Source of the DNA: Campylobacterales bacterium
Lineage (GTDB): Bacteria > Campylobacterota > Campylobacteria > Campylobacterales > QNZT01
Direction of reading: 5' to 3'
Assembly: GCA_027084135.1 (NCBI GenBank)
Contig: JALWLO010000143.1
Coordinates: forward strand, 24,523-77,013
Length of the DNA: 52,491 nucleotides
The translations under genes and the position numbers were made by a program. Shown here one piece after another: positions 1-52,491 of this stretch; within the stretch, counting starts at the first letter, position 1, and every line of letters starts with the position of its first letter. The notes under the pieces are model-generated. The model was not told where the DNA came from, made no database searches, and worked only from the letters and a program-made list of their open reading frames with translations.

Positions 1-428
1 ATATTTATATCAATTATTGTAAAATTATCCGGAGCATTTTTAAGATTTAAACCCATGGAAACGATTACGATTCGGTTGTTGATGAGAGATGTGATGAGTC
101 CGCCCGCTTTTTTATCTTTAATATAAAAGTCATTTGGCCACTTAAGCCAAACTTCACTTCCTCTCTCTTTTAGTACTAACTTCATCAGATAGGCAAAGTA
201 GATCGAAAGGGAACTAAGCGGGAGATCCTTAGGTAACTCCTCTCTATCAAGGGCAAACGATAAAAAGAGATTTCCACGCTCTCCTATCCATCTATCGCCT
301 CTCGATCCCACTCCTGCACTCTGATTTTCAGCGATAACAGCTATGGGTGCATCTAACTTACCCTCCCTAACGGCATCTATGAGATAGAGATGTGTAGAGT
401 CAATCGTATCAAATGAGAGTATCTCCAA
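1..428 (-). CDS. birA: biotin--[acetyl-CoA-carboxylase] ligase BirA, 3' end cut by window edge
   Basis: This gene is not in the ORF track because it has no stop inside the window. Hand translation of the minus strand from TTG at 428 gives [61 protein letters not shown]. These match the BirA GRGRxGRxW-type and KWPND motifs. The frame stays open to position 1. The start codon is uncertain. Confidence 0.75.
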   Translation of the reverse strand, partial: MEILSFDTIDSTHLYLIDAVREGKLDAPIAVIAENQSAGVGSRGDRWIGERGNLFLSFALDREELPKDLPLSSLSIYFAYLMKLVLKERGSEVWLKWPNDFYIKDKKAGGLITSLINNRIVIVSMGLNLKNAPDNFTIIDIN

Positions 429-1332
429 GCTCTAACCTCTTTCCTCTGATATAGGAGCGTGCATCGATCTCCTTTTTTGACGGAGCTTGGACTCTTTTTA
501 GCTTAATCGCACCTCTTTGGCAACCCACTACAACTCCCTCATCATCGATCTTCAACACTTTTCCCGCTATTTGTTTATCCTTGTCATCTATCAGTTCAAT
601 CTCTTTGAGCTTTAGTCCGCTCTCTAGCTGGACACCGGGCCAAAACTTAAAAGCCAAATATCTTCTATACAGCCTAACAGCATCACTCAAATCAACAAGC
701 GCATCACTCTTTTTGATCTTCTTACAGTAGCTGATCTCACCTCTCTGTTTTAACGGCTCTATCTTATCAAAATTTCTTAACACTTTTATCGTCAAATTTG
801 CAGCCAAGATAGAGAGTTCATCAAAGAGCGTGGGAGCATCCATACCGCCTATATCCACAACACTAAAAGCCAAGATATCTCCACTATCTAACCCCTCCTC
901 CATCAACATTGCCGTTACGCCTGAGTACCTATCACCGTTCAAGATCGCCTCTTGGATAGGACTGGCTCCTCTATATTTGGGCAAGAGAGAAGCGTGTAAA
1001 TTGATACAAGGTGCGATATTTAAAATCTCTTTCGGCAGTATCATTCCGTATGCAGCAACTACTATAAAATCGGGTTTGAATCCCTCAATAGTACGAAAGG
1101 CTTCATCACTCTTCAGCGTGGTCGGTTGATAGATAGGAATCGTACTAGCTTTTTCCAAAAGGTACGCTTTCGTATCGGGCGGAGTGAGTATCTGCTTTCT
1201 GCCGACAGGTTTATCGGGCTGGGTAATCAAAGCTACCAGATCAAAGTCGTCCCTCTCTATCAGAGCCTTTAAGATCGTTGTCGCATAAGATGGCGTTCCC
1301 ATGAAGAGAACCCGTTTTTTATCTTGGCTCAA
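409..1332 (-). CDS. fmt: methionyl-tRNA formyltransferase
   Basis: The 307 aa product has [10 protein letters not shown] at the N-terminus and the [18 protein letters not shown] formyltransferase core. An apparent TTG start overlaps the proB stop. Confidence 0.9.
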
Positions 1333-2080
1333 AGAGTGTACCTCCTTTGTGCTTATCCTCCAACAAAAAGCTCTCTACATCACTAAGATCGAAACCGCTT
1401 GCCATGAACATAGGCTTTCCTCTCTCAAGGAGAAAGTTTGCCGCCTTTAGTTTGGTGACGATCCCACCCGTAGCAAACTCTCCGTTTGGCAAGCACTCCA
1501 ACTCCAACTTCTCTTTTTCTATATTATGCACCCTTTTCAAGATCTTCGCATCACTATGTACTCTCGGATCCTTGTCATAATAGCCGTCTATATCGGATAA
1601 GATGATCAACATATCGGCATCAAAATAGTAAGCGACATGGGCTGAAAGTTGATCATTGTCGCCAAAGATTAGCTCTTCGGTTGTCGTAACATCATTTTCG
1701 TTGATGATAGGCAAGACTTTATGTTTAAGAAGCGTCTCTACCGCATCTCTCGCATGCTCAGTCCTTCTTCGTGAGTCAAAGTCATCCGCACCCAAGAGCA
1801 GTTGAGATACGACGATCTCATAACGGTCGAAACAGGCTTGGTAGACAGATATGAGATAGGGTTGTCCTACGGCGGCTAGAGCCTGTTTATTGGCAAGTAA
1901 CCTCCTATCAAGCGGCAGCTTTGTCCATCCGGCGGCAACCGCACCGGAAGAGACAAGAAGCAGTTCATATCGATCCATCGCTTTTGCAATCAGTGAACAG
2001 AGATTTTTGATCCTATCATAGGCAAGACTTCCATCTTGAGTCAAAACATGTGAACCCACTTTGATGACAACTCTCTTCAA
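1319..2080 (-). CDS. proB: glutamate 5-kinase (short form without PUA domain)
   Basis: The 253 aa product starts [14 protein letters not shown] and carries [15 protein letters not shown]. The TTG start overlaps the obg TGA as TTGA, which suggests translational coupling. Confidence 0.9.
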
Positions 2081-3177
2081 CGCTCATCCTTTTTTATTCT
2101 ATCGACAACACTATTTAAAGCATATTTGATCGCCTCTAAATTTATCTTGCTTACAGAGGATAGCGGTGCGATAAAAAAGGGCTTTTCTCTCTCATACGCA
2201 TCGATATCTTGTAAAAAGTAGCCATACGCTTCATCAAACTTATAGAGATTTTCTCCAACGCCCTCTTTCGTACTAAAGCTTGAGATAAATGCCTCTATCT
2301 CCTCTCTCTTTTGCTCTAAGTCCACCGCATCTGCTCTTGTTAAAGCGATCGCAAAGGGTCTCTCTTTTAGCGTATCGGAGAAGTTGGCTAACTCCTGCTT
2401 TAATGTCTCATACTGCGTTTGGATCTCTCTATAGTTTGCCAAATCCACCATAAAGAGCAAAAACTTTGTCCTCTCAATGTGCTTTAAAAACTCCAATCCA
2501 AGCCCTCTGCCGTCACTTGCTCCCTCTATAATACCCGGAATGTCCGCCATCACAAAAGAGCTAAACTCATCTACCTGGACTACCCCAAGCTTTGGAGTCA
2601 ATGTCGTAAACTCATAGTCGGCAATCTCCGGTTTTGCATTTGAAATAGTTGAGATCAGGGTTGATTTACCGACATTTGGGAAACCTACAAGTCCCACATC
2701 GGCGATAAGTTTGAGTTCTAGCCTTACCTTTTTAGTCTCACCCGGAAGTCCCGGTTGGGCGTAAGTCGGTCTTTGGTTCGTTGCACTTCTAAAGTGCCAA
2801 TTCCCAAGACCCCCTTTTCCACCCTTTAAAAATAGGACTTTTTCTCCATCTTCAACCAGATCAAAAAGGAGTTCCCCACTCTCCTCATCAAAGACTTGAG
2901 TGCCCGGTGGAACGACAATCGTAGCGCTTTCACCCTTTTTGCCATGCCTTTTTCTCCCCTCTCCGGGTCTACCGTTTTTTGCTTTGATGTGGTGTCTTCC
3001 TCTAAAAGCGGAGAGTGTATGTGAGTTTTTATCTACCAAAAAGTAGACATCACCTCCGTTTCCACCGTCCCCGCCGTCAGGTCCCCCCTTGACAACAAAC
3101 TTCTCTCGCCTAAAAGAGACCGCTCCGGCTCCACCTTTTCCGGAACTTACCTCGATAACGGCACTATCTATAAACAT
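2077..3177 (-). CDS. obgE: GTPase Obg/CgtA
   Basis: The 366 aa product has the glycine-rich Obg fold ([26 protein letters not shown]). It also has the G1 motif GFPNVGKST and the G3 motif DIPGIIEGA. Confidence 0.95.
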
Positions 3178-3179
3178 AA

Positions 3180-3189
3180 TTAGTACTAA
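3180..3189. repeat. TTAGTACTAA palindrome between the obg RBS and start codon
   Basis: The minus strand reads AAGAGG TTAGTACTAA TT ATG. This exact 10-mer marks the left edge of the polysaccharide island. Confidence 0.9.
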
Positions 3190-3248
3190 CCTCTTTTTTG
3201 GGTGATTTTAACTAAGAAACTATAAAGGGATGCTTGTTGTTTGGAACT

Positions 3249-3269
3249 TAAAAAGGGTTTTTCAACCCT
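3249..3269 (-). terminator. rho-independent terminator after the asnB-like gene
   Basis: On the minus strand, an AGGGTT-GAAA-AACCCT hairpin is followed by TTTTT. It lies directly downstream of the stop at 3275. Confidence 0.65.
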
Positions 3270-3274
3270 ATCTC

Positions 3275-5167
3275 TTATGGGTGTCTAATATTTTTAGAGG
3301 TGCCCATATACTTATCATACCACATCTGATAGACTAGTATGAGCCAGAGTTTATCAATATTTACATGCTCTCCACTCTCTAACCTCCGCATATCATCAGC
3401 TATCGCTTCATAATGAAATACGCCGCTTTGCTCGATCTTCTCTTTTGATAGATATTTTAGCAGTAGCGCTTTTAAGTCTTGACTGAACCACTCAAACATC
3501 GGTATCGCAAAGCCCATCTTCGGTCTCTCAATCAACTCTTTAGGCACATACCTATAAAGCACCTTTCTAAGAAGATATTTACTTGTGCCATCTTTATACT
3601 TTAACTCAAACGGTACCCTTGCCATAAATTCCGCTATCCTATGATCAAGCAGCGGTTCTCTTCCCTCGATAGAGTTATACATCGTCGCTCTATCCACTTT
3701 GACTAAAATATCATCCACCATATATCTATGATAATCCCAAGTCATCATACCCTGTATAGGGTGAATATTCTCTCCTACCTTAAATGTAGGCTCATTGAGT
3801 ACGATAGGTCCCCCATCCATTAGTTTGATGATTTCAAAGTCTTTCGTACTTCTAATCATCACCTCATAGAGTTCACGCCAATCTTTTGCTCTCATGACCG
3901 ATAGAGCTTGGTAAAATTTATTCTCAAAATCTTTAAGTTTAAAAAACGGTTTAAACGGTTTTGGACCTATGATATTGAGCGTTTTTGCCAAAGTCTCTCT
4001 GAGGAAAAGCGGTATCTTAAATAGCTTTTCACCCTTATCATAGGTAAACCAATATCTTTTATAACCGCAAAAAATCTCATCTCCGCCATCTGCGGAGAGT
4101 ACCACTTTCATACCGTTATCTTTTGCTACTTGACAGACTAAAGTGGTCGGTATTCCACTCGCATCACCAAAAGGTTCATCATTGATATCTACAAACTTTT
4201 TGAGTATATCTGCCGCCTCATCCGCAGAGATATATTTCTCTGTATGGGTAGTTCCGATGTGTTCGGCGATCGCTTTTGCATAGGGTGCCTCATCATATCC
4301 AGCCTCTTTAAAACCGATGGTAAAGGTGTGAATATTTCCGTAATGCTTTTGCAAAATAGCTGCTACCAGTGAACTATCCACTCCTCCACTCAAAAAGACT
4401 CCTACCGGTACATCGGAGACCATTCGATACTTGAAACTGTCGATCAAAAGCGCTTCAAGCTCATCTACGAGTTCCTCTTCGCTTTTATCAAATTTCGGCA
4501 TCTCTAAAAAGGGGATAATAGACCAGTAGCTCTCCTCCTTCAACTCCTTGGTATCCACTTTATAGGTCAAGTAGGAACCGGGGGTTACTCGTTTGCATCC
4601 TTTATAAATAGCTTTCCCTGAAGATATATACTCATACTGCATATACTCTTTTAGAGCTTCTCGATCGATATCCAAATCGCTCTTGATCGCCTTTATAGCT
4701 CTTATTTCACTTGCAAAGATGAGCTCATCGCCGTCAAAATAGTAATAAAGAGGCTTAACCCCTACTCTATCTCTAAAGAGATATAATACCCTTTGATCTT
4801 TATCATAAATTGCAAAAGCAAACATTCCGATAAATCTATCTACCGCTTTGATGCCCCACTTATGAAATGATTTGAGAACGACTTCACTGTCGCTATTAGA
4901 AACAAAGCTATAGCCATCGGCTTCAAGCTCTCTTCTGATCTCCATAAAGTTATAGACTTCACCGTTAAAAACCATCTCAAGATGTTCATAACTCATAGGT
5001 TGATGACCGTGAGAACTAAGATCCAGTATCGATAGTCTTGCATGACCTAAGGATATATCGCTATCTTCATAGGTACCGCTATCATCCGGACCTCTATGCT
5101 GTATGCTCTGTAGCATACTCTCAAGCTTCGTACTATCTTGATAGTTAAATCCTACGATTCCACACAT
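3275..5167 (-). CDS. asparagine synthase (glutamine-hydrolysing) family amidotransferase, polysaccharide-cluster type
   Basis: The 630 aa product has the MCGIVGF Ntn amidotransferase N-terminus and the SGGVDSS PP-loop. It sits inside a glycan gene cluster. Confidence 0.85.
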   Translation of the reverse strand: MCGIVGFNYQDSTKLESMLQSIQHRGPDDSGTYEDSDISLGHARLSILDLSSHGHQPMSYEHLEMVFNGEVYNFMEIRRELEADGYSFVSNSDSEVVLKSFHKWGIKAVDRFIGMFAFAIYDKDQRVLYLFRDRVGVKPLYYYFDGDELIFASEIRAIKAIKSDLDIDREALKEYMQYEYISSGKAIYKGCKRVTPGSYLTYKVDTKELKEESYWSIIPFLEMPKFDKSEEELVDELEALLIDSFKYRMVSDVPVGVFLSGGVDSSLVAAILQKHYGNIHTFTIGFKEAGYDEAPYAKAIAEHIGTTHTEKYISADEAADILKKFVDINDEPFGDASGIPTTLVCQVAKDNGMKVVLSADGGDEIFCGYKRYWFTYDKGEKLFKIPLFLRETLAKTLNIIGPKPFKPFFKLKDFENKFYQALSVMRAKDWRELYEVMIRSTKDFEIIKLMDGGPIVLNEPTFKVGENIHPIQGMMTWDYHRYMVDDILVKVDRATMYNSIEGREPLLDHRIAEFMARVPFELKYKDGTSKYLLRKVLYRYVPKELIERPKMGFAIPMFEWFSQDLKALLLKYLSKEKIEQSGVFHYEAIADDMRRLESGEHVNIDKLWLILVYQMWYDKYMGTSKNIRHP

Positions 5168-6282
5168 TCAATCAACCTTTTTTCCGTATTTTTCACCATA
5201 CTCATCGTGGAGAAGTTTTGTACCATATACTCTCTAGCACCATCTCCGAGCTCTTTGATATCTCGCTTTAGCATCTCTTTTATACCGTTATAGAGTGCAT
5301 CAACACTATCTTTCTCGACCACAACACCGTAATCACCTACAACTATCTCCGAGTCGCCTACTTTTGTCGCTACGGCAGGCGTCGCGCAGCACATCGCTTC
5401 CGCTATCGAGTTACTAAATCCCTCACCAAATATAGAGGAGGATACATAGATATCTATACCGTTATAAAAGTCTCTCTCCACACTCTTTTGCACGCCGAAC
5501 CAAGTGACTCTATCCTCAAACCCTTTCAGTGATGCTTTGCACTCCTCGAGGATACTCTCTTCTCCGCCGCCGACAGCAAATAGCTTTATCCTCTCATCTT
5601 CAGCCATAAGCTTTGCGACAGCTTTTGCTAAGATGGGATACCCCTTCATATAGTTTACTCTAGCAACGATTCCTAAAGCGATATCATCATCTTTAAGAGA
5701 GTGTTTTTTTCGAAACGCTTCTCTTGCACTGCTATCGGGTTTAAATCTCTCTATATTGATTCCGTTATGTACAACGAGGGCTTTTGATACATCATAACCC
5801 TTATCTTTGTGAAACGCTATAGATGCATGGGAGTTGGCGATGATCCTATCGACATAGGGTGAAGACTTCTTTTGTAGCCAAAAAAGAAGTTGAGGAAATT
5901 TACCGTACTTTTTCAGATCCATATCACTCGCTCTAAATCCCCAAACAACTTTATGTTTTTTTTGCGTAAACCTTCTAGCCCATAAAGAGAAGAGATTCAT
6001 CTCTTGTAAAAAGGAGTAGATGATATCTACCCCCTCTTCATCAAGCGAAGCAATATATTTTTTCATAAATGAGAGATTGTCATATCTACTCTCTTTCCCA
6101 AGGTGGATAAACTTTACATCCTCAAGCTCTTTTGCGACACTATCTTGCGGTCCCTCATACATCGTGTAGATAATCACATCAAATTTTGATTTGTCAATAT
6201 TTCTTGCTAAGTCTAGAAATTGTCTCTCAGCACCCCCGATATTGAGTGCACGGATAGAGAGTGCTAACTTAATTTTATTCAA
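5152..6282 (-). CDS. glycosyltransferase family 4 (GT-B, group 1)
   Basis: The 376 aa product has a C-terminal EGFSNSIAEAM Ex7E motif. It overlaps the downstream asnB-like gene. Confidence 0.8.
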   Translation of the reverse strand: MNKIKLALSIRALNIGGAERQFLDLARNIDKSKFDVIIYTMYEGPQDSVAKELEDVKFIHLGKESRYDNLSFMKKYIASLDEEGVDIIYSFLQEMNLFSLWARRFTQKKHKVVWGFRASDMDLKKYGKFPQLLFWLQKKSSPYVDRIIANSHASIAFHKDKGYDVSKALVVHNGINIERFKPDSSAREAFRKKHSLKDDDIALGIVARVNYMKGYPILAKAVAKLMAEDERIKLFAVGGGEESILEECKASLKGFEDRVTWFGVQKSVERDFYNGIDIYVSSSIFGEGFSNSIAEAMCCATPAVATKVGDSEIVVGDYGVVVEKDSVDALYNGIKEMLKRDIKELGDGAREYMVQNFSTMSMVKNTEKRLIECVES

Positions 6283-6304
6283 GCCTAACTCCTTTGATTA
6301 TACC

Positions 6305-7501
6305 CTATATCGGCACTTTTGAAAAATTTTTCTCTCTTTGCATATAAAAGTAATAGATGGCATGAGAGACAAGCGATAAGGTAAACCAAAAATCTTTATG
6401 GTGAAGTGACGGTATGGTCAATCCCATGAGAATAACCGAGAGTGAGGCGATATATATCCAGATATAGTCTGATGAAAAAATCTCCCTTAAATAGGAGCTA
6501 AAAAGTGAAATGATAAAGGCAACGAAGGTGACAAAGCTAAATACTCCGCTCTCAGCGAAGATCTTGATAAAATCATTGTGAGATGGAAGCGCTTCGGGTG
6601 GAAGATAGTTTTTGATATATCCGCCTGAAACTTTTGGAAATTGAGCAAATCCGACTCCTAAAAAAAAGTTGTCTCGTATCATCTCACCACCCGCTCTCCA
6701 GATGATAAATCTCTGCTGCATCGTTCCGGTACTCTTTGCCCTCTCTTGTAAACCTTTGATAGCGGTATCTTGTTGCATATAGATAGCGGTACCTCCCATA
6801 ACGGCTACCAAAGAGAGGATGATAAGAACCCCCCTCAAATTAGCAAAATATGAGATAACGGTTTTAAATTTAGCCACAAAGAGTATCAAAAGTATGATAG
6901 CTAGTACTAAGAATGAAGATTTACTTCCCGCATATATCATGGTATAGAGGAAAAAGAGAATAGAGCCAAAAAGGAAGATCTTGCTGTGGTTCTTTTTAAA
7001 GAGATAAACGGTGATGAAAATAGCCGGCAATAACTGCGCCGCAAAGTCATTTGGATTTCCTGTACCACCAACCCTCCTAAATGTCCACTGCTCATAAGGT
7101 TGACTAAAGAAAGCGATCACTGAAGAGACGATCATGGATATCCATATCATATATAAAAGCTTTTCAAACTCTTTGGTATAGGTCACATAGATAAATATCA
7201 CTAAAAAGGAAAGCAGTCGCATAAATGCCACAACAGGCATATCCGTGATATAGATGAGATCTGATTTTGCAAAATAGGTAATGATAGTTACGATGGAGGT
7301 AACAGCGATAAAAGTCAAAAATATCTTGACCGTAAGCGTCTTTTTCTCCAAGAACATCTGATACAACTCATCGATATGTGTGATCAGAAAGAGACCGAAA
7401 GCGATTTTGATGATGGCGTTGCTTATATATTCGGTTGCAACCATATCGTTAAATGAAACAAAAATAAATATAAATAGTACAATATCTTTTATCCACTTCA
7501 T
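6305..7501 (-). CDS. O-antigen ligase/polymerase family (Wzy_C-like) membrane protein
   Basis: The 398 aa product is polytopic. It has the periplasmic-loop motif PSHNDFIKIFAESGVFSF, typical of the Wzy_C/O-antigen ligase family. Confidence 0.65.
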   Translation of the reverse strand: MKWIKDIVLFIFIFVSFNDMVATEYISNAIIKIAFGLFLITHIDELYQMFLEKKTLTVKIFLTFIAVTSIVTIITYFAKSDLIYITDMPVVAFMRLLSFLVIFIYVTYTKEFEKLLYMIWISMIVSSVIAFFSQPYEQWTFRRVGGTGNPNDFAAQLLPAIFITVYLFKKNHSKIFLFGSILFFLYTMIYAGSKSSFLVLAIILLILFVAKFKTVISYFANLRGVLIILSLVAVMGGTAIYMQQDTAIKGLQERAKSTGTMQQRFIIWRAGGEMIRDNFFLGVGFAQFPKVSGGYIKNYLPPEALPSHNDFIKIFAESGVFSFVTFVAFIISLFSSYLREIFSSDYIWIYIASLSVILMGLTIPSLHHKDFWFTLSLVSHAIYYFYMQREKNFSKVPI

Positions 7502-8184
7502 CTATCTCTCCATTTAGACTCTATTAGTGCGTTTAACTCCTCTTTAGATAGAGAGAGATTATCTCTATCCATTCCAAGCTTTGCCGCCTCATACGCTAAA
7601 AGTATCACCTTTTTAACATCAAAGTCCGCTATCTTTTTAGCGGGCATCCCAGCAATCGCTATCCCACTCTCACTGATCGATTTGTTTACGACACTATTTG
7701 CTCCGATGATAATATTATCTCCCAGTGTGATATCTCCAAAGACTTTAGCACCCGGTCCTATGTAGCAATTATCTCCGATATTTGGGGCACCCTCCTCTCC
7801 TGCACTGGCACCGATAACGGTACCTACATGAAGGCGACAATTTGTCCCTATTTTTGCGTTGTGATTTACAACTATTGTTCCATGATGTGGGATAGAGAGT
7901 CCGGGTCCGCAAGTGTTCAAAGGTATATCAAAACCTAACAACAGCGATAGTTTTCTAAATCGCATCATAATGAGTGCGAAGATGACCTTAGAAAAAGGAG
8001 AGCTTTTGCAGTTTTTATAGTACTCCGCCATTCTCATACACTTCAAAAAACTCCAAACATAGTGTGGGAAAATGAGCCTTTTTATTCTAGATTTTAGTGT
8101 TGGATTCGCGATTCCCAATGCAAATCGATCAGCCGCTAAGAAGAGTCGATAATCCTCTTTACTTGTAATTTTTCTATATGCCAT
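7498..8184 (-). CDS. hexapeptide-repeat (LbH) O-acetyltransferase
   Basis: The 228 aa product contains consecutive left-handed beta-helix hexapeptide repeats (IGTNCRLHVGTVIGA..IGDNCYIGPGAKVFGDITLGDNIIIGANSVV). Confidence 0.8.
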   Translation of the reverse strand: MAYRKITSKEDYRLFLAADRFALGIANPTLKSRIKRLIFPHYVWSFLKCMRMAEYYKNCKSSPFSKVIFALIMMRFRKLSLLLGFDIPLNTCGPGLSIPHHGTIVVNHNAKIGTNCRLHVGTVIGASAGEEGAPNIGDNCYIGPGAKVFGDITLGDNIIIGANSVVNKSISESGIAIAGMPAKKIADFDVKKVILLAYEAAKLGMDRDNLSLSKEELNALIESKWRDR

Positions 8185-8192
8185 ACATCAAC

Positions 8193-9461
8193 CTATCTTT
8201 TATCTTTGTTTATTCTATCTAAAACTATTTTAGCAAAATATAGCTCCACTCCAACGAGACTTAGATTGAGCAAACTCCACCCGGTGAGTGGATATTTGGG
8301 TAAAAAGAGATGGACACTCAATACGACTAAAATCAGCCTTAAGATATTTAGTCTCAACTCAAGGTTATTGAAGTTAAATGTCTTGGATAAGACGGAAAAG
8401 AGTCCCAAATAGGCACTCAGAAGCAGTGTTTCCACCATAATCGCCGTAAAGAGTGCGGCTCTTGAACTCATATAGCTTGGTTTGATCAACTCCACAAATA
8501 GACCAACCGCTGCAGAGAAGATCAGTGAAAAAATGATAAATTTAAAAGCGTAACTTTTTACCTTGGCTATATACTCTTTTATCGCTTCAACATTTGATAT
8601 ATTAAATTTCGAGATGATATAGGATCTAATGGAGACAGAGAAAATGACTACGATACCGCCGAGACTCATAGCATATCCAAGCTCAGCCACGAGTTTGGTG
8701 GCATTCTCTTTTGTGAGATAGATTAGTGCATATCTTGTCGCATAGACATAGAGAATCGATATAAAATAGGTGGTAATCGCAAAGATCACGATGCTCTTTA
8801 ATCTTTTGAAAAATATATCTCTATGGATAGGATTGCCGATAAACTTTAAAGACTCTTTAAAACTCAAAAGATCATATTTTAAGTTGTAAAAAATCACCAG
8901 CACAAAGGGCAAGATAAAGAGCAACAGATAGATTTCATCTACACTATAGCTTTTATTTGAGAGCAATATTTGAGCTACGGTCGCTACTCTTACACCTGTC
9001 AGAATCAGTGCATTGTTGAATATCGTCTTGATCTCTTTATTTGCAAGGAAAATGTTTTTAAAGTAGACCCAACTAAGCACTGCAAAAGTACTAAGATAGA
9101 CAATAGATTGCGAAACATCTACATTTTGCAAACCAAAAAACTTATCTAAATAGTCCCCTAAAAAGCTTTCGGCTATCACAAACATCAATAAAAATATAAA
9201 TAGCTGTATATAGGCATTGACATATTTGGTCGTTTTATAGAGTTGATTGAACCTTAAAAAACTTGTGACAACCCCAAACTCAAAGATAAAGGAGAGCATC
9301 ATCACAGTATTTAGCGTGGCAGAGAAATCCGCCATCGATTTGACATTTAGCTTATAGGGTATCAAAAATGTAACGACATAGGTTGAAAAACTATAGATCA
9401 AACTTGATAGCGTATAGAGTGTTGCATCGTTTGAGAGTTTGGAAATAATCTTTTTCAACAC
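8193..9461 (-). CDS. polysaccharide flippase-like (Wzx/MOP-type) membrane protein
   Basis: The 422 aa product is very hydrophobic, with about 12 predicted helices. It is the first gene of the glycan cluster. It is very AT-rich and has a GTG or TTG start. The call rests on topology and context only. Confidence 0.5.
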   Translation of the reverse strand: MLKKIISKLSNDATLYTLSSLIYSFSTYVVTFLIPYKLNVKSMADFSATLNTVMMLSFIFEFGVVTSFLRFNQLYKTTKYVNAYIQLFIFLLMFVIAESFLGDYLDKFFGLQNVDVSQSIVYLSTFAVLSWVYFKNIFLANKEIKTIFNNALILTGVRVATVAQILLSNKSYSVDEIYLLLFILPFVLVIFYNLKYDLLSFKESLKFIGNPIHRDIFFKRLKSIVIFAITTYFISILYVYATRYALIYLTKENATKLVAELGYAMSLGGIVVIFSVSIRSYIISKFNISNVEAIKEYIAKVKSYAFKFIIFSLIFSAAVGLFVELIKPSYMSSRAALFTAIMVETLLLSAYLGLFSVLSKTFNFNNLELRLNILRLILVVLSVHLFLPKYPLTGWSLLNLSLVGVELYFAKIVLDRINKDKR

Positions 9462-9564
9462 ATTTATGCCTTAGATCTTGTTTATGTAATAGTAGTCTTA
9501 AATCGGTAAATGTGAGATTATTTTTAGCTAAATGGTGAAGTAAGGCGGGCAAAAGCCCATAGAC

Positions 9565-9574
9565 TTAGTACTAA
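9565..9574. repeat. TTAGTACTAA palindrome providing the rplU stop codon
   Basis: This exact 10-mer supplies the rplU TAG on the minus strand (9571-9573). It marks the right edge of the polysaccharide island. Confidence 0.9.
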
Positions 9575-9879
9575 GCCTTTATAGAGAGAACTTTTACTCT
9601 GGTGTGTTGTCTTCTAAACCCTTTTTTCAGCTTAGAATCTTTTCTTCTTCTCTTTTTAAATATCAAAACTTTTTTATCTTTTCCGTGAGTTACGACCTCT
9701 AACTCAACGACAGCACCTTCAATATATGGAGTCCCTATCTTTAAATCTCCATTATTTACGACTAAAACCTCTTTAACTTCTATCTTCTCTTTCGGCGAAG
9801 CGTCAAGCTTGTCAACATTGAGATAGTCTCCCTCTTGAACTTTATATTGCTTCCCACCGATCTTTATTATGGCATACAT
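9571..9879 (-). CDS. rplU: 50S ribosomal protein L21
   Basis: The 102 aa product starts [18 protein letters not shown] and contains RRQHTRVKV, the canonical L21 sequence. Confidence 0.95.
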
Positions 9880-9948
9880 TGCTCACTATCCTTCATCGAT
9901 TTTTAATATGGTTGTGGATTTTACCTCTTTTATCTTTAAGTATCAATT

Positions 9949-9975
9949 AAAATATAGAAAAATTTTCTATATTTT
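9949..9975. repeat. 27-bp perfect AT-rich palindrome
   Basis: The sequence is AAAATATAGAAAA-A-TTTTCTATATTTT, with 13-bp arms. It lies between ridA and rplU. A 12-bp palindrome GCGTTATAACGC lies next to it at 9983-9994. Confidence 0.8.
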
Positions 9976-10013
9976 CGATATAGCGTTATAACGCCGCTTG
10001 GTTGATATGTTAG

Positions 10014-10023
10014 CTAGTACTAA
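10014..10023. repeat. CTAGTACTAA variant of the palindrome, abutting the ridA stop
   Basis: The core TAGTACTA lies directly 3' of the ridA TAG (10024-10026 on the minus strand). Confidence 0.85.
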
Positions 10024-10413
10024 CTAATAGGTATAATCCTGATTGACATAAGCTACCGCATCTATCTCTATATCAACCCCTTTTGGTAGAGATTTGACCG
10101 CAACGGTACTTCTAGCCGGATAATTACCGGCAAAAAACTCGGCATATATCTTATTTACCGCTACGAAATTATCCATATCCGTCAGATAAATTGTGGTTTT
10201 TATGATTTGATCGAGTCCACTTCCTGCCGCCTCTAGAACGGCTTGAAGATTGACCAATACTTGCCTCACTTGATCATGTATATCTCCCTCTACCATCTCA
10301 CCGTCGGGAGTTAGCGGTATCTGTCCTGAAGTATAGACCATATCTCCCACTTTTATCGCTTGTGAATAGGGACCGATTGCAGCCGGTGCGTTTTGTGTTT
10401 CTACTCTTTGCAT
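10024..10413 (-). CDS. ridA: RidA/YjgF family reactive enamine/imine deaminase
   Basis: The product contains MQRVETQNAPAAIGPYSQAIKVG..YTSGQIPL and a C-terminal ARSTVAVKSLPKGVDIEID. I chose the ATG at 10413, which has a GAGAGGAAAAG RBS, over the longer track ORF that ends at 10452. Confidence 0.9.
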   Translation of the reverse strand: MQRVETQNAPAAIGPYSQAIKVGDMVYTSGQIPLTPDGEMVEGDIHDQVRQVLVNLQAVLEAAGSGLDQIIKTTIYLTDMDNFVAVNKIYAEFFAGNYPARSTVAVKSLPKGVDIEIDAVAYVNQDYTY

Positions 10414-10538
10414 CTTTTCCTCTCTCTTATGAAAATAGTTTATTAATCTCAAAATTATACCAAAATTATTTAAATTAAATATTATTTTAAAGTTTCTATT
10501 ATATAATTAGAGTAATCATAAATTGGAGTAGTTAAATC

Positions 10539-11090
10539 ATGGGTATCAGAAAATCTTTAGTACATTTTACGCTATTCGTTTCCCTCGCATCGTCACTGCA
10601 TGCGGGAAACTTCTTAGACTATATAGGTCTAGGTATTGCTTTAGAAGATGCTACTGATAGTCCAAATTTTGATACAGGAACGGCGCTAGTACTAACGACC
10701 GGTAAAAATATCTATGAAAATATCTCTTTAGAGGCGGAGGCTACAACCAGCATCGATAAGATGGATGGAAAATTTAACGGTATCAGAGATGATCTCAATT
10801 TTTGGTCATTTGGATTTTATAGTACTTATCTTTGGAAATTAGGTAATTTAAGCATCAAACCGAGAGTGGGACTTATCTATCGAAGCCTAAAGTCAGAGAT
10901 CGATATACACTCGCCGAAATATCCTGAAAATGATACGGTTTATCAAAATACCGATATTACGAAATTGGGACTAAGCGGTGGATTTGGTCTTCATTATGAA
11001 CTAGGAAAACACTATAACATCTATACAAACTATACCAAATATGAAGATGAGCTAGAACTTATCTCTTTCGGAGCGGAGTATAAATTTTAG
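10539..11090 (+). CDS. small outer-membrane beta-barrel protein
   Basis: The 183 aa product has a signal peptide ending SLHA. It shows alternating amphipathic strands and a C-terminal GAEYKF with terminal Phe. Confidence 0.65.
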   Translation: MGIRKSLVHFTLFVSLASSLHAGNFLDYIGLGIALEDATDSPNFDTGTALVLTTGKNIYENISLEAEATTSIDKMDGKFNGIRDDLNFWSFGFYSTYLWKLGNLSIKPRVGLIYRSLKSEIDIHSPKYPENDTVYQNTDITKLGLSGGFGLHYELGKHYNIYTNYTKYEDELELISFGAEYKF

Positions 11091-11127
11091 AGAAAGGGCT
11101 ATTTTTTGCCTTTCTCTTTTTTATTTT
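11090..11127 (+). terminator. rho-independent terminator of the OMP gene, overlapping the galU 3' end
   Basis: GAGAAAGG (11090-11097) pairs with CCTTTCTC (11109-11116) and is followed by TTTTTTATTTT. Confidence 0.65.
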
Positions 11128-11947
11128 GTAGATTATAGAGATGATTTGTCGCCTGAACATATCCATCTACACTACCGCAATCAAATCGTTCACCTTTAAA
11201 CTTATAGGCCAAGACCATACCCTTTTTCGCAAGCGCAAGTAGTGCATCCGTTATCTGTATCTCACCGTTTTTACCCGGTTTTGTCGTTTTGATCGCATCA
11301 AAGATATCGGGAGTTAAGATATATCTACCGATAATCGCCAGATTTGAAGGTGCTTCACTGGGTTCGGGTTTTTCAACCATATCACTCACCATATAGACAC
11401 CATCCTCTATCTCTTTTCCGGCAATTACACCATACTTATAGGTCTCCTCTTTTGGAACCTCCATGATCGCCACAATCGAACACTTATATTTATCGTTGAG
11501 TTTGATCATCTGAGATAGGACACCGTCGCCGTTGTGATTGATACAGAGATCATCCGCTAGTACCACACCAAAAGGCTCTTTACCTATCAGCGCCTGCCCC
11601 TTTAGGATAGCATCTCCCAAACCCTTCATCTCTCTTTGTCTCGTATAGGTAAAGGTACACTTGTTGATGAGCGCTCTAATCTCATTCAATAGAGGCTCTT
11701 TTGAAGTGCCTTTGATTTGGCTCTCTAGCTCGTAAGAGATATCAAAATGATCCTCTATCGCTCTCTTTCCCCTTCCTGTGATGATCGCCATCGTATCCAT
11801 ACCGGCTTCAACCGCCTCCTCTACACCGTACTGAATAAGCGGCTTAGTGAGTATCGGCAACATCTCTTTAGGCATCGCCTTGGTTGCCGGTAAAAATCTT
11901 GTTCCATATCCGGCTGCAGGAAATAGACATTTTGTTATCTTCATCAA
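11099..11947 (-). CDS. galU: UTP--glucose-1-phosphate uridylyltransferase
   Basis: The 282 aa product contains KCLFPAAGYGTRFLPATKAMPKEMLPI and VEKP motifs. Confidence 0.9.
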   Translation of the reverse strand: MMKITKCLFPAAGYGTRFLPATKAMPKEMLPILTKPLIQYGVEEAVEAGMDTMAIITGRGKRAIEDHFDISYELESQIKGTSKEPLLNEIRALINKCTFTYTRQREMKGLGDAILKGQALIGKEPFGVVLADDLCINHNGDGVLSQMIKLNDKYKCSIVAIMEVPKEETYKYGVIAGKEIEDGVYMVSDMVEKPEPSEAPSNLAIIGRYILTPDIFDAIKTTKPGKNGEIQITDALLALAKKGMVLAYKFKGERFDCGSVDGYVQATNHLYNLQNKKEKGKK

Positions 11948-13662
11948 AATTCCTTTCTAAATTTTATCCACGCAACACCGTAAGGCTTTAGTCTTACCTC
12001 ACGGTTTTCTATTTTTTGTCGGTCAATTAATTCTACCAAATCACCCTGTACAAAAGGGGGTAATTTCACCAAAATCGACCTATTTGTAAAATTATTTAGT
12101 ACTAATATATCATTTCTACTCACTTTCGATTCTCTTAAAAGAGCAAAAACACCATCAGCTAGATCTAATATCTCAAACTTGCCATAAGGATCAAAAGCAT
12201 CCTCCTCTCTTCTTATTTTCAAGAGATGGATATATCTACTAAATATTTTATTTCTCAAAGAGCTCTCATCCTCAAGCTCTTGAACCAAATAGTCATAATT
12301 TAACTTTTCACGATTGATCGAGCGATATACTCCTGTGCGTCTTACGCCGTCTATGTCACTCGTTGAACCTACCAAAGAGTGAAAATAGACTCCCGGAACA
12401 CCCGGCATCGCCAACTTCACAGCTTGTGAAAGGATAAATTTATCCACCCTTAAATCGATCTCTTCACGCTTATCACTGATGATATCTATGTAGCTGGCAT
12501 TTAACTCATAGGGAGACTTTTCACCGTTTCCAAGAGATCTATAGGAGACAAATCCACCGTTCTTCGTCGTCTGCTCTATCAAAAGTGCGATATCCTCTTG
12601 GCTAAGCAGACCACTCACCGGTCTCACACCGCACCCGTCGTGACTTGCGGTAAAGTTGAAGAAGCAAACCTTGTCACTCGGTAATTCCAACTCTTTCGCC
12701 CACTTCGTCAAAATGGAGGTATCCCCGGTTAAGATAGCGTGAGCGGTCAAAGGGGGTAGCGCAAAGTTGTAGACCATCTGCGCCTCATCATCCCCGCTTC
12801 CAAAGTATGAGACATTCTCTTTGTGAGGCACATTTGTCTCCGTAATGATCACAACCTCCGGTGCGACCTTGTGTATCACCTCCCTCATAAGCTGTATCAC
12901 CTCATGCGTTTGAGGCAGATGGATACACTCTGTACCTATCTCTTTCCACAAAAAGGCGATCGCATCAAGACGAATGAGTTTCGCACCCTTCTCCACATAA
13001 TACAAAAGTACATCCAAAACGGCAACTAAAACTTTATAGTTCGCGTAGTTTAGATCTACCTGATCTTTAGAGAATGTTGTCCAGATATGCCTATCTCTAC
13101 CCTCAACATCTTTGTAGGTATGGATAAGCGGTAGGGTTCTTGGGCGAACCACTTTGGAGAGATCTATCCCCTCCTCCACCTCAACAAAAAAATCCTTAAA
13201 TTTTGGATCATTTTGTAAAAAGCCTTTAAACCAATAGGAGTATTGAGAGATGTGGTTGATCACCCCGTCAAACATGATATAAAAGTTCTCTCCAATCCTC
13301 TCTATATCCTCCCAAGAACCCATCCTAGGGGATACATCCTTATAGTCTATCACCGAAAAACCGTCATCGCTTGAGTATGGATAAAAGGGCAAGATGTGAA
13401 CAGAATTTATCACATCTTTGAGATAGTTCACCAAAAATGTATTCAATGCCTCAAGCGGCTCCCTCCCCACTTGAACCAACTGATCGCCGTAAGTGATCAA
13501 AATCACATCTCTTTGATCCATCTTATGAGGTCTTGAGACAACTCTCTCTTTATAGTACGCAATCAGCCGGTCTATTTCCACCTTCGCCTTTAGGGCATCT
13601 TCTCTACTATAGAGAGACTCGAGTCTCTCTTGGATACTCTTTTTGACAAAAGCGCTACTCAT
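11944..13662 (-). CDS. sucrose phosphorylase-like GH13 enzyme, probable glucosylglycerate phosphorylase
   Basis: The 572 aa product carries GH13 catalytic signatures: FDGVINHIS, IRLDAIAFLWKE, IITETNVPHKEN and FTASHDGCGV. The specificity is inferred from its position next to GpgS-like and glycerate kinase genes. Confidence 0.6.
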   Translation of the reverse strand: MSSAFVKKSIQERLESLYSREDALKAKVEIDRLIAYYKERVVSRPHKMDQRDVILITYGDQLVQVGREPLEALNTFLVNYLKDVINSVHILPFYPYSSDDGFSVIDYKDVSPRMGSWEDIERIGENFYIMFDGVINHISQYSYWFKGFLQNDPKFKDFFVEVEEGIDLSKVVRPRTLPLIHTYKDVEGRDRHIWTTFSKDQVDLNYANYKVLVAVLDVLLYYVEKGAKLIRLDAIAFLWKEIGTECIHLPQTHEVIQLMREVIHKVAPEVVIITETNVPHKENVSYFGSGDDEAQMVYNFALPPLTAHAILTGDTSILTKWAKELELPSDKVCFFNFTASHDGCGVRPVSGLLSQEDIALLIEQTTKNGGFVSYRSLGNGEKSPYELNASYIDIISDKREEIDLRVDKFILSQAVKLAMPGVPGVYFHSLVGSTSDIDGVRRTGVYRSINREKLNYDYLVQELEDESSLRNKIFSRYIHLLKIRREEDAFDPYGKFEILDLADGVFALLRESKVSRNDILVLNNFTNRSILVKLPPFVQGDLVELIDRQKIENREVRLKPYGVAWIKFRKEF

Positions 13663-14866
13663 TATTATCCATCTTTACAGCTTCTTGGTATCTATAGGTG
13701 AAGTTGGGTATCACACTTCTTACATTGATCCACGCCGCAAGTGCCGGTACACCCATAGGGTCTGCATGAAACGCCTCATTCGCCCTTCTTAGAGAGTCGG
13801 TAAATATTTCGATAGCTTCAAGTTCCTTTTTTCGATTGTATATCAAGCCATTTACCTCCGATATCGCCGAATATTGATCGATCGCTCTTCTCGACTCCTC
13901 ATAGTAGGTAGTAAGGAGTGAGTTGAACTTTGCCGAGGAGAAGGTTACGCCGCTTTGCGACATGATCCGAAATATCGTCTCCGCTATCTCTTTGGTCATC
14001 TTCGCGATCCCGCCATCAGCACCCTTGCCTAAGTTTTGATGCTTATGCTCATAACTATCCATGATCTCGCTCTGGCATATCCGCTTTTTAGAGGTATTGT
14101 TATAAACTTCACTCAAAGTAGATACCTCAAGTCCCCAAGTCGGTGATATTCTGATACCTCTCGCAAGTGAACGGATAAAGGCAAATTCACCTGAGAGCGC
14201 ATATCGAAAGGAAGACATATAGTCAAGATATCTGCTTTTGCCGAAGTTTCTCTCCAAAGACTTCAAAAGTGGCGTATAAAAGAGCCTCGTAGCTCTGCCG
14301 TGGAGTCTATCGGTGACGCGTGAATAGTAGCCTTTGTTGAACTCGAAGTCAAATGCCGGATGCACGATAGGGAAAAAGAGTCTAGCGGGTATCTCTCTAG
14401 TGTAATTGACGATATCGCAATCATGAAGCGCGATCGCATAAGCGTTTGAATCACTCAAGATATATCCTATCATCATCCATACATTGAGTCCCTTACCTCT
14501 TCTATCGATACTCTGAAAACCCGCCTCTTTGAGCTCATCTTTGAGTGCGGTAACCCTTGGTCCATCATTCCAGATGATATCGACCCTTGTAGGGATCTCT
14601 TTGACTCTTCTTTTGGCATCTTCAAACTGCTCCTTAGTAGCATTGTCAAGCCCTATAACGATCTTATAGAGATACTTGATATGCTTTAACTCCTCGATGA
14701 TCTTTACCATAGCCGGAGTCTCAAACTCACTATAGAGTGCGGGGAGTATCAAGACCATATTTCTTCTTCGTGAAAGCTTAAAGAGCTCCTCCTCCATCTC
14801 CTCAAGAGACCTGTTGCCGAGTCTTGGAATCGTCGTTATCACACCGTTTTGAAAAAAATCCGCCAT
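13655..14866 (-). CDS. glucosyl-/mannosyl-3-phosphoglycerate synthase family glycosyltransferase (GpgS-like)
   Basis: The 403 aa product resembles archaeal and thermophile MpgS/GpgS as I recall them, across several blocks. These are RRGKG..ALHDCDI (DxD), GRATRLFYTPLL, LSGEFAF and EHKHQNLG. A glucosyl rather than mannosyl donor is inferred from the adjacent galU and pgi. Confidence 0.6.
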   Translation of the reverse strand: MADFFQNGVITTIPRLGNRSLEEMEEELFKLSRRRNMVLILPALYSEFETPAMVKIIEELKHIKYLYKIVIGLDNATKEQFEDAKRRVKEIPTRVDIIWNDGPRVTALKDELKEAGFQSIDRRGKGLNVWMMIGYILSDSNAYAIALHDCDIVNYTREIPARLFFPIVHPAFDFEFNKGYYSRVTDRLHGRATRLFYTPLLKSLERNFGKSRYLDYMSSFRYALSGEFAFIRSLARGIRISPTWGLEVSTLSEVYNNTSKKRICQSEIMDSYEHKHQNLGKGADGGIAKMTKEIAETIFRIMSQSGVTFSSAKFNSLLTTYYEESRRAIDQYSAISEVNGLIYNRKKELEAIEIFTDSLRRANEAFHADPMGVPALAAWINVRSVIPNFTYRYQEAVKMDNNE

Positions 14867-14870
14867 ATCT

Positions 14871-16121
14871 CTATTCCTTTATCATAACCATAATATCCAT
14901 CACATTCGTACCGCTCTCTCTTGTTACTAAAAGGGAGTTTTCTCTCTTTAGATAGTTGTATGAGTCGTTATTTTCAAGATAGGAGTCGATATCCTCTCTC
15001 AAATCACCCTTGCACACAACTCCACCTGCCGCATCGCTATTGCCGTCAATGCCGTCACTTCCACCGCTTAAAAAGGTAAAATCGTCAAAATCTTTCATCA
15101 TCTTTAATATCCAAAGGGTTAGCTCACTATTTCTACCCCCTTTTCCGCTCCCTTTCACGACCACAGTCGGCTCACCGCCAAAAAGGAGTAGCTTTTGCGG
15201 ATAGGCTTCTGCGCTTTTGATGATCCGAAGTGCCACATCTTTGACATCACCCTCCAATCTATCCGTTACCATTTTCGCTTCATAGCCTAACGCTTTAGCT
15301 CTCTCTTTTGCCGCTTCGAGTGCAACGCTGTTTGATGCGATGATAAAGTGTGGATATATTTTATCAGAAGAGGTGTCGATTTGCTCCCCTTTTGATAAAA
15401 TATTTTGTATATTTTTGGGTAATTTATCAAATATTTTATATTTATTACTAATCTTTAGTACTAGCTCTCTATCCTTTTTTTCACTAAACATCACAGCTGA
15501 ACCTATCGTCGTTAAATCATCTCCGATCACATCGCTGATGACGAGTACAATGCCGTCAGCTCTCGTTTTAGAGGCTAATCCACCCCCTTTTATTTTGGAG
15601 AAATATTTTCGTATCGTGTTGATCTCTTTGATATCCATTCCGCTTTTGAGCAAGAGAGCGTTTAACGACTCTATCTCATCAAGTTTGAGTCCAAAAGCGG
15701 GCAACTCCATCAATGCTGAACTACCGCCGGAAAGTAGGTAGATAAAAAAGTCATCTTCACTAAGCTTACCCATCCGCTTTAGCATCTCTTTTGCGGCATC
15801 TATGCTCTTTTGTGTCGGAATCGGATGAGAGCCCACCATCACATCGATCCCTTCAAGCTCTTCATAGTAGTTAGAGACTATAAGCCCGCCTGCAACTCTC
15901 TCTTTTGGGATATGATCCAACACTGCTTTTGCCATCTCTATAGAGGCTTTGCCGCTCCCAAAGATATAGATCTTCTGATCTCTTTTGAGCCTAAACACTT
16001 CCCCTTCAACGATGACTTTATCGGCTTCACATTCAAACTTAGTACGAAGCGCATTTTGAGGCATCACGGCATTGACGGCATATTGAAATATCTCCCTTGC
16101 CGCCTCTTTATTACACACCAA
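14871..16121 (-). CDS. glycerate 2-kinase (MOFRL / DUF4147 family)
   Basis: The 416 aa product has an N-terminal IFGSGKASIEMA and a C-terminal LLFGGEPTVVVKGSGKGGRNSELTL, typical of MOFRL glycerate kinases. Confidence 0.75.
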   Translation of the reverse strand: MVCNKEAAREIFQYAVNAVMPQNALRTKFECEADKVIVEGEVFRLKRDQKIYIFGSGKASIEMAKAVLDHIPKERVAGGLIVSNYYEELEGIDVMVGSHPIPTQKSIDAAKEMLKRMGKLSEDDFFIYLLSGGSSALMELPAFGLKLDEIESLNALLLKSGMDIKEINTIRKYFSKIKGGGLASKTRADGIVLVISDVIGDDLTTIGSAVMFSEKKDRELVLKISNKYKIFDKLPKNIQNILSKGEQIDTSSDKIYPHFIIASNSVALEAAKERAKALGYEAKMVTDRLEGDVKDVALRIIKSAEAYPQKLLLFGGEPTVVVKGSGKGGRNSELTLWILKMMKDFDDFTFLSGGSDGIDGNSDAAGGVVCKGDLREDIDSYLENNDSYNYLKRENSLLVTRESGTNVMDIMVMIKE

Positions 16122-16854
16122 AGATCTCCTCTAGTACGAAGTCCCACCCTTTTGGACCGGGATAGGGCGCCTTTTTAAGCCCCTCTATATCTGCGTCGAT
16201 ATAACTACCGTCATATCTAGGTATCAAAATAGGAATATCCACAACCCTTAGCATATCCAGATCGTTATAACTATCCCCCAAAGCGATACTTCTATAACCC
16301 TTATAGTGCTTTAGTACTAACGATACCGCTTCTCCTTTATCCTGCTTCTCCCCTACCAAATGGTAAAACCTACCGCCTCTAAGCACCTTATAGCCGTTTT
16401 GTTTCGCTATCTCTTTAAAGGCTTCCAGCTTCTCCTCATGACTGCATAAAAAGGGTTCACTATACTCTCTCTCTTTGGCTAAAATCGCCATCTCTCTTGA
16501 AAAGTCCGTTGCCTCCATCACATCCTCAACGCGCATCAATGAGAAGGGCATCAAATCAAACGCTTTTGCATATTTTTGGATAAATGATCTTAACTCCTCA
16601 TAACCGACTCCTAGCTCTATCACTCCACTCTCTAAGCCAAATATCGCCGCACCGTTTTCTACGATAAAGGGTGAGGATATGCCCATCTTCTCTTGCAAGA
16701 GCCGGCACTCTTTTTGGGTTTTAGAGGTTGTATATATAAGGGGAATCGATCTCTTTTTGATAAAGCGAAGCATCGTGGAGGCTTCATCAAAACTGTAGTC
16801 ATGGTGGTTTAAAAGTGTTCCGTCAAGATCGGTAAAGATGATCGTTCGCATCAC
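16111..16854 (-). CDS. HAD-IIB phosphatase, mannosyl/glucosyl-3-phosphoglycerate phosphatase family
   Basis: The 247 aa product has the DLDGTLL nucleophile motif, TTSKT and GDSYNDLDM. It resembles the YedP/MpgP family. Confidence 0.7.
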   Translation of the reverse strand: MMRTIIFTDLDGTLLNHHDYSFDEASTMLRFIKKRSIPLIYTTSKTQKECRLLQEKMGISSPFIVENGAAIFGLESGVIELGVGYEELRSFIQKYAKAFDLMPFSLMRVEDVMEATDFSREMAILAKEREYSEPFLCSHEEKLEAFKEIAKQNGYKVLRGGRFYHLVGEKQDKGEAVSLVLKHYKGYRSIALGDSYNDLDMLRVVDIPILIPRYDGSYIDADIEGLKKAPYPGPKGWDFVLEEIFGV

Positions 16855-18096
16855 CTAAATAAACTTATCTTTGAGTATCCGTTTTCCAAGCTCAACACCG
16901 GGCTGATCGTAACTGTGTATATTTAAAAAGTGACCGGTGAGCGAAGTTAAAAGCTCATAGTAAAATATCAAATACCCGACCTCCATCTCACATACTCTTC
17001 CAAGTGTGATCATATCTGTTACGATCCCCTGCTCTTTGACGCTCTGCATCGTCGCGTCGCATTGTGCGTTGATAAGTTCACTAAAGGTGTGACTGTTGAT
17101 AAAGTCGGTCTTCTCCAAGTGTGGGATAGAGATATTGGGTATCTTGAGATCATTTTGAAAATCCTCAACCTTGATAAATGTCACACTCTTATCTCTCACT
17201 CCCTCGATGATCAGTTGCAAAAAGGAGTGCTGATCAATAGAGCCTATAAGCCCAACGGGAGTCAATCCTACATGCTCACCGTCTCTATTGATCTTTCCGA
17301 GAGACTCTGCCCAAAGCTGGACATACCAGTCATTAAAATAGCTAAATGAGCTTGCGTATGAAAAGAGCACATTTTGCGTGATTTTTCTATTTTTGGCATA
17401 TAGATAGGCTTTTTTGACTATCTCATCCTCTTTTTTTGCAAAAAAGGACTCTTTGAGCATCTTCGCTCCACCAAGGATCTCTCTGACATGATAACCCATG
17501 ATATGAAGCGGTAACAATCCGACAGCACTTAGTACCGAAAATCGACCTCCGACATTCAACGGGATATGAAAAGTAACCAAATCGTTCTCTTTGGCAAATA
17601 TATCAAGCGGAGAGTTCTCATCGGTAATGATAGCAAATCTCTTTCTAAACTCATCACTCTCAAATGTCAAGTGAAATCTATCCATAAGGTACTTGAAGAT
17701 AGAGGTGGTTTCGATGGTACCGCCCGACTTGGAGATAACGATAAAGAAACTCTCACTTAACTCTACACCCTTTAAGTTTCTCTCTATCTCGTTTGGATCG
17801 ACATTTTCTAAAAATAAGAGATTTTTATCCGCTCTATGAGGAAGATCTAGCAGTAGTCTATCAACCGCTTTGGTACCGAGAGATGACCCCCCTATTCCTA
17901 CAACCACTACATTTTTGATGCTGCTAAAATCATACTCTGCACAAAACTCTTCTATAGATGAAATCGTATCCTTATCCTCAGACAGAAAGTAGTATCCGAC
18001 TTCGCCGCTCTCGGCCTCTTCAAAGAGCGCTTCATACGCTTCAGATATATCACTCTCTAAGATTTCACTCTCATAGGTACCCTCGATTTTTACCAT
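16855..18096 (-). CDS. pgi: glucose-6-phosphate isomerase (short bacterial form)
   Basis: The 413 aa product has the GIGGSSLG and ISKSGGTIET signatures. Confidence 0.85.
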   Translation of the reverse strand: MVKIEGTYESEILESDISEAYEALFEEAESGEVGYYFLSEDKDTISSIEEFCAEYDFSSIKNVVVVGIGGSSLGTKAVDRLLLDLPHRADKNLLFLENVDPNEIERNLKGVELSESFFIVISKSGGTIETTSIFKYLMDRFHLTFESDEFRKRFAIITDENSPLDIFAKENDLVTFHIPLNVGGRFSVLSAVGLLPLHIMGYHVREILGGAKMLKESFFAKKEDEIVKKAYLYAKNRKITQNVLFSYASSFSYFNDWYVQLWAESLGKINRDGEHVGLTPVGLIGSIDQHSFLQLIIEGVRDKSVTFIKVEDFQNDLKIPNISIPHLEKTDFINSHTFSELINAQCDATMQSVKEQGIVTDMITLGRVCEMEVGYLIFYYELLTSLTGHFLNIHSYDQPGVELGKRILKDKFI

Positions 18097-18108
18097 ATTA
18101 ACCCCTAA

Positions 18109-19203
18109 CTAAAATTTTTCTATCAATCTCTTAAATACGCTCTCCAGGCTCTCTATCTCTTGGGTGAAAACCCTCTCGTTTGGAGCATGGATCGTATCGT
18201 TTCTGACGCCAAACTCAACCACATCAACCCCAAACTCACCGAAAAATCTCGCATCACTCGTTCCACCTGCCGTGGAAAGCTTTGGTGTAATATCGACAAT
18301 CTCTTTAATTGATTGAACGATTGTTTTGACGATCTTCGACTCTCTATCGGTCACAAAGGGTTTTGCAGATTGGTTTAGTACTAGGGAGTAATCCATCCCG
18401 TGAAAATATCTATCTACAAACGCCTTGATATCCTCAAGTGTCGTTTTTGTGGAATTTCTGACATTAAACATCATCTTAAGTTTCCCGGGAGTTACATTTG
18501 TCACCTCCATACCGGCTCTGATATCGGTGATGACAAATTTACTCGGCGCAAAGTTCTCATCACCCTCATCAAGATCAACTCCGGCGATATGAGGCAAGAC
18601 TTGAGCTACGATGTGGATAGGATTTTTTGCCTTCTCCGGATAAGCGGCGTGCCCTTGAAGTCCCATCTTCTCTATCACACCGTTAATAGAGCCTCTTCTG
18701 CCTATCTTTATCGCATCTCCAAACTTCTCTTCGCAGGTAGGCTCCGCCACCACGGCAAAATCGGGCATAAAGCCGGTCTCTTTCAGATACCGAAGCATTT
18801 CGACGGTTCCGTGCTTCGCATCCCCCTCCTCATCGGAGGTAACAAGAAGAGAGAGTGTACCTCTAAAATCTTGTGTACTCTTTAGAGCATTTATAGCGGC
18901 ACCCAGTCCGCTCTTCATATCTTGCGCCCCTCTGCCGTATAGGTAACCCTCTTTGATAACAGGTACAAACGGATCACTCTCCCATCCCTCTCCCGGAGGT
19001 ACTACATCGATATGTCCGGCAAAACAGAGATGCTCACCCTCACCGAACTCTTTATAAAAGAGACGATTTTTCACACCCTCTACATCGAGTTTGATAACCT
19101 CAAAATCTTCCAAATACTGCTCTATAAACTCCATCGCTCCATCATCATTGGGAGTGACGGAGCGAAATGAGATCAATTTTTTAACGAGATCGACAACTGA
19201 CAT
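18109..19203 (-). CDS. dapE: succinyl-diaminopimelate desuccinylase
   Basis: The 364 aa product is an M20 peptidase with FAGHIDVVPPGEGW and TSDEEG. Confidence 0.85.
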   Translation of the reverse strand: MSVVDLVKKLISFRSVTPNDDGAMEFIEQYLEDFEVIKLDVEGVKNRLFYKEFGEGEHLCFAGHIDVVPPGEGWESDPFVPVIKEGYLYGRGAQDMKSGLGAAINALKSTQDFRGTLSLLVTSDEEGDAKHGTVEMLRYLKETGFMPDFAVVAEPTCEEKFGDAIKIGRRGSINGVIEKMGLQGHAAYPEKAKNPIHIVAQVLPHIAGVDLDEGDENFAPSKFVITDIRAGMEVTNVTPGKLKMMFNVRNSTKTTLEDIKAFVDRYFHGMDYSLVLNQSAKPFVTDRESKIVKTIVQSIKEIVDITPKLSTAGGTSDARFFGEFGVDVVEFGVRNDTIHAPNERVFTQEIESLESVFKRLIEKF

Positions 19204-19544
19204 TATTTGTGTGGATTTTCATAAAAGATATAGGAGGTCGAGTAGTCTGAAAATTCAAAATATACCCTCTTCTCACCGCTATCTACTTTGCCGTTTAAGT
19301 TCTCGTCAAGTATCCCGTATCCGTATCTGTACGGTCTATCGGCATCGCCGTCGGTACTTGTAGCGGTGGATATCTTATCGATCTTCATAAATCTCTTAAC
19401 AAGCTTATCCCCCGCATATACCTCTAAAACACCGTCTGTTCCCGTCCAGTTCTGTATCGCTCTGCCGAACTTATTTTGCGTCTCTTGGGTACAGCCGATA
19501 AAGGTTAGTACTAAGACAGCAACAAGGCTTACTCTTTTAAACAT
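19203..19544 (-). CDS. small lipoprotein, unknown function
   Basis: The 113 aa product has the lipobox LTFIGC. Its stop overlaps the dapE start by 1 nt. Confidence 0.6.
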   Translation of the reverse strand: MFKRVSLVAVLVLTFIGCTQETQNKFGRAIQNWTGTDGVLEVYAGDKLVKRFMKIDKISTATSTDGDADRPYRYGYGILDENLNGKVDSGEKRVYFEFSDYSTSYIFYENPHK

Positions 19545-19649
19545 CTACGCTCCTTTTTCAATATTTTTGCTATTTTATCCAAACTTATCTGATAACTTTT
19601 CTCTCACTTTTGGTACAATATTTCACAACTTTAATCAAAAGGAAAATTG

Positions 19650-20807
19650 ATGACTTTCACCACTCCGTTAAAAAGTAACTCCGTCAAAATCCTACTTCTT
19701 GGAAGCGGAGAGCTTGGGAAAGAGGTTGCCATAGAGGCGAGCAGACTCGGTATAGAGGTGGTTGCGGTGGATTCGTACGAAAATGCTCCCGCACAACTTG
19801 TAGCAAACTCCCGCCATGTGATAGATATGAAAAACAGAGATGCACTTTTGGAGGTAATCAGAAGAGAAAATCCTACCTACATCCTGCCTGAGATCGAAGC
19901 GATCAATATCGATGCCCTTTTTGAGGCTGAAAAAGAGGGGTTTCATGTCATCCCAAACGCCGAAGCGGTCAATAAAACGATGAATAGGAAAAACATAAGA
20001 GTCTTTGCGGTTGAGGAGCTTGGGTTAAAAGCGAGTAGATATAGGTTTGTAAAAAGTATCGATGAGCTAAGAGATGCGGCAAAAGAGGTAGGATATCCGT
20101 GTGTGATAAAGCCTGTGATGAGTAGTTCGGGACACGGGCAGAGTATCGCAAAGAGTGAGAGTGATATAGAGGCTTCTTGGGAGATGGCAAAAGAAGCCAG
20201 AGGCGATAGCAGTGAGTTGATAGTGGAGGAGTTTGTAGATTTTGACTATGAGATAACACTTTTGACGGCAAGAAACGGCAAAGAGACCATATTTTGCGAA
20301 CCGATAGGACATATCCAAAAAGATGGCGACTATATCTTCTCTTGGCAACCGATGAAGATGAGCGAAACAGCAAAAAGAAAAGCCCAAGAGATAGCCAAAA
20401 AGATAACCGACGGACTTGGCGGTAGAGGTATATTTGGTGTGGAACTCTTTATCAAAGGCGATGAAGTCTATTTCTCAGAAGTATCACCAAGACCGCACGA
20501 TACCGGAATGGTGACGATGATCACCCAAAGCCAGAGCGAATTTGCCCTGCATGTAAGAGCGGTGCTCGGACTTCCGCTCGGGTTTGAGTTTTATGGCGAG
20601 GGAGCGAGTGCGGCATATAAGAGCGATAAAGAGAGTGTAGCTCCGACTTTTGAGGTGGATGATGAGCTATTTGACGATGAAAGTTTTGTGCGAATATTTG
20701 GCAAACCGGTCGCTCATATAGGTAGAAGAATGGCGGTACTACTTGTGAGAGGAGAAAATGCGCTTGCAAGAGCGAAGGAGATGGTAAAGGGGATAAAGGT
20801 TTGTTAA
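19650..20807 (+). CDS. purT: formate-dependent phosphoribosylglycinamide formyltransferase
   Basis: The product contains [23 protein letters not shown] and an ATP-grasp core. I chose the ATG at 19650 after an AAAGGAAAA RBS. The track starts at TTG 19647. Confidence 0.9.
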
Positions 20808-20822
20808 TATGCTCTCCCTTAA

Positions 20823-21539
20823 CTAATAACGAGACGGCTTACACGGAATCTCAACATCTATAGGATTTTGTGGATTGTCAACAGGATAAAAACGGTAGTG
20901 ACTTACCTTATATCCCTTATATCCTGGTGCTGCTCCTCGACTATGCTTATATTGAGAGTAGTTTCGTTTAAATTTAACTTTTGTTTTGGAAGTATATATG
21001 ATATAAATACCTTCAGGATATAGTGAAATAGGTAAAAATCTTTGTTGCATATCATCCATTAAATCGTTGATATCTGTGACAATATCAGTTAAGTCTATTT
21101 TGTGGTTGTAGTATGTGTCAATAAACTCTTGCATTTTTACAATTTTATGCTCTTTATATATTAGTATGTTTGATTGTGGATAAGAGACAACATTATCATC
21201 ACCTATCACCTTTTTATCTATTGCATAATAGTGATTATCTATATTTATAATGCCTTCTAATGAATCTTCTTCATCTTGATAATCAATCACAACTTTATCT
21301 TCGAGCTTATAAGTTGTTTTGTCGAGTGAATTTTGTGTTAACTTTAACAGATGATTATTTGCCCTTTTTTGAAAATATAAAGTTCCGTTTTCATCTTTTA
21401 TCAAAGGGGTAAAATAACAAGAAGTATAGCCAGACGGTTTAGGATTGAAAGTTTCACCCCACCAATCATTACTCGGTCCACACCCCGTAAACAACAGCAC
21501 CGTAAAGGCAAACAGTAAGACAAATCTTTTCACACTCAA
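20823..21539 (-). CDS. lipoprotein, unknown function
   Basis: The 238 aa product has the lipobox LLFTGC. It is AT-rich and I recognise no family motif. Confidence 0.55.
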   Translation of the reverse strand: MSVKRFVLLFAFTVLLFTGCGPSNDWWGETFNPKPSGYTSCYFTPLIKDENGTLYFQKRANNHLLKLTQNSLDKTTYKLEDKVVIDYQDEEDSLEGIINIDNHYYAIDKKVIGDDNVVSYPQSNILIYKEHKIVKMQEFIDTYYNHKIDLTDIVTDINDLMDDMQQRFLPISLYPEGIYIIYTSKTKVKFKRNYSQYKHSRGAAPGYKGYKVSHYRFYPVDNPQNPIDVEIPCKPSRY

Positions 21540-21627
21540 TCCTTTGATGATATATATATAAAAATAGATATTACCGTATCTTTTTTAAATGAAATTTAAA
21601 CATTATCGCCTATTTTGTATATTATAC

Positions 21628-21656
21628 TTGACATTATAGTTATATTATAGTAATAT
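21628..21656 (+). promoter_or_regulatory. sigma70-type promoter candidate for the hipA-like gene
   Basis: TTGACA (21628-21633) is separated by a 17-nt spacer from TAATAT (21651-21656). ACGAGG and the ATG at 21687 follow. The region is rich in ATTATA and TATATTATA repeats that could be operators. Confidence 0.45.
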
Positions 21657-21686
21657 TGTAAACTAACTTATACAAACGAGGCTTCA

Positions 21687-22883
21687 ATGAAGGTTGAGAT
21701 ATATCTTAAAGATAGCAAGATAGCAACTTTTTTGCAAGATAAAAAGAGCTATCTCATAGAGTATAAAAACTTTGATATAGAAAACTCTATCACCCTTTCG
21801 TTGCCGAACACAAAGAAGTTTTATACCTATGAGTATAGATTTCCGCCGTTTTTTGAGACTTTTTTGCCTGAGGGGTATCTATATGAGATATTTAAAAATC
21901 TACTTACCAAAGAGTACGGCTATATAGATGACTATCTTATCTTTTCAAAACTGGCACCAAATATCAAAAGCAGAGTATCATTTAAAAGCGACTTCTCCAA
22001 ACTTGACTTTGATTTTTTAGATATAGAGAGCATCATCGAAAATGACTCAGACGATACCTTTAAAAGGCTACTTGAAAGATTTTTAAATAAAAATGCTATC
22101 TCAGGGGTACAACCAAAAACAGTAGCTATCTTAAAAGATAGAGAGACACTTCGTACTAATGAGTATATCATCAAAACTTGGGGAGAGGAGTTTCCCTATC
22201 TGGCTGAAAATGAGTACTTTTGCCTCAAAGCTTGTGAGATGGCGGGTATCGAGATACCCAAAATCACCCTCTCAAAAAACAAAAAGTTCCTCATAATAGA
22301 AAACTTCATCTTCCAAGATGGGCAAACATTGGGCTTTGAGGAGATTTTATCTCTGCAAGATAAAAATAGAACCCAAAAGTATGACGGCAGTTACGAGCAG
22401 GTTGCAAAAACTATCTATAGCTTTGCTACCCAAAAAAAAGAGGCATTGACAAACTACTATAAAATGGTCGTTATGAACTATCTGCTAAAAAACGGAGATG
22501 CCCATCTCAAAAACTTCGCACTCCTCTTTAGTGTAGACTTTAGTCAGATACGGCTAAGTCCGGCTTACGATGTAGTCAATACTACAAGCTACATATTTAG
22601 AGACAAACCGGCTCTTATGATGCACGGCAAACGAGTATGGTTTGGTAAAGATGAACTAATAACCTTTGGTATAAAGAACTGCCTACTTACACAAAAGGAG
22701 GCGGAAAGTATCTACGGAAAATGCGAAGATGCGATAAAAAGATCTATCGTCGATATAGAGGAGTATATAAGTAAAAACAGTCATTTTAAAACCGTAGGCA
22801 GAAGAATGATAGAGAGCTTTAAAGTATCTTTAGAACAAAAAACAGTAAAGGAGGTGCCTCTTGAACTTATTAGAGATTGGTAG
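21687..22883 (+). CDS. HipA-like serine/threonine kinase toxin
   Basis: The 398 aa product has an N-terminal FLPEGYL coupling-domain motif. It also has a P-loop-like AISGVQPK, the catalytic NGDAHLKNFALLF and LSPAYDVVNT. Confidence 0.8.
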   Translation: MKVEIYLKDSKIATFLQDKKSYLIEYKNFDIENSITLSLPNTKKFYTYEYRFPPFFETFLPEGYLYEIFKNLLTKEYGYIDDYLIFSKLAPNIKSRVSFKSDFSKLDFDFLDIESIIENDSDDTFKRLLERFLNKNAISGVQPKTVAILKDRETLRTNEYIIKTWGEEFPYLAENEYFCLKACEMAGIEIPKITLSKNKKFLIIENFIFQDGQTLGFEEILSLQDKNRTQKYDGSYEQVAKTIYSFATQKKEALTNYYKMVVMNYLLKNGDAHLKNFALLFSVDFSQIRLSPAYDVVNTTSYIFRDKPALMMHGKRVWFGKDELITFGIKNCLLTQKEAESIYGKCEDAIKRSIVDIEEYISKNSHFKTVGRRMIESFKVSLEQKTVKEVPLELIRDW

Positions 22884-23082
22884 CAGTATCAAAAAGTTTA
22901 GAAAAGAGCGGGGAATTTCACAAGAGATGTTGGCAAAAAAAACAAATATCTCCCGAGCCACACTCTCCAAGCTTGAAAACGGTCAAATCGCCCACATATC
23001 GATAGTCATACTAAATGATATACTCAACCACCTCGGCTATGAAATAGATATCAAGCCGTTAAATCCGTTTGCGTCTAACTAA
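22861..23082 (+). CDS. XRE-family helix-turn-helix protein, putative cognate antitoxin
   Basis: The 73 aa product contains IKKFRKERGISQEMLAKKTNISRATLSKLENGQ. Its TTG start is preceded by an AAGGAGG RBS and overlaps the hipA-like 3' end by 23 nt. Confidence 0.75.
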   Translation: MNLLEIGSSIKKFRKERGISQEMLAKKTNISRATLSKLENGQIAHISIVILNDILNHLGYEIDIKPLNPFASN

Positions 23083-23681
23083 AAACGGCTCCGCCACCTA
23101 TTTTGTGCTTTGGTAAAAAAGGATTTTTGTACCTCATCTATGATCTCTTTTGCCGCTTCACCGGTGACGAAATCACCTTTATATTCATGCTCAACTTTTG
23201 AGATATAGTCTTGCAGGCTCTCTTGCTCCTCTTTTGTTTTTGGCTTTTGAAAGAGAAACTTCATCCCGTCATCATACGCTTTGGCATCTCTTGCATGACT
23301 TTCTATATAAACTTTACTCGAGACTTTTGTGAGTTTAGTACACTCTTTATCTATCCGGTAGGTTATGATCTGCGCTCCATAAGGTGCGTCATAGACTCCC
23401 TTGCCTCTCAAATAGTCCCAATAGAGAAAGATCCTAAGCTTATCGCCCTCTATCTCATAGTTACCTTTTTGGTAACTCTCGGCTCTACATTTTCCGTTTT
23501 TGTAGTCAAGTGTTTGGATCAGTAAAGGCTTACCGCCTATGATAAACTCTACATCTTCACCCTTGTCTCCATAGAGATCGAAGTTGCTATGTTTGATAGT
23601 GACTTCACAAGAGCCGAGTTTTGCCGCCAAAGAGGGCAAACTCAAAAAGGTTAGTACTAAAGATAATATAAAAGCCTGCAT
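23079..23681 (-). CDS. secreted protein, unknown function
   Basis: The 200 aa product has the signal peptide MQAFILSLVLTFLSLPSLAA. I recognise no family motif. Confidence 0.5.
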   Translation of the reverse strand: MQAFILSLVLTFLSLPSLAAKLGSCEVTIKHSNFDLYGDKGEDVEFIIGGKPLLIQTLDYKNGKCRAESYQKGNYEIEGDKLRIFLYWDYLRGKGVYDAPYGAQIITYRIDKECTKLTKVSSKVYIESHARDAKAYDDGMKFLFQKPKTKEEQESLQDYISKVEHEYKGDFVTGEAAKEIIDEVQKSFFTKAQNRWRSRF

Positions 23682-23801
23682 AATCTATCCTCTATAATAT
23701 TTTGTTATATATAATCGACAAAAAAGGATCAATACTTTATCATACCATATCTCTCTTACCAAAGATTATGTATCATTTGCAAAAAAAGAGTGGAGGATTT
23801 G

Positions 23802-24428
23802 ATGCGTCATATCAAAAAGATATCTGACTATAGTATCGTTGGAGGTAGTGCGGTTATCGCGATCGGTGCGTTTGGCGGATGCGGCGATAGTGCCTTTGTT
23901 CCTCAACAACAGGCACCTATGGAGGTACAGGAGACAAAGCCTCAAAACGCCTTTGTAGTGATAGAGGAGGTAGCGCCCAAAAAGTATAAGATAGCTGAAG
24001 AGTTTCCCGCTAAAGAGACAAGAGTGATCTTAAAGACTCTCGATGGACAGGAGAAAGTTCTTAGCAAAGAGGAGATGGATAAACTCATCAAAGAGGAGGC
24101 AGCCAAGATAGACAACGGCACCTCCCCGTTAACCAATCCGGAGCTAAGTTCAGGCGATAGCGGCATGGGACTTGGAGGGATCCTTCTCTCCAGTATGGCG
24201 GGAGCGGTGCTTGGTAGCTGGATAGGCAATAAACTCTTTAACAACCCGACCTATCAGCAACAACGAGCGAGAAACTATAAATCCCCGCAAACATATAGTA
24301 GAAGCAAAAACTCTTTCAACAAAGCAAAACAGGTCAAAAGTAGAAAAAGCGGTTATATGAAAAGAGGTAGTACTACCAGATCCAGAGGCTTTTTCGGCGG
24401 AAGTCGCGGCGGAAGTTTTGGAGGCTGA
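23802..24428 (+). CDS. DUF1190 / YgiB-like lipoprotein
   Basis: The product has the lipobox AFGGC, a mid-protein SSMAGAVLGSWIG segment and a Gly/Ser/Arg-rich C-terminus (RGFFGGSRGGSFGG) like E. coli YgiB. I chose the ATG at 23802 after GGAGGA. The track starts at GTG 23790. Confidence 0.6.
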   Translation: MRHIKKISDYSIVGGSAVIAIGAFGGCGDSAFVPQQQAPMEVQETKPQNAFVVIEEVAPKKYKIAEEFPAKETRVILKTLDGQEKVLSKEEMDKLIKEEAAKIDNGTSPLTNPELSSGDSGMGLGGILLSSMAGAVLGSWIGNKLFNNPTYQQQRARNYKSPQTYSRSKNSFNKAKQVKSRKSGYMKRGSTTRSRGFFGGSRGGSFGG

Positions 24429-25608
24429 TGTGGAGAAGATAAAGGTAAAACCGCTTACAAAAGAGTTTTTAGAGTCGATAGATTTCTCTTGGCATACGCA
24501 TCCGGATAAGAGCGCATTTCTTAAAGATGAGATCGTACTCATAAGTGAAAAAGAGGCGGAAGCCTATTACGATGCGGCAAATGAACTCTATGATATGTTT
24601 GTTGAAGCCGCTGAATATGTGATAGAAAACAACCTCTTTCATGAGCTTGATATCCCCTTCAATTTAGTCGATATCATCAAAGAGAGCTGGGAAAATGATC
24701 TACATTGGCATCTTTACGGAAGATTTGATTTTAGCGGGGGGATAGACGGTCAGCCTATCAAGCTTTTAGAGTTTAACGCCGACACCCCTACTTCACTCAT
24801 CGAAAGCTCTATCGCCCAGTGGGCACTGCTAAAATATAACAACTTAGATGAGCATAAGCAGTTCAATAACATCTATGAGGCGATAAAGAAAAACTTTTGG
24901 CGTCTCGTAACGCTCGATGATGATGTGGAGAAGTTTGAGGAGTATTATGAGGGGTGGAAGATACTCTTTAGCTCGGTTAGAGGAGCGCAAGAGGATGAGG
25001 ATACGACGAGATATTTGCAAACGATAGCGGATGAAGCCGGCTTTATCACGGAGTTTGCTTATGTGGATGAGGTAGAGTTTGATGAAAATGAGGGGATATT
25101 TTATAACGATGAGAACTATGAGTTTTGGTTTAAACTTCTACCTTGGGAGAGTATAGCCATAGAGGAGAGCGAACTTGCGATGCTACTCACCCAAATCATC
25201 AAGAGCCAAAAAGCGATCATCCTAAATCCCGCTTACACCCTACTCTTTCAAAGCAAGGGGATACTCAAGATACTTTGGGATCTCTTCCCCAATCACCCAC
25301 TTCTGCTTGAGACAGACTTTAAGCCGCTTGAGGGTAAAGATTTTGTTGAGAAGAAAACTTTCGGCAGAGAGGGTGAAAATGTAAAAATCGTCTCCAAAGA
25401 GGGCTCTATCATCGATGAGAGAGAGGGTGAGTATGGAAACTTCAAGTCGGTTTATCAAGCGTACGCCCCGCTAAACCGAGATGATGAGGGTAACTATTAT
25501 CAAGCGGGGGTATTTTTTGCTTATGAGGGGTGCGGTTTGGGATATAGAGTATCAAATAGAGCTATCTTGGAGGATCGCGCCTCCTTTATAGCCCATATGA
25601 TAAAGTAG
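24418..25608 (+). CDS. glutathionylspermidine synthase-like ATP-grasp protein (YgiC/YjfC family)
   Basis: The 396 aa product has the LLEFNADTPTSL motif of the GSP_synth family. The true start may be GTG 24430, after GGAGG. The stop TAG lies inside a palindrome copy. Confidence 0.75.
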   Translation: MEADVEKIKVKPLTKEFLESIDFSWHTHPDKSAFLKDEIVLISEKEAEAYYDAANELYDMFVEAAEYVIENNLFHELDIPFNLVDIIKESWENDLHWHLYGRFDFSGGIDGQPIKLLEFNADTPTSLIESSIAQWALLKYNNLDEHKQFNNIYEAIKKNFWRLVTLDDDVEKFEEYYEGWKILFSSVRGAQEDEDTTRYLQTIADEAGFITEFAYVDEVEFDENEGIFYNDENYEFWFKLLPWESIAIEESELAMLLTQIIKSQKAIILNPAYTLLFQSKGILKILWDLFPNHPLLLETDFKPLEGKDFVEKKTFGREGENVKIVSKEGSIIDEREGEYGNFKSVYQAYAPLNRDDEGNYYQAGVFFAYEGCGLGYRVSNRAILEDRASFIAHMIK

Positions 25609-25627
25609 TACTAATAGTTAGTACTAC
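25605..25627. terminator. inverted pair of the palindrome forming a 10-bp hairpin between convergent genes
   Basis: The sequence is GTAGTACTAA-TAG-TTAGTACTAC, with perfect 10-bp arms and a 3-nt loop. It fills the 23-bp gap between the stops at 25608 (+) and 25632 (-). Confidence 0.5.
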
Positions 25628-25631
25628 TTCA

Positions 25632-27989
25632 TTATTGGGCTTCTCTAACACACCTTAGACCGATAGGTTTGGCAAGCGGTATCTCTAACTTTCCGATATC
25701 TCCGATCGACTTCGTTGAACCCTTTTTGATAGGCTCGGCACCATATCTGGTGATGACATATTTGAGTGTAGCGTTTGTTTCATTCCCGTCTCGTGCCAAG
25801 AGTCGTCCGCACGGAGCTTCATACCCTACAAAAAGATGCGCTTGGTTTGTCTTTTTGATAAACTCACTCAACTCCGCCGAAGTTGGATATCTCCAATCAT
25901 CAAAATCGGCATAGTTTAACTTTTGGCAAAAATCTTTTGAGGCGTTTAAGTCTGCTTGAGAATGGATCGCTTTACACGCTTTGTTTGCTTCATTAAACTC
26001 ATTGACCCACATCAGCTTTTTACCGCTACTATCCGTATAAGTTAGCGTTTTCGCTTCTCCTACTTTTCCTAGATTGACGGTAAAAGGTGAAAAGTTGATC
26101 CTATTCTCTGGTCCCCTTACACACTTAAATCCAGCCGGAAATGCAAACTGACTATCGATATATCCGGCAAACGGCTTCAGTGCTGAAGTCAAATTATTGA
26201 AATTTTTATGCTCTGTCCACACAGCCTTTATCGTGCCGTTATCTTCCGATAGGAGTTGGACACAGTGATCTTTCCCAAGACCCATCTTTTTTTGTTCTTG
26301 AACCATCCTCACCATAAAGTAGCTAAGTTCATTTGCCGTTGGAACTCTCCAATCGGTAAAACCTGCATAGGTTGATTTGCTACAAAAAGATTTCATCGCA
26401 CTTTTTGCATCCACTTTCGTGGTACCTTCACCTATAAATAGACAACCTCTACTATGATCTCCACCCTCCGGGATATTTGTATCATCATTTGCCCAAACCA
26501 AACCGTTATCGTGATCTATCACAACCTCTTCGTTTAGTGCACCGAGTTTTTTAACTTCGTAACCACTCTTTTGTCCAACTATTTGTACCACTGTAGAGGC
26601 TTTTGCCTCATTTCCGGCACTATCTTTTGCGCTAAATAACACGGTATAGTAACCAGCTTTTGTTGTATCCACGCTATCTGTCGTCGTCACTTCAACGGAA
26701 GCATTATCCTCCACATCAAATGCCGTTGCGGTCGGTGTTGTATAGTTGGCATCCGTTGCAATGATAAAGTTGCTTTCTACTTTGATGATGGGCGGATATA
26801 TATCGGCTTGATCCATATGATGCGCATCAATATAGAGGGCACCTCTACTCCCTTCAGGTGCATTTACCGCTCCAAATAGGACGACCTTTAACGATTTGGC
26901 TAATGCGTTAAATTTGGTGATATTGCTTTTATCTACGGTCGCTTCAATATACTTGACACCATCCTCCTCTTTTTCAATAAATCCGCTATTTTGCGCTAGT
27001 GTCACTCTATCATCGAAATCTTTGACATAGTGATAGACACCATCTCTCTTGATGATAAAGTCTATACCCATATCTTCCCAGATACCGGATTCATAACCTG
27101 AGACTCTACTATTATCACTATCGATAAATATTTGTGTGCTATTGATATCTGCACCCTCGACTTTGAAGTAAAGATTATTTTCATCACTGGTTACATAGAG
27201 TTTGGTATCGCCGTTTTGCACCAGCGGCTCTATGACGTACCACATCGATGGTTTTGGTTTTACTTCTATCGTTATATGCGCACTCTTTTCATTGCCGTTT
27301 TTATCCGTTACGGTTAGATAGATGGTATGTGTGCCGACGCTAAGAGAGTTAGTACTAAAGCTCTTGTGAGTACTCAGAGGTTTATTCCCCTCTCTCCACA
27401 GATATGACGCTACTTCACCGTCATAGAGTGTATCAAATGTTATGCTATCCCCTTGAACGATCGTGGTACTAGCCACTTGGATCTCTAGTTTCTCATCATT
27501 TCCGCTTAGATGGTTTTTCGCCTCGTTTAAGGAGTAAACTTTTCCTTTATAATCCGGAAGAGCCTTTAATTTCTTTGCCAATTTATTCAACTCACCGTCA
27601 TCAAGCGCCACCATATCCACTTGCTTCGCTATTTCAGGTGTGATCGTTATCCCATTTTGAGGATCTCCGTCTAGATCAAGCGTCAGTAAAAATCTAGCGA
27701 TCTCCGCCCGATCCTCTTTTAACTCTTTATTGTGATCCTCTTTTGTCAATACTTTGGTTGTTTTCAAGAGGTGAGAATTAATATAAAACTTACACTCTTT
27801 TCCTACTTCAAATTTAAACATACCGTCACGATTTGTTGTACCGCTCTCGATACCGCACCTATACTCCAATCCCTCAACCGGAGAATCAACATAATAACCG
27901 GTACCGACTAGAACCTCTTTATCTGAACCACCGCCACATCCAAATAAAACGGCAGATAGTAGTGTTGAAAAAACGACTCTCTTTTTCAT
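25632..27989 (-). CDS. large surface lipoprotein with Ig-like/PKD-like domains and two DUF1566 (Lcl C-terminal)-like modules
   Basis: The 785 aa product has the lipobox VLFGC. It has a PKD-like segment (GTHTIYLTVTDKNGNEKSAHITIEV) and an Ig-like segment (AGYYTVLFSAKDSAGNEAKASTVVQIV). Two modules carry FTDWRVPTANELSYF and FDDWRYPTSAELSEF. Confidence 0.65.
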   Translation of the reverse strand: MKKRVVFSTLLSAVLFGCGGGSDKEVLVGTGYYVDSPVEGLEYRCGIESGTTNRDGMFKFEVGKECKFYINSHLLKTTKVLTKEDHNKELKEDRAEIARFLLTLDLDGDPQNGITITPEIAKQVDMVALDDGELNKLAKKLKALPDYKGKVYSLNEAKNHLSGNDEKLEIQVASTTIVQGDSITFDTLYDGEVASYLWREGNKPLSTHKSFSTNSLSVGTHTIYLTVTDKNGNEKSAHITIEVKPKPSMWYVIEPLVQNGDTKLYVTSDENNLYFKVEGADINSTQIFIDSDNSRVSGYESGIWEDMGIDFIIKRDGVYHYVKDFDDRVTLAQNSGFIEKEEDGVKYIEATVDKSNITKFNALAKSLKVVLFGAVNAPEGSRGALYIDAHHMDQADIYPPIIKVESNFIIATDANYTTPTATAFDVEDNASVEVTTTDSVDTTKAGYYTVLFSAKDSAGNEAKASTVVQIVGQKSGYEVKKLGALNEEVVIDHDNGLVWANDDTNIPEGGDHSRGCLFIGEGTTKVDAKSAMKSFCSKSTYAGFTDWRVPTANELSYFMVRMVQEQKKMGLGKDHCVQLLSEDNGTIKAVWTEHKNFNNLTSALKPFAGYIDSQFAFPAGFKCVRGPENRINFSPFTVNLGKVGEAKTLTYTDSSGKKLMWVNEFNEANKACKAIHSQADLNASKDFCQKLNYADFDDWRYPTSAELSEFIKKTNQAHLFVGYEAPCGRLLARDGNETNATLKYVITRYGAEPIKKGSTKSIGDIGKLEIPLAKPIGLRCVREAQ

Positions 27990-28030
27990 AACATTTAGAC
28001 CTTTTCAAATAAAATTGTGATAATTGTATT

Positions 28031-28082
28031 TTAACCCAAATTTTGCATTAGCCTGCATTATAATTTAAAATTTGGGTTTAAC
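28031..28082. repeat. intergenic palindromic element, long copy R1
   Basis: The sequence is TTAACCCAAATTTTGCATTAGCC..AAAATTTGGGTTTAAC. Its arms are inverted repeats. It shares an exact 16-mer, AAATTTTGCATTAGCC, with copy R2. Confidence 0.75.
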
Positions 28083-28389
28083 GGCTATAAAAAATACAAT
28101 TATTTTAATATCTCACCTCATTTATCGGCATTTTTTCAATAAGTTTTACACTTTTTTAATGATTTTTATCTAAAAAGGAGTCATTCGTAGCAAAAACCCA
28201 CTATTTAGTGTGGCTTTATGTGCAGTGATCCAATAATCTATATTTTCAACTAAATAGAAGTTTTTCAAATGAAACTTAAGTTGCATTGGAGACTATATAT
28301 GATTAAAATAATTTCACTTTTCTTAAGTTGCACTTAACCCTATCTCATAAATTGATACTATAAGACTAAACTTTCTTGCCTATTGCAAC

Positions 28390-28408
28390 CTAAGTTGCAC
28401 CGACTTAG
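28390..28408. promoter_or_regulatory. HAIR-like inverted repeat, candidate heat-shock repressor operator upstream of hsp20
   Basis: The sequence is CTAAGT-N7-ACTTAG. It lies just upstream of the extended -10 TGTAAAAT (28419-28426) and the hsp20 ATG at 28460. Its geometry resembles the HspR operator CTTGAGT-N7-ACTCAAG. Confidence 0.35.
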
Positions 28409-28418
28409 CACATTATCA

Positions 28419-28426
28419 TGTAAAAT
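28419..28426 (+). promoter_or_regulatory. extended -10 promoter element for the hsp20 pair
   Basis: TGTAAAAT lies 34 nt upstream of the ATG. The RBS AAGGAGG is at 28448-28454. Confidence 0.4.
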
Positions 28427-28459
28427 AGCAACAAACAAAGATGCATAAAGGAGGTTAAG

Positions 28460-28903
28460 ATGCTAATCCAAAGATTTGATCCGTTCAAAGAGTTCAATGA
28501 GTTGAGAAAAAGTTTTGAGCAAGTAAGCAGAGCGTTCAATGCCCTGGAAGAGGGAGAGTTACCAAAAGATCTCCAGTTTGTTCCAGCAGTTAATACACGC
28601 GAGGGGGATAAAGCCTACTATATAGAGGTGGATCTTCCCGGAGTGAAAAAAGAGGATATCAAGATAGATGTACATGACAATATCCTCACTGTTAGCGGAG
28701 AGAGAAAGATCAAAGAGGAGAGAAAGGATGATGACTTTTACCGTGTAGAGAGTCTCTATGGCAAATTTGAGAGAAGCTTTACACTTCCAGATGATGTAGA
28801 TAGTGATAAAATTGAGGCAAAAGATGAGAACGGAGTATTGTTGATCACGATACCAAAAGCGGTCAAAGTCGATAAAGGTCCGAGGAAAATTAAAATTAAG
28901 TAA
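28460..28903 (+). CDS. small heat-shock protein, Hsp20/alpha-crystallin family
   Basis: The 147 aa product has alpha-crystallin domain motifs: YYIEVDLPGVKKEDIKIDV, LTVSGERK and GVLLITIPK. Confidence 0.9.
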   Translation: MLIQRFDPFKEFNELRKSFEQVSRAFNALEEGELPKDLQFVPAVNTREGDKAYYIEVDLPGVKKEDIKIDVHDNILTVSGERKIKEERKDDDFYRVESLYGKFERSFTLPDDVDSDKIEAKDENGVLLITIPKAVKVDKGPRKIKIK

Positions 28904-28929
28904 AAATAAAGGAAAAAAAGGAGGGTGCC

Positions 28930-29361
28930 ATGAGCAAAACAAAACAAGAGTTACAAAATGTTGAGAAGAAAGTTGAAAAGGGTATCGTAGAGGGTGTCAA
29001 ACATCTCAAAGAGACACTCTCAAATGTGGCGAGTCATCTGCCGTTTGCAAACTTAGCACACAATAAAAAAACAGATACTTTTACGATAGAGATCGATCTA
29101 CCGGGAGTGAAAAAGAAGGATATCAATGTCAGCATAGAGGGAGATTATCTCACGGTAACTGCAGAGAGAAAGATGCAAGAGGAGGTCAAGAAAGAGGATT
29201 ATTACCTCATGGAAAGTGCTTACGGTAAATATGCTAGAAGCTTCTATCTCTCTGATGATATCGATCGTGACTCGATAGATGCTCGTTTTGAAAACGGTCG
29301 TTTAACGATCACATTTGAAAAAGTACCTGAAAAGAAAAGAAGAGACATTGCAGTAAAATAG
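28930..29361 (+). CDS. small heat-shock protein, Hsp20 family (second paralogue)
   Basis: The 143 aa product contains FTIEIDLPGVKKKDINVSIEGDYLTVTAERK and GRLTITFEK. A strong RBS, AAAGGAGGG, precedes it. Confidence 0.85.
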   Translation: MSKTKQELQNVEKKVEKGIVEGVKHLKETLSNVASHLPFANLAHNKKTDTFTIEIDLPGVKKKDINVSIEGDYLTVTAERKMQEEVKKEDYYLMESAYGKYARSFYLSDDIDRDSIDARFENGRLTITFEKVPEKKRRDIAVK

Positions 29362-29383
29362 GAGAGCTAAGTGATTAGCTCTC
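29362..29383. terminator. bidirectional hairpin terminator between convergent genes
   Basis: The sequence is GAGAGCTAA-GTGA-TTAGCTCTC, a perfect 9-bp stem. It begins immediately after the hsp20 stop. Confidence 0.6.
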
Positions 29384-29393
29384 TTATGAATGA

Positions 29394-29690
29394 CTACTGA
29401 TCATCTCTATAGACATCGGTAATGTCAAAATCATACTCCGGCTCTATCACAGGTATTTTATCAAGCGATTTGGGATCAACCTCTACGGCAGAGAAGTTAT
29501 ACTCATCAGAGTTATAAAACTTCTGCTCTTTTGCATATTTTTTCTCTCGCTCCATCTGCTCTTTGATATGCTTATCTATTTTATTTTTTACTTGATCATT
29601 TTGTCTCTTTATTTGTGTTCTATTGGAGTCGGCATAGGAGAGAGATGAAATCAATATCGTTAAAACGATAGTATAAATCAATTTTTTCAT
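29394..29690 (-). CDS. small secreted protein, unknown function
   Basis: The 98 aa product has a signal peptide ending SYA. The mature part is Lys/Glu-rich. Confidence 0.45.
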   Translation of the reverse strand: MKKLIYTIVLTILISSLSYADSNRTQIKRQNDQVKNKIDKHIKEQMEREKKYAKEQKFYNSDEYNFSAVEVDPKSLDKIPVIEPEYDFDITDVYRDDQ

Positions 29691-29763
29691 AATATAACCT
29701 TATGATTATTATTTTCCTACTGAAATTATACCATAAATATCCAATTTGTGTTATACTCTATGT

Positions 29764-30051
29764 ATGCCGAAAATGAGACTGAACAAAGAAACATTGAAGA
29801 GAGTGCTTCAAAATATAAAACCTCAAAAGAGTATCTGGGGATTTTTAGGAGTCATACTCTTTTTTATTGCACCGGAAATTGTGGCATTTATCTACGGAGG
29901 GGATATCACAAACTTTTGTGAAGCCAAACTCAAATGCGACCTACCTTATGCCGAGCAATATCTCTACGAAAATATCGAGATGTTTTTCGGTGAGGGGAGT
30001 TGGTTAAACCTCACGCTAGGTTTTGTCTTTCTGATTTGGCTCTTTTTTTAA
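29764..30051 (+). CDS. small membrane protein, unknown function
   Basis: The product has two hydrophobic segments. I chose the ATG at 29764. The track ORF starts at TTG 29746, which lies inside a TGTTATACT extended -10-like element. Confidence 0.4.
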   Translation: MPKMRLNKETLKRVLQNIKPQKSIWGFLGVILFFIAPEIVAFIYGGDITNFCEAKLKCDLPYAEQYLYENIEMFFGEGSWLNLTLGFVFLIWLFF

Positions 30052-30095
30052 TAAACAATAGACTATAATCACCCAAAAACTCAAGGGTATGTTAG

Positions 30096-31274
30096 ATGCA
30101 AACGGAAAATCTACTCTCAAACAGGGCAAATTGTCTCTCTCCATCACTCACGATCGCTATCACGACTTTAGCGCTAGATCTGAAAGCGCAAGGTGAAGAT
30201 ATACTCAGTTTTTCTGCCGGAGAACCGGACTTCGACACCCCACAAGCCATAAAAGATGCGGCAAAAAAAGCTATCGACGAAGGTTTTACGAAGTATACGG
30301 CGATTCCAGGAATTATCGAGCTTAGAGAAGCGATCGCTGGAAAGCTAAAACGAGAAAACAATCTTGACTACAAAGCTGAAGATATTATAGCCAGTACCGG
30401 TGCAAAGCAGTCGCTTTTTAATCTTTTTCAATGTACCCTCCAAAAGGGAGATGAGGTAATCATCCCGTCACCTTACTGGGTCACCTATCCCGAAGTGGTT
30501 CGATTTTGTGACGCAACTCCTGTTATCGTCGATACAGATGAGCGCAGCGGATTTAAGATGACGGCAGATCAACTAAAAGAGGCGATCACCGACAAAACCA
30601 AAATGGTCGTACTCACCTCTCCATCCAACCCCACCGGATCACTCTACTCCAAAAAAGAGCTCGAGGAGATCGCTGAAGTCTTAAAAGATAGCGATATCAT
30701 CGTAGTTGCGGATGAGATGTACGAGAAACTGGTCTATGATGTAGAGTTTACCGCAGCGGCAAGCATCAGTAAAGATATGTTTCAAAGAACTGTGACGGTA
30801 AACGGACTCAGTAAGTCTGTTGCGATGACCGGCTGGAGATTCGGCTACCTTGCCACTCCAAACAGAGAGCTGATAGCCGCTATGAACAGACTTCAAAGCC
30901 AAAGCACCTCAAATATGTGTACTATCACCCAAAAAGCCGCTATCCCGGCACTTGACGGAAGTGTCGATGAGGAGATAGAGAAGATGAGAGTAGAGTTTCA
31001 AAAGAGGAGAGATCTAGCGGTCGAGCTCTTTAACCAAAGTGATAAACTATCGGTGCTAAAACCTGACGGCGCCTTTTATCTCTTTGTCAATATCAAAAAG
31101 GTAACCGATAACTCTATGGAGTTTTGTAAAAAACTTCTCAAAGAGGAGAAGGTTGCCGTAGTGCCAGGTGTTGGATTTGGTACTGACGGATACTTTCGAT
31201 TCTCTTTTGCTACAAGTGAAGAGAATATCAAAAAAGGGATCGAAAAGATCATCAGATTCTGCGAAAACTACTAA
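30096..31274 (+). CDS. aspartate/aromatic aminotransferase, class I
   Basis: The 392 aa product contains LSFSAGEPDFDTP, and the PLP-lysine motif SKSVAMTGWRFGY. Confidence 0.85.
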   Translation: MQTENLLSNRANCLSPSLTIAITTLALDLKAQGEDILSFSAGEPDFDTPQAIKDAAKKAIDEGFTKYTAIPGIIELREAIAGKLKRENNLDYKAEDIIASTGAKQSLFNLFQCTLQKGDEVIIPSPYWVTYPEVVRFCDATPVIVDTDERSGFKMTADQLKEAITDKTKMVVLTSPSNPTGSLYSKKELEEIAEVLKDSDIIVVADEMYEKLVYDVEFTAAASISKDMFQRTVTVNGLSKSVAMTGWRFGYLATPNRELIAAMNRLQSQSTSNMCTITQKAAIPALDGSVDEEIEKMRVEFQKRRDLAVELFNQSDKLSVLKPDGAFYLFVNIKKVTDNSMEFCKKLLKEEKVAVVPGVGFGTDGYFRFSFATSEENIKKGIEKIIRFCENY

Positions 31275-31417
31275 ATAATCAGGGGGGACTATCCCCTACA
31301 CTACTATATTTCTAAGAATATGTTTTACTTCAAATATAAAATTTTTTCAATAAACACCGATATAACACAAAATAATTTCATAAATTTTTATAAATTTCAT
31401 TTTAAAGGAAAAATAAA

Positions 31418-31963
31418 ATGAACCAAAGGCGTGAATTTTTAAAAAAGAGTGTACTTATAGGAAGTTCACTGCTTGTAAGTCCATATGAACTCTTTGCCTA
31501 CAGATTACCGGTAGATAGGGAGATAAAGCTCTATAATGTCCATACGGGTGAGCATTTAAGGGCGACATACTGGTCGAAAGATCACTTTGTTCAAAGCGAG
31601 ATTGATAGGATAAACTACTTTTTAAGAGACTTTCGAACCGGCGAAGTCAAAGAGATGGATATCAAACTGCTGGATCTTTTATATGCGATACAGCTTATCA
31701 GAGATACCGATAGACCGTTTCAGGTACTCTCAGGCTATAGATCCAAAAAAACCAATGAGATGCTAAGGAAACATAGTGAAAGTGTTGCTAAAAATAGCTT
31801 CCACATCAAAGCAAAAGCGATCGATATCAATCTTCCGGGAACGCAACTCAAAGATCTCAAAAAGTTGGCAAAGTTTTTAAGAAGAGGCGGCGTCGGATAC
31901 TATCCGAAAAATGGATTTATGCATATCGATACTGGACCTATCAGATATTGGCAAAAGGGTTAA
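31418..31963 (+). CDS. Tat-exported DUF882 / peptidase M15A family murein endopeptidase-like protein
   Basis: The 181 aa product has the twin-arginine signal QRREFLKK. It also carries SGYRSKKTN, HIKAKAIDI and GFMHIDTG metal-ligand motifs. Confidence 0.75.
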   Translation: MNQRREFLKKSVLIGSSLLVSPYELFAYRLPVDREIKLYNVHTGEHLRATYWSKDHFVQSEIDRINYFLRDFRTGEVKEMDIKLLDLLYAIQLIRDTDRPFQVLSGYRSKKTNEMLRKHSESVAKNSFHIKAKAIDINLPGTQLKDLKKLAKFLRRGGVGYYPKNGFMHIDTGPIRYWQKG

Positions 31964-32029
31964 AGCCGGTATTTTGGTTAAATTTTTTTTGCTATCATTT
32001 GAGATATTATTTACATACAAAGGAAAACA

Positions 32030-32620
32030 ATGAAGAGAGTTTTTTCATTTATAGCGGCATCCGTTATCGTACTAAACGCATTTGAGTTACCTAAAAGTCT
32101 CTATAAAAGTAGTACGAAGATAACTATAGAGAGCAACTACGAGATATTTAAACTGATACAAGATACCAAAAAAGCCATAGAGTTAAATCAAAGCGATCAA
32201 GCGAAAGAGCTTTTAGTCAAAGCATTGAAAAAGGCTGCCTACTCCAAATCGGAGAAAAACATCTCCCAATATGACTACCTGTTTGCCAACTATACACTTT
32301 TAGCGCTACTAGACAAAGAGAAAGAGGCTGAAGCCTATAAAAAGTTGGCAAAAAAGGTGATAAGGTTTTTAGACACTACGACCAACGGAGGTAAAGATAT
32401 CTGGGAAGAGGGAGATCTTGGGAAGTTCCAGCTAAGAGTCTATAAAGATCTATCGCTCAATCTTGCAAAACTCTACTACAAAGAGTCAAACGGCGATGAT
32501 ACAAAAGTGCTCAAACAAGCTTTGAAATATGTAAATATCGCTATCAAATTTGCAGGTGAAGATGACGCCCAGGCAAAAGAGCTCAAAAACTCCATCATGG
32601 AGGCTCTCAAGAAAAATTAG
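32030..32620 (+). CDS. secreted helical protein, unknown function
   Basis: The 196 aa product has a signal peptide and Lys/Ala/Glu-rich helical repeats. Its stop TAG lies inside a palindrome copy. Confidence 0.45.
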   Translation: MKRVFSFIAASVIVLNAFELPKSLYKSSTKITIESNYEIFKLIQDTKKAIELNQSDQAKELLVKALKKAAYSKSEKNISQYDYLFANYTLLALLDKEKEAEAYKKLAKKVIRFLDTTTNGGKDIWEEGDLGKFQLRVYKDLSLNLAKLYYKESNGDDTKVLKQALKYVNIAIKFAGEDDAQAKELKNSIMEALKKN

Positions 32621-32638
32621 TACTAACTTTAGTACTAA
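32617..32638. repeat. tandem pair of TTAGTACTAA separated by 2 nt
   Basis: The sequence is TTAGTACTAA-CT-TTAGTACTAA. Each unit is a palindrome, so the pair can also fold as a hairpin. It lies downstream of the gene ending at 32620. Confidence 0.85.
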
Positions 32639-32664
32639 TGGTGTATCGGTTGATAAAGTTTAGA

Positions 32665-32686
32665 TATAATTAACCCAAAATTTGGG
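32665..32686. promoter_or_regulatory. -10 box followed by short palindromic element R3 (operator-like) upstream of the efflux operon
   Basis: TATAAT (32665-32670) directly abuts TAACCCAAAATTTGGG (32671-32686). The same 15-mer, TAACCCAAAATTTGG, recurs at 41911. Confidence 0.4.
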
Positions 32687-32717
32687 ACCAACCAAACATT
32701 TATATGGAGTAAAATCA

Positions 32718-33842
32718 ATGAAAAAAGCCGGTACGCTTCTTATCTTAGTACTAACGATATTTTTCATCTGGAAACTCTACAGCTATCTTAACTATCGATA
32801 TGAAAATGCCGTTAGTGATGCCGCCTTTGTTAAAAGTGACGCTATCTATAGAGTCTCATTTAAGGTCGGTGGAAAAATAGAGAAGCTCTACAAAAATGAG
32901 GGTGATCGCGTTAAAAAGGGTGAAGTTCTTGCCAAGATCGATCCGACTGATCTCAATATCGCAAAAGATGAACTTGCCCATACCATAAACTCCCTCCAAG
33001 CAAAGTATAACGCGCTCAAACAAAAAAGAGAGCGCCTCTACCAAGAGCTTGGGATAAAAAGCGACATCTCTAAAAACAATATCTCCGTTAGCGACTCCAA
33101 AGAAGAAGCCCTAAGATATAAGGTCAAATCCCTTGAAGCAAATCTCCAAAAACTCTCAAAAGATCAAGCAAGATACCAAAAACTTTTAAGACAAAAGCTC
33201 ATTAGCGCATCCGACTTTGAGAGTATCGACACCAAGTACAAAAGCCTCAAAGAACAGGTACAAAGCGCTCAAAAAGAACTCGACTCCTATATAAAGTCGA
33301 TCCAAAATGTAAAATTTTCCCACCATCTCAGCAAGCTGGAGGAGACTCAGGTCAAAGAGCTTGACTTTTCACTAAAGTCTCTGGAAGAGAGTATCAAAGC
33401 AAGTCAAGATAGACTAAAAGCGTTAAACAATAAAATCACCTACACCGCTCTCATCTCACCGATAGAGGGAGTGATAGCCAAAAGATTTATAAATCCCGGA
33501 AGCGTCGTTGAGCAGGGAACCCCGATCTACGCGGTAGTCGATACAAACAACAAACATGTAGAGGTTTTACTCTCAGAAAAGAAGCTGGAGGGGGTAAAAG
33601 TCGGAAATAGCGTCAAGATCACCACCGATGCAAATGATAAAGCGTACAAGGGAGAGGTTGAGAGTATATTGCCTACTTCCGCTTCCACTTTCTCTTTAGT
33701 ACCGAGAGATATAGCTAGCGGAGAGTTTACGAAACTGGATCAAAGGTTTATCGTTAGGATCGCCCTAAAAGAGGATCAAGATCAGTTAAAAGATCTGCTT
33801 ATCGGCATGGGAGCAACGGTAGCTATCCAAAGGAGCAAATAG
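32718..33842 (+). CDS. HlyD/EmrA-family membrane fusion protein
   Basis: The product has an N-terminal anchor, a lipoyl-like GDRVKKGEVLAKIDPTDL and a long coiled coil. I chose the ATG at 32718 after GGAG. The track starts at TTG 32682, inside the repeat. Confidence 0.85.
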   Translation: MKKAGTLLILVLTIFFIWKLYSYLNYRYENAVSDAAFVKSDAIYRVSFKVGGKIEKLYKNEGDRVKKGEVLAKIDPTDLNIAKDELAHTINSLQAKYNALKQKRERLYQELGIKSDISKNNISVSDSKEEALRYKVKSLEANLQKLSKDQARYQKLLRQKLISASDFESIDTKYKSLKEQVQSAQKELDSYIKSIQNVKFSHHLSKLEETQVKELDFSLKSLEESIKASQDRLKALNNKITYTALISPIEGVIAKRFINPGSVVEQGTPIYAVVDTNNKHVEVLLSEKKLEGVKVGNSVKITTDANDKAYKGEVESILPTSASTFSLVPRDIASGEFTKLDQRFIVRIALKEDQDQLKDLLIGMGATVAIQRSK

Positions 33843-33844
33843 CA

Positions 33845-35377
33845 ATGGCAAAATCTTGGGAGATCTCCTCCAAAGAGAGAGCACTCTTTACCTTTATCGT
33901 GATGCTGGGAGCTTTCATGGCGATACTCGATACTACCGTCGTAGATGTGATAGTGCCGAAACTCACCGGACCCCTCTCAACCGATCTCTACGGTGTACAG
34001 TGGATCATCACCTCCTATATGGTCTCCGCCGCTATCGCCCTTTTGGTTACAGAGTATCTCATCAAACGATTTGGCTCCAAAGCGGTATATATAGCCGGTA
34101 TTTCACTCTTTTGGAGTGCCTCTTTGATCTGCGGCCTCTCAAACGATCTCTCCACGATCATCATCGCAAGGATCGTTCAAGGATTTGGCGAAGCACTTAT
34201 CATGGTAACCAGTCATATCATGGTATTTTCCTACTTTCCGCCCGATAAGCAGGGTCTGGCGATGGGTATTTTTGCTCTTGGGGTGAGTTTCGCTCCCGCT
34301 CTGGGTCCTACCATCGGCGGATACTTGACTGAGTACTACAACTGGAGGATGGTCTTTTTTATCAATGTTCCCATAGGTATACTCTTAACGCTGGCAGCCC
34401 TCCTCTATCTACCCAAAGATAGGGAGTTGAAAAAGTTGCCCTTTAACTTTGTAAGCTTTGTGCTTATCAGTATCGCTACGATCTCACTTTTGATCATGCT
34501 CTCCAAAGGACAGCAAAGGGGCTGGTTTGGGGATGAGTTGATCGGAACACTTCTCTTTGTCTCTATCATCTCATTTTTACTCTATGGGCTTAGTGAACTT
34601 CATAGCAGACACAGGCTCATCGACTTTAGCCTCTTTCAAAATCCCGACTTTACAAACGGGATACTCATCTACTTCTTTATACTCGGCTTTTCGATGTATC
34701 AATACTTCTATCTGCTACCCATCTACTATGAGCATATCAAGATGTTGCCGACGCTTGATGCGGGGATAGCAGTATTTGCTTTTGCCCTCTTTATCGGTAT
34801 ATTTTCGCCCGTTGCGGGGATCATGAGCGATAAGATCGGAGCGAAAAAGACAGTAGCTATAGCGGCAGTCATCTATATCTTTTCGGCTCTCTTTATACTC
34901 CCCTCACTCAACTACTACACTCCGCTCCATCAAGCGATGCTTCTTACCGTGCCTTTTGGGATAGGGATGGGGATGTTTTTCGCACCGGTTACGGTACTAC
35001 TACTTCAAAGTGCACCAAGTGATAAGGGAGAACTTGCGATCGTTTTGATGGACTATTTTCGATTTGTGGGCGGAAGCTTTGGAACGGCGATCGCTACGAA
35101 TAACATGGAGTATTTTAAAGCGATGCACCACCTAAGGATGAATGAGTTGCAAGAGTACGCTACGATAAATGACTTTATAGAGAGCTTCATGGAGCAGACA
35201 TTCTCAACGCTTTCACAAGCAAAAGTGGCATTTGAAAACTATGAACTCTTTATGAGCTACAACTACGGCTTTTACAACACCTTCATGCATGCGGGTTTTT
35301 GGGGGCTCTTTGGCTCACTATTTGTGATCACACTCTTTATCTTCAAGGGTAAAGCGTTACAGGGGAGTAAGGGATGA
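33845..35377 (+). CDS. MFS drug efflux transporter, DHA2 (EmrB/QacA, 14-TMS) family
   Basis: The 510 aa product has about 14 hydrophobic segments. It lies directly after the membrane fusion protein gene. Confidence 0.8.
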   Translation: MAKSWEISSKERALFTFIVMLGAFMAILDTTVVDVIVPKLTGPLSTDLYGVQWIITSYMVSAAIALLVTEYLIKRFGSKAVYIAGISLFWSASLICGLSNDLSTIIIARIVQGFGEALIMVTSHIMVFSYFPPDKQGLAMGIFALGVSFAPALGPTIGGYLTEYYNWRMVFFINVPIGILLTLAALLYLPKDRELKKLPFNFVSFVLISIATISLLIMLSKGQQRGWFGDELIGTLLFVSIISFLLYGLSELHSRHRLIDFSLFQNPDFTNGILIYFFILGFSMYQYFYLLPIYYEHIKMLPTLDAGIAVFAFALFIGIFSPVAGIMSDKIGAKKTVAIAAVIYIFSALFILPSLNYYTPLHQAMLLTVPFGIGMGMFFAPVTVLLLQSAPSDKGELAIVLMDYFRFVGGSFGTAIATNNMEYFKAMHHLRMNELQEYATINDFIESFMEQTFSTLSQAKVAFENYELFMSYNYGFYNTFMHAGFWGLFGSLFVITLFIFKGKALQGSKG

Positions 35378-36672
35378 GATATATTGTATTAGTACTAATA
35401 CCGATGCTACTCTTTGGAGAGGATCTAGCTACTTTGTTAAGATCCCTAGATCAAAATCTACTTCTACAATCCAAAGAGCAGGAGATCGTAGCAAAAAAGA
35501 GACTTTTTGAAGCCACCAAAGGTAAAAACTACCCGTCGTTAGATCTCAAAGCAACCGCAACGATGCTAAAAGATGATCCTACCGCCAATTTGCATCTTCC
35601 AATAGGTACTATGCCACCCGCTATCAAAATGGGCAAACGAGAAAATTTTGATGCCGAGATTGACCTAACTTACCCGATATTTAGCGGTTTTGCCATAGAT
35701 TCACTCATCAAAAGGTCAAAACTTGAGTATGAACAAAGCAGACTACAAAAGAGTGATCTCAAAAGAAAACTCTATATGAAAGTGATATCCCTCTACACCA
35801 CCGTTTATAGTCTAAATCGACAGCTTTTAGCTCAAAAAGAGGCAATCAACGCTACGCAAAAATCATACAAAAAAGCAAAAGGCTTTTACCAAGCTCAAAC
35901 AATCAATTTGGCGGAACTCTCAAATATCGAGGCGAAGCTCTATGAGTTAAAAGCCGGTTACGAACTTTTAAAAAGCAAAAGAGATGAGGCACTTGAGATG
36001 CTCTCATATTTCGTGAATAAAAAGATAACACAGATCGGCTCTCTTCCAAAGATCGATCTCCCTTCCAAAGACAACATTACCAAAACCGCTCTAAATAACA
36101 GAGAGGATATCTTAGTACTAAAAAAACTTCTCGAGATAGATAGCGTCGATATAGACCTTGCCAAAAGTAAAAACTACCCTACCCTTGCACTGGTAGGAGC
36201 ACTCAAAACACACGGCGATGATCTGAAGTTTTACGGAGACGGTTACACCAATCCAAACAAAAGCTATATCGGTGCGGCTTTGAATTATAAGCTATTTGAC
36301 GGATTTGAGACCAAACAGAAGATAGAGGTGACAAAGGCAAAAAGGTTGGCAAGGATTTTATACTTTAAGGACTATCAAAACAGCATAAAAGCAACACTCA
36401 GATCCAAACTGCTCTATCTCAAGGCACTAAAGAGTGAACTAAGGGCAAAACGGGGTCAGTTAAAGGCACAAAATAGCTACTATAAGCTCACTTACGGAAG
36501 GTTTATCAACCATCTTGCATCAAGCGATGAGTTAAGCAGAGCGATCGCCGCCAAAGCCGTAGCAAAAGCGAGCTATCACCAAATCGAGGCGAAGATATTT
36601 GAACAAAAGGCTTTGATACTGCTTGAGAGTTCGTTGAAAAAGTTTTCAAAATACTTTTTTACTAACAATTAA
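35374..36672 (+). CDS. TolC-like outer-membrane efflux protein
   Basis: The 432 aa product has a signal peptide and two repeats of the OEP helical/beta architecture. Its ATG overlaps the upstream TGA. Confidence 0.75.
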   Translation: MRYIVLVLIPMLLFGEDLATLLRSLDQNLLLQSKEQEIVAKKRLFEATKGKNYPSLDLKATATMLKDDPTANLHLPIGTMPPAIKMGKRENFDAEIDLTYPIFSGFAIDSLIKRSKLEYEQSRLQKSDLKRKLYMKVISLYTTVYSLNRQLLAQKEAINATQKSYKKAKGFYQAQTINLAELSNIEAKLYELKAGYELLKSKRDEALEMLSYFVNKKITQIGSLPKIDLPSKDNITKTALNNREDILVLKKLLEIDSVDIDLAKSKNYPTLALVGALKTHGDDLKFYGDGYTNPNKSYIGAALNYKLFDGFETKQKIEVTKAKRLARILYFKDYQNSIKATLRSKLLYLKALKSELRAKRGQLKAQNSYYKLTYGRFINHLASSDELSRAIAAKAVAKASYHQIEAKIFEQKALILLESSLKKFSKYFFTNN

Positions 36673-36694
36673 GCGTAGTAAAAGTATTTTATGA

Positions 36695-36700
36695 TAAAAT
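36695..36700 (+). promoter_or_regulatory. extended -10 candidate for rpsU
   Basis: TGATAAAAT (36692-36700) lies about 39 nt upstream of the rpsU ATG. Confidence 0.35.
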
Positions 36701-36738
36701 TGGCGTTTTAAAATCTAAAAAGAAAGTGGGTGATTTAG

Positions 36739-36951
36739 ATGCCGGGTATTATTGTAAAACCTAGTGAATCTTTTGAAGAAGCATATAGAAGATTCAAAAA
36801 GCAGGTCGATAGAAACTTGATAGTGACTGAAAAGAGAGCTAGACAGTTCTATGAAACCGGAACAGAGAGGCGAAAGAAACAGAAAATCGCCGCTAGGAAA
36901 AAGATGCTTAAAAAGCTCTATATGCTTAGAAGATACGAGTCTAGACTATAA
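36739..36951 (+). CDS. rpsU: 30S ribosomal protein S21
   Basis: The 70 aa product starts [22 protein letters not shown], the canonical S21 sequence. Confidence 0.95.
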
Positions 36952-36990
36952 CGCGGCTTCGATAGGGGGAACTCTCCTCTTATCTAAACT

Positions 36991-37034
36991 TCAACCTAAA
37001 TTTTGCATTAGCCGATACATCATTTGGGTTCAAC
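36991..37034. repeat. intergenic palindromic element, long copy R2
   Basis: The sequence is TCAACCTAAATTTTGCATTAGCC..ATTTGGGTTCAAC. It has the same arm and loop organisation as R1 and the identical 16-mer at 36998-37013. Confidence 0.75.
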
Positions 37035-37096
37035 TCTCTTTAACAAAAATCTCAATAAAATCAATATATAAAATTTTCCTACTATGAGGTACAAAG

Positions 37097-37504
37097 ATGA
37101 GGTTATTATCTATCACCACTTTTTTTTGGGTGCTACTTGGATATCTACTTGTAGTCTATTCTGATAAAATTCCTGCACCTTTTAAAACCAAGGTGCTTGA
37201 CTTTAACTATGTCTTATATACCCATAAAACCCTGCAGATAACCGTAGATAATGCCTTTATCTATGTAGGACTCTTTTGTCTCTTGATCGAGATCTACAAA
37301 GCAGCAACCACCAAAAACTTCAACTCTTTAGAGTCTCTCTTTAGCATCGTAGTTGCTATTATCTATCTGATACTCTTCATCACAACAAAGTTTGCCCATA
37401 ACTCTACATTTTTGATGCTAACCGTTATGGCTTTTATCGACGGACTCGGAGGATTTATCATAGAGTTAAATGCGGCACACAGGGATGTGATTTTCGGAAA
37501 GTAG
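37097..37504 (+). CDS. integral membrane protein, unknown function
   Basis: The 135 aa product has four hydrophobic segments. I recognise no family motif. Confidence 0.5.
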   Translation: MRLLSITTFFWVLLGYLLVVYSDKIPAPFKTKVLDFNYVLYTHKTLQITVDNAFIYVGLFCLLIEIYKAATTKNFNSLESLFSIVVAIIYLILFITTKFAHNSTFLMLTVMAFIDGLGGFIIELNAAHRDVIFGK

Positions 37505-37673
37505 CAGAGACAAACCATCAACTATCCTCCTCTCATATCGCCACAAGCTATTTTGGAGTGAACTTATTTATTTTATTGGAAAGAGAAACAAATATTGAAA
37601 ATACTACCGTTTTTGCTTGATAAAACAAGTCGCAACCAAATAAGACAATTTTAGTCTCATTTAATAAAGTTTA

Positions 37674-37682
37674 TGCTATAAT
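37674..37682 (+). promoter_or_regulatory. extended -10 promoter candidate for the suf operon
   Basis: TGCTATAAT lies 32 nt upstream of the sufB ATG. The RBS GAAGGTG is at 37702-37708. Confidence 0.4.
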
Positions 37683-37713
37683 ATGGTTAAGAATTAAAAT
37701 AGAAGGTGAAAAG

Positions 37714-39147
37714 ATGGCACAAGAAGAGGTAAACAAAGCCATAGCCGGTGAATATAATCTCGGATTTGAGATTGATATCGAGCAAGATACGGTACCACCT
37801 GGGTTGAATGAGGATGTCATAAAATTCATTTCAGCAAAAAAAGATGAGCCGGAGTGGATGCTGGAACTGCGTCTAAAGGCTTATCGAAAGTGGCTAACTA
37901 TGGAGGAGCCGACATGGGCGAAGGTGGAGTATGAACCGATAGATTATCAATCCATCTCTTACTTTGCGGCACCCAAAAAGGCTCCCGAGTCGCTGGATGA
38001 AGTGGATCCAAAGATATTAGAGGCGTATGAGAAGCTAGGCATCCCGCTTGAGGAGCAGAAGCAGTTACAAGGTATAGCGGTTGATGCCGTTGTTGACTCT
38101 GTTTCGGTTAAGACCACATTTTCGGACGAACTAATGAAGCACGGTATCATCTTCTGCTCGATCTCGGAGGCGATCAAAGATTACCCTGAGCTTATCAAAA
38201 AGTATATGTTTAGCGTCGTTCCGATGAATGACAACTTCTTTGCGGCACTCAATTCGGCTGTATTTACAGACGGTACATTTGTCTATATCCCAAAAGGGGT
38301 GCGATGCCCTATGGAGCTTAGTACCTACTTTAGGATCAATGCGATGAATACAGGGCAGTTTGAGAGAACTTTGATAGTGGCTGATGAGGGAAGTTATGTC
38401 AGCTACAACGAAGGGTGCTCCGCTCCTATGAGAGATGAGAACCAACTCCACGCGGCTGTGGTTGAACTGGTTGCGATGAAAGATGCGGAGATAAAGTACT
38501 CGACCATCCAAAACTGGTATCCGGGAGATAAAGAGGGCAAAGGGGGTATCTACAACTTCGTTACCAAAAGAGGTCTTTGCAAAGGGGATAACTCAAAGAT
38601 ATCTTGGACACAGGTAGAGACGGGATCAGCTATCACATGGAAGTATCCAAGCTGTATCTTAAAGGGAGATAACTCAGTCGGTGAATTTTACTCCGTTGCG
38701 GTTACTACCCTCGCCCAACAAGCTGATACCGGTACTAAGATGATACATCTTGGTAAAAACACAAGCTCCACGATCATCTCCAAAGGTATCTCGGCGATGA
38801 AGGGGCAAAACACTTATCGTGGACTTGTAAAGATAGGCGCAAATGCCGACGGAGCGAGAAATTTTAGCGAGTGCGACTCTCTACTTATCGGAAGCGAGTG
38901 CGGAGCACATACATTTCCGTACCTTGAGAGCAAAGATAGCCACGGACAGGTAGAGCATGAAGCAACCACTACAAAGATAAGCGATGAGCAACTCTTCTAT
39001 CTCAGACAAAGGGGCATCAGTGAAGAGGATGCGGTGAGTATGATCGTTCACGGTTTTTGTAAAGAGGTGTTTGCAAAGCTCCCGATGGAGTATGCGGTAG
39101 AGGCGAGAGCACTATTAGAATTAACATTAGAAGGAAGTGTGGGATGA
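37714..39147 (+). CDS. sufB: Fe-S cluster assembly scaffold SufB
   Basis: The 477 aa product is typical SufB, including [16 protein letters not shown] and a C-terminal beta-helix. Confidence 0.92.
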
Positions 39148-39896
39148 GTAAAGTATTGGATATAGTTGATTTAAAAGCCAAAATCGGTGATAAAGATATA
39201 TTAAAAGGGCTTAACTTGGCTCTTGAAGAGGGGAAGGTGCACGCCATCATGGGACCAAACGGTGCGGGTAAATCTACCCTCTCAAAAGCGATAGTGGGGC
39301 ACTATGATGTCGAAGTAACCGATGGAGAGATCATCTATAAGGGGAAAAATATCATCGATGAGGAGCCGGAAGTCAGGGCACTTGAGGGGATATTTTTAAG
39401 TTTTCAAAATCCTGTTGAAGTACCGGGTGTCAATAACGCCTACTTTTTAAGAACTGCGGTAAATGCCAGAAGAAAACATCTCGGACTGCCGGAACTCAAT
39501 GCGGCTGAGTTTCTTAGAGAGATGAAGGCAAAAGCCGAGGAACTTGGGATGAAACCCGAACTCATCAACAGAAGCCTCAACGAGGGCTTTAGCGGCGGGG
39601 AGAAGAAGAGAAACGAGATACTTCAGATGATGATGCTTGAACCTGATGTAGTGATACTCGATGAGATAGATTCGGGACTCGATATCGACGCCTTAAGAGC
39701 GGTAAGCCACGGTATCAATAAGATGAAAGACGGAAAAAGAAGCTTTTTGGTCATCACGCACTATAGCAGGATACTGGAGTATATCGAGCCCGACTATATC
39801 CATGTTCTCATCAACGGACAAGTTGTACATACAGGCGGTCCGGAACTTGTAGAGAAGCTTGAAAAAGAGGGTTATGGCTCTTTTGAGGGGAAATAG
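39144..39896 (+). CDS. sufC: Fe-S cluster assembly ATPase SufC
   Basis: The 250 aa product has Walker A (GPNGAGKST), the ABC signature (FSGGEKKR) and Walker B ([11 protein letters not shown]). Confidence 0.92.
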
Positions 39897-39897
39897 G

Positions 39898-41157
39898 ATG
39901 AGATTTGAGCACTTAAATTCACTTGATAGTGAGACGATTTTAAAAGAGTTGGGTAGTGAGCCCTCCAAAAGCGTTGCCGCAACAGCTCTATCAAAACTAA
40001 AAATACCGGATAAAAAAACGGAAAAGTATAGATATTTTGATATCACTCCTATCGTCTCAAAAGATTGGGATATCCTTGAAACAAAAGAGAGTAGCCCAAA
40101 ATCTACCGGTAATAAAATAGTATTGCAAGATGGAGCAGTGATAAATAGCGGCGATATAGAGGGTGTCAGTGTAGAGATCAAAGCCTTTAGCGAGATAGAC
40201 CCCACACACTTTGACGCACTCTATTACCTTAGTCACTTGATGGCAAAAAAGGCTATCGTTATCCACTGCGGTAAGGATTGCAGTTTTGAGATAGAGCATA
40301 TCTTTAGTACGAAAGAGCATCTTATCAACTATCGAGTCGTTTTGGTCGTAGAGCCAAATGTTCATGCCCAAGTCTATGAGAGCTTTATGGGTGAAGCGGT
40401 GGATAGTTTAGTACTAAGCGGTTATGACATCTTTGTAGAGAGGGATGCTTCGCTTCACTTGATCAAAAGCCATACCTTAAATGATGCCCACTACACGCCG
40501 ATATTTACAAGCAGGTACAGGGTAGATGAAAATGCAACGATGAAACTCAGTAGCTTTGATTTTTCTTTTGCTAAAGGGCTAAATATCTTCAAAGCTTACC
40601 TTGAAAAAGATGCCGCTTTTGATGCCGCCCATCTGCTCTATGTGGATAATAGCGCCAAGTACGGTATAGTCTCCGAAATAGAGCATCAAGGACGAAGCTC
40701 ACACTCAAACCAAAAAGCAAAGTCTATCTTAGATAATAGTGCCAAGGGGATATTTGACGCTCTGATCAGGGTAAACAATAGTGCAAAATGGACAAAAGCC
40801 CACCAAAACTCTAAAGCGATCCTGCTTCATAGCGGTGCCTATATGACGAGCAAACCGCAACTTGAGATATATATCGACGATCTGGAAGCGAGCCACGGCT
40901 CTACAACAGGACAGCTTGATGAGAGGCAGCTCTTTTACCTACGTTCAAGAGGTATCAATGAGGAGGATGCGAGAAAGATGCTTATCTTGGCATTTGCCAA
41001 TGAGATCGTCTCAACCGTAGAAGATAAAGAGTTAGCCGGTAGGATATATGTAGAGTTTGAGAGGGTATATTACGGCAACTATGAGCTTGAGTGCATCAAA
41101 ACTTGCGACGGCTGTGAAGAGTTAGTACTAGGAGAGAGCAGTGAAGACGATAGATGA
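39898..41157 (+). CDS. sufD: Fe-S cluster assembly protein SufD
   Basis: The product has the SufB/D beta-helix family C-terminus (LEASHGSTTGQLDERQLFYLRSRGI). I chose the ATG at 39898. The track uses an upstream alternative start inside sufC. Confidence 0.85.
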   Translation: MRFEHLNSLDSETILKELGSEPSKSVAATALSKLKIPDKKTEKYRYFDITPIVSKDWDILETKESSPKSTGNKIVLQDGAVINSGDIEGVSVEIKAFSEIDPTHFDALYYLSHLMAKKAIVIHCGKDCSFEIEHIFSTKEHLINYRVVLVVEPNVHAQVYESFMGEAVDSLVLSGYDIFVERDASLHLIKSHTLNDAHYTPIFTSRYRVDENATMKLSSFDFSFAKGLNIFKAYLEKDAAFDAAHLLYVDNSAKYGIVSEIEHQGRSSHSNQKAKSILDNSAKGIFDALIRVNNSAKWTKAHQNSKAILLHSGAYMTSKPQLEIYIDDLEASHGSTTGQLDERQLFYLRSRGINEEDARKMLILAFANEIVSTVEDKELAGRIYVEFERVYYGNYELECIKTCDGCEELVLGESSEDDR

Positions 41158-41569
41158 GGTATTAAATGAGTACAAGAGTGATTTTGAACTCTTTGAGGAT
41201 GGAAACTCAAAGTTAGAGTATATATTTGACCTTGGGAAGAGACATACCACTCTGCCTGAAGATGAAAAAAATGATAGCACCTTTATACACGGATGTGCAT
41301 CTCCCGCTTGGCTCGTGGGTGAGTGCAAAGACGGGGTATTAGTACTAAGGGGTGAGGGAACCAGTGAGATGGCAAAGGGTATGATCGTTTTGCTGATGGA
41401 TATATTTAGCAATAAAAAGGCAGACGATATCCTAAACTTCGATCCAAACAGACTCAATGAACTCGGCATCATAGAGCTTCTCTCACCCGTTAGACAAAAG
41501 AGTCTTCAATCTTTCCTAGAGAAGGTTTACACTTATGCAAAACGATGCAAGGAGGGAACACTATCATGA
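41141..41569 (+). CDS. sufE: SufE-like sulfur acceptor protein
   Basis: The 142 aa product has the active-site loop FIHGCASPAWL. Its GTG start follows GGAGAG and overlaps the sufD 3' end. Confidence 0.8.
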   Translation: MKTIDEVLNEYKSDFELFEDGNSKLEYIFDLGKRHTTLPEDEKNDSTFIHGCASPAWLVGECKDGVLVLRGEGTSEMAKGMIVLLMDIFSNKKADDILNFDPNRLNELGIIELLSPVRQKSLQSFLEKVYTYAKRCKEGTLS

Positions 41570-41913
41570 AAGATCTAAGAGAGGTAACACCCGAGCAGAC
41601 AAAAGAGAGAGTGATAGAGGAGCTAAAGAAGATCTACGACCCGGAACTTCCGGTAGATATCTATAACTTGGGACTCATCTATGATGTGGATTGTTGGAAG
41701 GATGATGTCAGTAAACTCAACAAGTGCAAAATCACCATGACCCTCACCTCTCCGACATGCTCTATGAGTGAGACGATAGTAGATCTGGTCAAATCTATCC
41801 CAAGCAGGATGGAGGGCGATCTCTTGGAACTTGATGTTGAAATAGTTTTTGACCCGCCTTGGGATCAAAACAAGATGAGTGACGAAGCAAAGCTCGCTAT
41901 GGGGATGCTCTAA
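41566..41913 (+). CDS. DUF59 / SufT-like Fe-S assembly protein
   Basis: The product contains IYDPELPVDIYNLGLIYDV and LTSPTCSM. Its ATG overlaps the sufE TGA as ATGA and follows an AAGGAGGG RBS. Confidence 0.8.
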   Translation: MKDLREVTPEQTKERVIEELKKIYDPELPVDIYNLGLIYDVDCWKDDVSKLNKCKITMTLTSPTCSMSETIVDLVKSIPSRMEGDLLELDVEIVFDPPWDQNKMSDEAKLAMGML

Positions 41914-41925
41914 CCCAAAATTTGG
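41911..41925. repeat. short palindromic element R4
   Basis: TAACCCAAAATTTGG is identical to the 15-mer at 32671. It includes the sufT stop codon. Confidence 0.7.
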
Positions 41926-41950
41926 CTTGAAACTGCGCAAATCCTCAGAT

Positions 41951-41969
41951 AAAAAAGGGCATAATGCCC
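41951..41969. terminator. hairpin GGGCAT-A-ATGCCC with upstream A-tract
   Basis: AAAAAA is followed by GGGCATAATGCCC, between sufT and trxA. The T-tract is on the minus-strand side, so its function on the plus strand is uncertain. Confidence 0.3.
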
Positions 41970-41992
41970 TTACCAATACATTAAGGAAAACT

Positions 41993-42373
41993 ATGGCAAT
42001 CATAAATCTAACTGAAGCAAACTTCAATGAAACCACTGAGAACAATCCCATCTTTGTGATAGACTTCTGGGCACCTTGGTGCGGACCGTGTGTGCAATTT
42101 GCACCGATTTTTGAAGAGGTGGCAAACGAGTATCCAGATATTGCATTCGGTAAATTAAATACCGATGAAGAGCAAGGTATCGCAAGCTACTTCAACATCC
42201 AATCCATCCCGACAGTTATGATCATCCGTGAGGGTGTGATCGTATTTTCTCAACCGGGAATGCTTCCAAAAGAGGCGCTAAAAGATGTGATCGAACAGGT
42301 ACAAGCTCTAAATATGGATGATGTCCGAGCTGAGATAGCCAAACAGCAAGAGGAAGCGAATAAGCAACAATAG
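41993..42373 (+). CDS. trxA: thioredoxin
   Basis: The product has the WAPWCGPC active site. I chose the ATG at 41993 after AAGGAAAA. The track ORF is extended upstream into the intergenic repeat. Confidence 0.9.
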   Translation: MAIINLTEANFNETTENNPIFVIDFWAPWCGPCVQFAPIFEEVANEYPDIAFGKLNTDEEQGIASYFNIQSIPTVMIIREGVIVFSQPGMLPKEALKDVIEQVQALNMDDVRAEIAKQQEEANKQQ

Positions 42374-42397
42374 TAGCCTGATTTACTTTAGGCTACT
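42372..42397 (+). terminator. hairpin after trxA
   Basis: AGTAGCCT pairs with AGGCTACT across a 10-nt loop. The U-tract is weak. Confidence 0.35.
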
Positions 42398-42410
42398 CCT
42401 ACAGTTCTTC

Positions 42411-42545
42411 TAACCACCCTCATACACCTCTTTTATCGTATAAGGCTTCTTATTCTGTCGAAATATATCCCTGAAATTAGCTCCGTCGGAAATCCCGTTT
42501 TGAGTCGTATTTTTACCGGTATTTTAGCACCAGAGAAGTAATCCC
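42411..42545 (-). pseudogene. decayed, frameshifted duplicate of the 3' end of the ArnC-like GT2 gene
   Basis: 42411-42468 aligns almost base-for-base with 43231-43275. The shared string is TAACC..CTCATA.ACCTCTTT.ATCGTATAAGGCTTCTTATTCTGT. The minus-strand translation ends ..QNKKPYTIKEVYEGG*, against ..QNKKPYTIKEVYEG* for the intact gene. Upstream similarity (TGFPTELI against TGFLAELI) continues in another frame. Confidence 0.75.
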
Positions 42546-42609
42546 AGTTAATAAAACTTTAATCCACTAACACTTATAATTACACATATACTTTATAAGG
42601 GATGGTGCT

Positions 42610-42840
42610 ATGGGTCAGATAACTATTTATATCAATAATGAACTAGAAAAGAGAATAAAAGAGTTGGCTTCATCTCAAAACACTTCTCTTAGCAAATATA
42701 TTTCAACCGTTTTAGAGAAAAATATCAGTAACAAGTGGGATCCAAAAGTGAAAGATTTAGCAGGTAGTTGGGGCGATTTTCCCACAGCCCAAGAGATAAG
42801 AGAGAGCAGTGCTACCGATATAAAGAGAGAAGAGTTTTAG
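42610..42840 (+). CDS. vapB: VapB-type antitoxin (ribbon-helix-helix-like)
   Basis: This 76 aa gene immediately precedes and abuts the PIN gene. A TATAAT lies at 42575-42580. Confidence 0.7.
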   Translation: MGQITIYINNELEKRIKELASSQNTSLSKYISTVLEKNISNKWDPKVKDLAGSWGDFPTAQEIRESSATDIKREEF

Positions 42841-43233
42841 ATGTATCTCCTTGACACAAACAGCGTTATCTACTTTTTTAAAGGGATGGGGCAACTCTCT
42901 AAAAATCTATTTTCACACTCTCCAAAAGATATATTTATCCCGACTATCGTACTCTACGAACTCCAAGTAGGTATCGCAAAATCACATAGCCCAAACAAGA
43001 GAAAAGAGCAGTTAAATCTACTCTTGGAACAGGTTCAAATCGTAGAGTTTGGCACGAAAGAGGCAAAAGAGGCAGCAGACATCATGGCTACATTGGAAAA
43101 ACTCGGAACTCCCATCGGACCTATGGATACCTTGATAGCCGGTTGCGCAAAAGCCAACAATCTAACCTTAGTAACCCACAATACCAAAGAGTTTCAAAAG
43201 GTAGAGGGGTTAGCGGCGGTTGATTGGTTTTAA
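42841..43233 (+). CDS. vapC: VapC PIN-domain ribonuclease toxin
   Basis: The 130 aa product starts MYLLDTNSVIYF with the first acidic residue. Later acidic residues are in EL..G, MDTLIAG and THNTKEF. Confidence 0.85.
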   Translation: MYLLDTNSVIYFFKGMGQLSKNLFSHSPKDIFIPTIVLYELQVGIAKSHSPNKRKEQLNLLLEQVQIVEFGTKEAKEAADIMATLEKLGTPIGPMDTLIAGCAKANNLTLVTHNTKEFQKVEGLAAVDWF

Positions 43234-44162
43234 CCCTCATAAACCTCTTTGATCGTATAAGGCTTCTTATTCTGTGCTCCGTAGTATGTCCTGATGATAA
43301 GCTCCGCCAAAAATCCCGTAACAACAAGTATGATACCGATAAATGTCAGCATCACGCCGAGTATCAAAAGCGGTCTCGTACCGATGCTATATCCAAGTAG
43401 CTTTAGTACAAACATATAGAAGTTGATAGCCATTCCGGCAAGAAATGTGATGATCCCCATCGTACCGAAGAGGTGCATCGGCTTTTGGCGATACTTCTCC
43501 AAAAAGAGCATCAACAGCAGATCGCTTACCACCCGAAAAGTTCTGCCCAGTCCATACTTGCTCTCACCGTGGACCCTCGGATGGTGCTTGACATTGACCT
43601 CCGTTATCCTCGCTCCATTTAGACTCGCAAGTACCGGTATGAAACGATGTAGTTCACCGTAGAGCTCCAGATTTTTCGCAACATCTCTCTTAAACAGTTT
43701 CAAAGTACAGCCGTAGTCATGCACATAGACACCTGTTAGTTTTCTGATAAGCTTGTTTGCGATTTTACTCGGTATCTTCCTTAGAAGCATCCCATCTTGA
43801 CGCTTTAGCCTTCTGCCGGCGACCACATCCCAATCACCCTCTTTGAGAGTTTTTATCATCATCGGTATATCGCTCGGATCATTTTGCAGATCGCCGTCGA
43901 TGGTGGCGATAAGCTCCCCTTCAGCCATATCGATACCGGCTGCCATAGCGGTGGTCTGCCCATAGTTTCGCTTGAAAACGACCACCTTCGTTCGATCATC
44001 GGCAAACTCTTTTAGCTTCTCTACTGTTTTATCCGTTGAGCCATCATCTACTACTATCAGCTCATAATCTATCCCCTTTAAAGCCTCTCTTATCGCATCG
44101 TACAGAGGCTTTACATTATCCTCTTCATTCATCATAGGTACTACAACCGACAGCTCTCTCAT
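43230..44162 (-). CDS. polyprenyl-phosphate glycosyltransferase, GT2 (ArnC/GtrB/DPM1-like)
   Basis: The 310 aa product contains VVVPMMNEEDNV, ELIVVDDGSTDKT and DGDLQNDP, plus two C-terminal TM helices. Confidence 0.85.
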   Translation of the reverse strand: MRELSVVVPMMNEEDNVKPLYDAIREALKGIDYELIVVDDGSTDKTVEKLKEFADDRTKVVVFKRNYGQTTAMAAGIDMAEGELIATIDGDLQNDPSDIPMMIKTLKEGDWDVVAGRRLKRQDGMLLRKIPSKIANKLIRKLTGVYVHDYGCTLKLFKRDVAKNLELYGELHRFIPVLASLNGARITEVNVKHHPRVHGESKYGLGRTFRVVSDLLLMLFLEKYRQKPMHLFGTMGIITFLAGMAINFYMFVLKLLGYSIGTRPLLILGVMLTFIGIILVVTGFLAELIIRTYYGAQNKKPYTIKEVYEG

Positions 44163-45691
44163 CTCTCAATCACCTTTATCAAAACTACTCCTCTTTTGCT
44201 ATAAATCGTCTCATATTTTTTAAAGTATTTTAGTCTATTGCTCTTAATCAAAGCACACTCCCCCGCTTTCGCATCTCTTCTTTTGACAATTTTTCTCGCA
44301 TAAAAGCTAAAGCTCGGTACATTGATATGCTCCATCACGATCTTGCATTGAAGCTCTCTTGCTTTGAGCGCCGCCTCCTTGATCGGTGTCTGCTTCGCTT
44401 GAGCCACCACCGGCAAGATTATGAGATTTATCACCCCGCTAAAAAGTAATCCTATAACAACTATCTTAAAATATATCTCTCTTTTACTCATCCCCACAAG
44501 CAGAGTGCCCAAGATAGCCCCTATCAAGCCCAAAAAGTAGCGCCGATCAAACAGCCCAAGCGACTCTCGTACGATCACCTTCGCATACGCATCTCTTATC
44601 TGCTCCACCCCGCCAAACTGTAGATAAAGCGGTAGTACCAAAAGCAAAATATAGAGTACTAAGGGAGCGATATAAAAGTTCCCGCTACGCTCTATCACCT
44701 CCCCCCTCAATGCCGTCAAAACAAACAACCCGGTATAACCGTAGATGACATAGTGCGGCAGTTTCGTACCCGATAGCGAAAAAAACAAAAAGACAAAGCC
44801 GAACCATATCACCGCATAGAGCGTCAAATCATCTTTGAGTCTCTTTTTCAGCGCATCAAAGAGAGCTCTTAGGTAGATAGTACTAAAGGGTAAAAGTCCG
44901 ATGATTAAAACCGGGATATAGTAAAACATCGAGCCGTAATGCCCCTCCATCGGTCCCTTAAAGCGCTCCACATTGTGCTTCAAGAAAAAGCCCTCAATAA
45001 ACTTTTGCCCCTGGGCGTGGTACTCAGCCAAGTACCAAGGAAGAGTCACCGCCAAAAATATCACGATACCGATAGGATTTAACAAAGCGCTCCACCAAGC
45101 ACCAAACTCCCTTTTGGATAGGAAAAATATCCCGCTTACCACAAAGGGTATCAACACTGCAATCGGTCCTTTTGTCAGTACGCCAAGCCCCATAAAGAGG
45201 TATGTTAGATAGATAAACTTTCTCTCTCTATTTTCATAATAGAGATAAATATTAAAGAGCGTAAGAGCGATGAAGAGATTTAGGAGTGCGTCGGCGATAG
45301 AGGCTTTGGCGATGATCGTTATCTGAAGCAGTACACTCATCATAAATGCACCAAGAAGCGCCCTCTTCTCATCGGCATATCTCTTTACAAAGCGATAGAG
45401 AACATAAACCCACAGCGTCGCCGCTACCGCCGAAGGAAACCTAACGGCAAACTCATTTAAACCGAATATCTTCGTACTAAGCGCCTGAAACCAGTAGATG
45501 AGTATCGGCTTGTCAAACCTAAGCTCTCCGTTTAGATAGGTCGTGATATAGTCTCCGCTTTTGAGCATCTCTCTTGTGGCTTCGCTAAACGCCCCCTCAT
45601 CCAGATCAAAGAGCGCAATCCAACCAAGCGTGAGATAGAAACTCAAAAATATCCCCGCAAATAGCGCTATCCTCAAAGCAAATATACTCAC
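44159..45691 (-). CDS. ArnT/PMT-like (GT39/GT83) membrane glycosyltransferase, copy 1
   Basis: The 510 aa product is polytopic. It has the N-terminal loop motif DLDEGAFSEATREMLKSGDY..FDKPILIYW. Confidence 0.8.
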   Translation of the reverse strand: MSIFALRIALFAGIFLSFYLTLGWIALFDLDEGAFSEATREMLKSGDYITTYLNGELRFDKPILIYWFQALSTKIFGLNEFAVRFPSAVAATLWVYVLYRFVKRYADEKRALLGAFMMSVLLQITIIAKASIADALLNLFIALTLFNIYLYYENRERKFIYLTYLFMGLGVLTKGPIAVLIPFVVSGIFFLSKREFGAWWSALLNPIGIVIFLAVTLPWYLAEYHAQGQKFIEGFFLKHNVERFKGPMEGHYGSMFYYIPVLIIGLLPFSTIYLRALFDALKKRLKDDLTLYAVIWFGFVFLFFSLSGTKLPHYVIYGYTGLFVLTALRGEVIERSGNFYIAPLVLYILLLVLPLYLQFGGVEQIRDAYAKVIVRESLGLFDRRYFLGLIGAILGTLLVGMSKREIYFKIVVIGLLFSGVINLIILPVVAQAKQTPIKEAALKARELQCKIVMEHINVPSFSFYARKIVKRRDAKAGECALIKSNRLKYFKKYETIYSKRGVVLIKVIER

Positions 45692-46290
45692 CCCTCTATC
45701 CTCTCTCTAAATCTCTTTTCGTACAGCCAGTAGCTAAAGAGTGAGCCGATAAATGCACCTGCCACCACATCGCTAAGATAGTGTCTGTCTATCACCACTC
45801 TGCTAAGAGCCACAAGCAGGCTCAGCGAAAAAAGAGCGACTCCAAAGCGCCTATATAAGAGCCAAACCGCCGTACTAAAGGCAAAGATAGTGGTCGAGTG
45901 TCCCGATGGAAAGGAGGTCATATCGTGCACGACATGAAAAAAGTCAAAGCCGTACAATCCCTCATGCAAAAAGTGCTCCGGTCTATATCTCCCGCCGACG
46001 ATCTTAAAAACCCAAATCAGTATCCCCGAAAGCGCCACGCTCAAAAAGAGGTAGAGCGCCTTTTGGGAGGCTTGAGAGTCTCTATTTTTGTTGAGTAGAT
46101 AGATAAGAAGTGTCGGGATGAGATAGTATTGAGACTCTCCCAAAAAGGTAATATCCTTGAAAAACGCCCGAACCCCGCTCTCTTTGATACTATAAAAGTA
46201 GCTTGCCAACTCCCTATCAAGCGCAAGATAGGAGTAAACCACAAACAGCGCCGACACGACTCCGACTATAACCCATCTCTTACTCTTCAA
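45688..46290 (-). CDS. PAP2-family lipid phosphatase, copy 1
   Basis: The product has the three PAP2 motifs: KIVGGRYRP, PSGH and SRVVIDRHYLSD. Confidence 0.85.
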   Translation of the reverse strand: MKSKRWVIVGVVSALFVVYSYLALDRELASYFYSIKESGVRAFFKDITFLGESQYYLIPTLLIYLLNKNRDSQASQKALYLFLSVALSGILIWVFKIVGGRYRPEHFLHEGLYGFDFFHVVHDMTSFPSGHSTTIFAFSTAVWLLYRRFGVALFSLSLLVALSRVVIDRHYLSDVVAGAFIGSLFSYWLYEKRFRERIEG

Positions 46291-46936
46291 GCCTCGCCTC
46301 TTTTTTGTAGATGAGATAATATACCAGCTTTAAGATTATAAAATTGACAATGATGGCAAAGAGTACATCACTCAAAAAGTGCGCCCCTTGAACCACACGG
46401 GTAAGTGCCATCAAAGCCACAAATGAGAGGCTTAGTACTAAGATAAGCCGATTTCTAAACACATAAGCCAACGCCAAAAAGAACATCGCCCCTCCTACAT
46501 GTCCGCTGATAAATGAACAGTTGTGGTCGCACTTGCCGCTAAAGTCATAGTATGGAGTAAACTTATGCTCTCCTCCAAAAAATTTACTATTTACGGGTCT
46601 TACTCTCCCGCTATACTCTTTAAAAACCAGATTTGTCACCACTGCGGGACCCGTTATGAGATAAACAAGCAAAAAAATAGCGGCTTTTTTATCGAGATAT
46701 TTGCCTATTTTTCTCCCTTTATAGGTATATATCAAAAGTGCGAGAAGTACGATCACCGTCACTATCGTCAGCGGCACAATCACATCATGCATAAACTCAA
46801 AAATCGGCTCATGCTTCAAAAAAAACTCCCCATCTCTGTAAAACAACTTACTTACAAAGATATCTAGCTCCGGAAAGCATGCAAATACCACCGCCACAGC
46901 TACGGAAAAGAGTATAAAAAGTCTCCCAAACATCAA
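46280..46936 (-). CDS. PAP2-family lipid phosphatase, copy 2
   Basis: The product has the PAP2 motifs KEYSGRVRP, SGH and TRVVQGAHFLSD. Confidence 0.85.
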   Translation of the reverse strand: MMFGRLFILFSVAVAVVFACFPELDIFVSKLFYRDGEFFLKHEPIFEFMHDVIVPLTIVTVIVLLALLIYTYKGRKIGKYLDKKAAIFLLVYLITGPAVVTNLVFKEYSGRVRPVNSKFFGGEHKFTPYYDFSGKCDHNCSFISGHVGGAMFFLALAYVFRNRLILVLSLSFVALMALTRVVQGAHFLSDVLFAIIVNFIILKLVYYLIYKKEARLEE

Positions 46937-48387
46937 TACCCCTTAAACCCGACGCAGTGAAAGAGATAGTAGGTTCTATTGAAATCGCTATATAACGGCA
47001 CGACCACTTTTCCTACCTTTCCCACCTTCTCAAAGTACGGTAAAAGATCGCCCATCTCATCCAAAGTGCGAAAGAGTAGAAAATCCTCACCCTTTTTCTC
47101 ATTTAAGTCTCTATCCATATGGTATTGATTCTCCATCTCATGGCGGGGATTGAATATATATGTCTTAGTACTAAGGTAATAATCCGCCTCAGCCACATCG
47201 GCTCTTCTTGTAGCTAAAAGTGTAGTATTTGGATATCTCTCTCTCCATATATCGCCGATCTGATGAAGAGCATCTCTCCAGCCAAGCACCCTTTTATAGG
47301 GGTCACTTTTTCTAGTCAGCTCTATATGAAGGGCGTCAGCTATCTGATGGTAGTTATAAAAAACGACGCCAAGCAGAGTGTGCAAAAGGATAGAGAGCCA
47401 AACCAGCCACACTTTGCCCTTTAGTACCAAATAGGCAACGACCAAGATAGTAGCGGCGATATAGGTCGGTGCCGCCCAGTTGGCAAACGAGCGGCTAAGG
47501 AAGCTTAGCACCATGATAAACCCAAGCATCACAATCGCAAACAAAAAGAGTATCAACCCCCTCTCATCCCTTAAAAACTCCCTATCTCTCAAAAGGATAT
47601 ACCAAAAAGCCCCAAACAAAATAGGTCCAAAGACTATAAACTGCGCTCCGAAAAACTCAAAAAATTTATTTGGATGTAGCCAGCTATCCTCTATGTGCGA
47701 AATCTGCTTGGTATGGACAAAAGAGATAAAGTCATTGTTGTAATTCCACCAGAGATTTGGCAAAAAGAGCACAAAAGCTATCAAGATAGCGGTGTAGAGT
47801 TTCGTGCTTCTAAAATAGAGGCGATATTTTGGCATGAGTACTAAGGTTAGTACGACGCTTACCAAAAAGAGTATAAAGTTATATTTACTCAAAAGCCCGA
47901 AGCCCGAAGCCACTCCCGCAAATATCCAATCCGACCATCTATCATACCGAATCGCTCTGATAAAGAAGTAAAAAGCCGCCGACCAAAAGAGCAACAAAAC
48001 GGTATCGGTTGAGATGATCATACTCGAGAGCCAAACAGACGGCAGGGTAAAAAATGTGAGAGCCGAATAGAAGGCAACTCTCGGGTTAAAGAGCTCTTTG
48101 GCAATGAGATAGATAAAGAGTGTCGTGATGGGGTATGTAAGCTCTGCCCCAAGCTTAATAGCAAAGATGGAATCTCCGAATAGTTTGGTCGTAAGAGCTA
48201 TCAAGAGTGAGAGCATCGGGGGTTTTGAGTAGTAGCCCAAATCCAGATGCTTCGCCCAGTTGTAGTAGTAGGCTTCGTCAAAGTAGAGATCACTCTTCAT
48301 ATCGCCAAGAACCAAGAGTCTATAAAGCCAGATGATAGCCACGACCATAAAGAGTAGCGTTCCCCACTCCCCCTCTCTAATCCGCAT
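46933..48387 (-). CDS. ArnT/PMT-like (GT39/GT83) membrane glycosyltransferase, copy 2
   Basis: The 484 aa product is polytopic. It has the N-terminal motif YFDEAYYYNWAKHLDLGYYSKPPM. Confidence 0.8.
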   Translation of the reverse strand: MRIREGEWGTLLFMVVAIIWLYRLLVLGDMKSDLYFDEAYYYNWAKHLDLGYYSKPPMLSLLIALTTKLFGDSIFAIKLGAELTYPITTLFIYLIAKELFNPRVAFYSALTFFTLPSVWLSSMIISTDTVLLLFWSAAFYFFIRAIRYDRWSDWIFAGVASGFGLLSKYNFILFLVSVVLTLVLMPKYRLYFRSTKLYTAILIAFVLFLPNLWWNYNNDFISFVHTKQISHIEDSWLHPNKFFEFFGAQFIVFGPILFGAFWYILLRDREFLRDERGLILFLFAIVMLGFIMVLSFLSRSFANWAAPTYIAATILVVAYLVLKGKVWLVWLSILLHTLLGVVFYNYHQIADALHIELTRKSDPYKRVLGWRDALHQIGDIWRERYPNTTLLATRRADVAEADYYLSTKTYIFNPRHEMENQYHMDRDLNEKKGEDFLLFRTLDEMGDLLPYFEKVGKVGKVVVPLYSDFNRTYYLFHCVGFKGY

Positions 48388-49297
48388 CTTTGCCTTCCTC
48401 TTTTAAAAGTTTTGCCCAAAGATATGTCAAAGCTTCACCTGCAATAGTGATCAGCCTATAGATAATAGCCGCAGCTAGTACTAGCTCCTCTCTTATACCC
48501 GCCATTCCCGGTATCAATAGGATATAGATACTCTCTCTCACTCCAAGACCACCCGGAGCTCCCGGCAATACAAATCCAAACAGCCAAGCGATAAGGGCGA
48601 TAAAGAGCATCTCAAAAAATTGCGTCGTATCCATCTCCACCGACAAAAAGAGTTTAAATACGAAAACAAAGAGTGAGGCAGATATGAGCAAAAAGATCGT
48701 GTGATAAAGTAGTACTAAGAGTATCGTACCCGGATCGAAATGCTTTTTTAGCCCAAATCTACCCCTTCCAAAATATAAAATTGCTCCGACTGTTGCTATC
48801 ATTGAGAGAAACAGCGCTACCAAAACGCTATTTGCAATCTCAAATCCAAAGAGTGAAAAGCTAAAATTGACAAAAAAAGTACCTACAAATAGCAAAAGCA
48901 GGGCACTAAAGAGCATGATAAAAACTTCAAGTGTGTTTGAGAGTAGGATATTTTTATGAGTTGTATGCTCTTTATCTATCAAAGCGTGTCTGCCGAGAAA
49001 GTGAAAAACATTTCCGGGAAGATACTTAAAGATCACACTTGTGAGATAGGCACTAAAGACATCTCTCTTGAAAGGCTTTTTTGAGAGCATCTCAAGCAGA
49101 CGCTTCCACGAGTATGCTAAAAAAAAGTAACTGAGTGAAAATATCAAAGAGAACAGTATAAACTTAACGATCCAGCTAGTGTCATAGCGTTCAACCACTC
49201 TTGTAAAGTCAAGCTTTGTGACAAGATAGGCTAAAAAGATAAAGGATAGAAGGACAGCGCCCCTACCGAAATAGCTTGCTAACTCTCTAATCGCCAT
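48377..49297 (-). CDS. UPF0104 / lysyl-PG-synthase-TM-like flippase-type membrane protein
   Basis: The 306 aa product has about 8 TM segments and the [11 protein letters not shown] motif typical of this family. The function is inferred from context. Confidence 0.5.
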
Positions 49298-50279
49298 TGA
49301 AGTATAAGAGTGCGGAGCCCCAAGTTAAACCGCCGCCGAATGTATCAAGAAGCAGGAGGTCGCCGTTTTTTATCTTTCCATCTTCGTACCAATTATTTAG
49401 TGCCATCGGTATAGAAGCGGCAGAGGTGTTTCCATACTTTTCAACCGTTAGTACCACTCTATCTTCACTCATACCCAACTTTTTCGCCACCGCACTGATG
49501 ATCCTATAGTTTGCTTGGTGAGGTACAAACCAATCTATATCTTCACTTTTGATATCGTTATTTTTCAATATCTCAAAAACATCTTGCGTCAATGTATTGA
49601 CTGCCAGTTTAAAGGTCTCATTTCCTTTCATTTTAAGATATTGTAATCCATTTTTTAAAACATCTTTAGAACAAGGATTTCTACTACCACACGCTTCAGT
49701 CACCAAAAAGTCTTGATACTCTCCATCGCTTGATGATTTCACATCCAAGATGGATCTGCTTTTATCATCCGTCGCACCTATGATAGCAGCTCCGGCACCG
49801 TCTCCAAATAGCACACAAGTCGTTCTATCGTTATAGTCGACGATGGAGCTCATCTTCTCCGCACCGATAATCAGCACATGTTTTCGCATACCGGACTCTA
49901 TCATCGATTTGGCGATATTGAGTGCATATACAAAACCGCTACACGCCGCACTGATATCGAAAGCCATCGCACCCTTTATACCAAGCTTATCTGCCACTAC
50001 ACAGGCGGTTGATGGCATACAGAAGTAGTCCGGAGTGATCGTAGCGCATATAATCGCGTCCACTTCATCTCTTGAGATACCGGCTCTATCGATGGCGACC
50101 TTTGCGGCTTCATACGCCATATCGCTTGTGTATTCGTCATCTCTTGCTAGATACCTGCTCTTTATACCGGTTCTCTGCACGATCCACTCGTCACTCGTAT
50201 CGACCATCTTTTCAAGATCGCTGTTGGTGAGTTTTTTCGAGGGGATATATGCACCTATCGATTTCAGTGACGCAAACAA
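49287..50279 (-). CDS. fabH: 3-oxoacyl-ACP synthase III
   Basis: The 330 aa product has the active-site [10 protein letters not shown], plus HQANYRI and GNTSAASIP. It has a TTG start after AAGGAAGAG. Confidence 0.92.
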
Positions 50280-50291
50280 AGCTCTTCCTTA

Positions 50292-51287
50292 CTATTTTGA
50301 ATATTTTACTATATTTTTCGTTATATCACTATTGATATCTGACTCAACAAAGTTGATCGCTTGATAGATTGCGTTTTTGATAGCTTTTGGATTGCTTTTA
50401 CCGTGACATATGATCGCGCATCCATCTATCCCGATAAGCGGAGCGCCGCCATACTCGGCATAATCCATCTGTTTCTTTAAAAGTTTAAAGACTCTTCTCA
50501 TCAGTAGTGCGCCAGTGAGGGCTGTCGGAGATTTTTTGATATTTTGTTTGATCATCTTAGAGATAGAGCTTGCAACACCCTCACTCGCCTTTAGTACGAT
50601 ATTACCGGTAAATCCATCGCATACGATCACATCGACACTTCCGTTAAAGATATCGCTTCCCTCTACATTGCCGACAAATGAGGGAAGCGCTTTGAGAAGT
50701 TTAAAAGCCTCTTTGGTAAGTTCGTTACCTTTTCCCTCCTCTTCGCCGTTTGCAAGAAGCCCTACTCTGATATTCTCTTTTTTGAGTACATCCTTGAGGT
50801 ATGCTTCTCCCATGATAGCAAATTGAAAGAGATGCTCGGGTTTGCAGTCGGTATTTGCACCCACATCTAGTACTAAGCTATTTGCACCCGTTTGAGTCGG
50901 CATGAGTGTCGCGATGGCGGGTCTAAGCACCCCTTCAACTCTACCTATGCGAAGTGTTGCCAGACTCATGGTCGCACCGCTATGACCGGCACTCACAACT
51001 GCGTCAGCTTCACCGTTTCTCACAAGATCGACCGCTTTGTATATCGTTGAGTTTTTTCTTTTTAATACTTCAGTAGCGCTCTCATCCATCCCAAATAGAT
51101 CATCGCACTCTACGATATCGATATATTTGGCAACTCTCTTTGGTATACGATGGGCAAATGTCGACTCTTTGCCGACAAGTATAGCGTTAAACTTCTCTTT
51201 TCTCTTTTTCAGCGCGTGGACTACACCGTCAACAATCGGAAGAGGACCAAAGTCCCCACCCATTGCATCTACTGCTATTTTTTTCAT
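50292..51287 (-). CDS. plsX: phosphate acyltransferase PlsX
   Basis: The 331 aa product contains [12 protein letters not shown] and GFTGNIVLK. Confidence 0.92.
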
Positions 51288-51292
51288 ATAAA

Positions 51293-51451
51293 CTACTTCT
51301 TATCTCCGTACTCACCTGTAGTCATATTCATTCTATGAGGCATTCTCCATGTACCGTCAGCCTCTTTGATAGGTCTCGGCAAAGAGAGCTTGTAGTGTGT
51401 TCTTCTCTTTGCCGCTCTTGTTTTACTCACTCTTCGCTTTGGAACTGCCAT
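51293..51451 (-). CDS. rpmF: 50S ribosomal protein L32
   Basis: This gene is below the ORF-track size cutoff. Hand translation gives [52 protein letters not shown]. It sits in the expected position between yceD and plsX. Confidence 0.9.
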
Positions 51452-51454
51452 CTT

Positions 51455-51805
51455 TTACTCCTTCATTTCTTTACATTTATTACAGTAGTGATAATCACTC
51501 TTATATGAGCTTATCTCACTATCAAAAATATAGTCAAGATCCATAAATCCTCCATGCATCTCGACGATATCTATCTCATCTCCCCGGTAAAAGCCGTCAA
51601 TCACTCTGAGAGAGAGATCATCATCAACACTTTGACGATACTCATCTCCACAGCTATCACAGGTGGTCTCAAATGAGCCTTTGATACTCATCTTAAGCTC
51701 TACGGCTCCCCCACTCTCTCTAAAAGTGCCGCTACACTCCATCTCATCTCTATTGAGTGAAAAGGGTGTTGCGGTTTTGGGTACCTTTCTAAAAGCTATT
51801 TTCAT
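51455..51805 (-). CDS. DUF177 / YceD family protein
   Basis: The product has the Cys pairs CDSCGDEY and YHYCNKCK, and the conserved position upstream of rpmF. I chose the ATG at 51805. The track uses TTG 51832, which overlaps ndk. Confidence 0.75.
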   Translation of the reverse strand: MKIAFRKVPKTATPFSLNRDEMECSGTFRESGGAVELKMSIKGSFETTCDSCGDEYRQSVDDDLSLRVIDGFYRGDEIDIVEMHGGFMDLDYIFDSEISSYKSDYHYCNKCKEMKE

Positions 51806-51818
51806 TATTTTAAACTGT

Positions 51819-52232
51819 TTATAATACCTCAATATCGCTAAAGAAATACTTTATCTCTCTCTTCGCACTCTCCGGTGAATCGCTACCGTGAACCGCATTT
51901 GCGTCGATGCTCTCGGCAAAGTCAGCTCTGATCGTTCCCGGAGCCGCCTCTTTCGGATTTGTAGCACCCATGAGCTCTCTATTTTTAGCGATGGCATCTT
52001 CACCCTCAAGCACCATCACGACAACCGGTCCACTTGTCATAAACTCAACAAGATCCTTAAAAAAAGGTCTCTCTTTATGCTCCGCATAAAATCCACCTGC
52101 CGTCTCTTCATCTAGCTTTATCTTTTTCATTGCGGCTATTCTTAACCCGTTTGACTCAAATCTATCGATGATTTTTCCTATGACACCTTTGCTAACCGCA
52201 TCAGGTTTTATGATAGAAAGTGTTTGTTGCAT
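51819..52232 (-). CDS. ndk: nucleoside diphosphate kinase
   Basis: The product contains [13 protein letters not shown] and the active site NAVHGSDS. I chose the ATG at 52232, after GGAGAG. Confidence 0.92.
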
Positions 52233-52320
52233 ATCGCTCTCCAATTGAAAAAATTATTATAAAGGCGGTGGAGTATATCAAAATAAAGATATAACGAAGT
52301 TTAAATCGGGAAAATAAGCA

Positions 52321-52348
52321 GAAAAACCAAAGGGATATACCCTTTGGT
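52321..52348 (-). terminator. rho-independent terminator after the ferredoxin gene
   Basis: ACCAAAGGG (52326-52334) pairs with CCCTTTGGT (52340-52348) and is followed on the minus strand by TTTTT. Confidence 0.7.
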
Positions 52349-52354
52349 AACAGA

Positions 52355-52491
52355 TTAGTCTTCGACTACCGGAGTACCAGGCTCACCTCTGTTTTCACTA
52401 AGAGTTTGTCCATCTTGCGGCTCATCCCAAACGATACAACCTTCAGTCGGGCAAGCTTCAGCACAAGCTGGAGTATCGAAGTGACCTACGC
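52355..52491 (-). CDS. 4Fe-4S ferredoxin-like protein, 5' end outside window
   Basis: Hand translation gives ..VGHFDTPACAEACPTEGCIVWDEPQDGQTLSENRGEPGTPVVED*. The CxxxCP motif is present. Only the C-terminal 45 aa lie in the window. Confidence 0.5.
   Translation of the reverse strand, partial: VGHFDTPACAEACPTEGCIVWDEPQDGQTLSENRGEPGTPVVED

Follow-up and report, generated by a model that had tools for sequence, protein, structure and literature searches.

A palindromic decamer in large excess across 52 kb of an isolated Sulfurovaceae lineage

Distribution of the word in genes and spacers

The analysed stretch of DNA (52,491 nucleotides, hereafter the window) belongs to an isolated, Sulfurovum-like, deep-sea-vent lineage of the Sulfurovaceae (Campylobacterota), whose closest SufD among 5.8 billion proteins is 73% identical. 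The original prediction had correctly assumed Campylobacterota. Scattered through the window are 17 exact copies of the palindrome TTAGTACTAA and 30 copies of its core TAGTACTA (the 17 decamers plus 13 variants), which corresponds to one decamer per 3.1 kb and one core per 1.75 kb. Both lists coincide with the original prediction, every coordinate of the exact copies being correct. By context, 18 cores encode Leu-Val-Leu (LVL), 5 Ser-Thr, and 7 are intergenic or overlap stop codons; the two coding frames had been recognised previously, but with a slightly different tally (about 19, 4 and 7). Positions of copies are given below without strand.

Exact copies encoding LVL are found at 170..179 in an ORF (3-428, -), at 12096..12105 in an alpha-amylase-family gene (11944-13662, -), at 16311..16320 in a HAD hydrolase gene (16111-16854, -), at 23651..23660 close to the N-terminus in a gene of unknown kind (23079-23681, -), at 32745..32754 in the N-terminal hydrophobic segment of a HlyD-family gene product (32682-33842, +), at 46432..46441 in a PAP2 gene (46280-46936, -), and twice in an outer-membrane efflux gene (35374-36672, +), where 35389..35398 lies in the signal peptide and 36112..36121 is the second copy. 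Two more, at 40408..40417 and 41339..41348, belong to sufD and sufE. Variant cores in the same frame comprise CTAGTACTAA in a Wzy-like gene (6901..6910; 6305-7501, -), an OMP beta-barrel gene (10686..10695; 10539-11090, +) and plsX (50867..50876; 50292-51287, -); TTAGTACTAG in a glycerate-kinase-like gene (15455..15464; 14871-16121, -), an M20 peptidase gene (18375..18384; 18109-19203, -) and sufD (41122..41131); and CTAGTACTAG (48475..48484) together with a second copy, GTAGTACTAA (48709..48718), in an LPG-synthase-like gene (48377-49297, -).

In the Ser-Thr frame, TTAGTACTAA is read as Phe-Ser-Thr-Asn in a PKD/Lcl surface protein gene (27349..27358; 25632-27989, -), as Leu-Ser-Thr-Lys in a PMT_2 gene (47165..47174; 46933-48387, -) and as Val-Ser-Thr-Lys in ORF 19288-19650(+) (19505..19514), the last assignment being uncertain because ORF 19203-19544(-) overlaps it. 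The other two copies are GTAGTACTAC in gene 23790-24428(+) (24367..24376) and ATAGTACTAA in a PMT_2 glycosyltransferase gene (44877..44886; 44159-45691, -).

Non-coding DNA makes up about 5% of the window and holds 7 of the 30 copies, so that the word is about 6 times denser there than in coding DNA. Upstream of obg (2077-3177, -), the intergenic TTAGTACTAA at 3180..3189, read directly from the sequence, occupies the whole spacer from an AAGAGG Shine-Dalgarno to the ATG. Another decamer (9565..9574) overlaps the rplU stop codon (9571-9879, -), and CTAGTACTAA at 10014..10023 adjoins the stop codon of a RidA/L-PSP gene (10024-10452, -). The remaining 4 of the 30 form two tight hairpin pairs at gene ends: GTAGTACTAA-TAG-TTAGTACTAC (25605..25627), located between convergent genes, with its first copy overlapping the stop codon of 24418-25608(+) and 12-15 bp paired in its hairpin (-15 to -16 kcal/mol, z -4.5/-6.5), and TTAGTACTAA-CT-TTAGTACTAA (32617..32638; -10 kcal/mol), in which the stop codon of 32030-32620(+) is again overlapped by the first copy. 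Both pairs had been called terminator-like; the hairpins are real, but neither is followed by a T-tract and a consensus scan calls neither terminator-like.

Abundance and shape of the word

The window would be expected to contain only 0.05-0.1 decamers and 0.8-1.3 cores. A trivial origin in base composition, codon usage, a common peptide or a mobile repeat might be imagined, as LVL is a common hydrophobic tripeptide and TTA, GTA and CTA are all codons in use. However, dinucleotide shuffling yields on average 0.05 decamers (maximum 1) and 0.83 cores (maximum 4), and an order-3 Markov model with a strand-collapsed count predicts 0.07 decamers, a 232-fold excess; across the estimates the decamer excess is 170-232-fold. 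Genes contain 23 cores, whereas 1000 synonymous-codon shuffles, in which protein sequences and codon usage stay unchanged, place 1.19 +/- 1.10 there (never more than 6). The enrichment claimed originally is confirmed, and the excess is independent of codon usage and protein sequence. When the k-mers of the window are ranked, as had been proposed, the word comes first among the outliers for k=8, 10 and 12. It also occupies a second frame and non-coding DNA, and identical copies are present in independent assemblies. The sequences flanking the copies are unrelated to each other, so the word is not a REP, MITE or IS end, as had been argued before. An artefact of this kind is accordingly rejected, with a residual probability that is practically negligible. 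All word counts come from 52 kb of one genome, and a genome-wide spread is an extrapolation.

The excess falls steeply with mismatch load, from 170x through 9.7x and 1.3x to about 1x, a type of gradient ascribed elsewhere to molecular drive (Bakkali 2007). Deviations are position-specific, the fuller form being [T>C>G]T[A>c]GTAC[T>g]A[A>G>C], and the accepted changes are particular transversions (A->C at position 3) rather than deamination products. A 9/10 variant, TTMGTACKAA, recurs in 5 one-sided copies against 0.07 expected: TTCGTACTAA at 2267..2276 and others at 16039, 22150, 40304 and 45471; three of the five are spelled xTT AGT ACG AAx and encode [FL]-S-T-K. Among the near-matches listed previously, the one placed at 47420 starts at 47421. 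In the IVL and VVL tripeptides of the window, an ATA or GTA first codon never precedes GTA CTA, so the decamer's outermost positions matter as well. In the reading preferred below, the word would be recognised by a DNA-binding activity that is sequence-specific and probably dimeric.

Effect on coding sequence

LVL sites are nearly saturated with the word. The codon check suggested earlier, run on the window, finds the core (YTA-GTA-CTA) in 18 of the 23 LVL tripeptides, and 22 of the 23 are within one mismatch of the word. The spelling had been thought to be always TTA-GTA-CTA; in fact, 14 copies have this form and 4 are CTA-GTA-CTA. All six [FLIV]-S-T-[NK] tetrapeptides are spelled xTT AGT AC[T/G] AAx. 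Moreover, LVL itself is about twice as frequent as expected (23 vs 11.6), and a similar approximate doubling is known for tripeptides encoded by uptake sequences (Findlay & Redfield, PMC2817400).

Comparison with orthologues shows that some copies in the conserved Suf proteins arose through amino-acid replacements derived in this lineage. In SufD, an F->L replacement (TTT -> TTA) made the copy at 40408, where homologues have S-F-[VI]-L, and in SufE an I/H->V replacement made the copy at 41339, relatives having L-I-L or L-H-L. At the second sufD copy, LVL is also present in some relatives, one of which (L001) spells it TTA GTA TTA.

Known recognition words and the possible mode of spread

The closest quantitative counterparts of the word are the uptake sequences DUS (Neisseriaceae) and USS (Pasteurellaceae), and the closest anatomical one is HIP1 of cyanobacteria (GCGATCGC / GGCGATCGCC), which the original prediction had not considered. 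With DUS/USS the word shares a length of 9-12 nt, a copy roughly every 1-3 kb, a more than 100-fold excess, a mismatch-load gradient with approximately doubled tripeptides (PMC2817400, PMC1939737), and coding copies in permissive frames. DUS/USS are overrepresented in non-coding DNA, and some 10% of them occur as inverted repeats (PMC1939737), which resembles the gene-end pairs and non-coding enrichment described above. Published fold excesses are 145 for ACAAGCGGTC and 1128 for GGCGATCGCC, but only 5.7 for Chi (table in PMC1939737), so the value for the word lies in the range of uptake sequences and HIP1. The hallmarks on which the original prediction based its DUS/USS reading thus stand, while other features depart from it. 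No palindrome occurs among the known DUS and USS, as is made explicit in PMC1939737, whereas the word is symmetric; they are common to a family as dialects, unlike the word; and its hairpin pairs, unlike theirs, are devoid of T-tracts. Uptake bias has been demonstrated experimentally for DUS/USS, with ComP as the DUS receptor.

Like the word, HIP1 is perfectly palindromic over 8-10 bp and is scattered as single copies in genes and spacers, the flanks being unrelated; it skews codon and tripeptide usage toward AIA as the word does toward LVL, and both contain classical Type II or methyltransferase targets. Transformation/uptake, Chi-like and nucleoid roles have been proposed for it (PMC5861425; PMC4390886; bioRxiv 2024.09.10.611283; 2026.06.24.733823). 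The word differs in sequence (AT-rich, with a GTAC centre), phylum and a somewhat lower density (one core per 1.75 kb vs up to >1 per gene), and has no known counterpart of the HIP1-associated methyltransferases DmtA and DmtC. A structural or functional site of this type, read by an abundant nucleoid or chromosome-organising dimer or by an orphan methyltransferase and kept by selection at each of some 1000 sites per genome, seems rather unlikely, though it is the most serious competitor. Besides the palindrome, it would accommodate an excess comparable to the 15-300-fold or more reported for HIP1 (PMC5861425), and the tolerance profile, which resembles a protein recognition site; since phages and unrelated genomes carry iteron- or operator-like arrays of the same decamer, dimeric proteins are evidently able to read it. 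On the other hand, selection per site would have to exceed the cost of replacing a conserved SufD Phe, spacing within the 52 kb is like random (CV 0.84; P=0.21), and no candidate binding protein or methyltransferase is encoded in the window. Xu et al., who favour selection and a nucleoid role for HIP1, rely chiefly on the conservation of sites between species (PMC5861425). HIP1 is conserved across most of its phylum, whereas no sampled relative (SufD identity <=73%) carries the word.

The core contains GTAC and AGTACT, classical Type II targets (RsaI, ScaI). Biased intracellular repair or gene conversion, VSP-like and tied to a cognate methyltransferase or nuclease, might multiply the word without DNA uptake. 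HIP words have been linked to orphan methyltransferases recognising internal sequences (Elhai 2015, PMC4390886), and GATC avoidance differs sharply among relatives (2-6 per 21 kb in L003 and L128 vs 288 per 52 kb in the host window), so methylation and restriction-modification regimes vary in the clade. Nevertheless, this route looks improbable: the known VSP systems act on a single base of their site and yield less than about 2-fold excess, whereas here all ten positions are driven to some 200-fold, the accepted transversions are not what deamination would leave, and the window has no gene of the required methyltransferase or nuclease type.

Less probable still is that the word marks self DNA or recombination hotspots in the manner of Chi, being read by AddAB/RecBCD-type helicase-nucleases, from either side owing to its symmetry. 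Chi is also a short, lineage-specific word occurring every few kilobases and interacting with recombination machinery, the decamer and E. coli Chi (1008 per 4.6 Mb; PMC1939737) have similar densities, and of the two mechanisms proposed for HIP1 one is Chi-like. But Chi words, at 5-8 nt, are asymmetric and show strand bias, their excess being only about 5-fold (5.7x, PMC1939737) rather than about 200x, and no report has them doubling encoded tripeptides or saturating synonymous sites.

We tentatively prefer a lineage-private recognition word spread by directional molecular drive, most likely through a bias in uptake or recombination, although this falls short of an even chance. The points counted in its favour are the excess, the mismatch gradient, the LVL doubling, the near-uniform spelling of LVL and Ser-Thr sites, the constraint on the outer bases, the derived Suf changes, the non-coding excess, the hairpin pairs and the absence of the word from relatives, some of them from the same vents. 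A directional process would have multiplied the word over the chromosome (extrapolating from 52 kb), turning near-matches into matches wherever protein coding permits. Most likely this would be natural transformation: if word-bearing conspecific DNA were favoured in uptake or recombination, match-improving alleles would displace others over generations. Because the word is palindromic, the site may be recognised in methylated form, as are the CtsM-methylated RAATTY of Campylobacter jejuni (PMC8468864) and, as now proposed, HIP1 (bioRxiv 10.1101/2024.09.10.611283; 10.64898/2026.06.24.733823). RAATTY comes from the same phylum, but it is a short degenerate 6-mer, frequent by composition and neither hyper-enriched nor in need of drive. 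Given the new HIP1 proposal, the methylation-linked word or binding site offered originally as an alternative may still apply.

Against the uptake reading stand the symmetry, the pairs lacking T-tracts, the missing family dialects, and the window itself, where genes for DNA uptake, its receptor, competence or a methyltransferase are all lacking. We know of no report of natural transformation in Sulfurovaceae, and DNA-uptake or HIP1-type words are not known to have been described before in Campylobacterota. Conservation in related genomes, proposed earlier as a check, was not seen: 185 kb from 21 related loci contain no decamer and 2 cores, and no sampled relative has a dialect, so that the word appears lineage-private. 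Some of these word-less relatives share the same vent metagenomes with the host, and a private word amid them would limit exchange to conspecifics.

Abundance and placement of the palindrome

All 17 exact copies of the palindrome TTAGTACTAA listed in the original prediction were found in place in the window, against a mean of 0.05 in dinucleotide-preserving shuffles. The count of 30 copies of its 8-bp core TAGTACTA (the 17 decamers plus 13 variants with one or both outer bases changed) was reproduced as well, the same shuffles averaging 0.83 and never exceeding 4. Among all k-mers of the window scored with an order-3 Markov model, those belonging to the word ranked first at k = 8, 10, and 12, with a 232-fold excess of the decamer; the model was trained on the word-containing window itself, so that this estimate is conservative. 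Across estimates, the decamer excess in these 52.5 kb lies between 170- and 232-fold. Over-representation declines steeply with mismatch load, from 170-fold for the exact word to 9.7-fold, 1.3-fold, and about 1-fold for one, two, and three mismatches.

The excess goes decisively beyond codon usage, a point the original prediction had left to be checked: 23 cores are observed in genes, whereas 1000 synonymous-codon shuffles, in which the proteins and overall codon usage are fixed and only synonymous codons are permuted, yield 1.19 ± 1.10 (maximum 6). Chance, base composition, and codon usage are thus excluded as the cause by the shuffles, the Markov model, and the protein-preserving shuffle, and a peptide-level cause, i.e., a frequent peptide motif, is excluded too. 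No conserved column was found outside the decamer in the 20 bases on either side of the core, so the copies do not derive from a longer repeat, whether as its ends or as pieces of it. REP, MITE, or IS termini would have long conserved flanks and be located mainly outside genes; with 23 of the 30 copies inside genes and in frame, such an origin is rejected, in agreement with what had been claimed. An assembly artifact is excluded because three assemblies made independently from vent samples (ERZ23491300, ERZ23491667, and SRR13622958) contain identical contigs.

Placement was assessed on a simple gene model that takes the longest ORFs free of overlap and accounts for 95% of the window. Within genes, 18 copies are read as YTA-GTA-CTA (Leu-Val-Leu, LVL) and five as AGT-ACT (Ser-Thr), while none occupies the third frame, which would read TAG, a stop codon; the avoidance of this frame stands as predicted, with slightly different numbers for the other two (about 19 and four had been claimed). 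The remaining seven copies are non-coding or overlap or abut a stop codon. They fall into about 2.5 kb of non-coding DNA, which corresponds to roughly six times the coding density, and in four or five of them the word's own TAA or TAG serves as, or adjoins, the stop codon of a gene (rplU, a RidA-like gene, and the genes at 24418-25608 and 32030-32620). One copy forms the spacer between the Shine–Dalgarno sequence of obg and its ATG. At 19505, the copy is overlapped by opposite-strand ORFs, 19288-19650(+) and 19203-19544(-), in the region 19203-19650; because of this overlap, and with no family match for either ORF, the Ser-Thr frame at this site is uncertain. Five of the 30 copies lie in an envelope-modification cluster (43230-49297) that encodes a GT2 glycosyltransferase, two ArnT-like PMT_2 glycosyltransferases, two PAP2 phosphatases, and an LPG-synthase-like membrane protein.

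Along the window, no regularity of spacing was detected (CV 0.84, compared with 0.97 in simulations; P = 0.21). Only two pairs depart from random spacing, their copies being separated by gaps of just 12 and 13 bp (P about 0.04); both are located at gene 3′ ends and fold into strong hairpins of -10 to -16 kcal/mol. These inverted pairs, which hold 4 of the 30 copies, had been described as terminator-like; their hairpin form and position were upheld, but both are devoid of a T-tract and neither was called by a terminator scan.

The codon-choice test suggested along with the original prediction, run here on the window, came out in its favor: 18 of the 23 LVL tripeptides carry the core, where codon usage predicts 0.3, and 22 are at most one mismatch away from it. 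The tripeptide itself is twofold more frequent than the amino-acid composition would give (23 observed against 11.6). Likewise, [FLIV]-S-T-[NK] tetrapeptides are written xTT AGT AC[T/G] AAx in six cases out of six. None of the IVL (14 cases) and VVL (10 cases) tripeptides uses ATA or GTA followed by GTA CTA, though such spellings are compatible with the core, so the outer bases of the decamer appear to be part of the recognized word. The one-mismatch spectrum is position-specific: the first base is replaced by C in 7 copies (0.04 expected) and by G in 3, the third base is replaced by C in 5 copies (0.07 expected), and positions 2, 4, and 5 tolerate essentially no substitution; the degenerate consensus is [T>C>G]T[A>c]GTAC[T>g]A[A>G>C]. 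The profile resembles the specificity of a protein that recognizes two half-sites rather than random decay, in which transitions would be favored.

Origin of copies in sufD and sufE and distribution of the word

The comparison with orthologues covers three copies, all in sufD and sufE. At 40408 (sufD), the window encodes S-L-V-L-S-G-Y (AGT TTA GTA CTA AGC), while most of the 45 aligned homologues have S-F-[VI]-L, with few exceptions including A-L-I-L and C-L-I-L; the word at this site was therefore made by a derived F→L replacement together with synonymous changes. At 41339 (sufE), L-V-L stands against L-I-L or L-H-L in relatives, and at 41122 (sufD), where LVL is common to some relatives, a synonymous TTA→CTA change alone sufficed. 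The 9/10 variant at 40304 reads TTT AGT ACG AAA (F-S-T-K), and homologues have F-S-K or F-S-Q there. The process therefore works at the DNA level, takes synonymous sites first, and has the strength to overwrite residues of conserved proteins.

SufB and SufD put the organism in the Sulfurovaceae (Campylobacterota), the named matches being Sulfurovum, Nitratifractor, and hydrothermal-vent metagenomes. Judged by SufD, this is an isolated lineage, its closest match among 5.8 billion proteins having 73% identity. The check for conservation of the word in related genomes, suggested along with the original prediction, gave a negative result: 185 kb over 21 Sulfurovaceae loci, including MAGs from the same samples and the cultured Nitratifractor salsuginis, hold 2 cores and no decamers, whereas about 105 cores are predicted at the density of the window, and no substitute dominant palindrome was found in these loci. 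Relatives without the word include GCA_027034975.1, GCA_027081355.1, and GCA_054007315.1. A metagenome scan with SufD and look-ups of homologue contigs brought up no word-bearing relatives. There is no strain-level polymorphism among the other assemblies, which are identical to the window except for a scaffold gap, and the contigs with identical proteins all end at about the same place. The original observation is upheld, and the feature is real, strong, and specific to this lineage.

A scan of a genome collection for two decamers at most 30 nt apart returned at least 103 stretches. Among the matches listed, all come from unrelated taxa, in which the decamer is present only as the pair itself or in local arrays with a 21-22-bp period, and no second lineage with dispersed copies is found among these stretches. 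Local arrays of 4-10 copies spaced by about 21-22 bp were seen in unrelated Bacteroidota genomes (L044, L077, L020, L099, and L101) and in the phage contigs L146, L154, and L141. A scan of viral contigs likewise gave only clustered, iteron-like copies, apart from scattered ones in a single contig. By their layout, the clustered copies elsewhere look like iterons or operators, and the Bacteroidota and phage arrays look like those for a dimeric DNA-binding protein, not like dispersed words. The viral contig with scattered copies, L139 (IMGVR_UViG_3300000228_000003), bears 7 cores in 14.5 kb (2327-13868) in the LVL and Ser-Thr frames; it is AT-rich (32% GC), and since the word is not among its top Markov outliers, these copies are probably compositional. 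A literature search on the word and on uptake sequences in Campylobacterota found nothing.

Relation to known genomic words and possible mechanisms

To our knowledge, very strong over-representation is established for just three kinds of genomic words, namely the uptake sequences of Neisseriaceae (DUS) and Pasteurellaceae (USS) and the cyanobacterial palindrome HIP1, whose function has been disputed for 30 years. DUS and USS are hyperabundant words of 9-12 nt, occurring about once per kb in more than 100-fold excess, and the 17 decamers and 30 cores in 52.5 kb are comparable; the 170-232-fold excess found here stands beside 145-fold for the uptake sequence ACAAGCGGTC and 5.7-fold for Chi (PMC1939737). 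The gradient with mismatch load is common to DUS/USS, where it is ascribed to molecular drive, and to the word; a non-coding excess has also been reported for DUS/USS, with inverted pairs accounting for about 10% of copies (PMC1939737) against 4 of 30 here. Tripeptides encoded by uptake sequences are about doubled, at replaceable residues (PMC2817400), and the proteome is similarly reshaped here, with LVL doubled and derived F→L and I/H→V replacements. In DUS/USS, inverted pairs also act as transcription terminators, and word-bearing DNA is preferentially taken up through a dedicated receptor, with competence genes present. The DUS/USS interpretation offered in the original prediction is partly supported: it agrees with the excess, the mismatch gradient, the tripeptide doubling, the non-coding excess, and the share of inverted pairs, but two features speak against it: DUS/USS are asymmetric words present in both orientations and not palindromes (PMC1939737), whereas TTAGTACTAA is a perfect palindrome, and their dialects are common to a family, whereas the word is absent as a decamer from the sampled loci of Sulfurovaceae relatives. 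Among the published uptake-sequence properties compared, palindromy is the sole clear mismatch.

HIP elements are perfect palindromes of 8-10 bp that are hyperabundant and dispersed, with unrelated flanks, and the word fits this description; the decamer/octamer structure and codon bending are further features common to HIP1 and the word, while the sequence (GCGATCGC in HIP1) and the host (cyanobacteria there, Sulfurovaceae here) differ. HIP elements also have cognate orphan methyltransferases, which methylate sequences inside the word, as well as sites conserved between genomes and a periodicity of 10-90 kb; in the window, local spacing is about random, and no second genome bearing the word was found. 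HIP1 is 15-300-fold over-represented, and a role in nucleoid organization has been argued for it (PMC5861425), as has a link to a methyltransferase (PMC4390886). [quoted passage not shown] The population-genetic footprint of the word is that of a DUS or USS, and its anatomy resembles that of HIP1. A HIP1-like binding site maintained by selection is considered unlikely. A Chi-like palindromic site is very improbable, Chi being an asymmetric, strand-biased 5-8-mer in about 5-fold excess (PMC1939737), whereas the word, a palindrome of 10 bp, shows an excess of about 200-fold. The word is not assigned to DUS/USS because asymmetry and family-wide sharing fail, nor to HIP1 because the sequence and the host do not correspond; it is best called a "hyperabundant genomic recognition word", the first found for Campylobacterota in the literature searched.

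The reading preferred here, offered tentatively and with less than even confidence, is that the word is a putative recognition site of a lineage-specific DNA-reading activity. Conspecific DNA bearing the word would be preferentially taken up or recombined, which is most probably the driving step, with methylation perhaps involved in the reading, and the word would accumulate by molecular drive. Searching the genes of the window with Pfam and NCBIfam revealed none for a methyltransferase, restriction, competence, or a pilin. A by-product of intracellular biased repair tied to a methyltransferase or nuclease is a doubtful alternative, even less probable than a selected binding site, and the remaining probability belongs to mechanisms not yet imagined.

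It is possible, though short of probable, that natural transformation in one vent-dwelling Sulfurovaceae lineage has recently come to use a palindromic self-recognition word of the lineage's own, which is probably read by way of methylation. This would then be the first DUS/USS-like system in Campylobacterota and an independent second origin of a HIP1-type element, recent enough that relatives in the same samples are without it; since they are, the word would be a barrier to gene flow private to this lineage. An uptake word of this kind would account in part for the genetic distinctness of many Sulfurovum-like species within the same vent fluids. The word has been driven strongly enough to overwrite conserved residues, at a cost to proteins. 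A second hyperabundant palindrome, in another phylum and in one lineage, provides a natural comparison between a word-bearing genome and co-occurring word-free sisters, which could reveal the word-creating gene, be it a methyltransferase, a pilin, a receptor, or a repair enzyme. The word is also a near-perfect barcode for binning the contigs of the organism.

Other signals and neighboring loci

The HIP1 octamer itself is present in 7 copies in the window (2345, 4266, 12956, 14430, 30330, 35087, and 36541) against a shuffle mean of 0.46. All seven are in the frame GCG-ATC-GCN (Ala-Ile-Ala, AIA); this tripeptide is observed 14 times against 5.9 expected, and GCG ATC is used in 7 of the 14 against 2.1 by codon usage. 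The octamer may be a second, weaker driven palindrome, borderline after correction for 256 palindromic octamers; the signal is weak and separate from TTAGTACTAA.

The window shows no avoidance of GATC (288 copies in 52 kb), which is near-absent in loci of close relatives, with 2 copies in 21 kb of L003, 6 in 21 kb of L128, and 1 in 14 kb of L114, a contrast indicating that the restriction or methylation regime differs sharply within the clade. Several other 6-bp palindromes, among them CAATTG, GTTAAC, TTCGAA, and GTATAC, are under-represented in the window.

A compatible-solute-type gene cluster at 11099-18096 encodes a glucosyl-3-phosphoglycerate synthase (13655-14866), an alpha-amylase-family enzyme, a DUF4147/MOFRL glycerate kinase, a HAD phosphatase, a phosphoglucose isomerase, and a nucleotidyl transferase. 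Of two toxin-antitoxin-type loci (21687-22883 and 42610-43233), one comprises a HipA-family kinase and the other a DUF6364 plus PIN-domain pair adjoining the suf operon; PIN genes are found beside sufB also in the relatives L003, L128, and L129. In L128 (GCA_054007315.1), the region directly upstream of sufB (815-9364) carries T4SS genes (VirB4, VirB3, and TrbC), IS200/IS605 TnpA and TnpB, and AbiEii, which suggests that the sequence upstream of sufB is a mobile-DNA hotspot in the clade.

Follow-up and report, generated by a model that had tools for sequence, protein, structure and literature searches.

Replacement of lipid A phosphates by sugars is established chemistry in Rhizobium and Aquifex. 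Lipid A of Aquifex pyrophilus bears galacturonic acid (GalA) at both phosphate positions, and the LpxE phosphatase activity of A. aeolicus aq_1706 has been confirmed by experiment (PMC6581854); lipid A genes of the Aquificae show phylogenetic affiliation with Epsilonproteobacteria (PMC3879981). In Rhizobium leguminosarum, Mesorhizobium loti and Oligotropha carboxidovorans, the system comprises LpxE and LpxF together with the GalA transferases RgtD and RgtF and RgtE, which makes polyprenyl-P-GalA, and the genes rgtE-lpxE-rgtF are contiguous in Oligotropha (PMC7663294) while rgtF adjoins lpxE in M. loti (PMC7795004). The Arn pathway (ArnC, ArnT and ArnE/F; enterics and Cupriavidus) decorates the phosphate, and in Francisella (FlmF1/FlmF2-FlmK with LpxE/LpxF) the 4′ position, once dephosphorylated, can carry mannose (PMC2233673). 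The HexSDF operon of C. difficile (PMC10128005) and the GpgSDF operon of P. aeruginosa (PMC12713373) each pair a lipid glycosyltransferase gene with one for a stand-alone MprF flippase-domain protein, whose proposed role is to flip the product of the transferase; flipping is likewise the proposed role of PplT/UPF0104 (bioRxiv 10.1101/2022.03.11.483950).

The window, i.e., the whole 52,491-nucleotide stretch analyzed, derives from a hydrothermal-vent Campylobacterota bacterium and carries six membrane-enzyme genes (O1–O6) directly 3′ of fabH. A sequence-only reading had proposed that two phosphatases, two transferases and one donor synthase exchange both lipid A phosphates for sugars. Comparative genomics of gene order, protein families, conserved catalytic motifs and co-occurrence patterns backs this logic, and from it we infer substrates, positions, sugar identity, flipping and co-transcription. 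We assign a probability of roughly 0.6 to the reading that O1–O6 remove the 1- and 4′-phosphates from lipid A and put sugars in their place. The products would form a constitutive inner-membrane pathway in which O6, working at the cytoplasmic face, charges undecaprenyl phosphate with the sugar of a UDP-sugar, O1 carries the lipid-linked sugar over to the periplasmic face, O3 removes the 4′-phosphate before O2 glycosylates that position, and O4 and O5 do likewise at the 1 position. Support comes from the O2–O3 and O4–O5 pairings, the joint absence of O4 and O5 in one relative, fusions of two PAP2 domains, the similarity of O3 to the LpxF model, the proximity of the O4 clade to the Aquifex LpxE structure, and the Aquifex lpxE-galU-GT-C operon. 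The chemistry has precedent; the new and testable part is the flippase link.

The proposed 4′ pair consists of O2 (46933..48387, minus strand, 484 aa), a GT-C glycosyltransferase of the PMT_2 family (“GT39-like”; PMT_2 122 bits), and O3 (46280..46936, minus strand, 218 aa), an LpxF-like PAP2 phosphatase with all three catalytic motifs. O2 contains the first-loop motif DEAYY and the invariant residues D37, E38 and K55, and its AF2 model (pLDDT 86) has ArnT (5EZM/5F15, TM 0.63) as its best PDB fold match. All 16 of 16 O3-clade members scored highest against the NCBIfam LpxF model and next highest against the generic “PAP2 family lipid A phosphatase” model. O3 itself matched the LpxF model over its full length at 94 bits, below the equivalog cut-off of 400, which counts against the main reading. 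Motifs KX6RP and SRX5HX3D and two Cys residues are invariant in this clade; the SGH histidine is kept in O3 and every Campylobacterota member and is replaced by Asp in three proteobacterial members. An F-type PAP2 gene lies directly 3′ of the O2 homologue in 32 of the 75 O2-homologue loci with enough downstream sequence to assess (alpha-, beta- and gammaproteobacteria and Campylobacterota). O3 is named here as a candidate lipid A 4′-phosphatase and O2 as the putative transferase for the 4′ position.

For the 1 position, the corresponding candidates are O4 (45688..46290, minus strand, 200 aa), a PAP2 phosphatase of LpxE/undecaprenyl-diphosphatase type that may be the lipid A 1-phosphatase, and O5 (44159..45691, minus strand, 510 aa), an ArnT-family (GT83-like) GT-C glycosyltransferase that would glycosylate the vacated position. 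Motifs KX6RP, PSGH and SRX5HX3D are invariant in the O4 clade, the profile of which has Aquifex aeolicus LpxE (6EBU) as its best PDB match (E=1e-10, near full length). Against the main reading, the NCBIfam matches of O4 are generic (UppP, PgpB, LpxE), and the best of them are undecaprenyl-diphosphatases, not LpxE. O5 belongs to PMT_2, scores 171 bits against the ArnT model and aligns with ArnT 5EZM at E=1e-31, with conserved equivalents of the catalytic and UndP-binding residues D55, K85, D158, R270 and Y345. The two GT-C and two PAP2 genes had been described as first and second copies, but the members of each pair fall into distant subfamilies rather than being duplicates, with identities of 23% over 82 aa between O2 and O5 and of 29% over 153 aa between O3 and O4.

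This second pair is reminiscent of Aquifex. In A. aeolicus, lpxE (aq_1706) overlaps galU and a GT-C gene, such that an O5-like GT-C lies two genes after lpxE; this GT-C and O5 share 32% identity (E=1e-39), its similarity to O2 is only marginal, and the galU product is 49% identical to GalU of the window. Unlike the module, the Aquifex pathway is split over several loci, galU separates phosphatase from transferase, the PF03706 gene is absent at the lpxE locus, and no LpxF is recognized (PMC7663294). The Rhizobium-type systems share with the module the enzyme families and their division of labor (PAP2 phosphatases and ArnT-like GT-C transferases, two of each, and one ArnC-like GT2 as donor synthase, a likeness by family rather than by direct alignment), the local synteny of phosphatase and transferase genes seen in rgtE-lpxE-rgtF and rgtF-lpxE and, as suggested for the module, a uronic-acid donor. 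The module differs in being a single compact putative operon of Campylobacterota that includes an MprF-type flippase-like gene and is joined to plsX-fabH.

O6 (43230..44162, minus strand, 310 aa) is a GT2 of ArnC/GtrB type with two C-terminal transmembrane helices predicted by hydropathy (GT2 117 bits; ArnC model 194 bits). Among solved structures it matched ArnC over its full length (E=3e-48), followed by GtrB, and it is 66–83% identical to the GT2 proteins of other Campylobacterota modules. Both O5 and O6 fall far short of the equivalog cut-offs of their respective models, ArnT and ArnC, again a point against the main reading. O6 would be an undecaprenyl-phosphate sugar synthase, the sugar most likely being galacturonic or glucuronic acid. 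Hydrogenimonas modules include a UDP-glucose 6-dehydrogenase, and Sulfuricurvum modules include an SDR enzyme whose nearest functionally named solved enzymes are UDP-glucuronate 4-epimerases (6ZL6, E=1e-58; MoeE5), although its single best PDB match is 5U4Q (E=1e-79), deposited as a dTDP-glucose 4,6-dehydratase. Because sister clusters carry genes for UDP-glucose dehydrogenase or for UDP-glucuronate-epimerase-like enzymes, the sugar can be narrowed to a uronic acid, as these genes suggest, and it is probably GalA. No ugd or epimerase gene is present in this window, which weighs against the main reading.

The module follows the carrier-lipid logic of the Arn pathway, with O6 aligning to ArnC over its full length, O5 aligning to ArnT, and O2 having a predicted ArnT-like fold. 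It differs in lacking ArnA, ArnB and ArnD genes (no ArnA, ArnB or deacetylase gene was seen in the modules examined), in that O5 does not keep the histidines of the ArnT zinc site, and in having an MprF-type flippase candidate where Arn has the EmrE-type ArnE/F. The phosphatases in the module indicate that the sugar would replace the phosphate, as opposed to decorating it as in Arn. In Francisella, too, PAP2 phosphatases work alongside a transferase of ArnT type and synthases of ArnC type, but there a single transferase handles two sugars, the 1-phosphate is retained for attachment of GalN, a deacetylase is required, and the genes are dispersed.

The arrangement of this gene cluster was found again on independent metagenome contigs and in four other species-level relatives, and is therefore not due to chance. 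The full set GT2-GTC1-PAP2E-GTC2-PAP2F is present at loci L034, L035, L058, L067 and L079, and the cultured Nitrosophilus alvini has all six module genes; Nitratiruptor tergarcus has O2-PAP2-GT2-PF03706. Locus L084 keeps fabH-O1-O2-PAP2F-GT2 and is missing O4 and O5 together. At four alphaproteobacterial loci (L025, L027, L029 and L033), one ORF beside the O2 homologue contains two PAP2 domains with F-type and E-type scores. Hydrogenimonas modules contain no PAP2 gene, which counts against the main reading.

O1 (48377..49297, minus strand, 306 aa; ∼7 hydrophobic segments by hydropathy) belongs to the MprF flippase-domain family (PF03706/UPF0104/PplT), matching PF03706 over its full length at 56.7 bits (cut-off 33.4). 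Its motifs YxPGN and GAPGGxGxRE are invariant, its profile matches the MprF flippase domain (E=0.002), its AF2 model has a pLDDT of 86, and its ATG agrees with the N termini of homologues. O1 could serve as the flippase for the polyprenyl-phosphate sugar, with a parallel in the MprF-like flippases paired with lipid glycosyltransferases in HexSDF and GpgSDF; those systems differ in modifying diacylglycerol or phosphatidylglycerol lipids, in including a deacetylase and in having no GT-C or PAP2 partners. A less likely but serious alternative is that O1 is a general phospholipid translocator of the plsX-fabH operon that lies beside the glycosyl module incidentally, the sugar carrier being flipped by another protein. 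O1 lies directly 3′ of fabH in five of five clade members, the gene for E. coli PplT lies with those for phospholipid-synthesis enzymes, with which the protein interacts (bioRxiv 10.1101/2022.03.11.483950), and BLAST gave no significant similarity between O1 and the PF03706 proteins of the other Campylobacterota modules (hhalign probability 43%). However, a PF03706 protein is encoded in every Campylobacterota module with a visible end except L013, in almost all cases outside the O1-bearing clade 3′ of GT2, and this near constancy suggests that the function is required; the O1-bearing clade lacks this other PF03706 type at the module 3′ end and has a HIT gene or vapC there instead.

That the acceptor is something other than lipid A, such as Kdo or core phosphate, a glycolipid derived from a phospholipid, or a lipoprotein, glycosylated after dephosphorylation, appears unlikely. 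In its favor, all substrate assignments derive from homology and context, and PMT_2 enzymes include protein mannosyltransferases; the relatives RgtA, RgtB and RgtC act on core sugars (PMC9393093, PMC7663294), and elsewhere the proposed cargo of O1-type proteins is a phospholipid or glycolipid (PMC10128005, PMC12713373). Against such an acceptor stand the uniform ranking of the LpxF and lipid A phosphatase models in the O3 clade, the proximity of the O4 clade to a validated lipid A 1-phosphatase, and the counterpart operon in Aquifex, the host lipid A of which bears exactly this modification. The module also lies near lptF/G at L007, at one or more Sulfuricurvum loci, and in Nitratiruptor and Nitrosophilus, where uppS is close by as well.

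Very unlikely is an Arn- or Lgm-like scheme in which O5, and perhaps O2, would resemble ArnT, LgmB and FlmK in adding sugar onto intact phosphates of lipid A, with one or both PAP2 proteins engaged in undecaprenyl diphosphate recycling or PGP dephosphorylation, since the GT-C reaction releases Und-P, not Und-PP, and a diphosphatase would be unneeded. The complete set of UndP- and acceptor-binding ArnT residues in O5, the undecaprenyl-diphosphatase matches of the O4 clade, the additional C55-PP phosphatase activity of multifunctional LpxE enzymes (PMC6581854) and the Hydrogenimonas modules without linked PAP2 genes would fit this scheme; opposed to it, each PAP2 type is tied to one GT-C type and both are gained or lost together, O3 is specifically LpxF-like, uronic-acid genes are present where amino-sugar genes (ArnA/B, deacetylase) are absent, and uronic acids are known so far as glycosidically linked in the phosphate’s place (PMC7663294).

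With respect to gene layout, the six minus-strand ORFs and their domain assignments (PF03706, PMT_2 for O2 and O5, PAP2 for O3 and O4, and GT2) agreed with the sequence-only reading, as did its junction overlaps of 4 to 11 nt: 11 (fabH/O1), 11 (O1/O2), 4 (O2/O3), 11 (O3/O4), 4 (O4/O5) and 4 (O5/O6), read from the sequence with longest-ORF starts. An alternative ATG one codon downstream reduces the O2/O3 overlap to 1 nt, and each of the genes O2 to O6 has a GA-rich ribosome-binding stretch ahead of its start. Upstream on the same strand, and separated by gaps <15 nt from the ndk-yceD junction on, are ndk (nucleoside diphosphate kinase, 51819..52232, ATG at 52232; PF00334), the first gene of a putative 11-gene operon; a yceD-like gene (DUF177, 51455..51805; the L085 homologue has a weak PF02620 match); rpmF (ribosomal protein L32, 51293..51451; PF01783); plsX (phosphate acyltransferase, 50292..51287; TIGR00182, 397 bits, above cut-off); and fabH (beta-ketoacyl-ACP synthase III, 49287..50279; TIGR00747, 460 bits), the stop codon of which lies 11 nt inside O1. 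Given this gapless packing, O1–O6 are probably co-transcribed with these phospholipid and fatty-acid initiation genes. The linkage to fabH is confined to a single clade, this genome included, and other modules follow lptF/G-truA or hemH. An actual overlap of fabH with O1 is seen in this genome alone; at that junction its relatives have gaps of 7–16 nt. Within the ndk-to-O6 array, a promoter-like site (TTGATA-17-AATAAT, 52253..52281, minus strand), the best consensus match in the region at 10/12, and a terminator-like hairpin (52348-52326) belonging to the ferredoxin gene that precedes ndk occur before ndk only; promoter-consensus matches in the region total no more than in shuffled sequence, which makes for weak promoter evidence. 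The 3′ boundary of the operon is marked by a convergent vapBC toxin–antitoxin pair (42610..43233, plus strand; PIN/VapC, 124 bits), the vapC and O6 stops overlapping by 4 nt, and relatives carry a HIT-domain gene at this site.

Comparative genomics supports, as the best reading of the gene module behind fabH, the proposal of the sequence-only reading that its products would exchange lipid A phosphates for sugars; for such replacement at positions 1 and 4', with substrates predicted from homology, we estimate a probability of roughly 0.6. The six-gene observation itself was confirmed by coordinates, families and recurrence in relatives. On the minus strand, ndk (52232-51819), a yceD-like gene (51805-51455), rpmF (51451-51293), plsX (51287-50292) and fabH (50279-49287) are followed by O1, an MprF-type flippase-like protein (49297-48377, 306 aa); O2, a GT-C glycosyltransferase (48387-46933, 484 aa); O3, an LpxF-like PAP2 phosphatase (46936-46280, 218 aa); O4, a PAP2 protein of LpxE or undecaprenyl-diphosphatase type (46290-45688, 200 aa); O5, an ArnT-family GT-C (45691-44159, 510 aa); and O6, an ArnC-like GT2 (44162-43230, 310 aa). 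As had been claimed, the six genes after fabH overlap by 4 to 11 nt when the longest-ORF starts are used, the junctions from fabH/O1 to O5/O6 measuring 11, 11, 4, 11, 4 and 4 nt in order (O2/O3 only 1 nt with an alternative ATG one codon downstream), and every start from O2 to O6 has a Shine-Dalgarno-like GA-rich stretch in front of it.

A consensus scan of the 9-kb block placed a promoter-like site with a preceding hairpin only upstream of ndk, and terminator-like matches within the block were not commoner than in shuffled sequence. Because promoter and terminator counts were no higher than the shuffled-sequence level, such scans being weak evidence, we give them little weight. With that reservation, the stretch from ndk to O6 occupies one strand, leaves practically no intergenic space, shows no internal terminator and follows one promoter-like site. 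Two independent contigs from hydrothermal-vent metagenomes contain the same DNA, as do several vent metagenome runs. A search of sequencing runs with the locus matched only DNA metagenomes and none among RNA runs, so co-transcription from ndk to O6 is predicted from gene packing. On the plus strand, a vapBC toxin-antitoxin pair (42610-43233) converges on the operon, vapC overlapping the O6 stop by 4 nt; a HIT-domain gene occupies this position in the relatives L003, L084 and L085 (L numbers denote homologous loci in other genomes), and the pair was probably inserted in the window's lineage.

Both phosphatases retain all three PAP2 motifs (KX6RP, SGH and SRX5HX3D). KX6RP and SRX5HX3D do not vary among the 16 members of the O3 clade; SGH is present in O3 and every Campylobacterota member, with SGD replacing it in three proteobacterial members; all three motifs are invariant in the O4 clade. 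The curated LpxF model was the top match for 16 of 16 O3-clade members (best E=1e-49), followed by the model "PAP2 family lipid A phosphatase", all scores lying under the equivalog cut-off (O3 itself, 94 bits over its full length; cut-off 400). This pattern suggests O3 as a candidate LpxF-type lipid A 4'-phosphatase. For O4, NCBIfam returned generic matches (undecaprenyl-diphosphatase, the best, then PgpB and LpxE), the LpxE model matching only four of eight clade members, and the best PDB match of the O4-clade profile was LpxE of Aquifex aeolicus (6EBU; E=1e-10, near full length). O4 is accordingly presented as a candidate, and could be an LpxE-type lipid A 1-phosphatase.

O5 aligned with the structurally characterized ArnT of Cupriavidus metallidurans (5EZM) at E=1e-31 over residues 9-328, the transmembrane core. 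In that alignment O5 keeps the equivalents of all five of CmArnT D55, K85, D158, R270 and Y345, which we take to be the first-loop aspartate and the ligands of the undecaprenyl-phosphate (UndP) phosphate; D stands in place of ArnT E84, and K and N in place of the zinc-site H265 and H267. O5 is thus a member of the ArnT/GT83 family but, at 171 bits against an ArnT equivalog cut-off of 567, not an Ara4N transferase orthologue. O2 is a PMT_2 GT-C in which the first-loop DEAYY/SKPP is invariant, including D37 and E38. No sequence-level match to O2 was found in the PDB and the ArnT HMM gave just 33 bits; the closest folds to its AlphaFold model (pLDDT 86) were ArnT 5EZM and 5F15 (TM 0.63-0.64), ahead of OST/PglB and PMTs. 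The sequence-only reading had taken the phosphatases for two PAP2 copies and the transferases for two ArnT-like copies. The label of copies did not survive: O3 and O4 share 29% identity over 153 aa and O2 and O5 23% over just 82 aa, and each pair represents different subfamilies instead of duplicates.

O6 is a GT2 that has a GT-A domain with DXD motifs (DDGSTD and DGDLQND) and two C-terminal transmembrane helices; its whole length aligns with ArnC structures (E=3e-48), GtrB being the next match. Its score against the ArnC equivalog model, 194 bits, is below the cut-off of 529. Supply of Ara4N by the Arn pathway was considered as the likely donor route and rejected, there being no ArnA, ArnB or ArnD neighbors in any module and scores far below equivalog cut-offs. 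The window holds GalU, 32 kb from the module, and no ugd or epimerase gene. In Hydrogenimonas modules a UDP-glucose 6-dehydrogenase gene separates O2 from the next gene of the module. An SDR enzyme is encoded in Sulfuricurvum modules. Of all solved structures it matches 5U4Q best (E=1e-79), an entry deposited under the name dTDP-glucose 4,6-dehydratase; among solved relatives named by function it comes closest to the UDP-glucuronate 4-epimerase of Bacillus cereus (E=1e-58) and to MoeE5, both scoring well above GalE and UDP-glucuronate decarboxylases. The donor sugar is thus most likely a uronic acid, probably galacturonic acid (GalA), given the ugd and epimerase-like genes of sister modules, the 68-74% identity of O6 to the GT2 of modules holding ugd or a UDP-GlcA-4-epimerase-like gene, and the finding of no ArnA, ArnB or deacetylase genes beside any module examined.

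Lipid A of Aquifex pyrophilus carries galacturonic acid instead of both phosphates, and aq_1706 of A. aeolicus is a demonstrated lipid A 1-phosphatase (PMC6581854). The Aquifex lpxE locus, fetched with a fragment of the 6EBU sequence, served as proxy for comparison with the RgtD/RgtF/RgtE galacturonosyl system, to which the only links are indirect ones, through Aquifex and through synteny described in the literature (PMC7663294, PMC7795004). In A. aeolicus (AE000657.1; L086:10001-12652), lpxE (aq_1706) overlaps galU, and galU overlaps a PMT_2 GT-C, an arrangement that looks like one operon joining dephosphorylation, UDP-glucose supply and a transferase. This galU product is 49% identical to the window GalU; the GT-C matches O5 with 32% identity over 309 aa (E=1e-39) and O2 over 90 aa only (E=4e-8). 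In A. pyrophilus lpxE-galU alone remains at this site. Contiguous rgtE-lpxE-rgtF accompany a lipid A with two GalA in Oligotropha carboxidovorans (PMC7663294), rgtF adjoins lpxE in Mesorhizobium loti (PMC7795004), and the accepted order in Rhizobium is dephosphorylation by LpxE/LpxF followed by glycosylation by RgtF/RgtD at the periplasmic face (PMC9393093). The adjacency of O4 and O5 parallels the pairing of LpxE with a 1-position GT-C in M. loti, Oligotropha and Aquifex; from the Aquifex locus and the alphaproteobacterial synteny we infer that O4 and O5 would act at lipid A position 1 and O3 and O2 at position 4'.

Scanning a genome collection with an O2 profile yielded 80 loci, and exact-protein look-ups added more. 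A PAP2 gene directly follows the O2 homologue in 33 of the 75 loci with sufficient downstream sequence, 32 of the 33 being O3-type, and these loci come from Campylobacterota as well as from alpha-, beta- and gammaproteobacteria. A GT2 is present in 48 loci and an O5-type GT-C in 45. Five loci (L034, L035, L058, L067 and L079) hold a full five-enzyme set in the order GT2-GTC1-PAP2E-GTC2-PAP2F, where GTC1 and GTC2 are the two GT-C genes and PAP2E and PAP2F the O4- and O3-type phosphatases; Zoogloea-type loci have the order PAP2E-GT2-GTC1-GTC2. O4 lies next to O5 in L003, L004, L007, L024, L081, L083, L085 and L089. Among cultured strains, Nitrosophilus alvini (L089) has all six genes, Nitratiruptor tergarcus (L088) O2-PAP2-GT2-PF03706 and Hydrogenimonas sp. 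SS33 (L090) O2-ugd-GT2-PF03706 (PF03706 being the Pfam family of O1). L084, from a close relative of the window organism, has fabH-O1-O2-PAP2F-GT2, with O4 and O5 both absent. O2 is therefore paired with O3 and O4 with O5, on the grounds that O3-type PAP2 genes follow O2 homologues, that module variants exist and that O4 and O5 were lost together in L084.

Alphaproteobacterial MAGs contain, beside an O2-type GT-C, one ORF with two PAP2 domains (L025:4289-6247, L027:12652-15039, L029:1625-3589 and L033:11418-13013). The O3 profile and the O4 profile each match these ORFs strongly, one domain scoring as LpxF-like and the other as LpxE-like, and on domain content each is read as a natural fusion of both phosphatases. 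In a Hydrogenimonas MAG (L014:9947-12646), an O2-type GT-C and a UDP-glucose dehydrogenase lie in one 900-aa ORF, either a genuine fusion or an artefact of assembly or reading frame.

Fusion of the module to the plsX-fabH operon, also claimed at the outset, is real but specific to one lineage. The order fdx-ndk-yceD-rpmF-plsX-fabH-O1-O2 onward is kept in L003, L083, L084 and L085, where 7-16 nt lie between fabH and O1; the window genome alone has the 11-nt overlap. Outside the window's clade, the module lies behind lptF/G-truA in L007, Sulfuricurvum (L024), Nitratiruptor and Nitrosophilus, the latter two with uppS and glmU farther upstream, and behind hemH in Hydrogenimonas. Recent horizontal acquisition was rejected, GC of 0.42-0.45 against ~0.41 for the window presenting no compositional anomaly. 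The main implication of the fabH linkage would be constitutive expression alongside envelope lipid synthesis.

Family assignment of O1 rests on Pfam and a profile match to MprF: along its full length the protein scores above the gathering threshold for PF03706, the MprF flippase domain, and a profile of its homologues matches that domain in solved MprF structures (E=0.002). Its sequence shows some seven hydrophobic segments, and the YxPGN and GAPGGxGxRE motifs are invariant among homologues. In L003, L083, L084 and L085 its identity is 36-40%. A PF03706 gene follows the GT2 in L009, L010, L014, L024, L053, L088, L089 and L090, nearly every Campylobacterota module with a visible 3' end, the exception being L013, where an unassigned 271-aa ORF comes after the GT2 instead. 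In the window's clade the module's GT2 is followed by a HIT gene or vapC, and the PF03706 gene (O1) lies instead between fabH and O2. That O1 is a relocated copy of the post-GT2 gene was rejected as stated, because BLAST gave no significant similarity between the two PF03706 groups and a profile comparison matched them only weakly, over the full length. Either two divergent PF03706 members were recruited to one role, or O1 functionally belongs with the phospholipid genes. Precedents for pairing an MprF-type flippase candidate with a lipid glycosyltransferase come from HexSDF and GpgSDF (PMC10128005, PMC12713373) and from a PplT survey, which notes GT-A fusions in archaea (bioRxiv 10.1101/2022.03.11.483950). 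An apparent GT2-PF03706 fusion in Zoogloea-type loci was dismissed, the long ORFs lacking an N-terminal domain. We regard as tentative, and on balance somewhat doubtful, a joint reading in which PF03706 (MprF/PplT-type) proteins would supply the missing step of flipping polyprenyl-phosphate uronic acids for lipid A glycosylation in the periplasm, the module having recruited two strongly diverged branches of the family at different positions. Under this reading, many hydrothermal-vent Campylobacterota and many module-carrying beta- and gammaproteobacteria would normally and constitutively make a lipid A that is free of phosphate and capped with uronic acid, and in the window's clade its production would be transcriptionally tied to fatty-acid and phospholipid initiation.

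Lipid A phosphates bind cationic peptides and divalent cations and represent a sizeable phosphorus cost. To our knowledge, their replacement by carboxylate sugars is experimentally known only in a few alphaproteobacteria and Aquifex. The compact Campylobacterota system belongs to the known LpxE/LpxF plus RgtD/RgtF/RgtE kind, which is itself not new; a literature search on lipid A of vent Campylobacterota found no publication. If the prediction is true, phosphate-replacement chemistry would be widespread in vent Campylobacterota and many other Pseudomonadota, would be encoded by a portable module whose two halves, each pairing a phosphatase with a transferase, can occur separately, and would supply a candidate for the flippase step. 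Because one- and two-half variants occur in cultured strains, the hypothesis is directly testable by lipid A mass spectrometry, and the proposed PF03706 flippase role adds to this testability.

Over the whole window, Rfam and tRNA scans found nothing. A small polysaccharide-type cluster (3275-9461, minus strand) encodes an AsnB-like amidotransferase, a GT4 glycosyltransferase, a hexapeptide acetyltransferase and two ~400-aa proteins without a family match, with GC down to 0.35-0.39. A 785-aa protein with a bacterial Ig-like surface domain and an Lcl C-terminal domain is encoded at 25632-27989 (minus strand); the flanking stretches 27990-30095 and 9462-10538 contain no ORF of at least 150 aa. 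A compatible-solute-like block (11099-18096, minus strand) comprises GalU, a sucrose-phosphorylase-like GH13, glucosyl-3-phosphoglycerate synthase, glycerate 2-kinase, a mannosyl/glucosyl-3-phosphoglycerate phosphatase family protein and glucose-6-phosphate isomerase, a content that suggests glucosylglycerate synthesis. The palindromic 10-mer TTAGTACTAA is massively over-represented, with 18 exact copies in 52.5 kb (for example at 170, 3180, 9565, 12096, 16311, 19505, 23651, 27349, 32617, 32629, 32745, 35389, 36112, 40408, 41339, 46432 and 47165), 37 copies with one mismatch against 2.6 expected, and 66 occurrences of its core TTAGTAC against 5.8 expected. Absent from the loci of all other organisms, closest relatives included, and situated in coding and intergenic DNA alike, the 10-mer is reminiscent of a highly iterated palindrome specific to the lineage or of a motif like a DNA uptake sequence.
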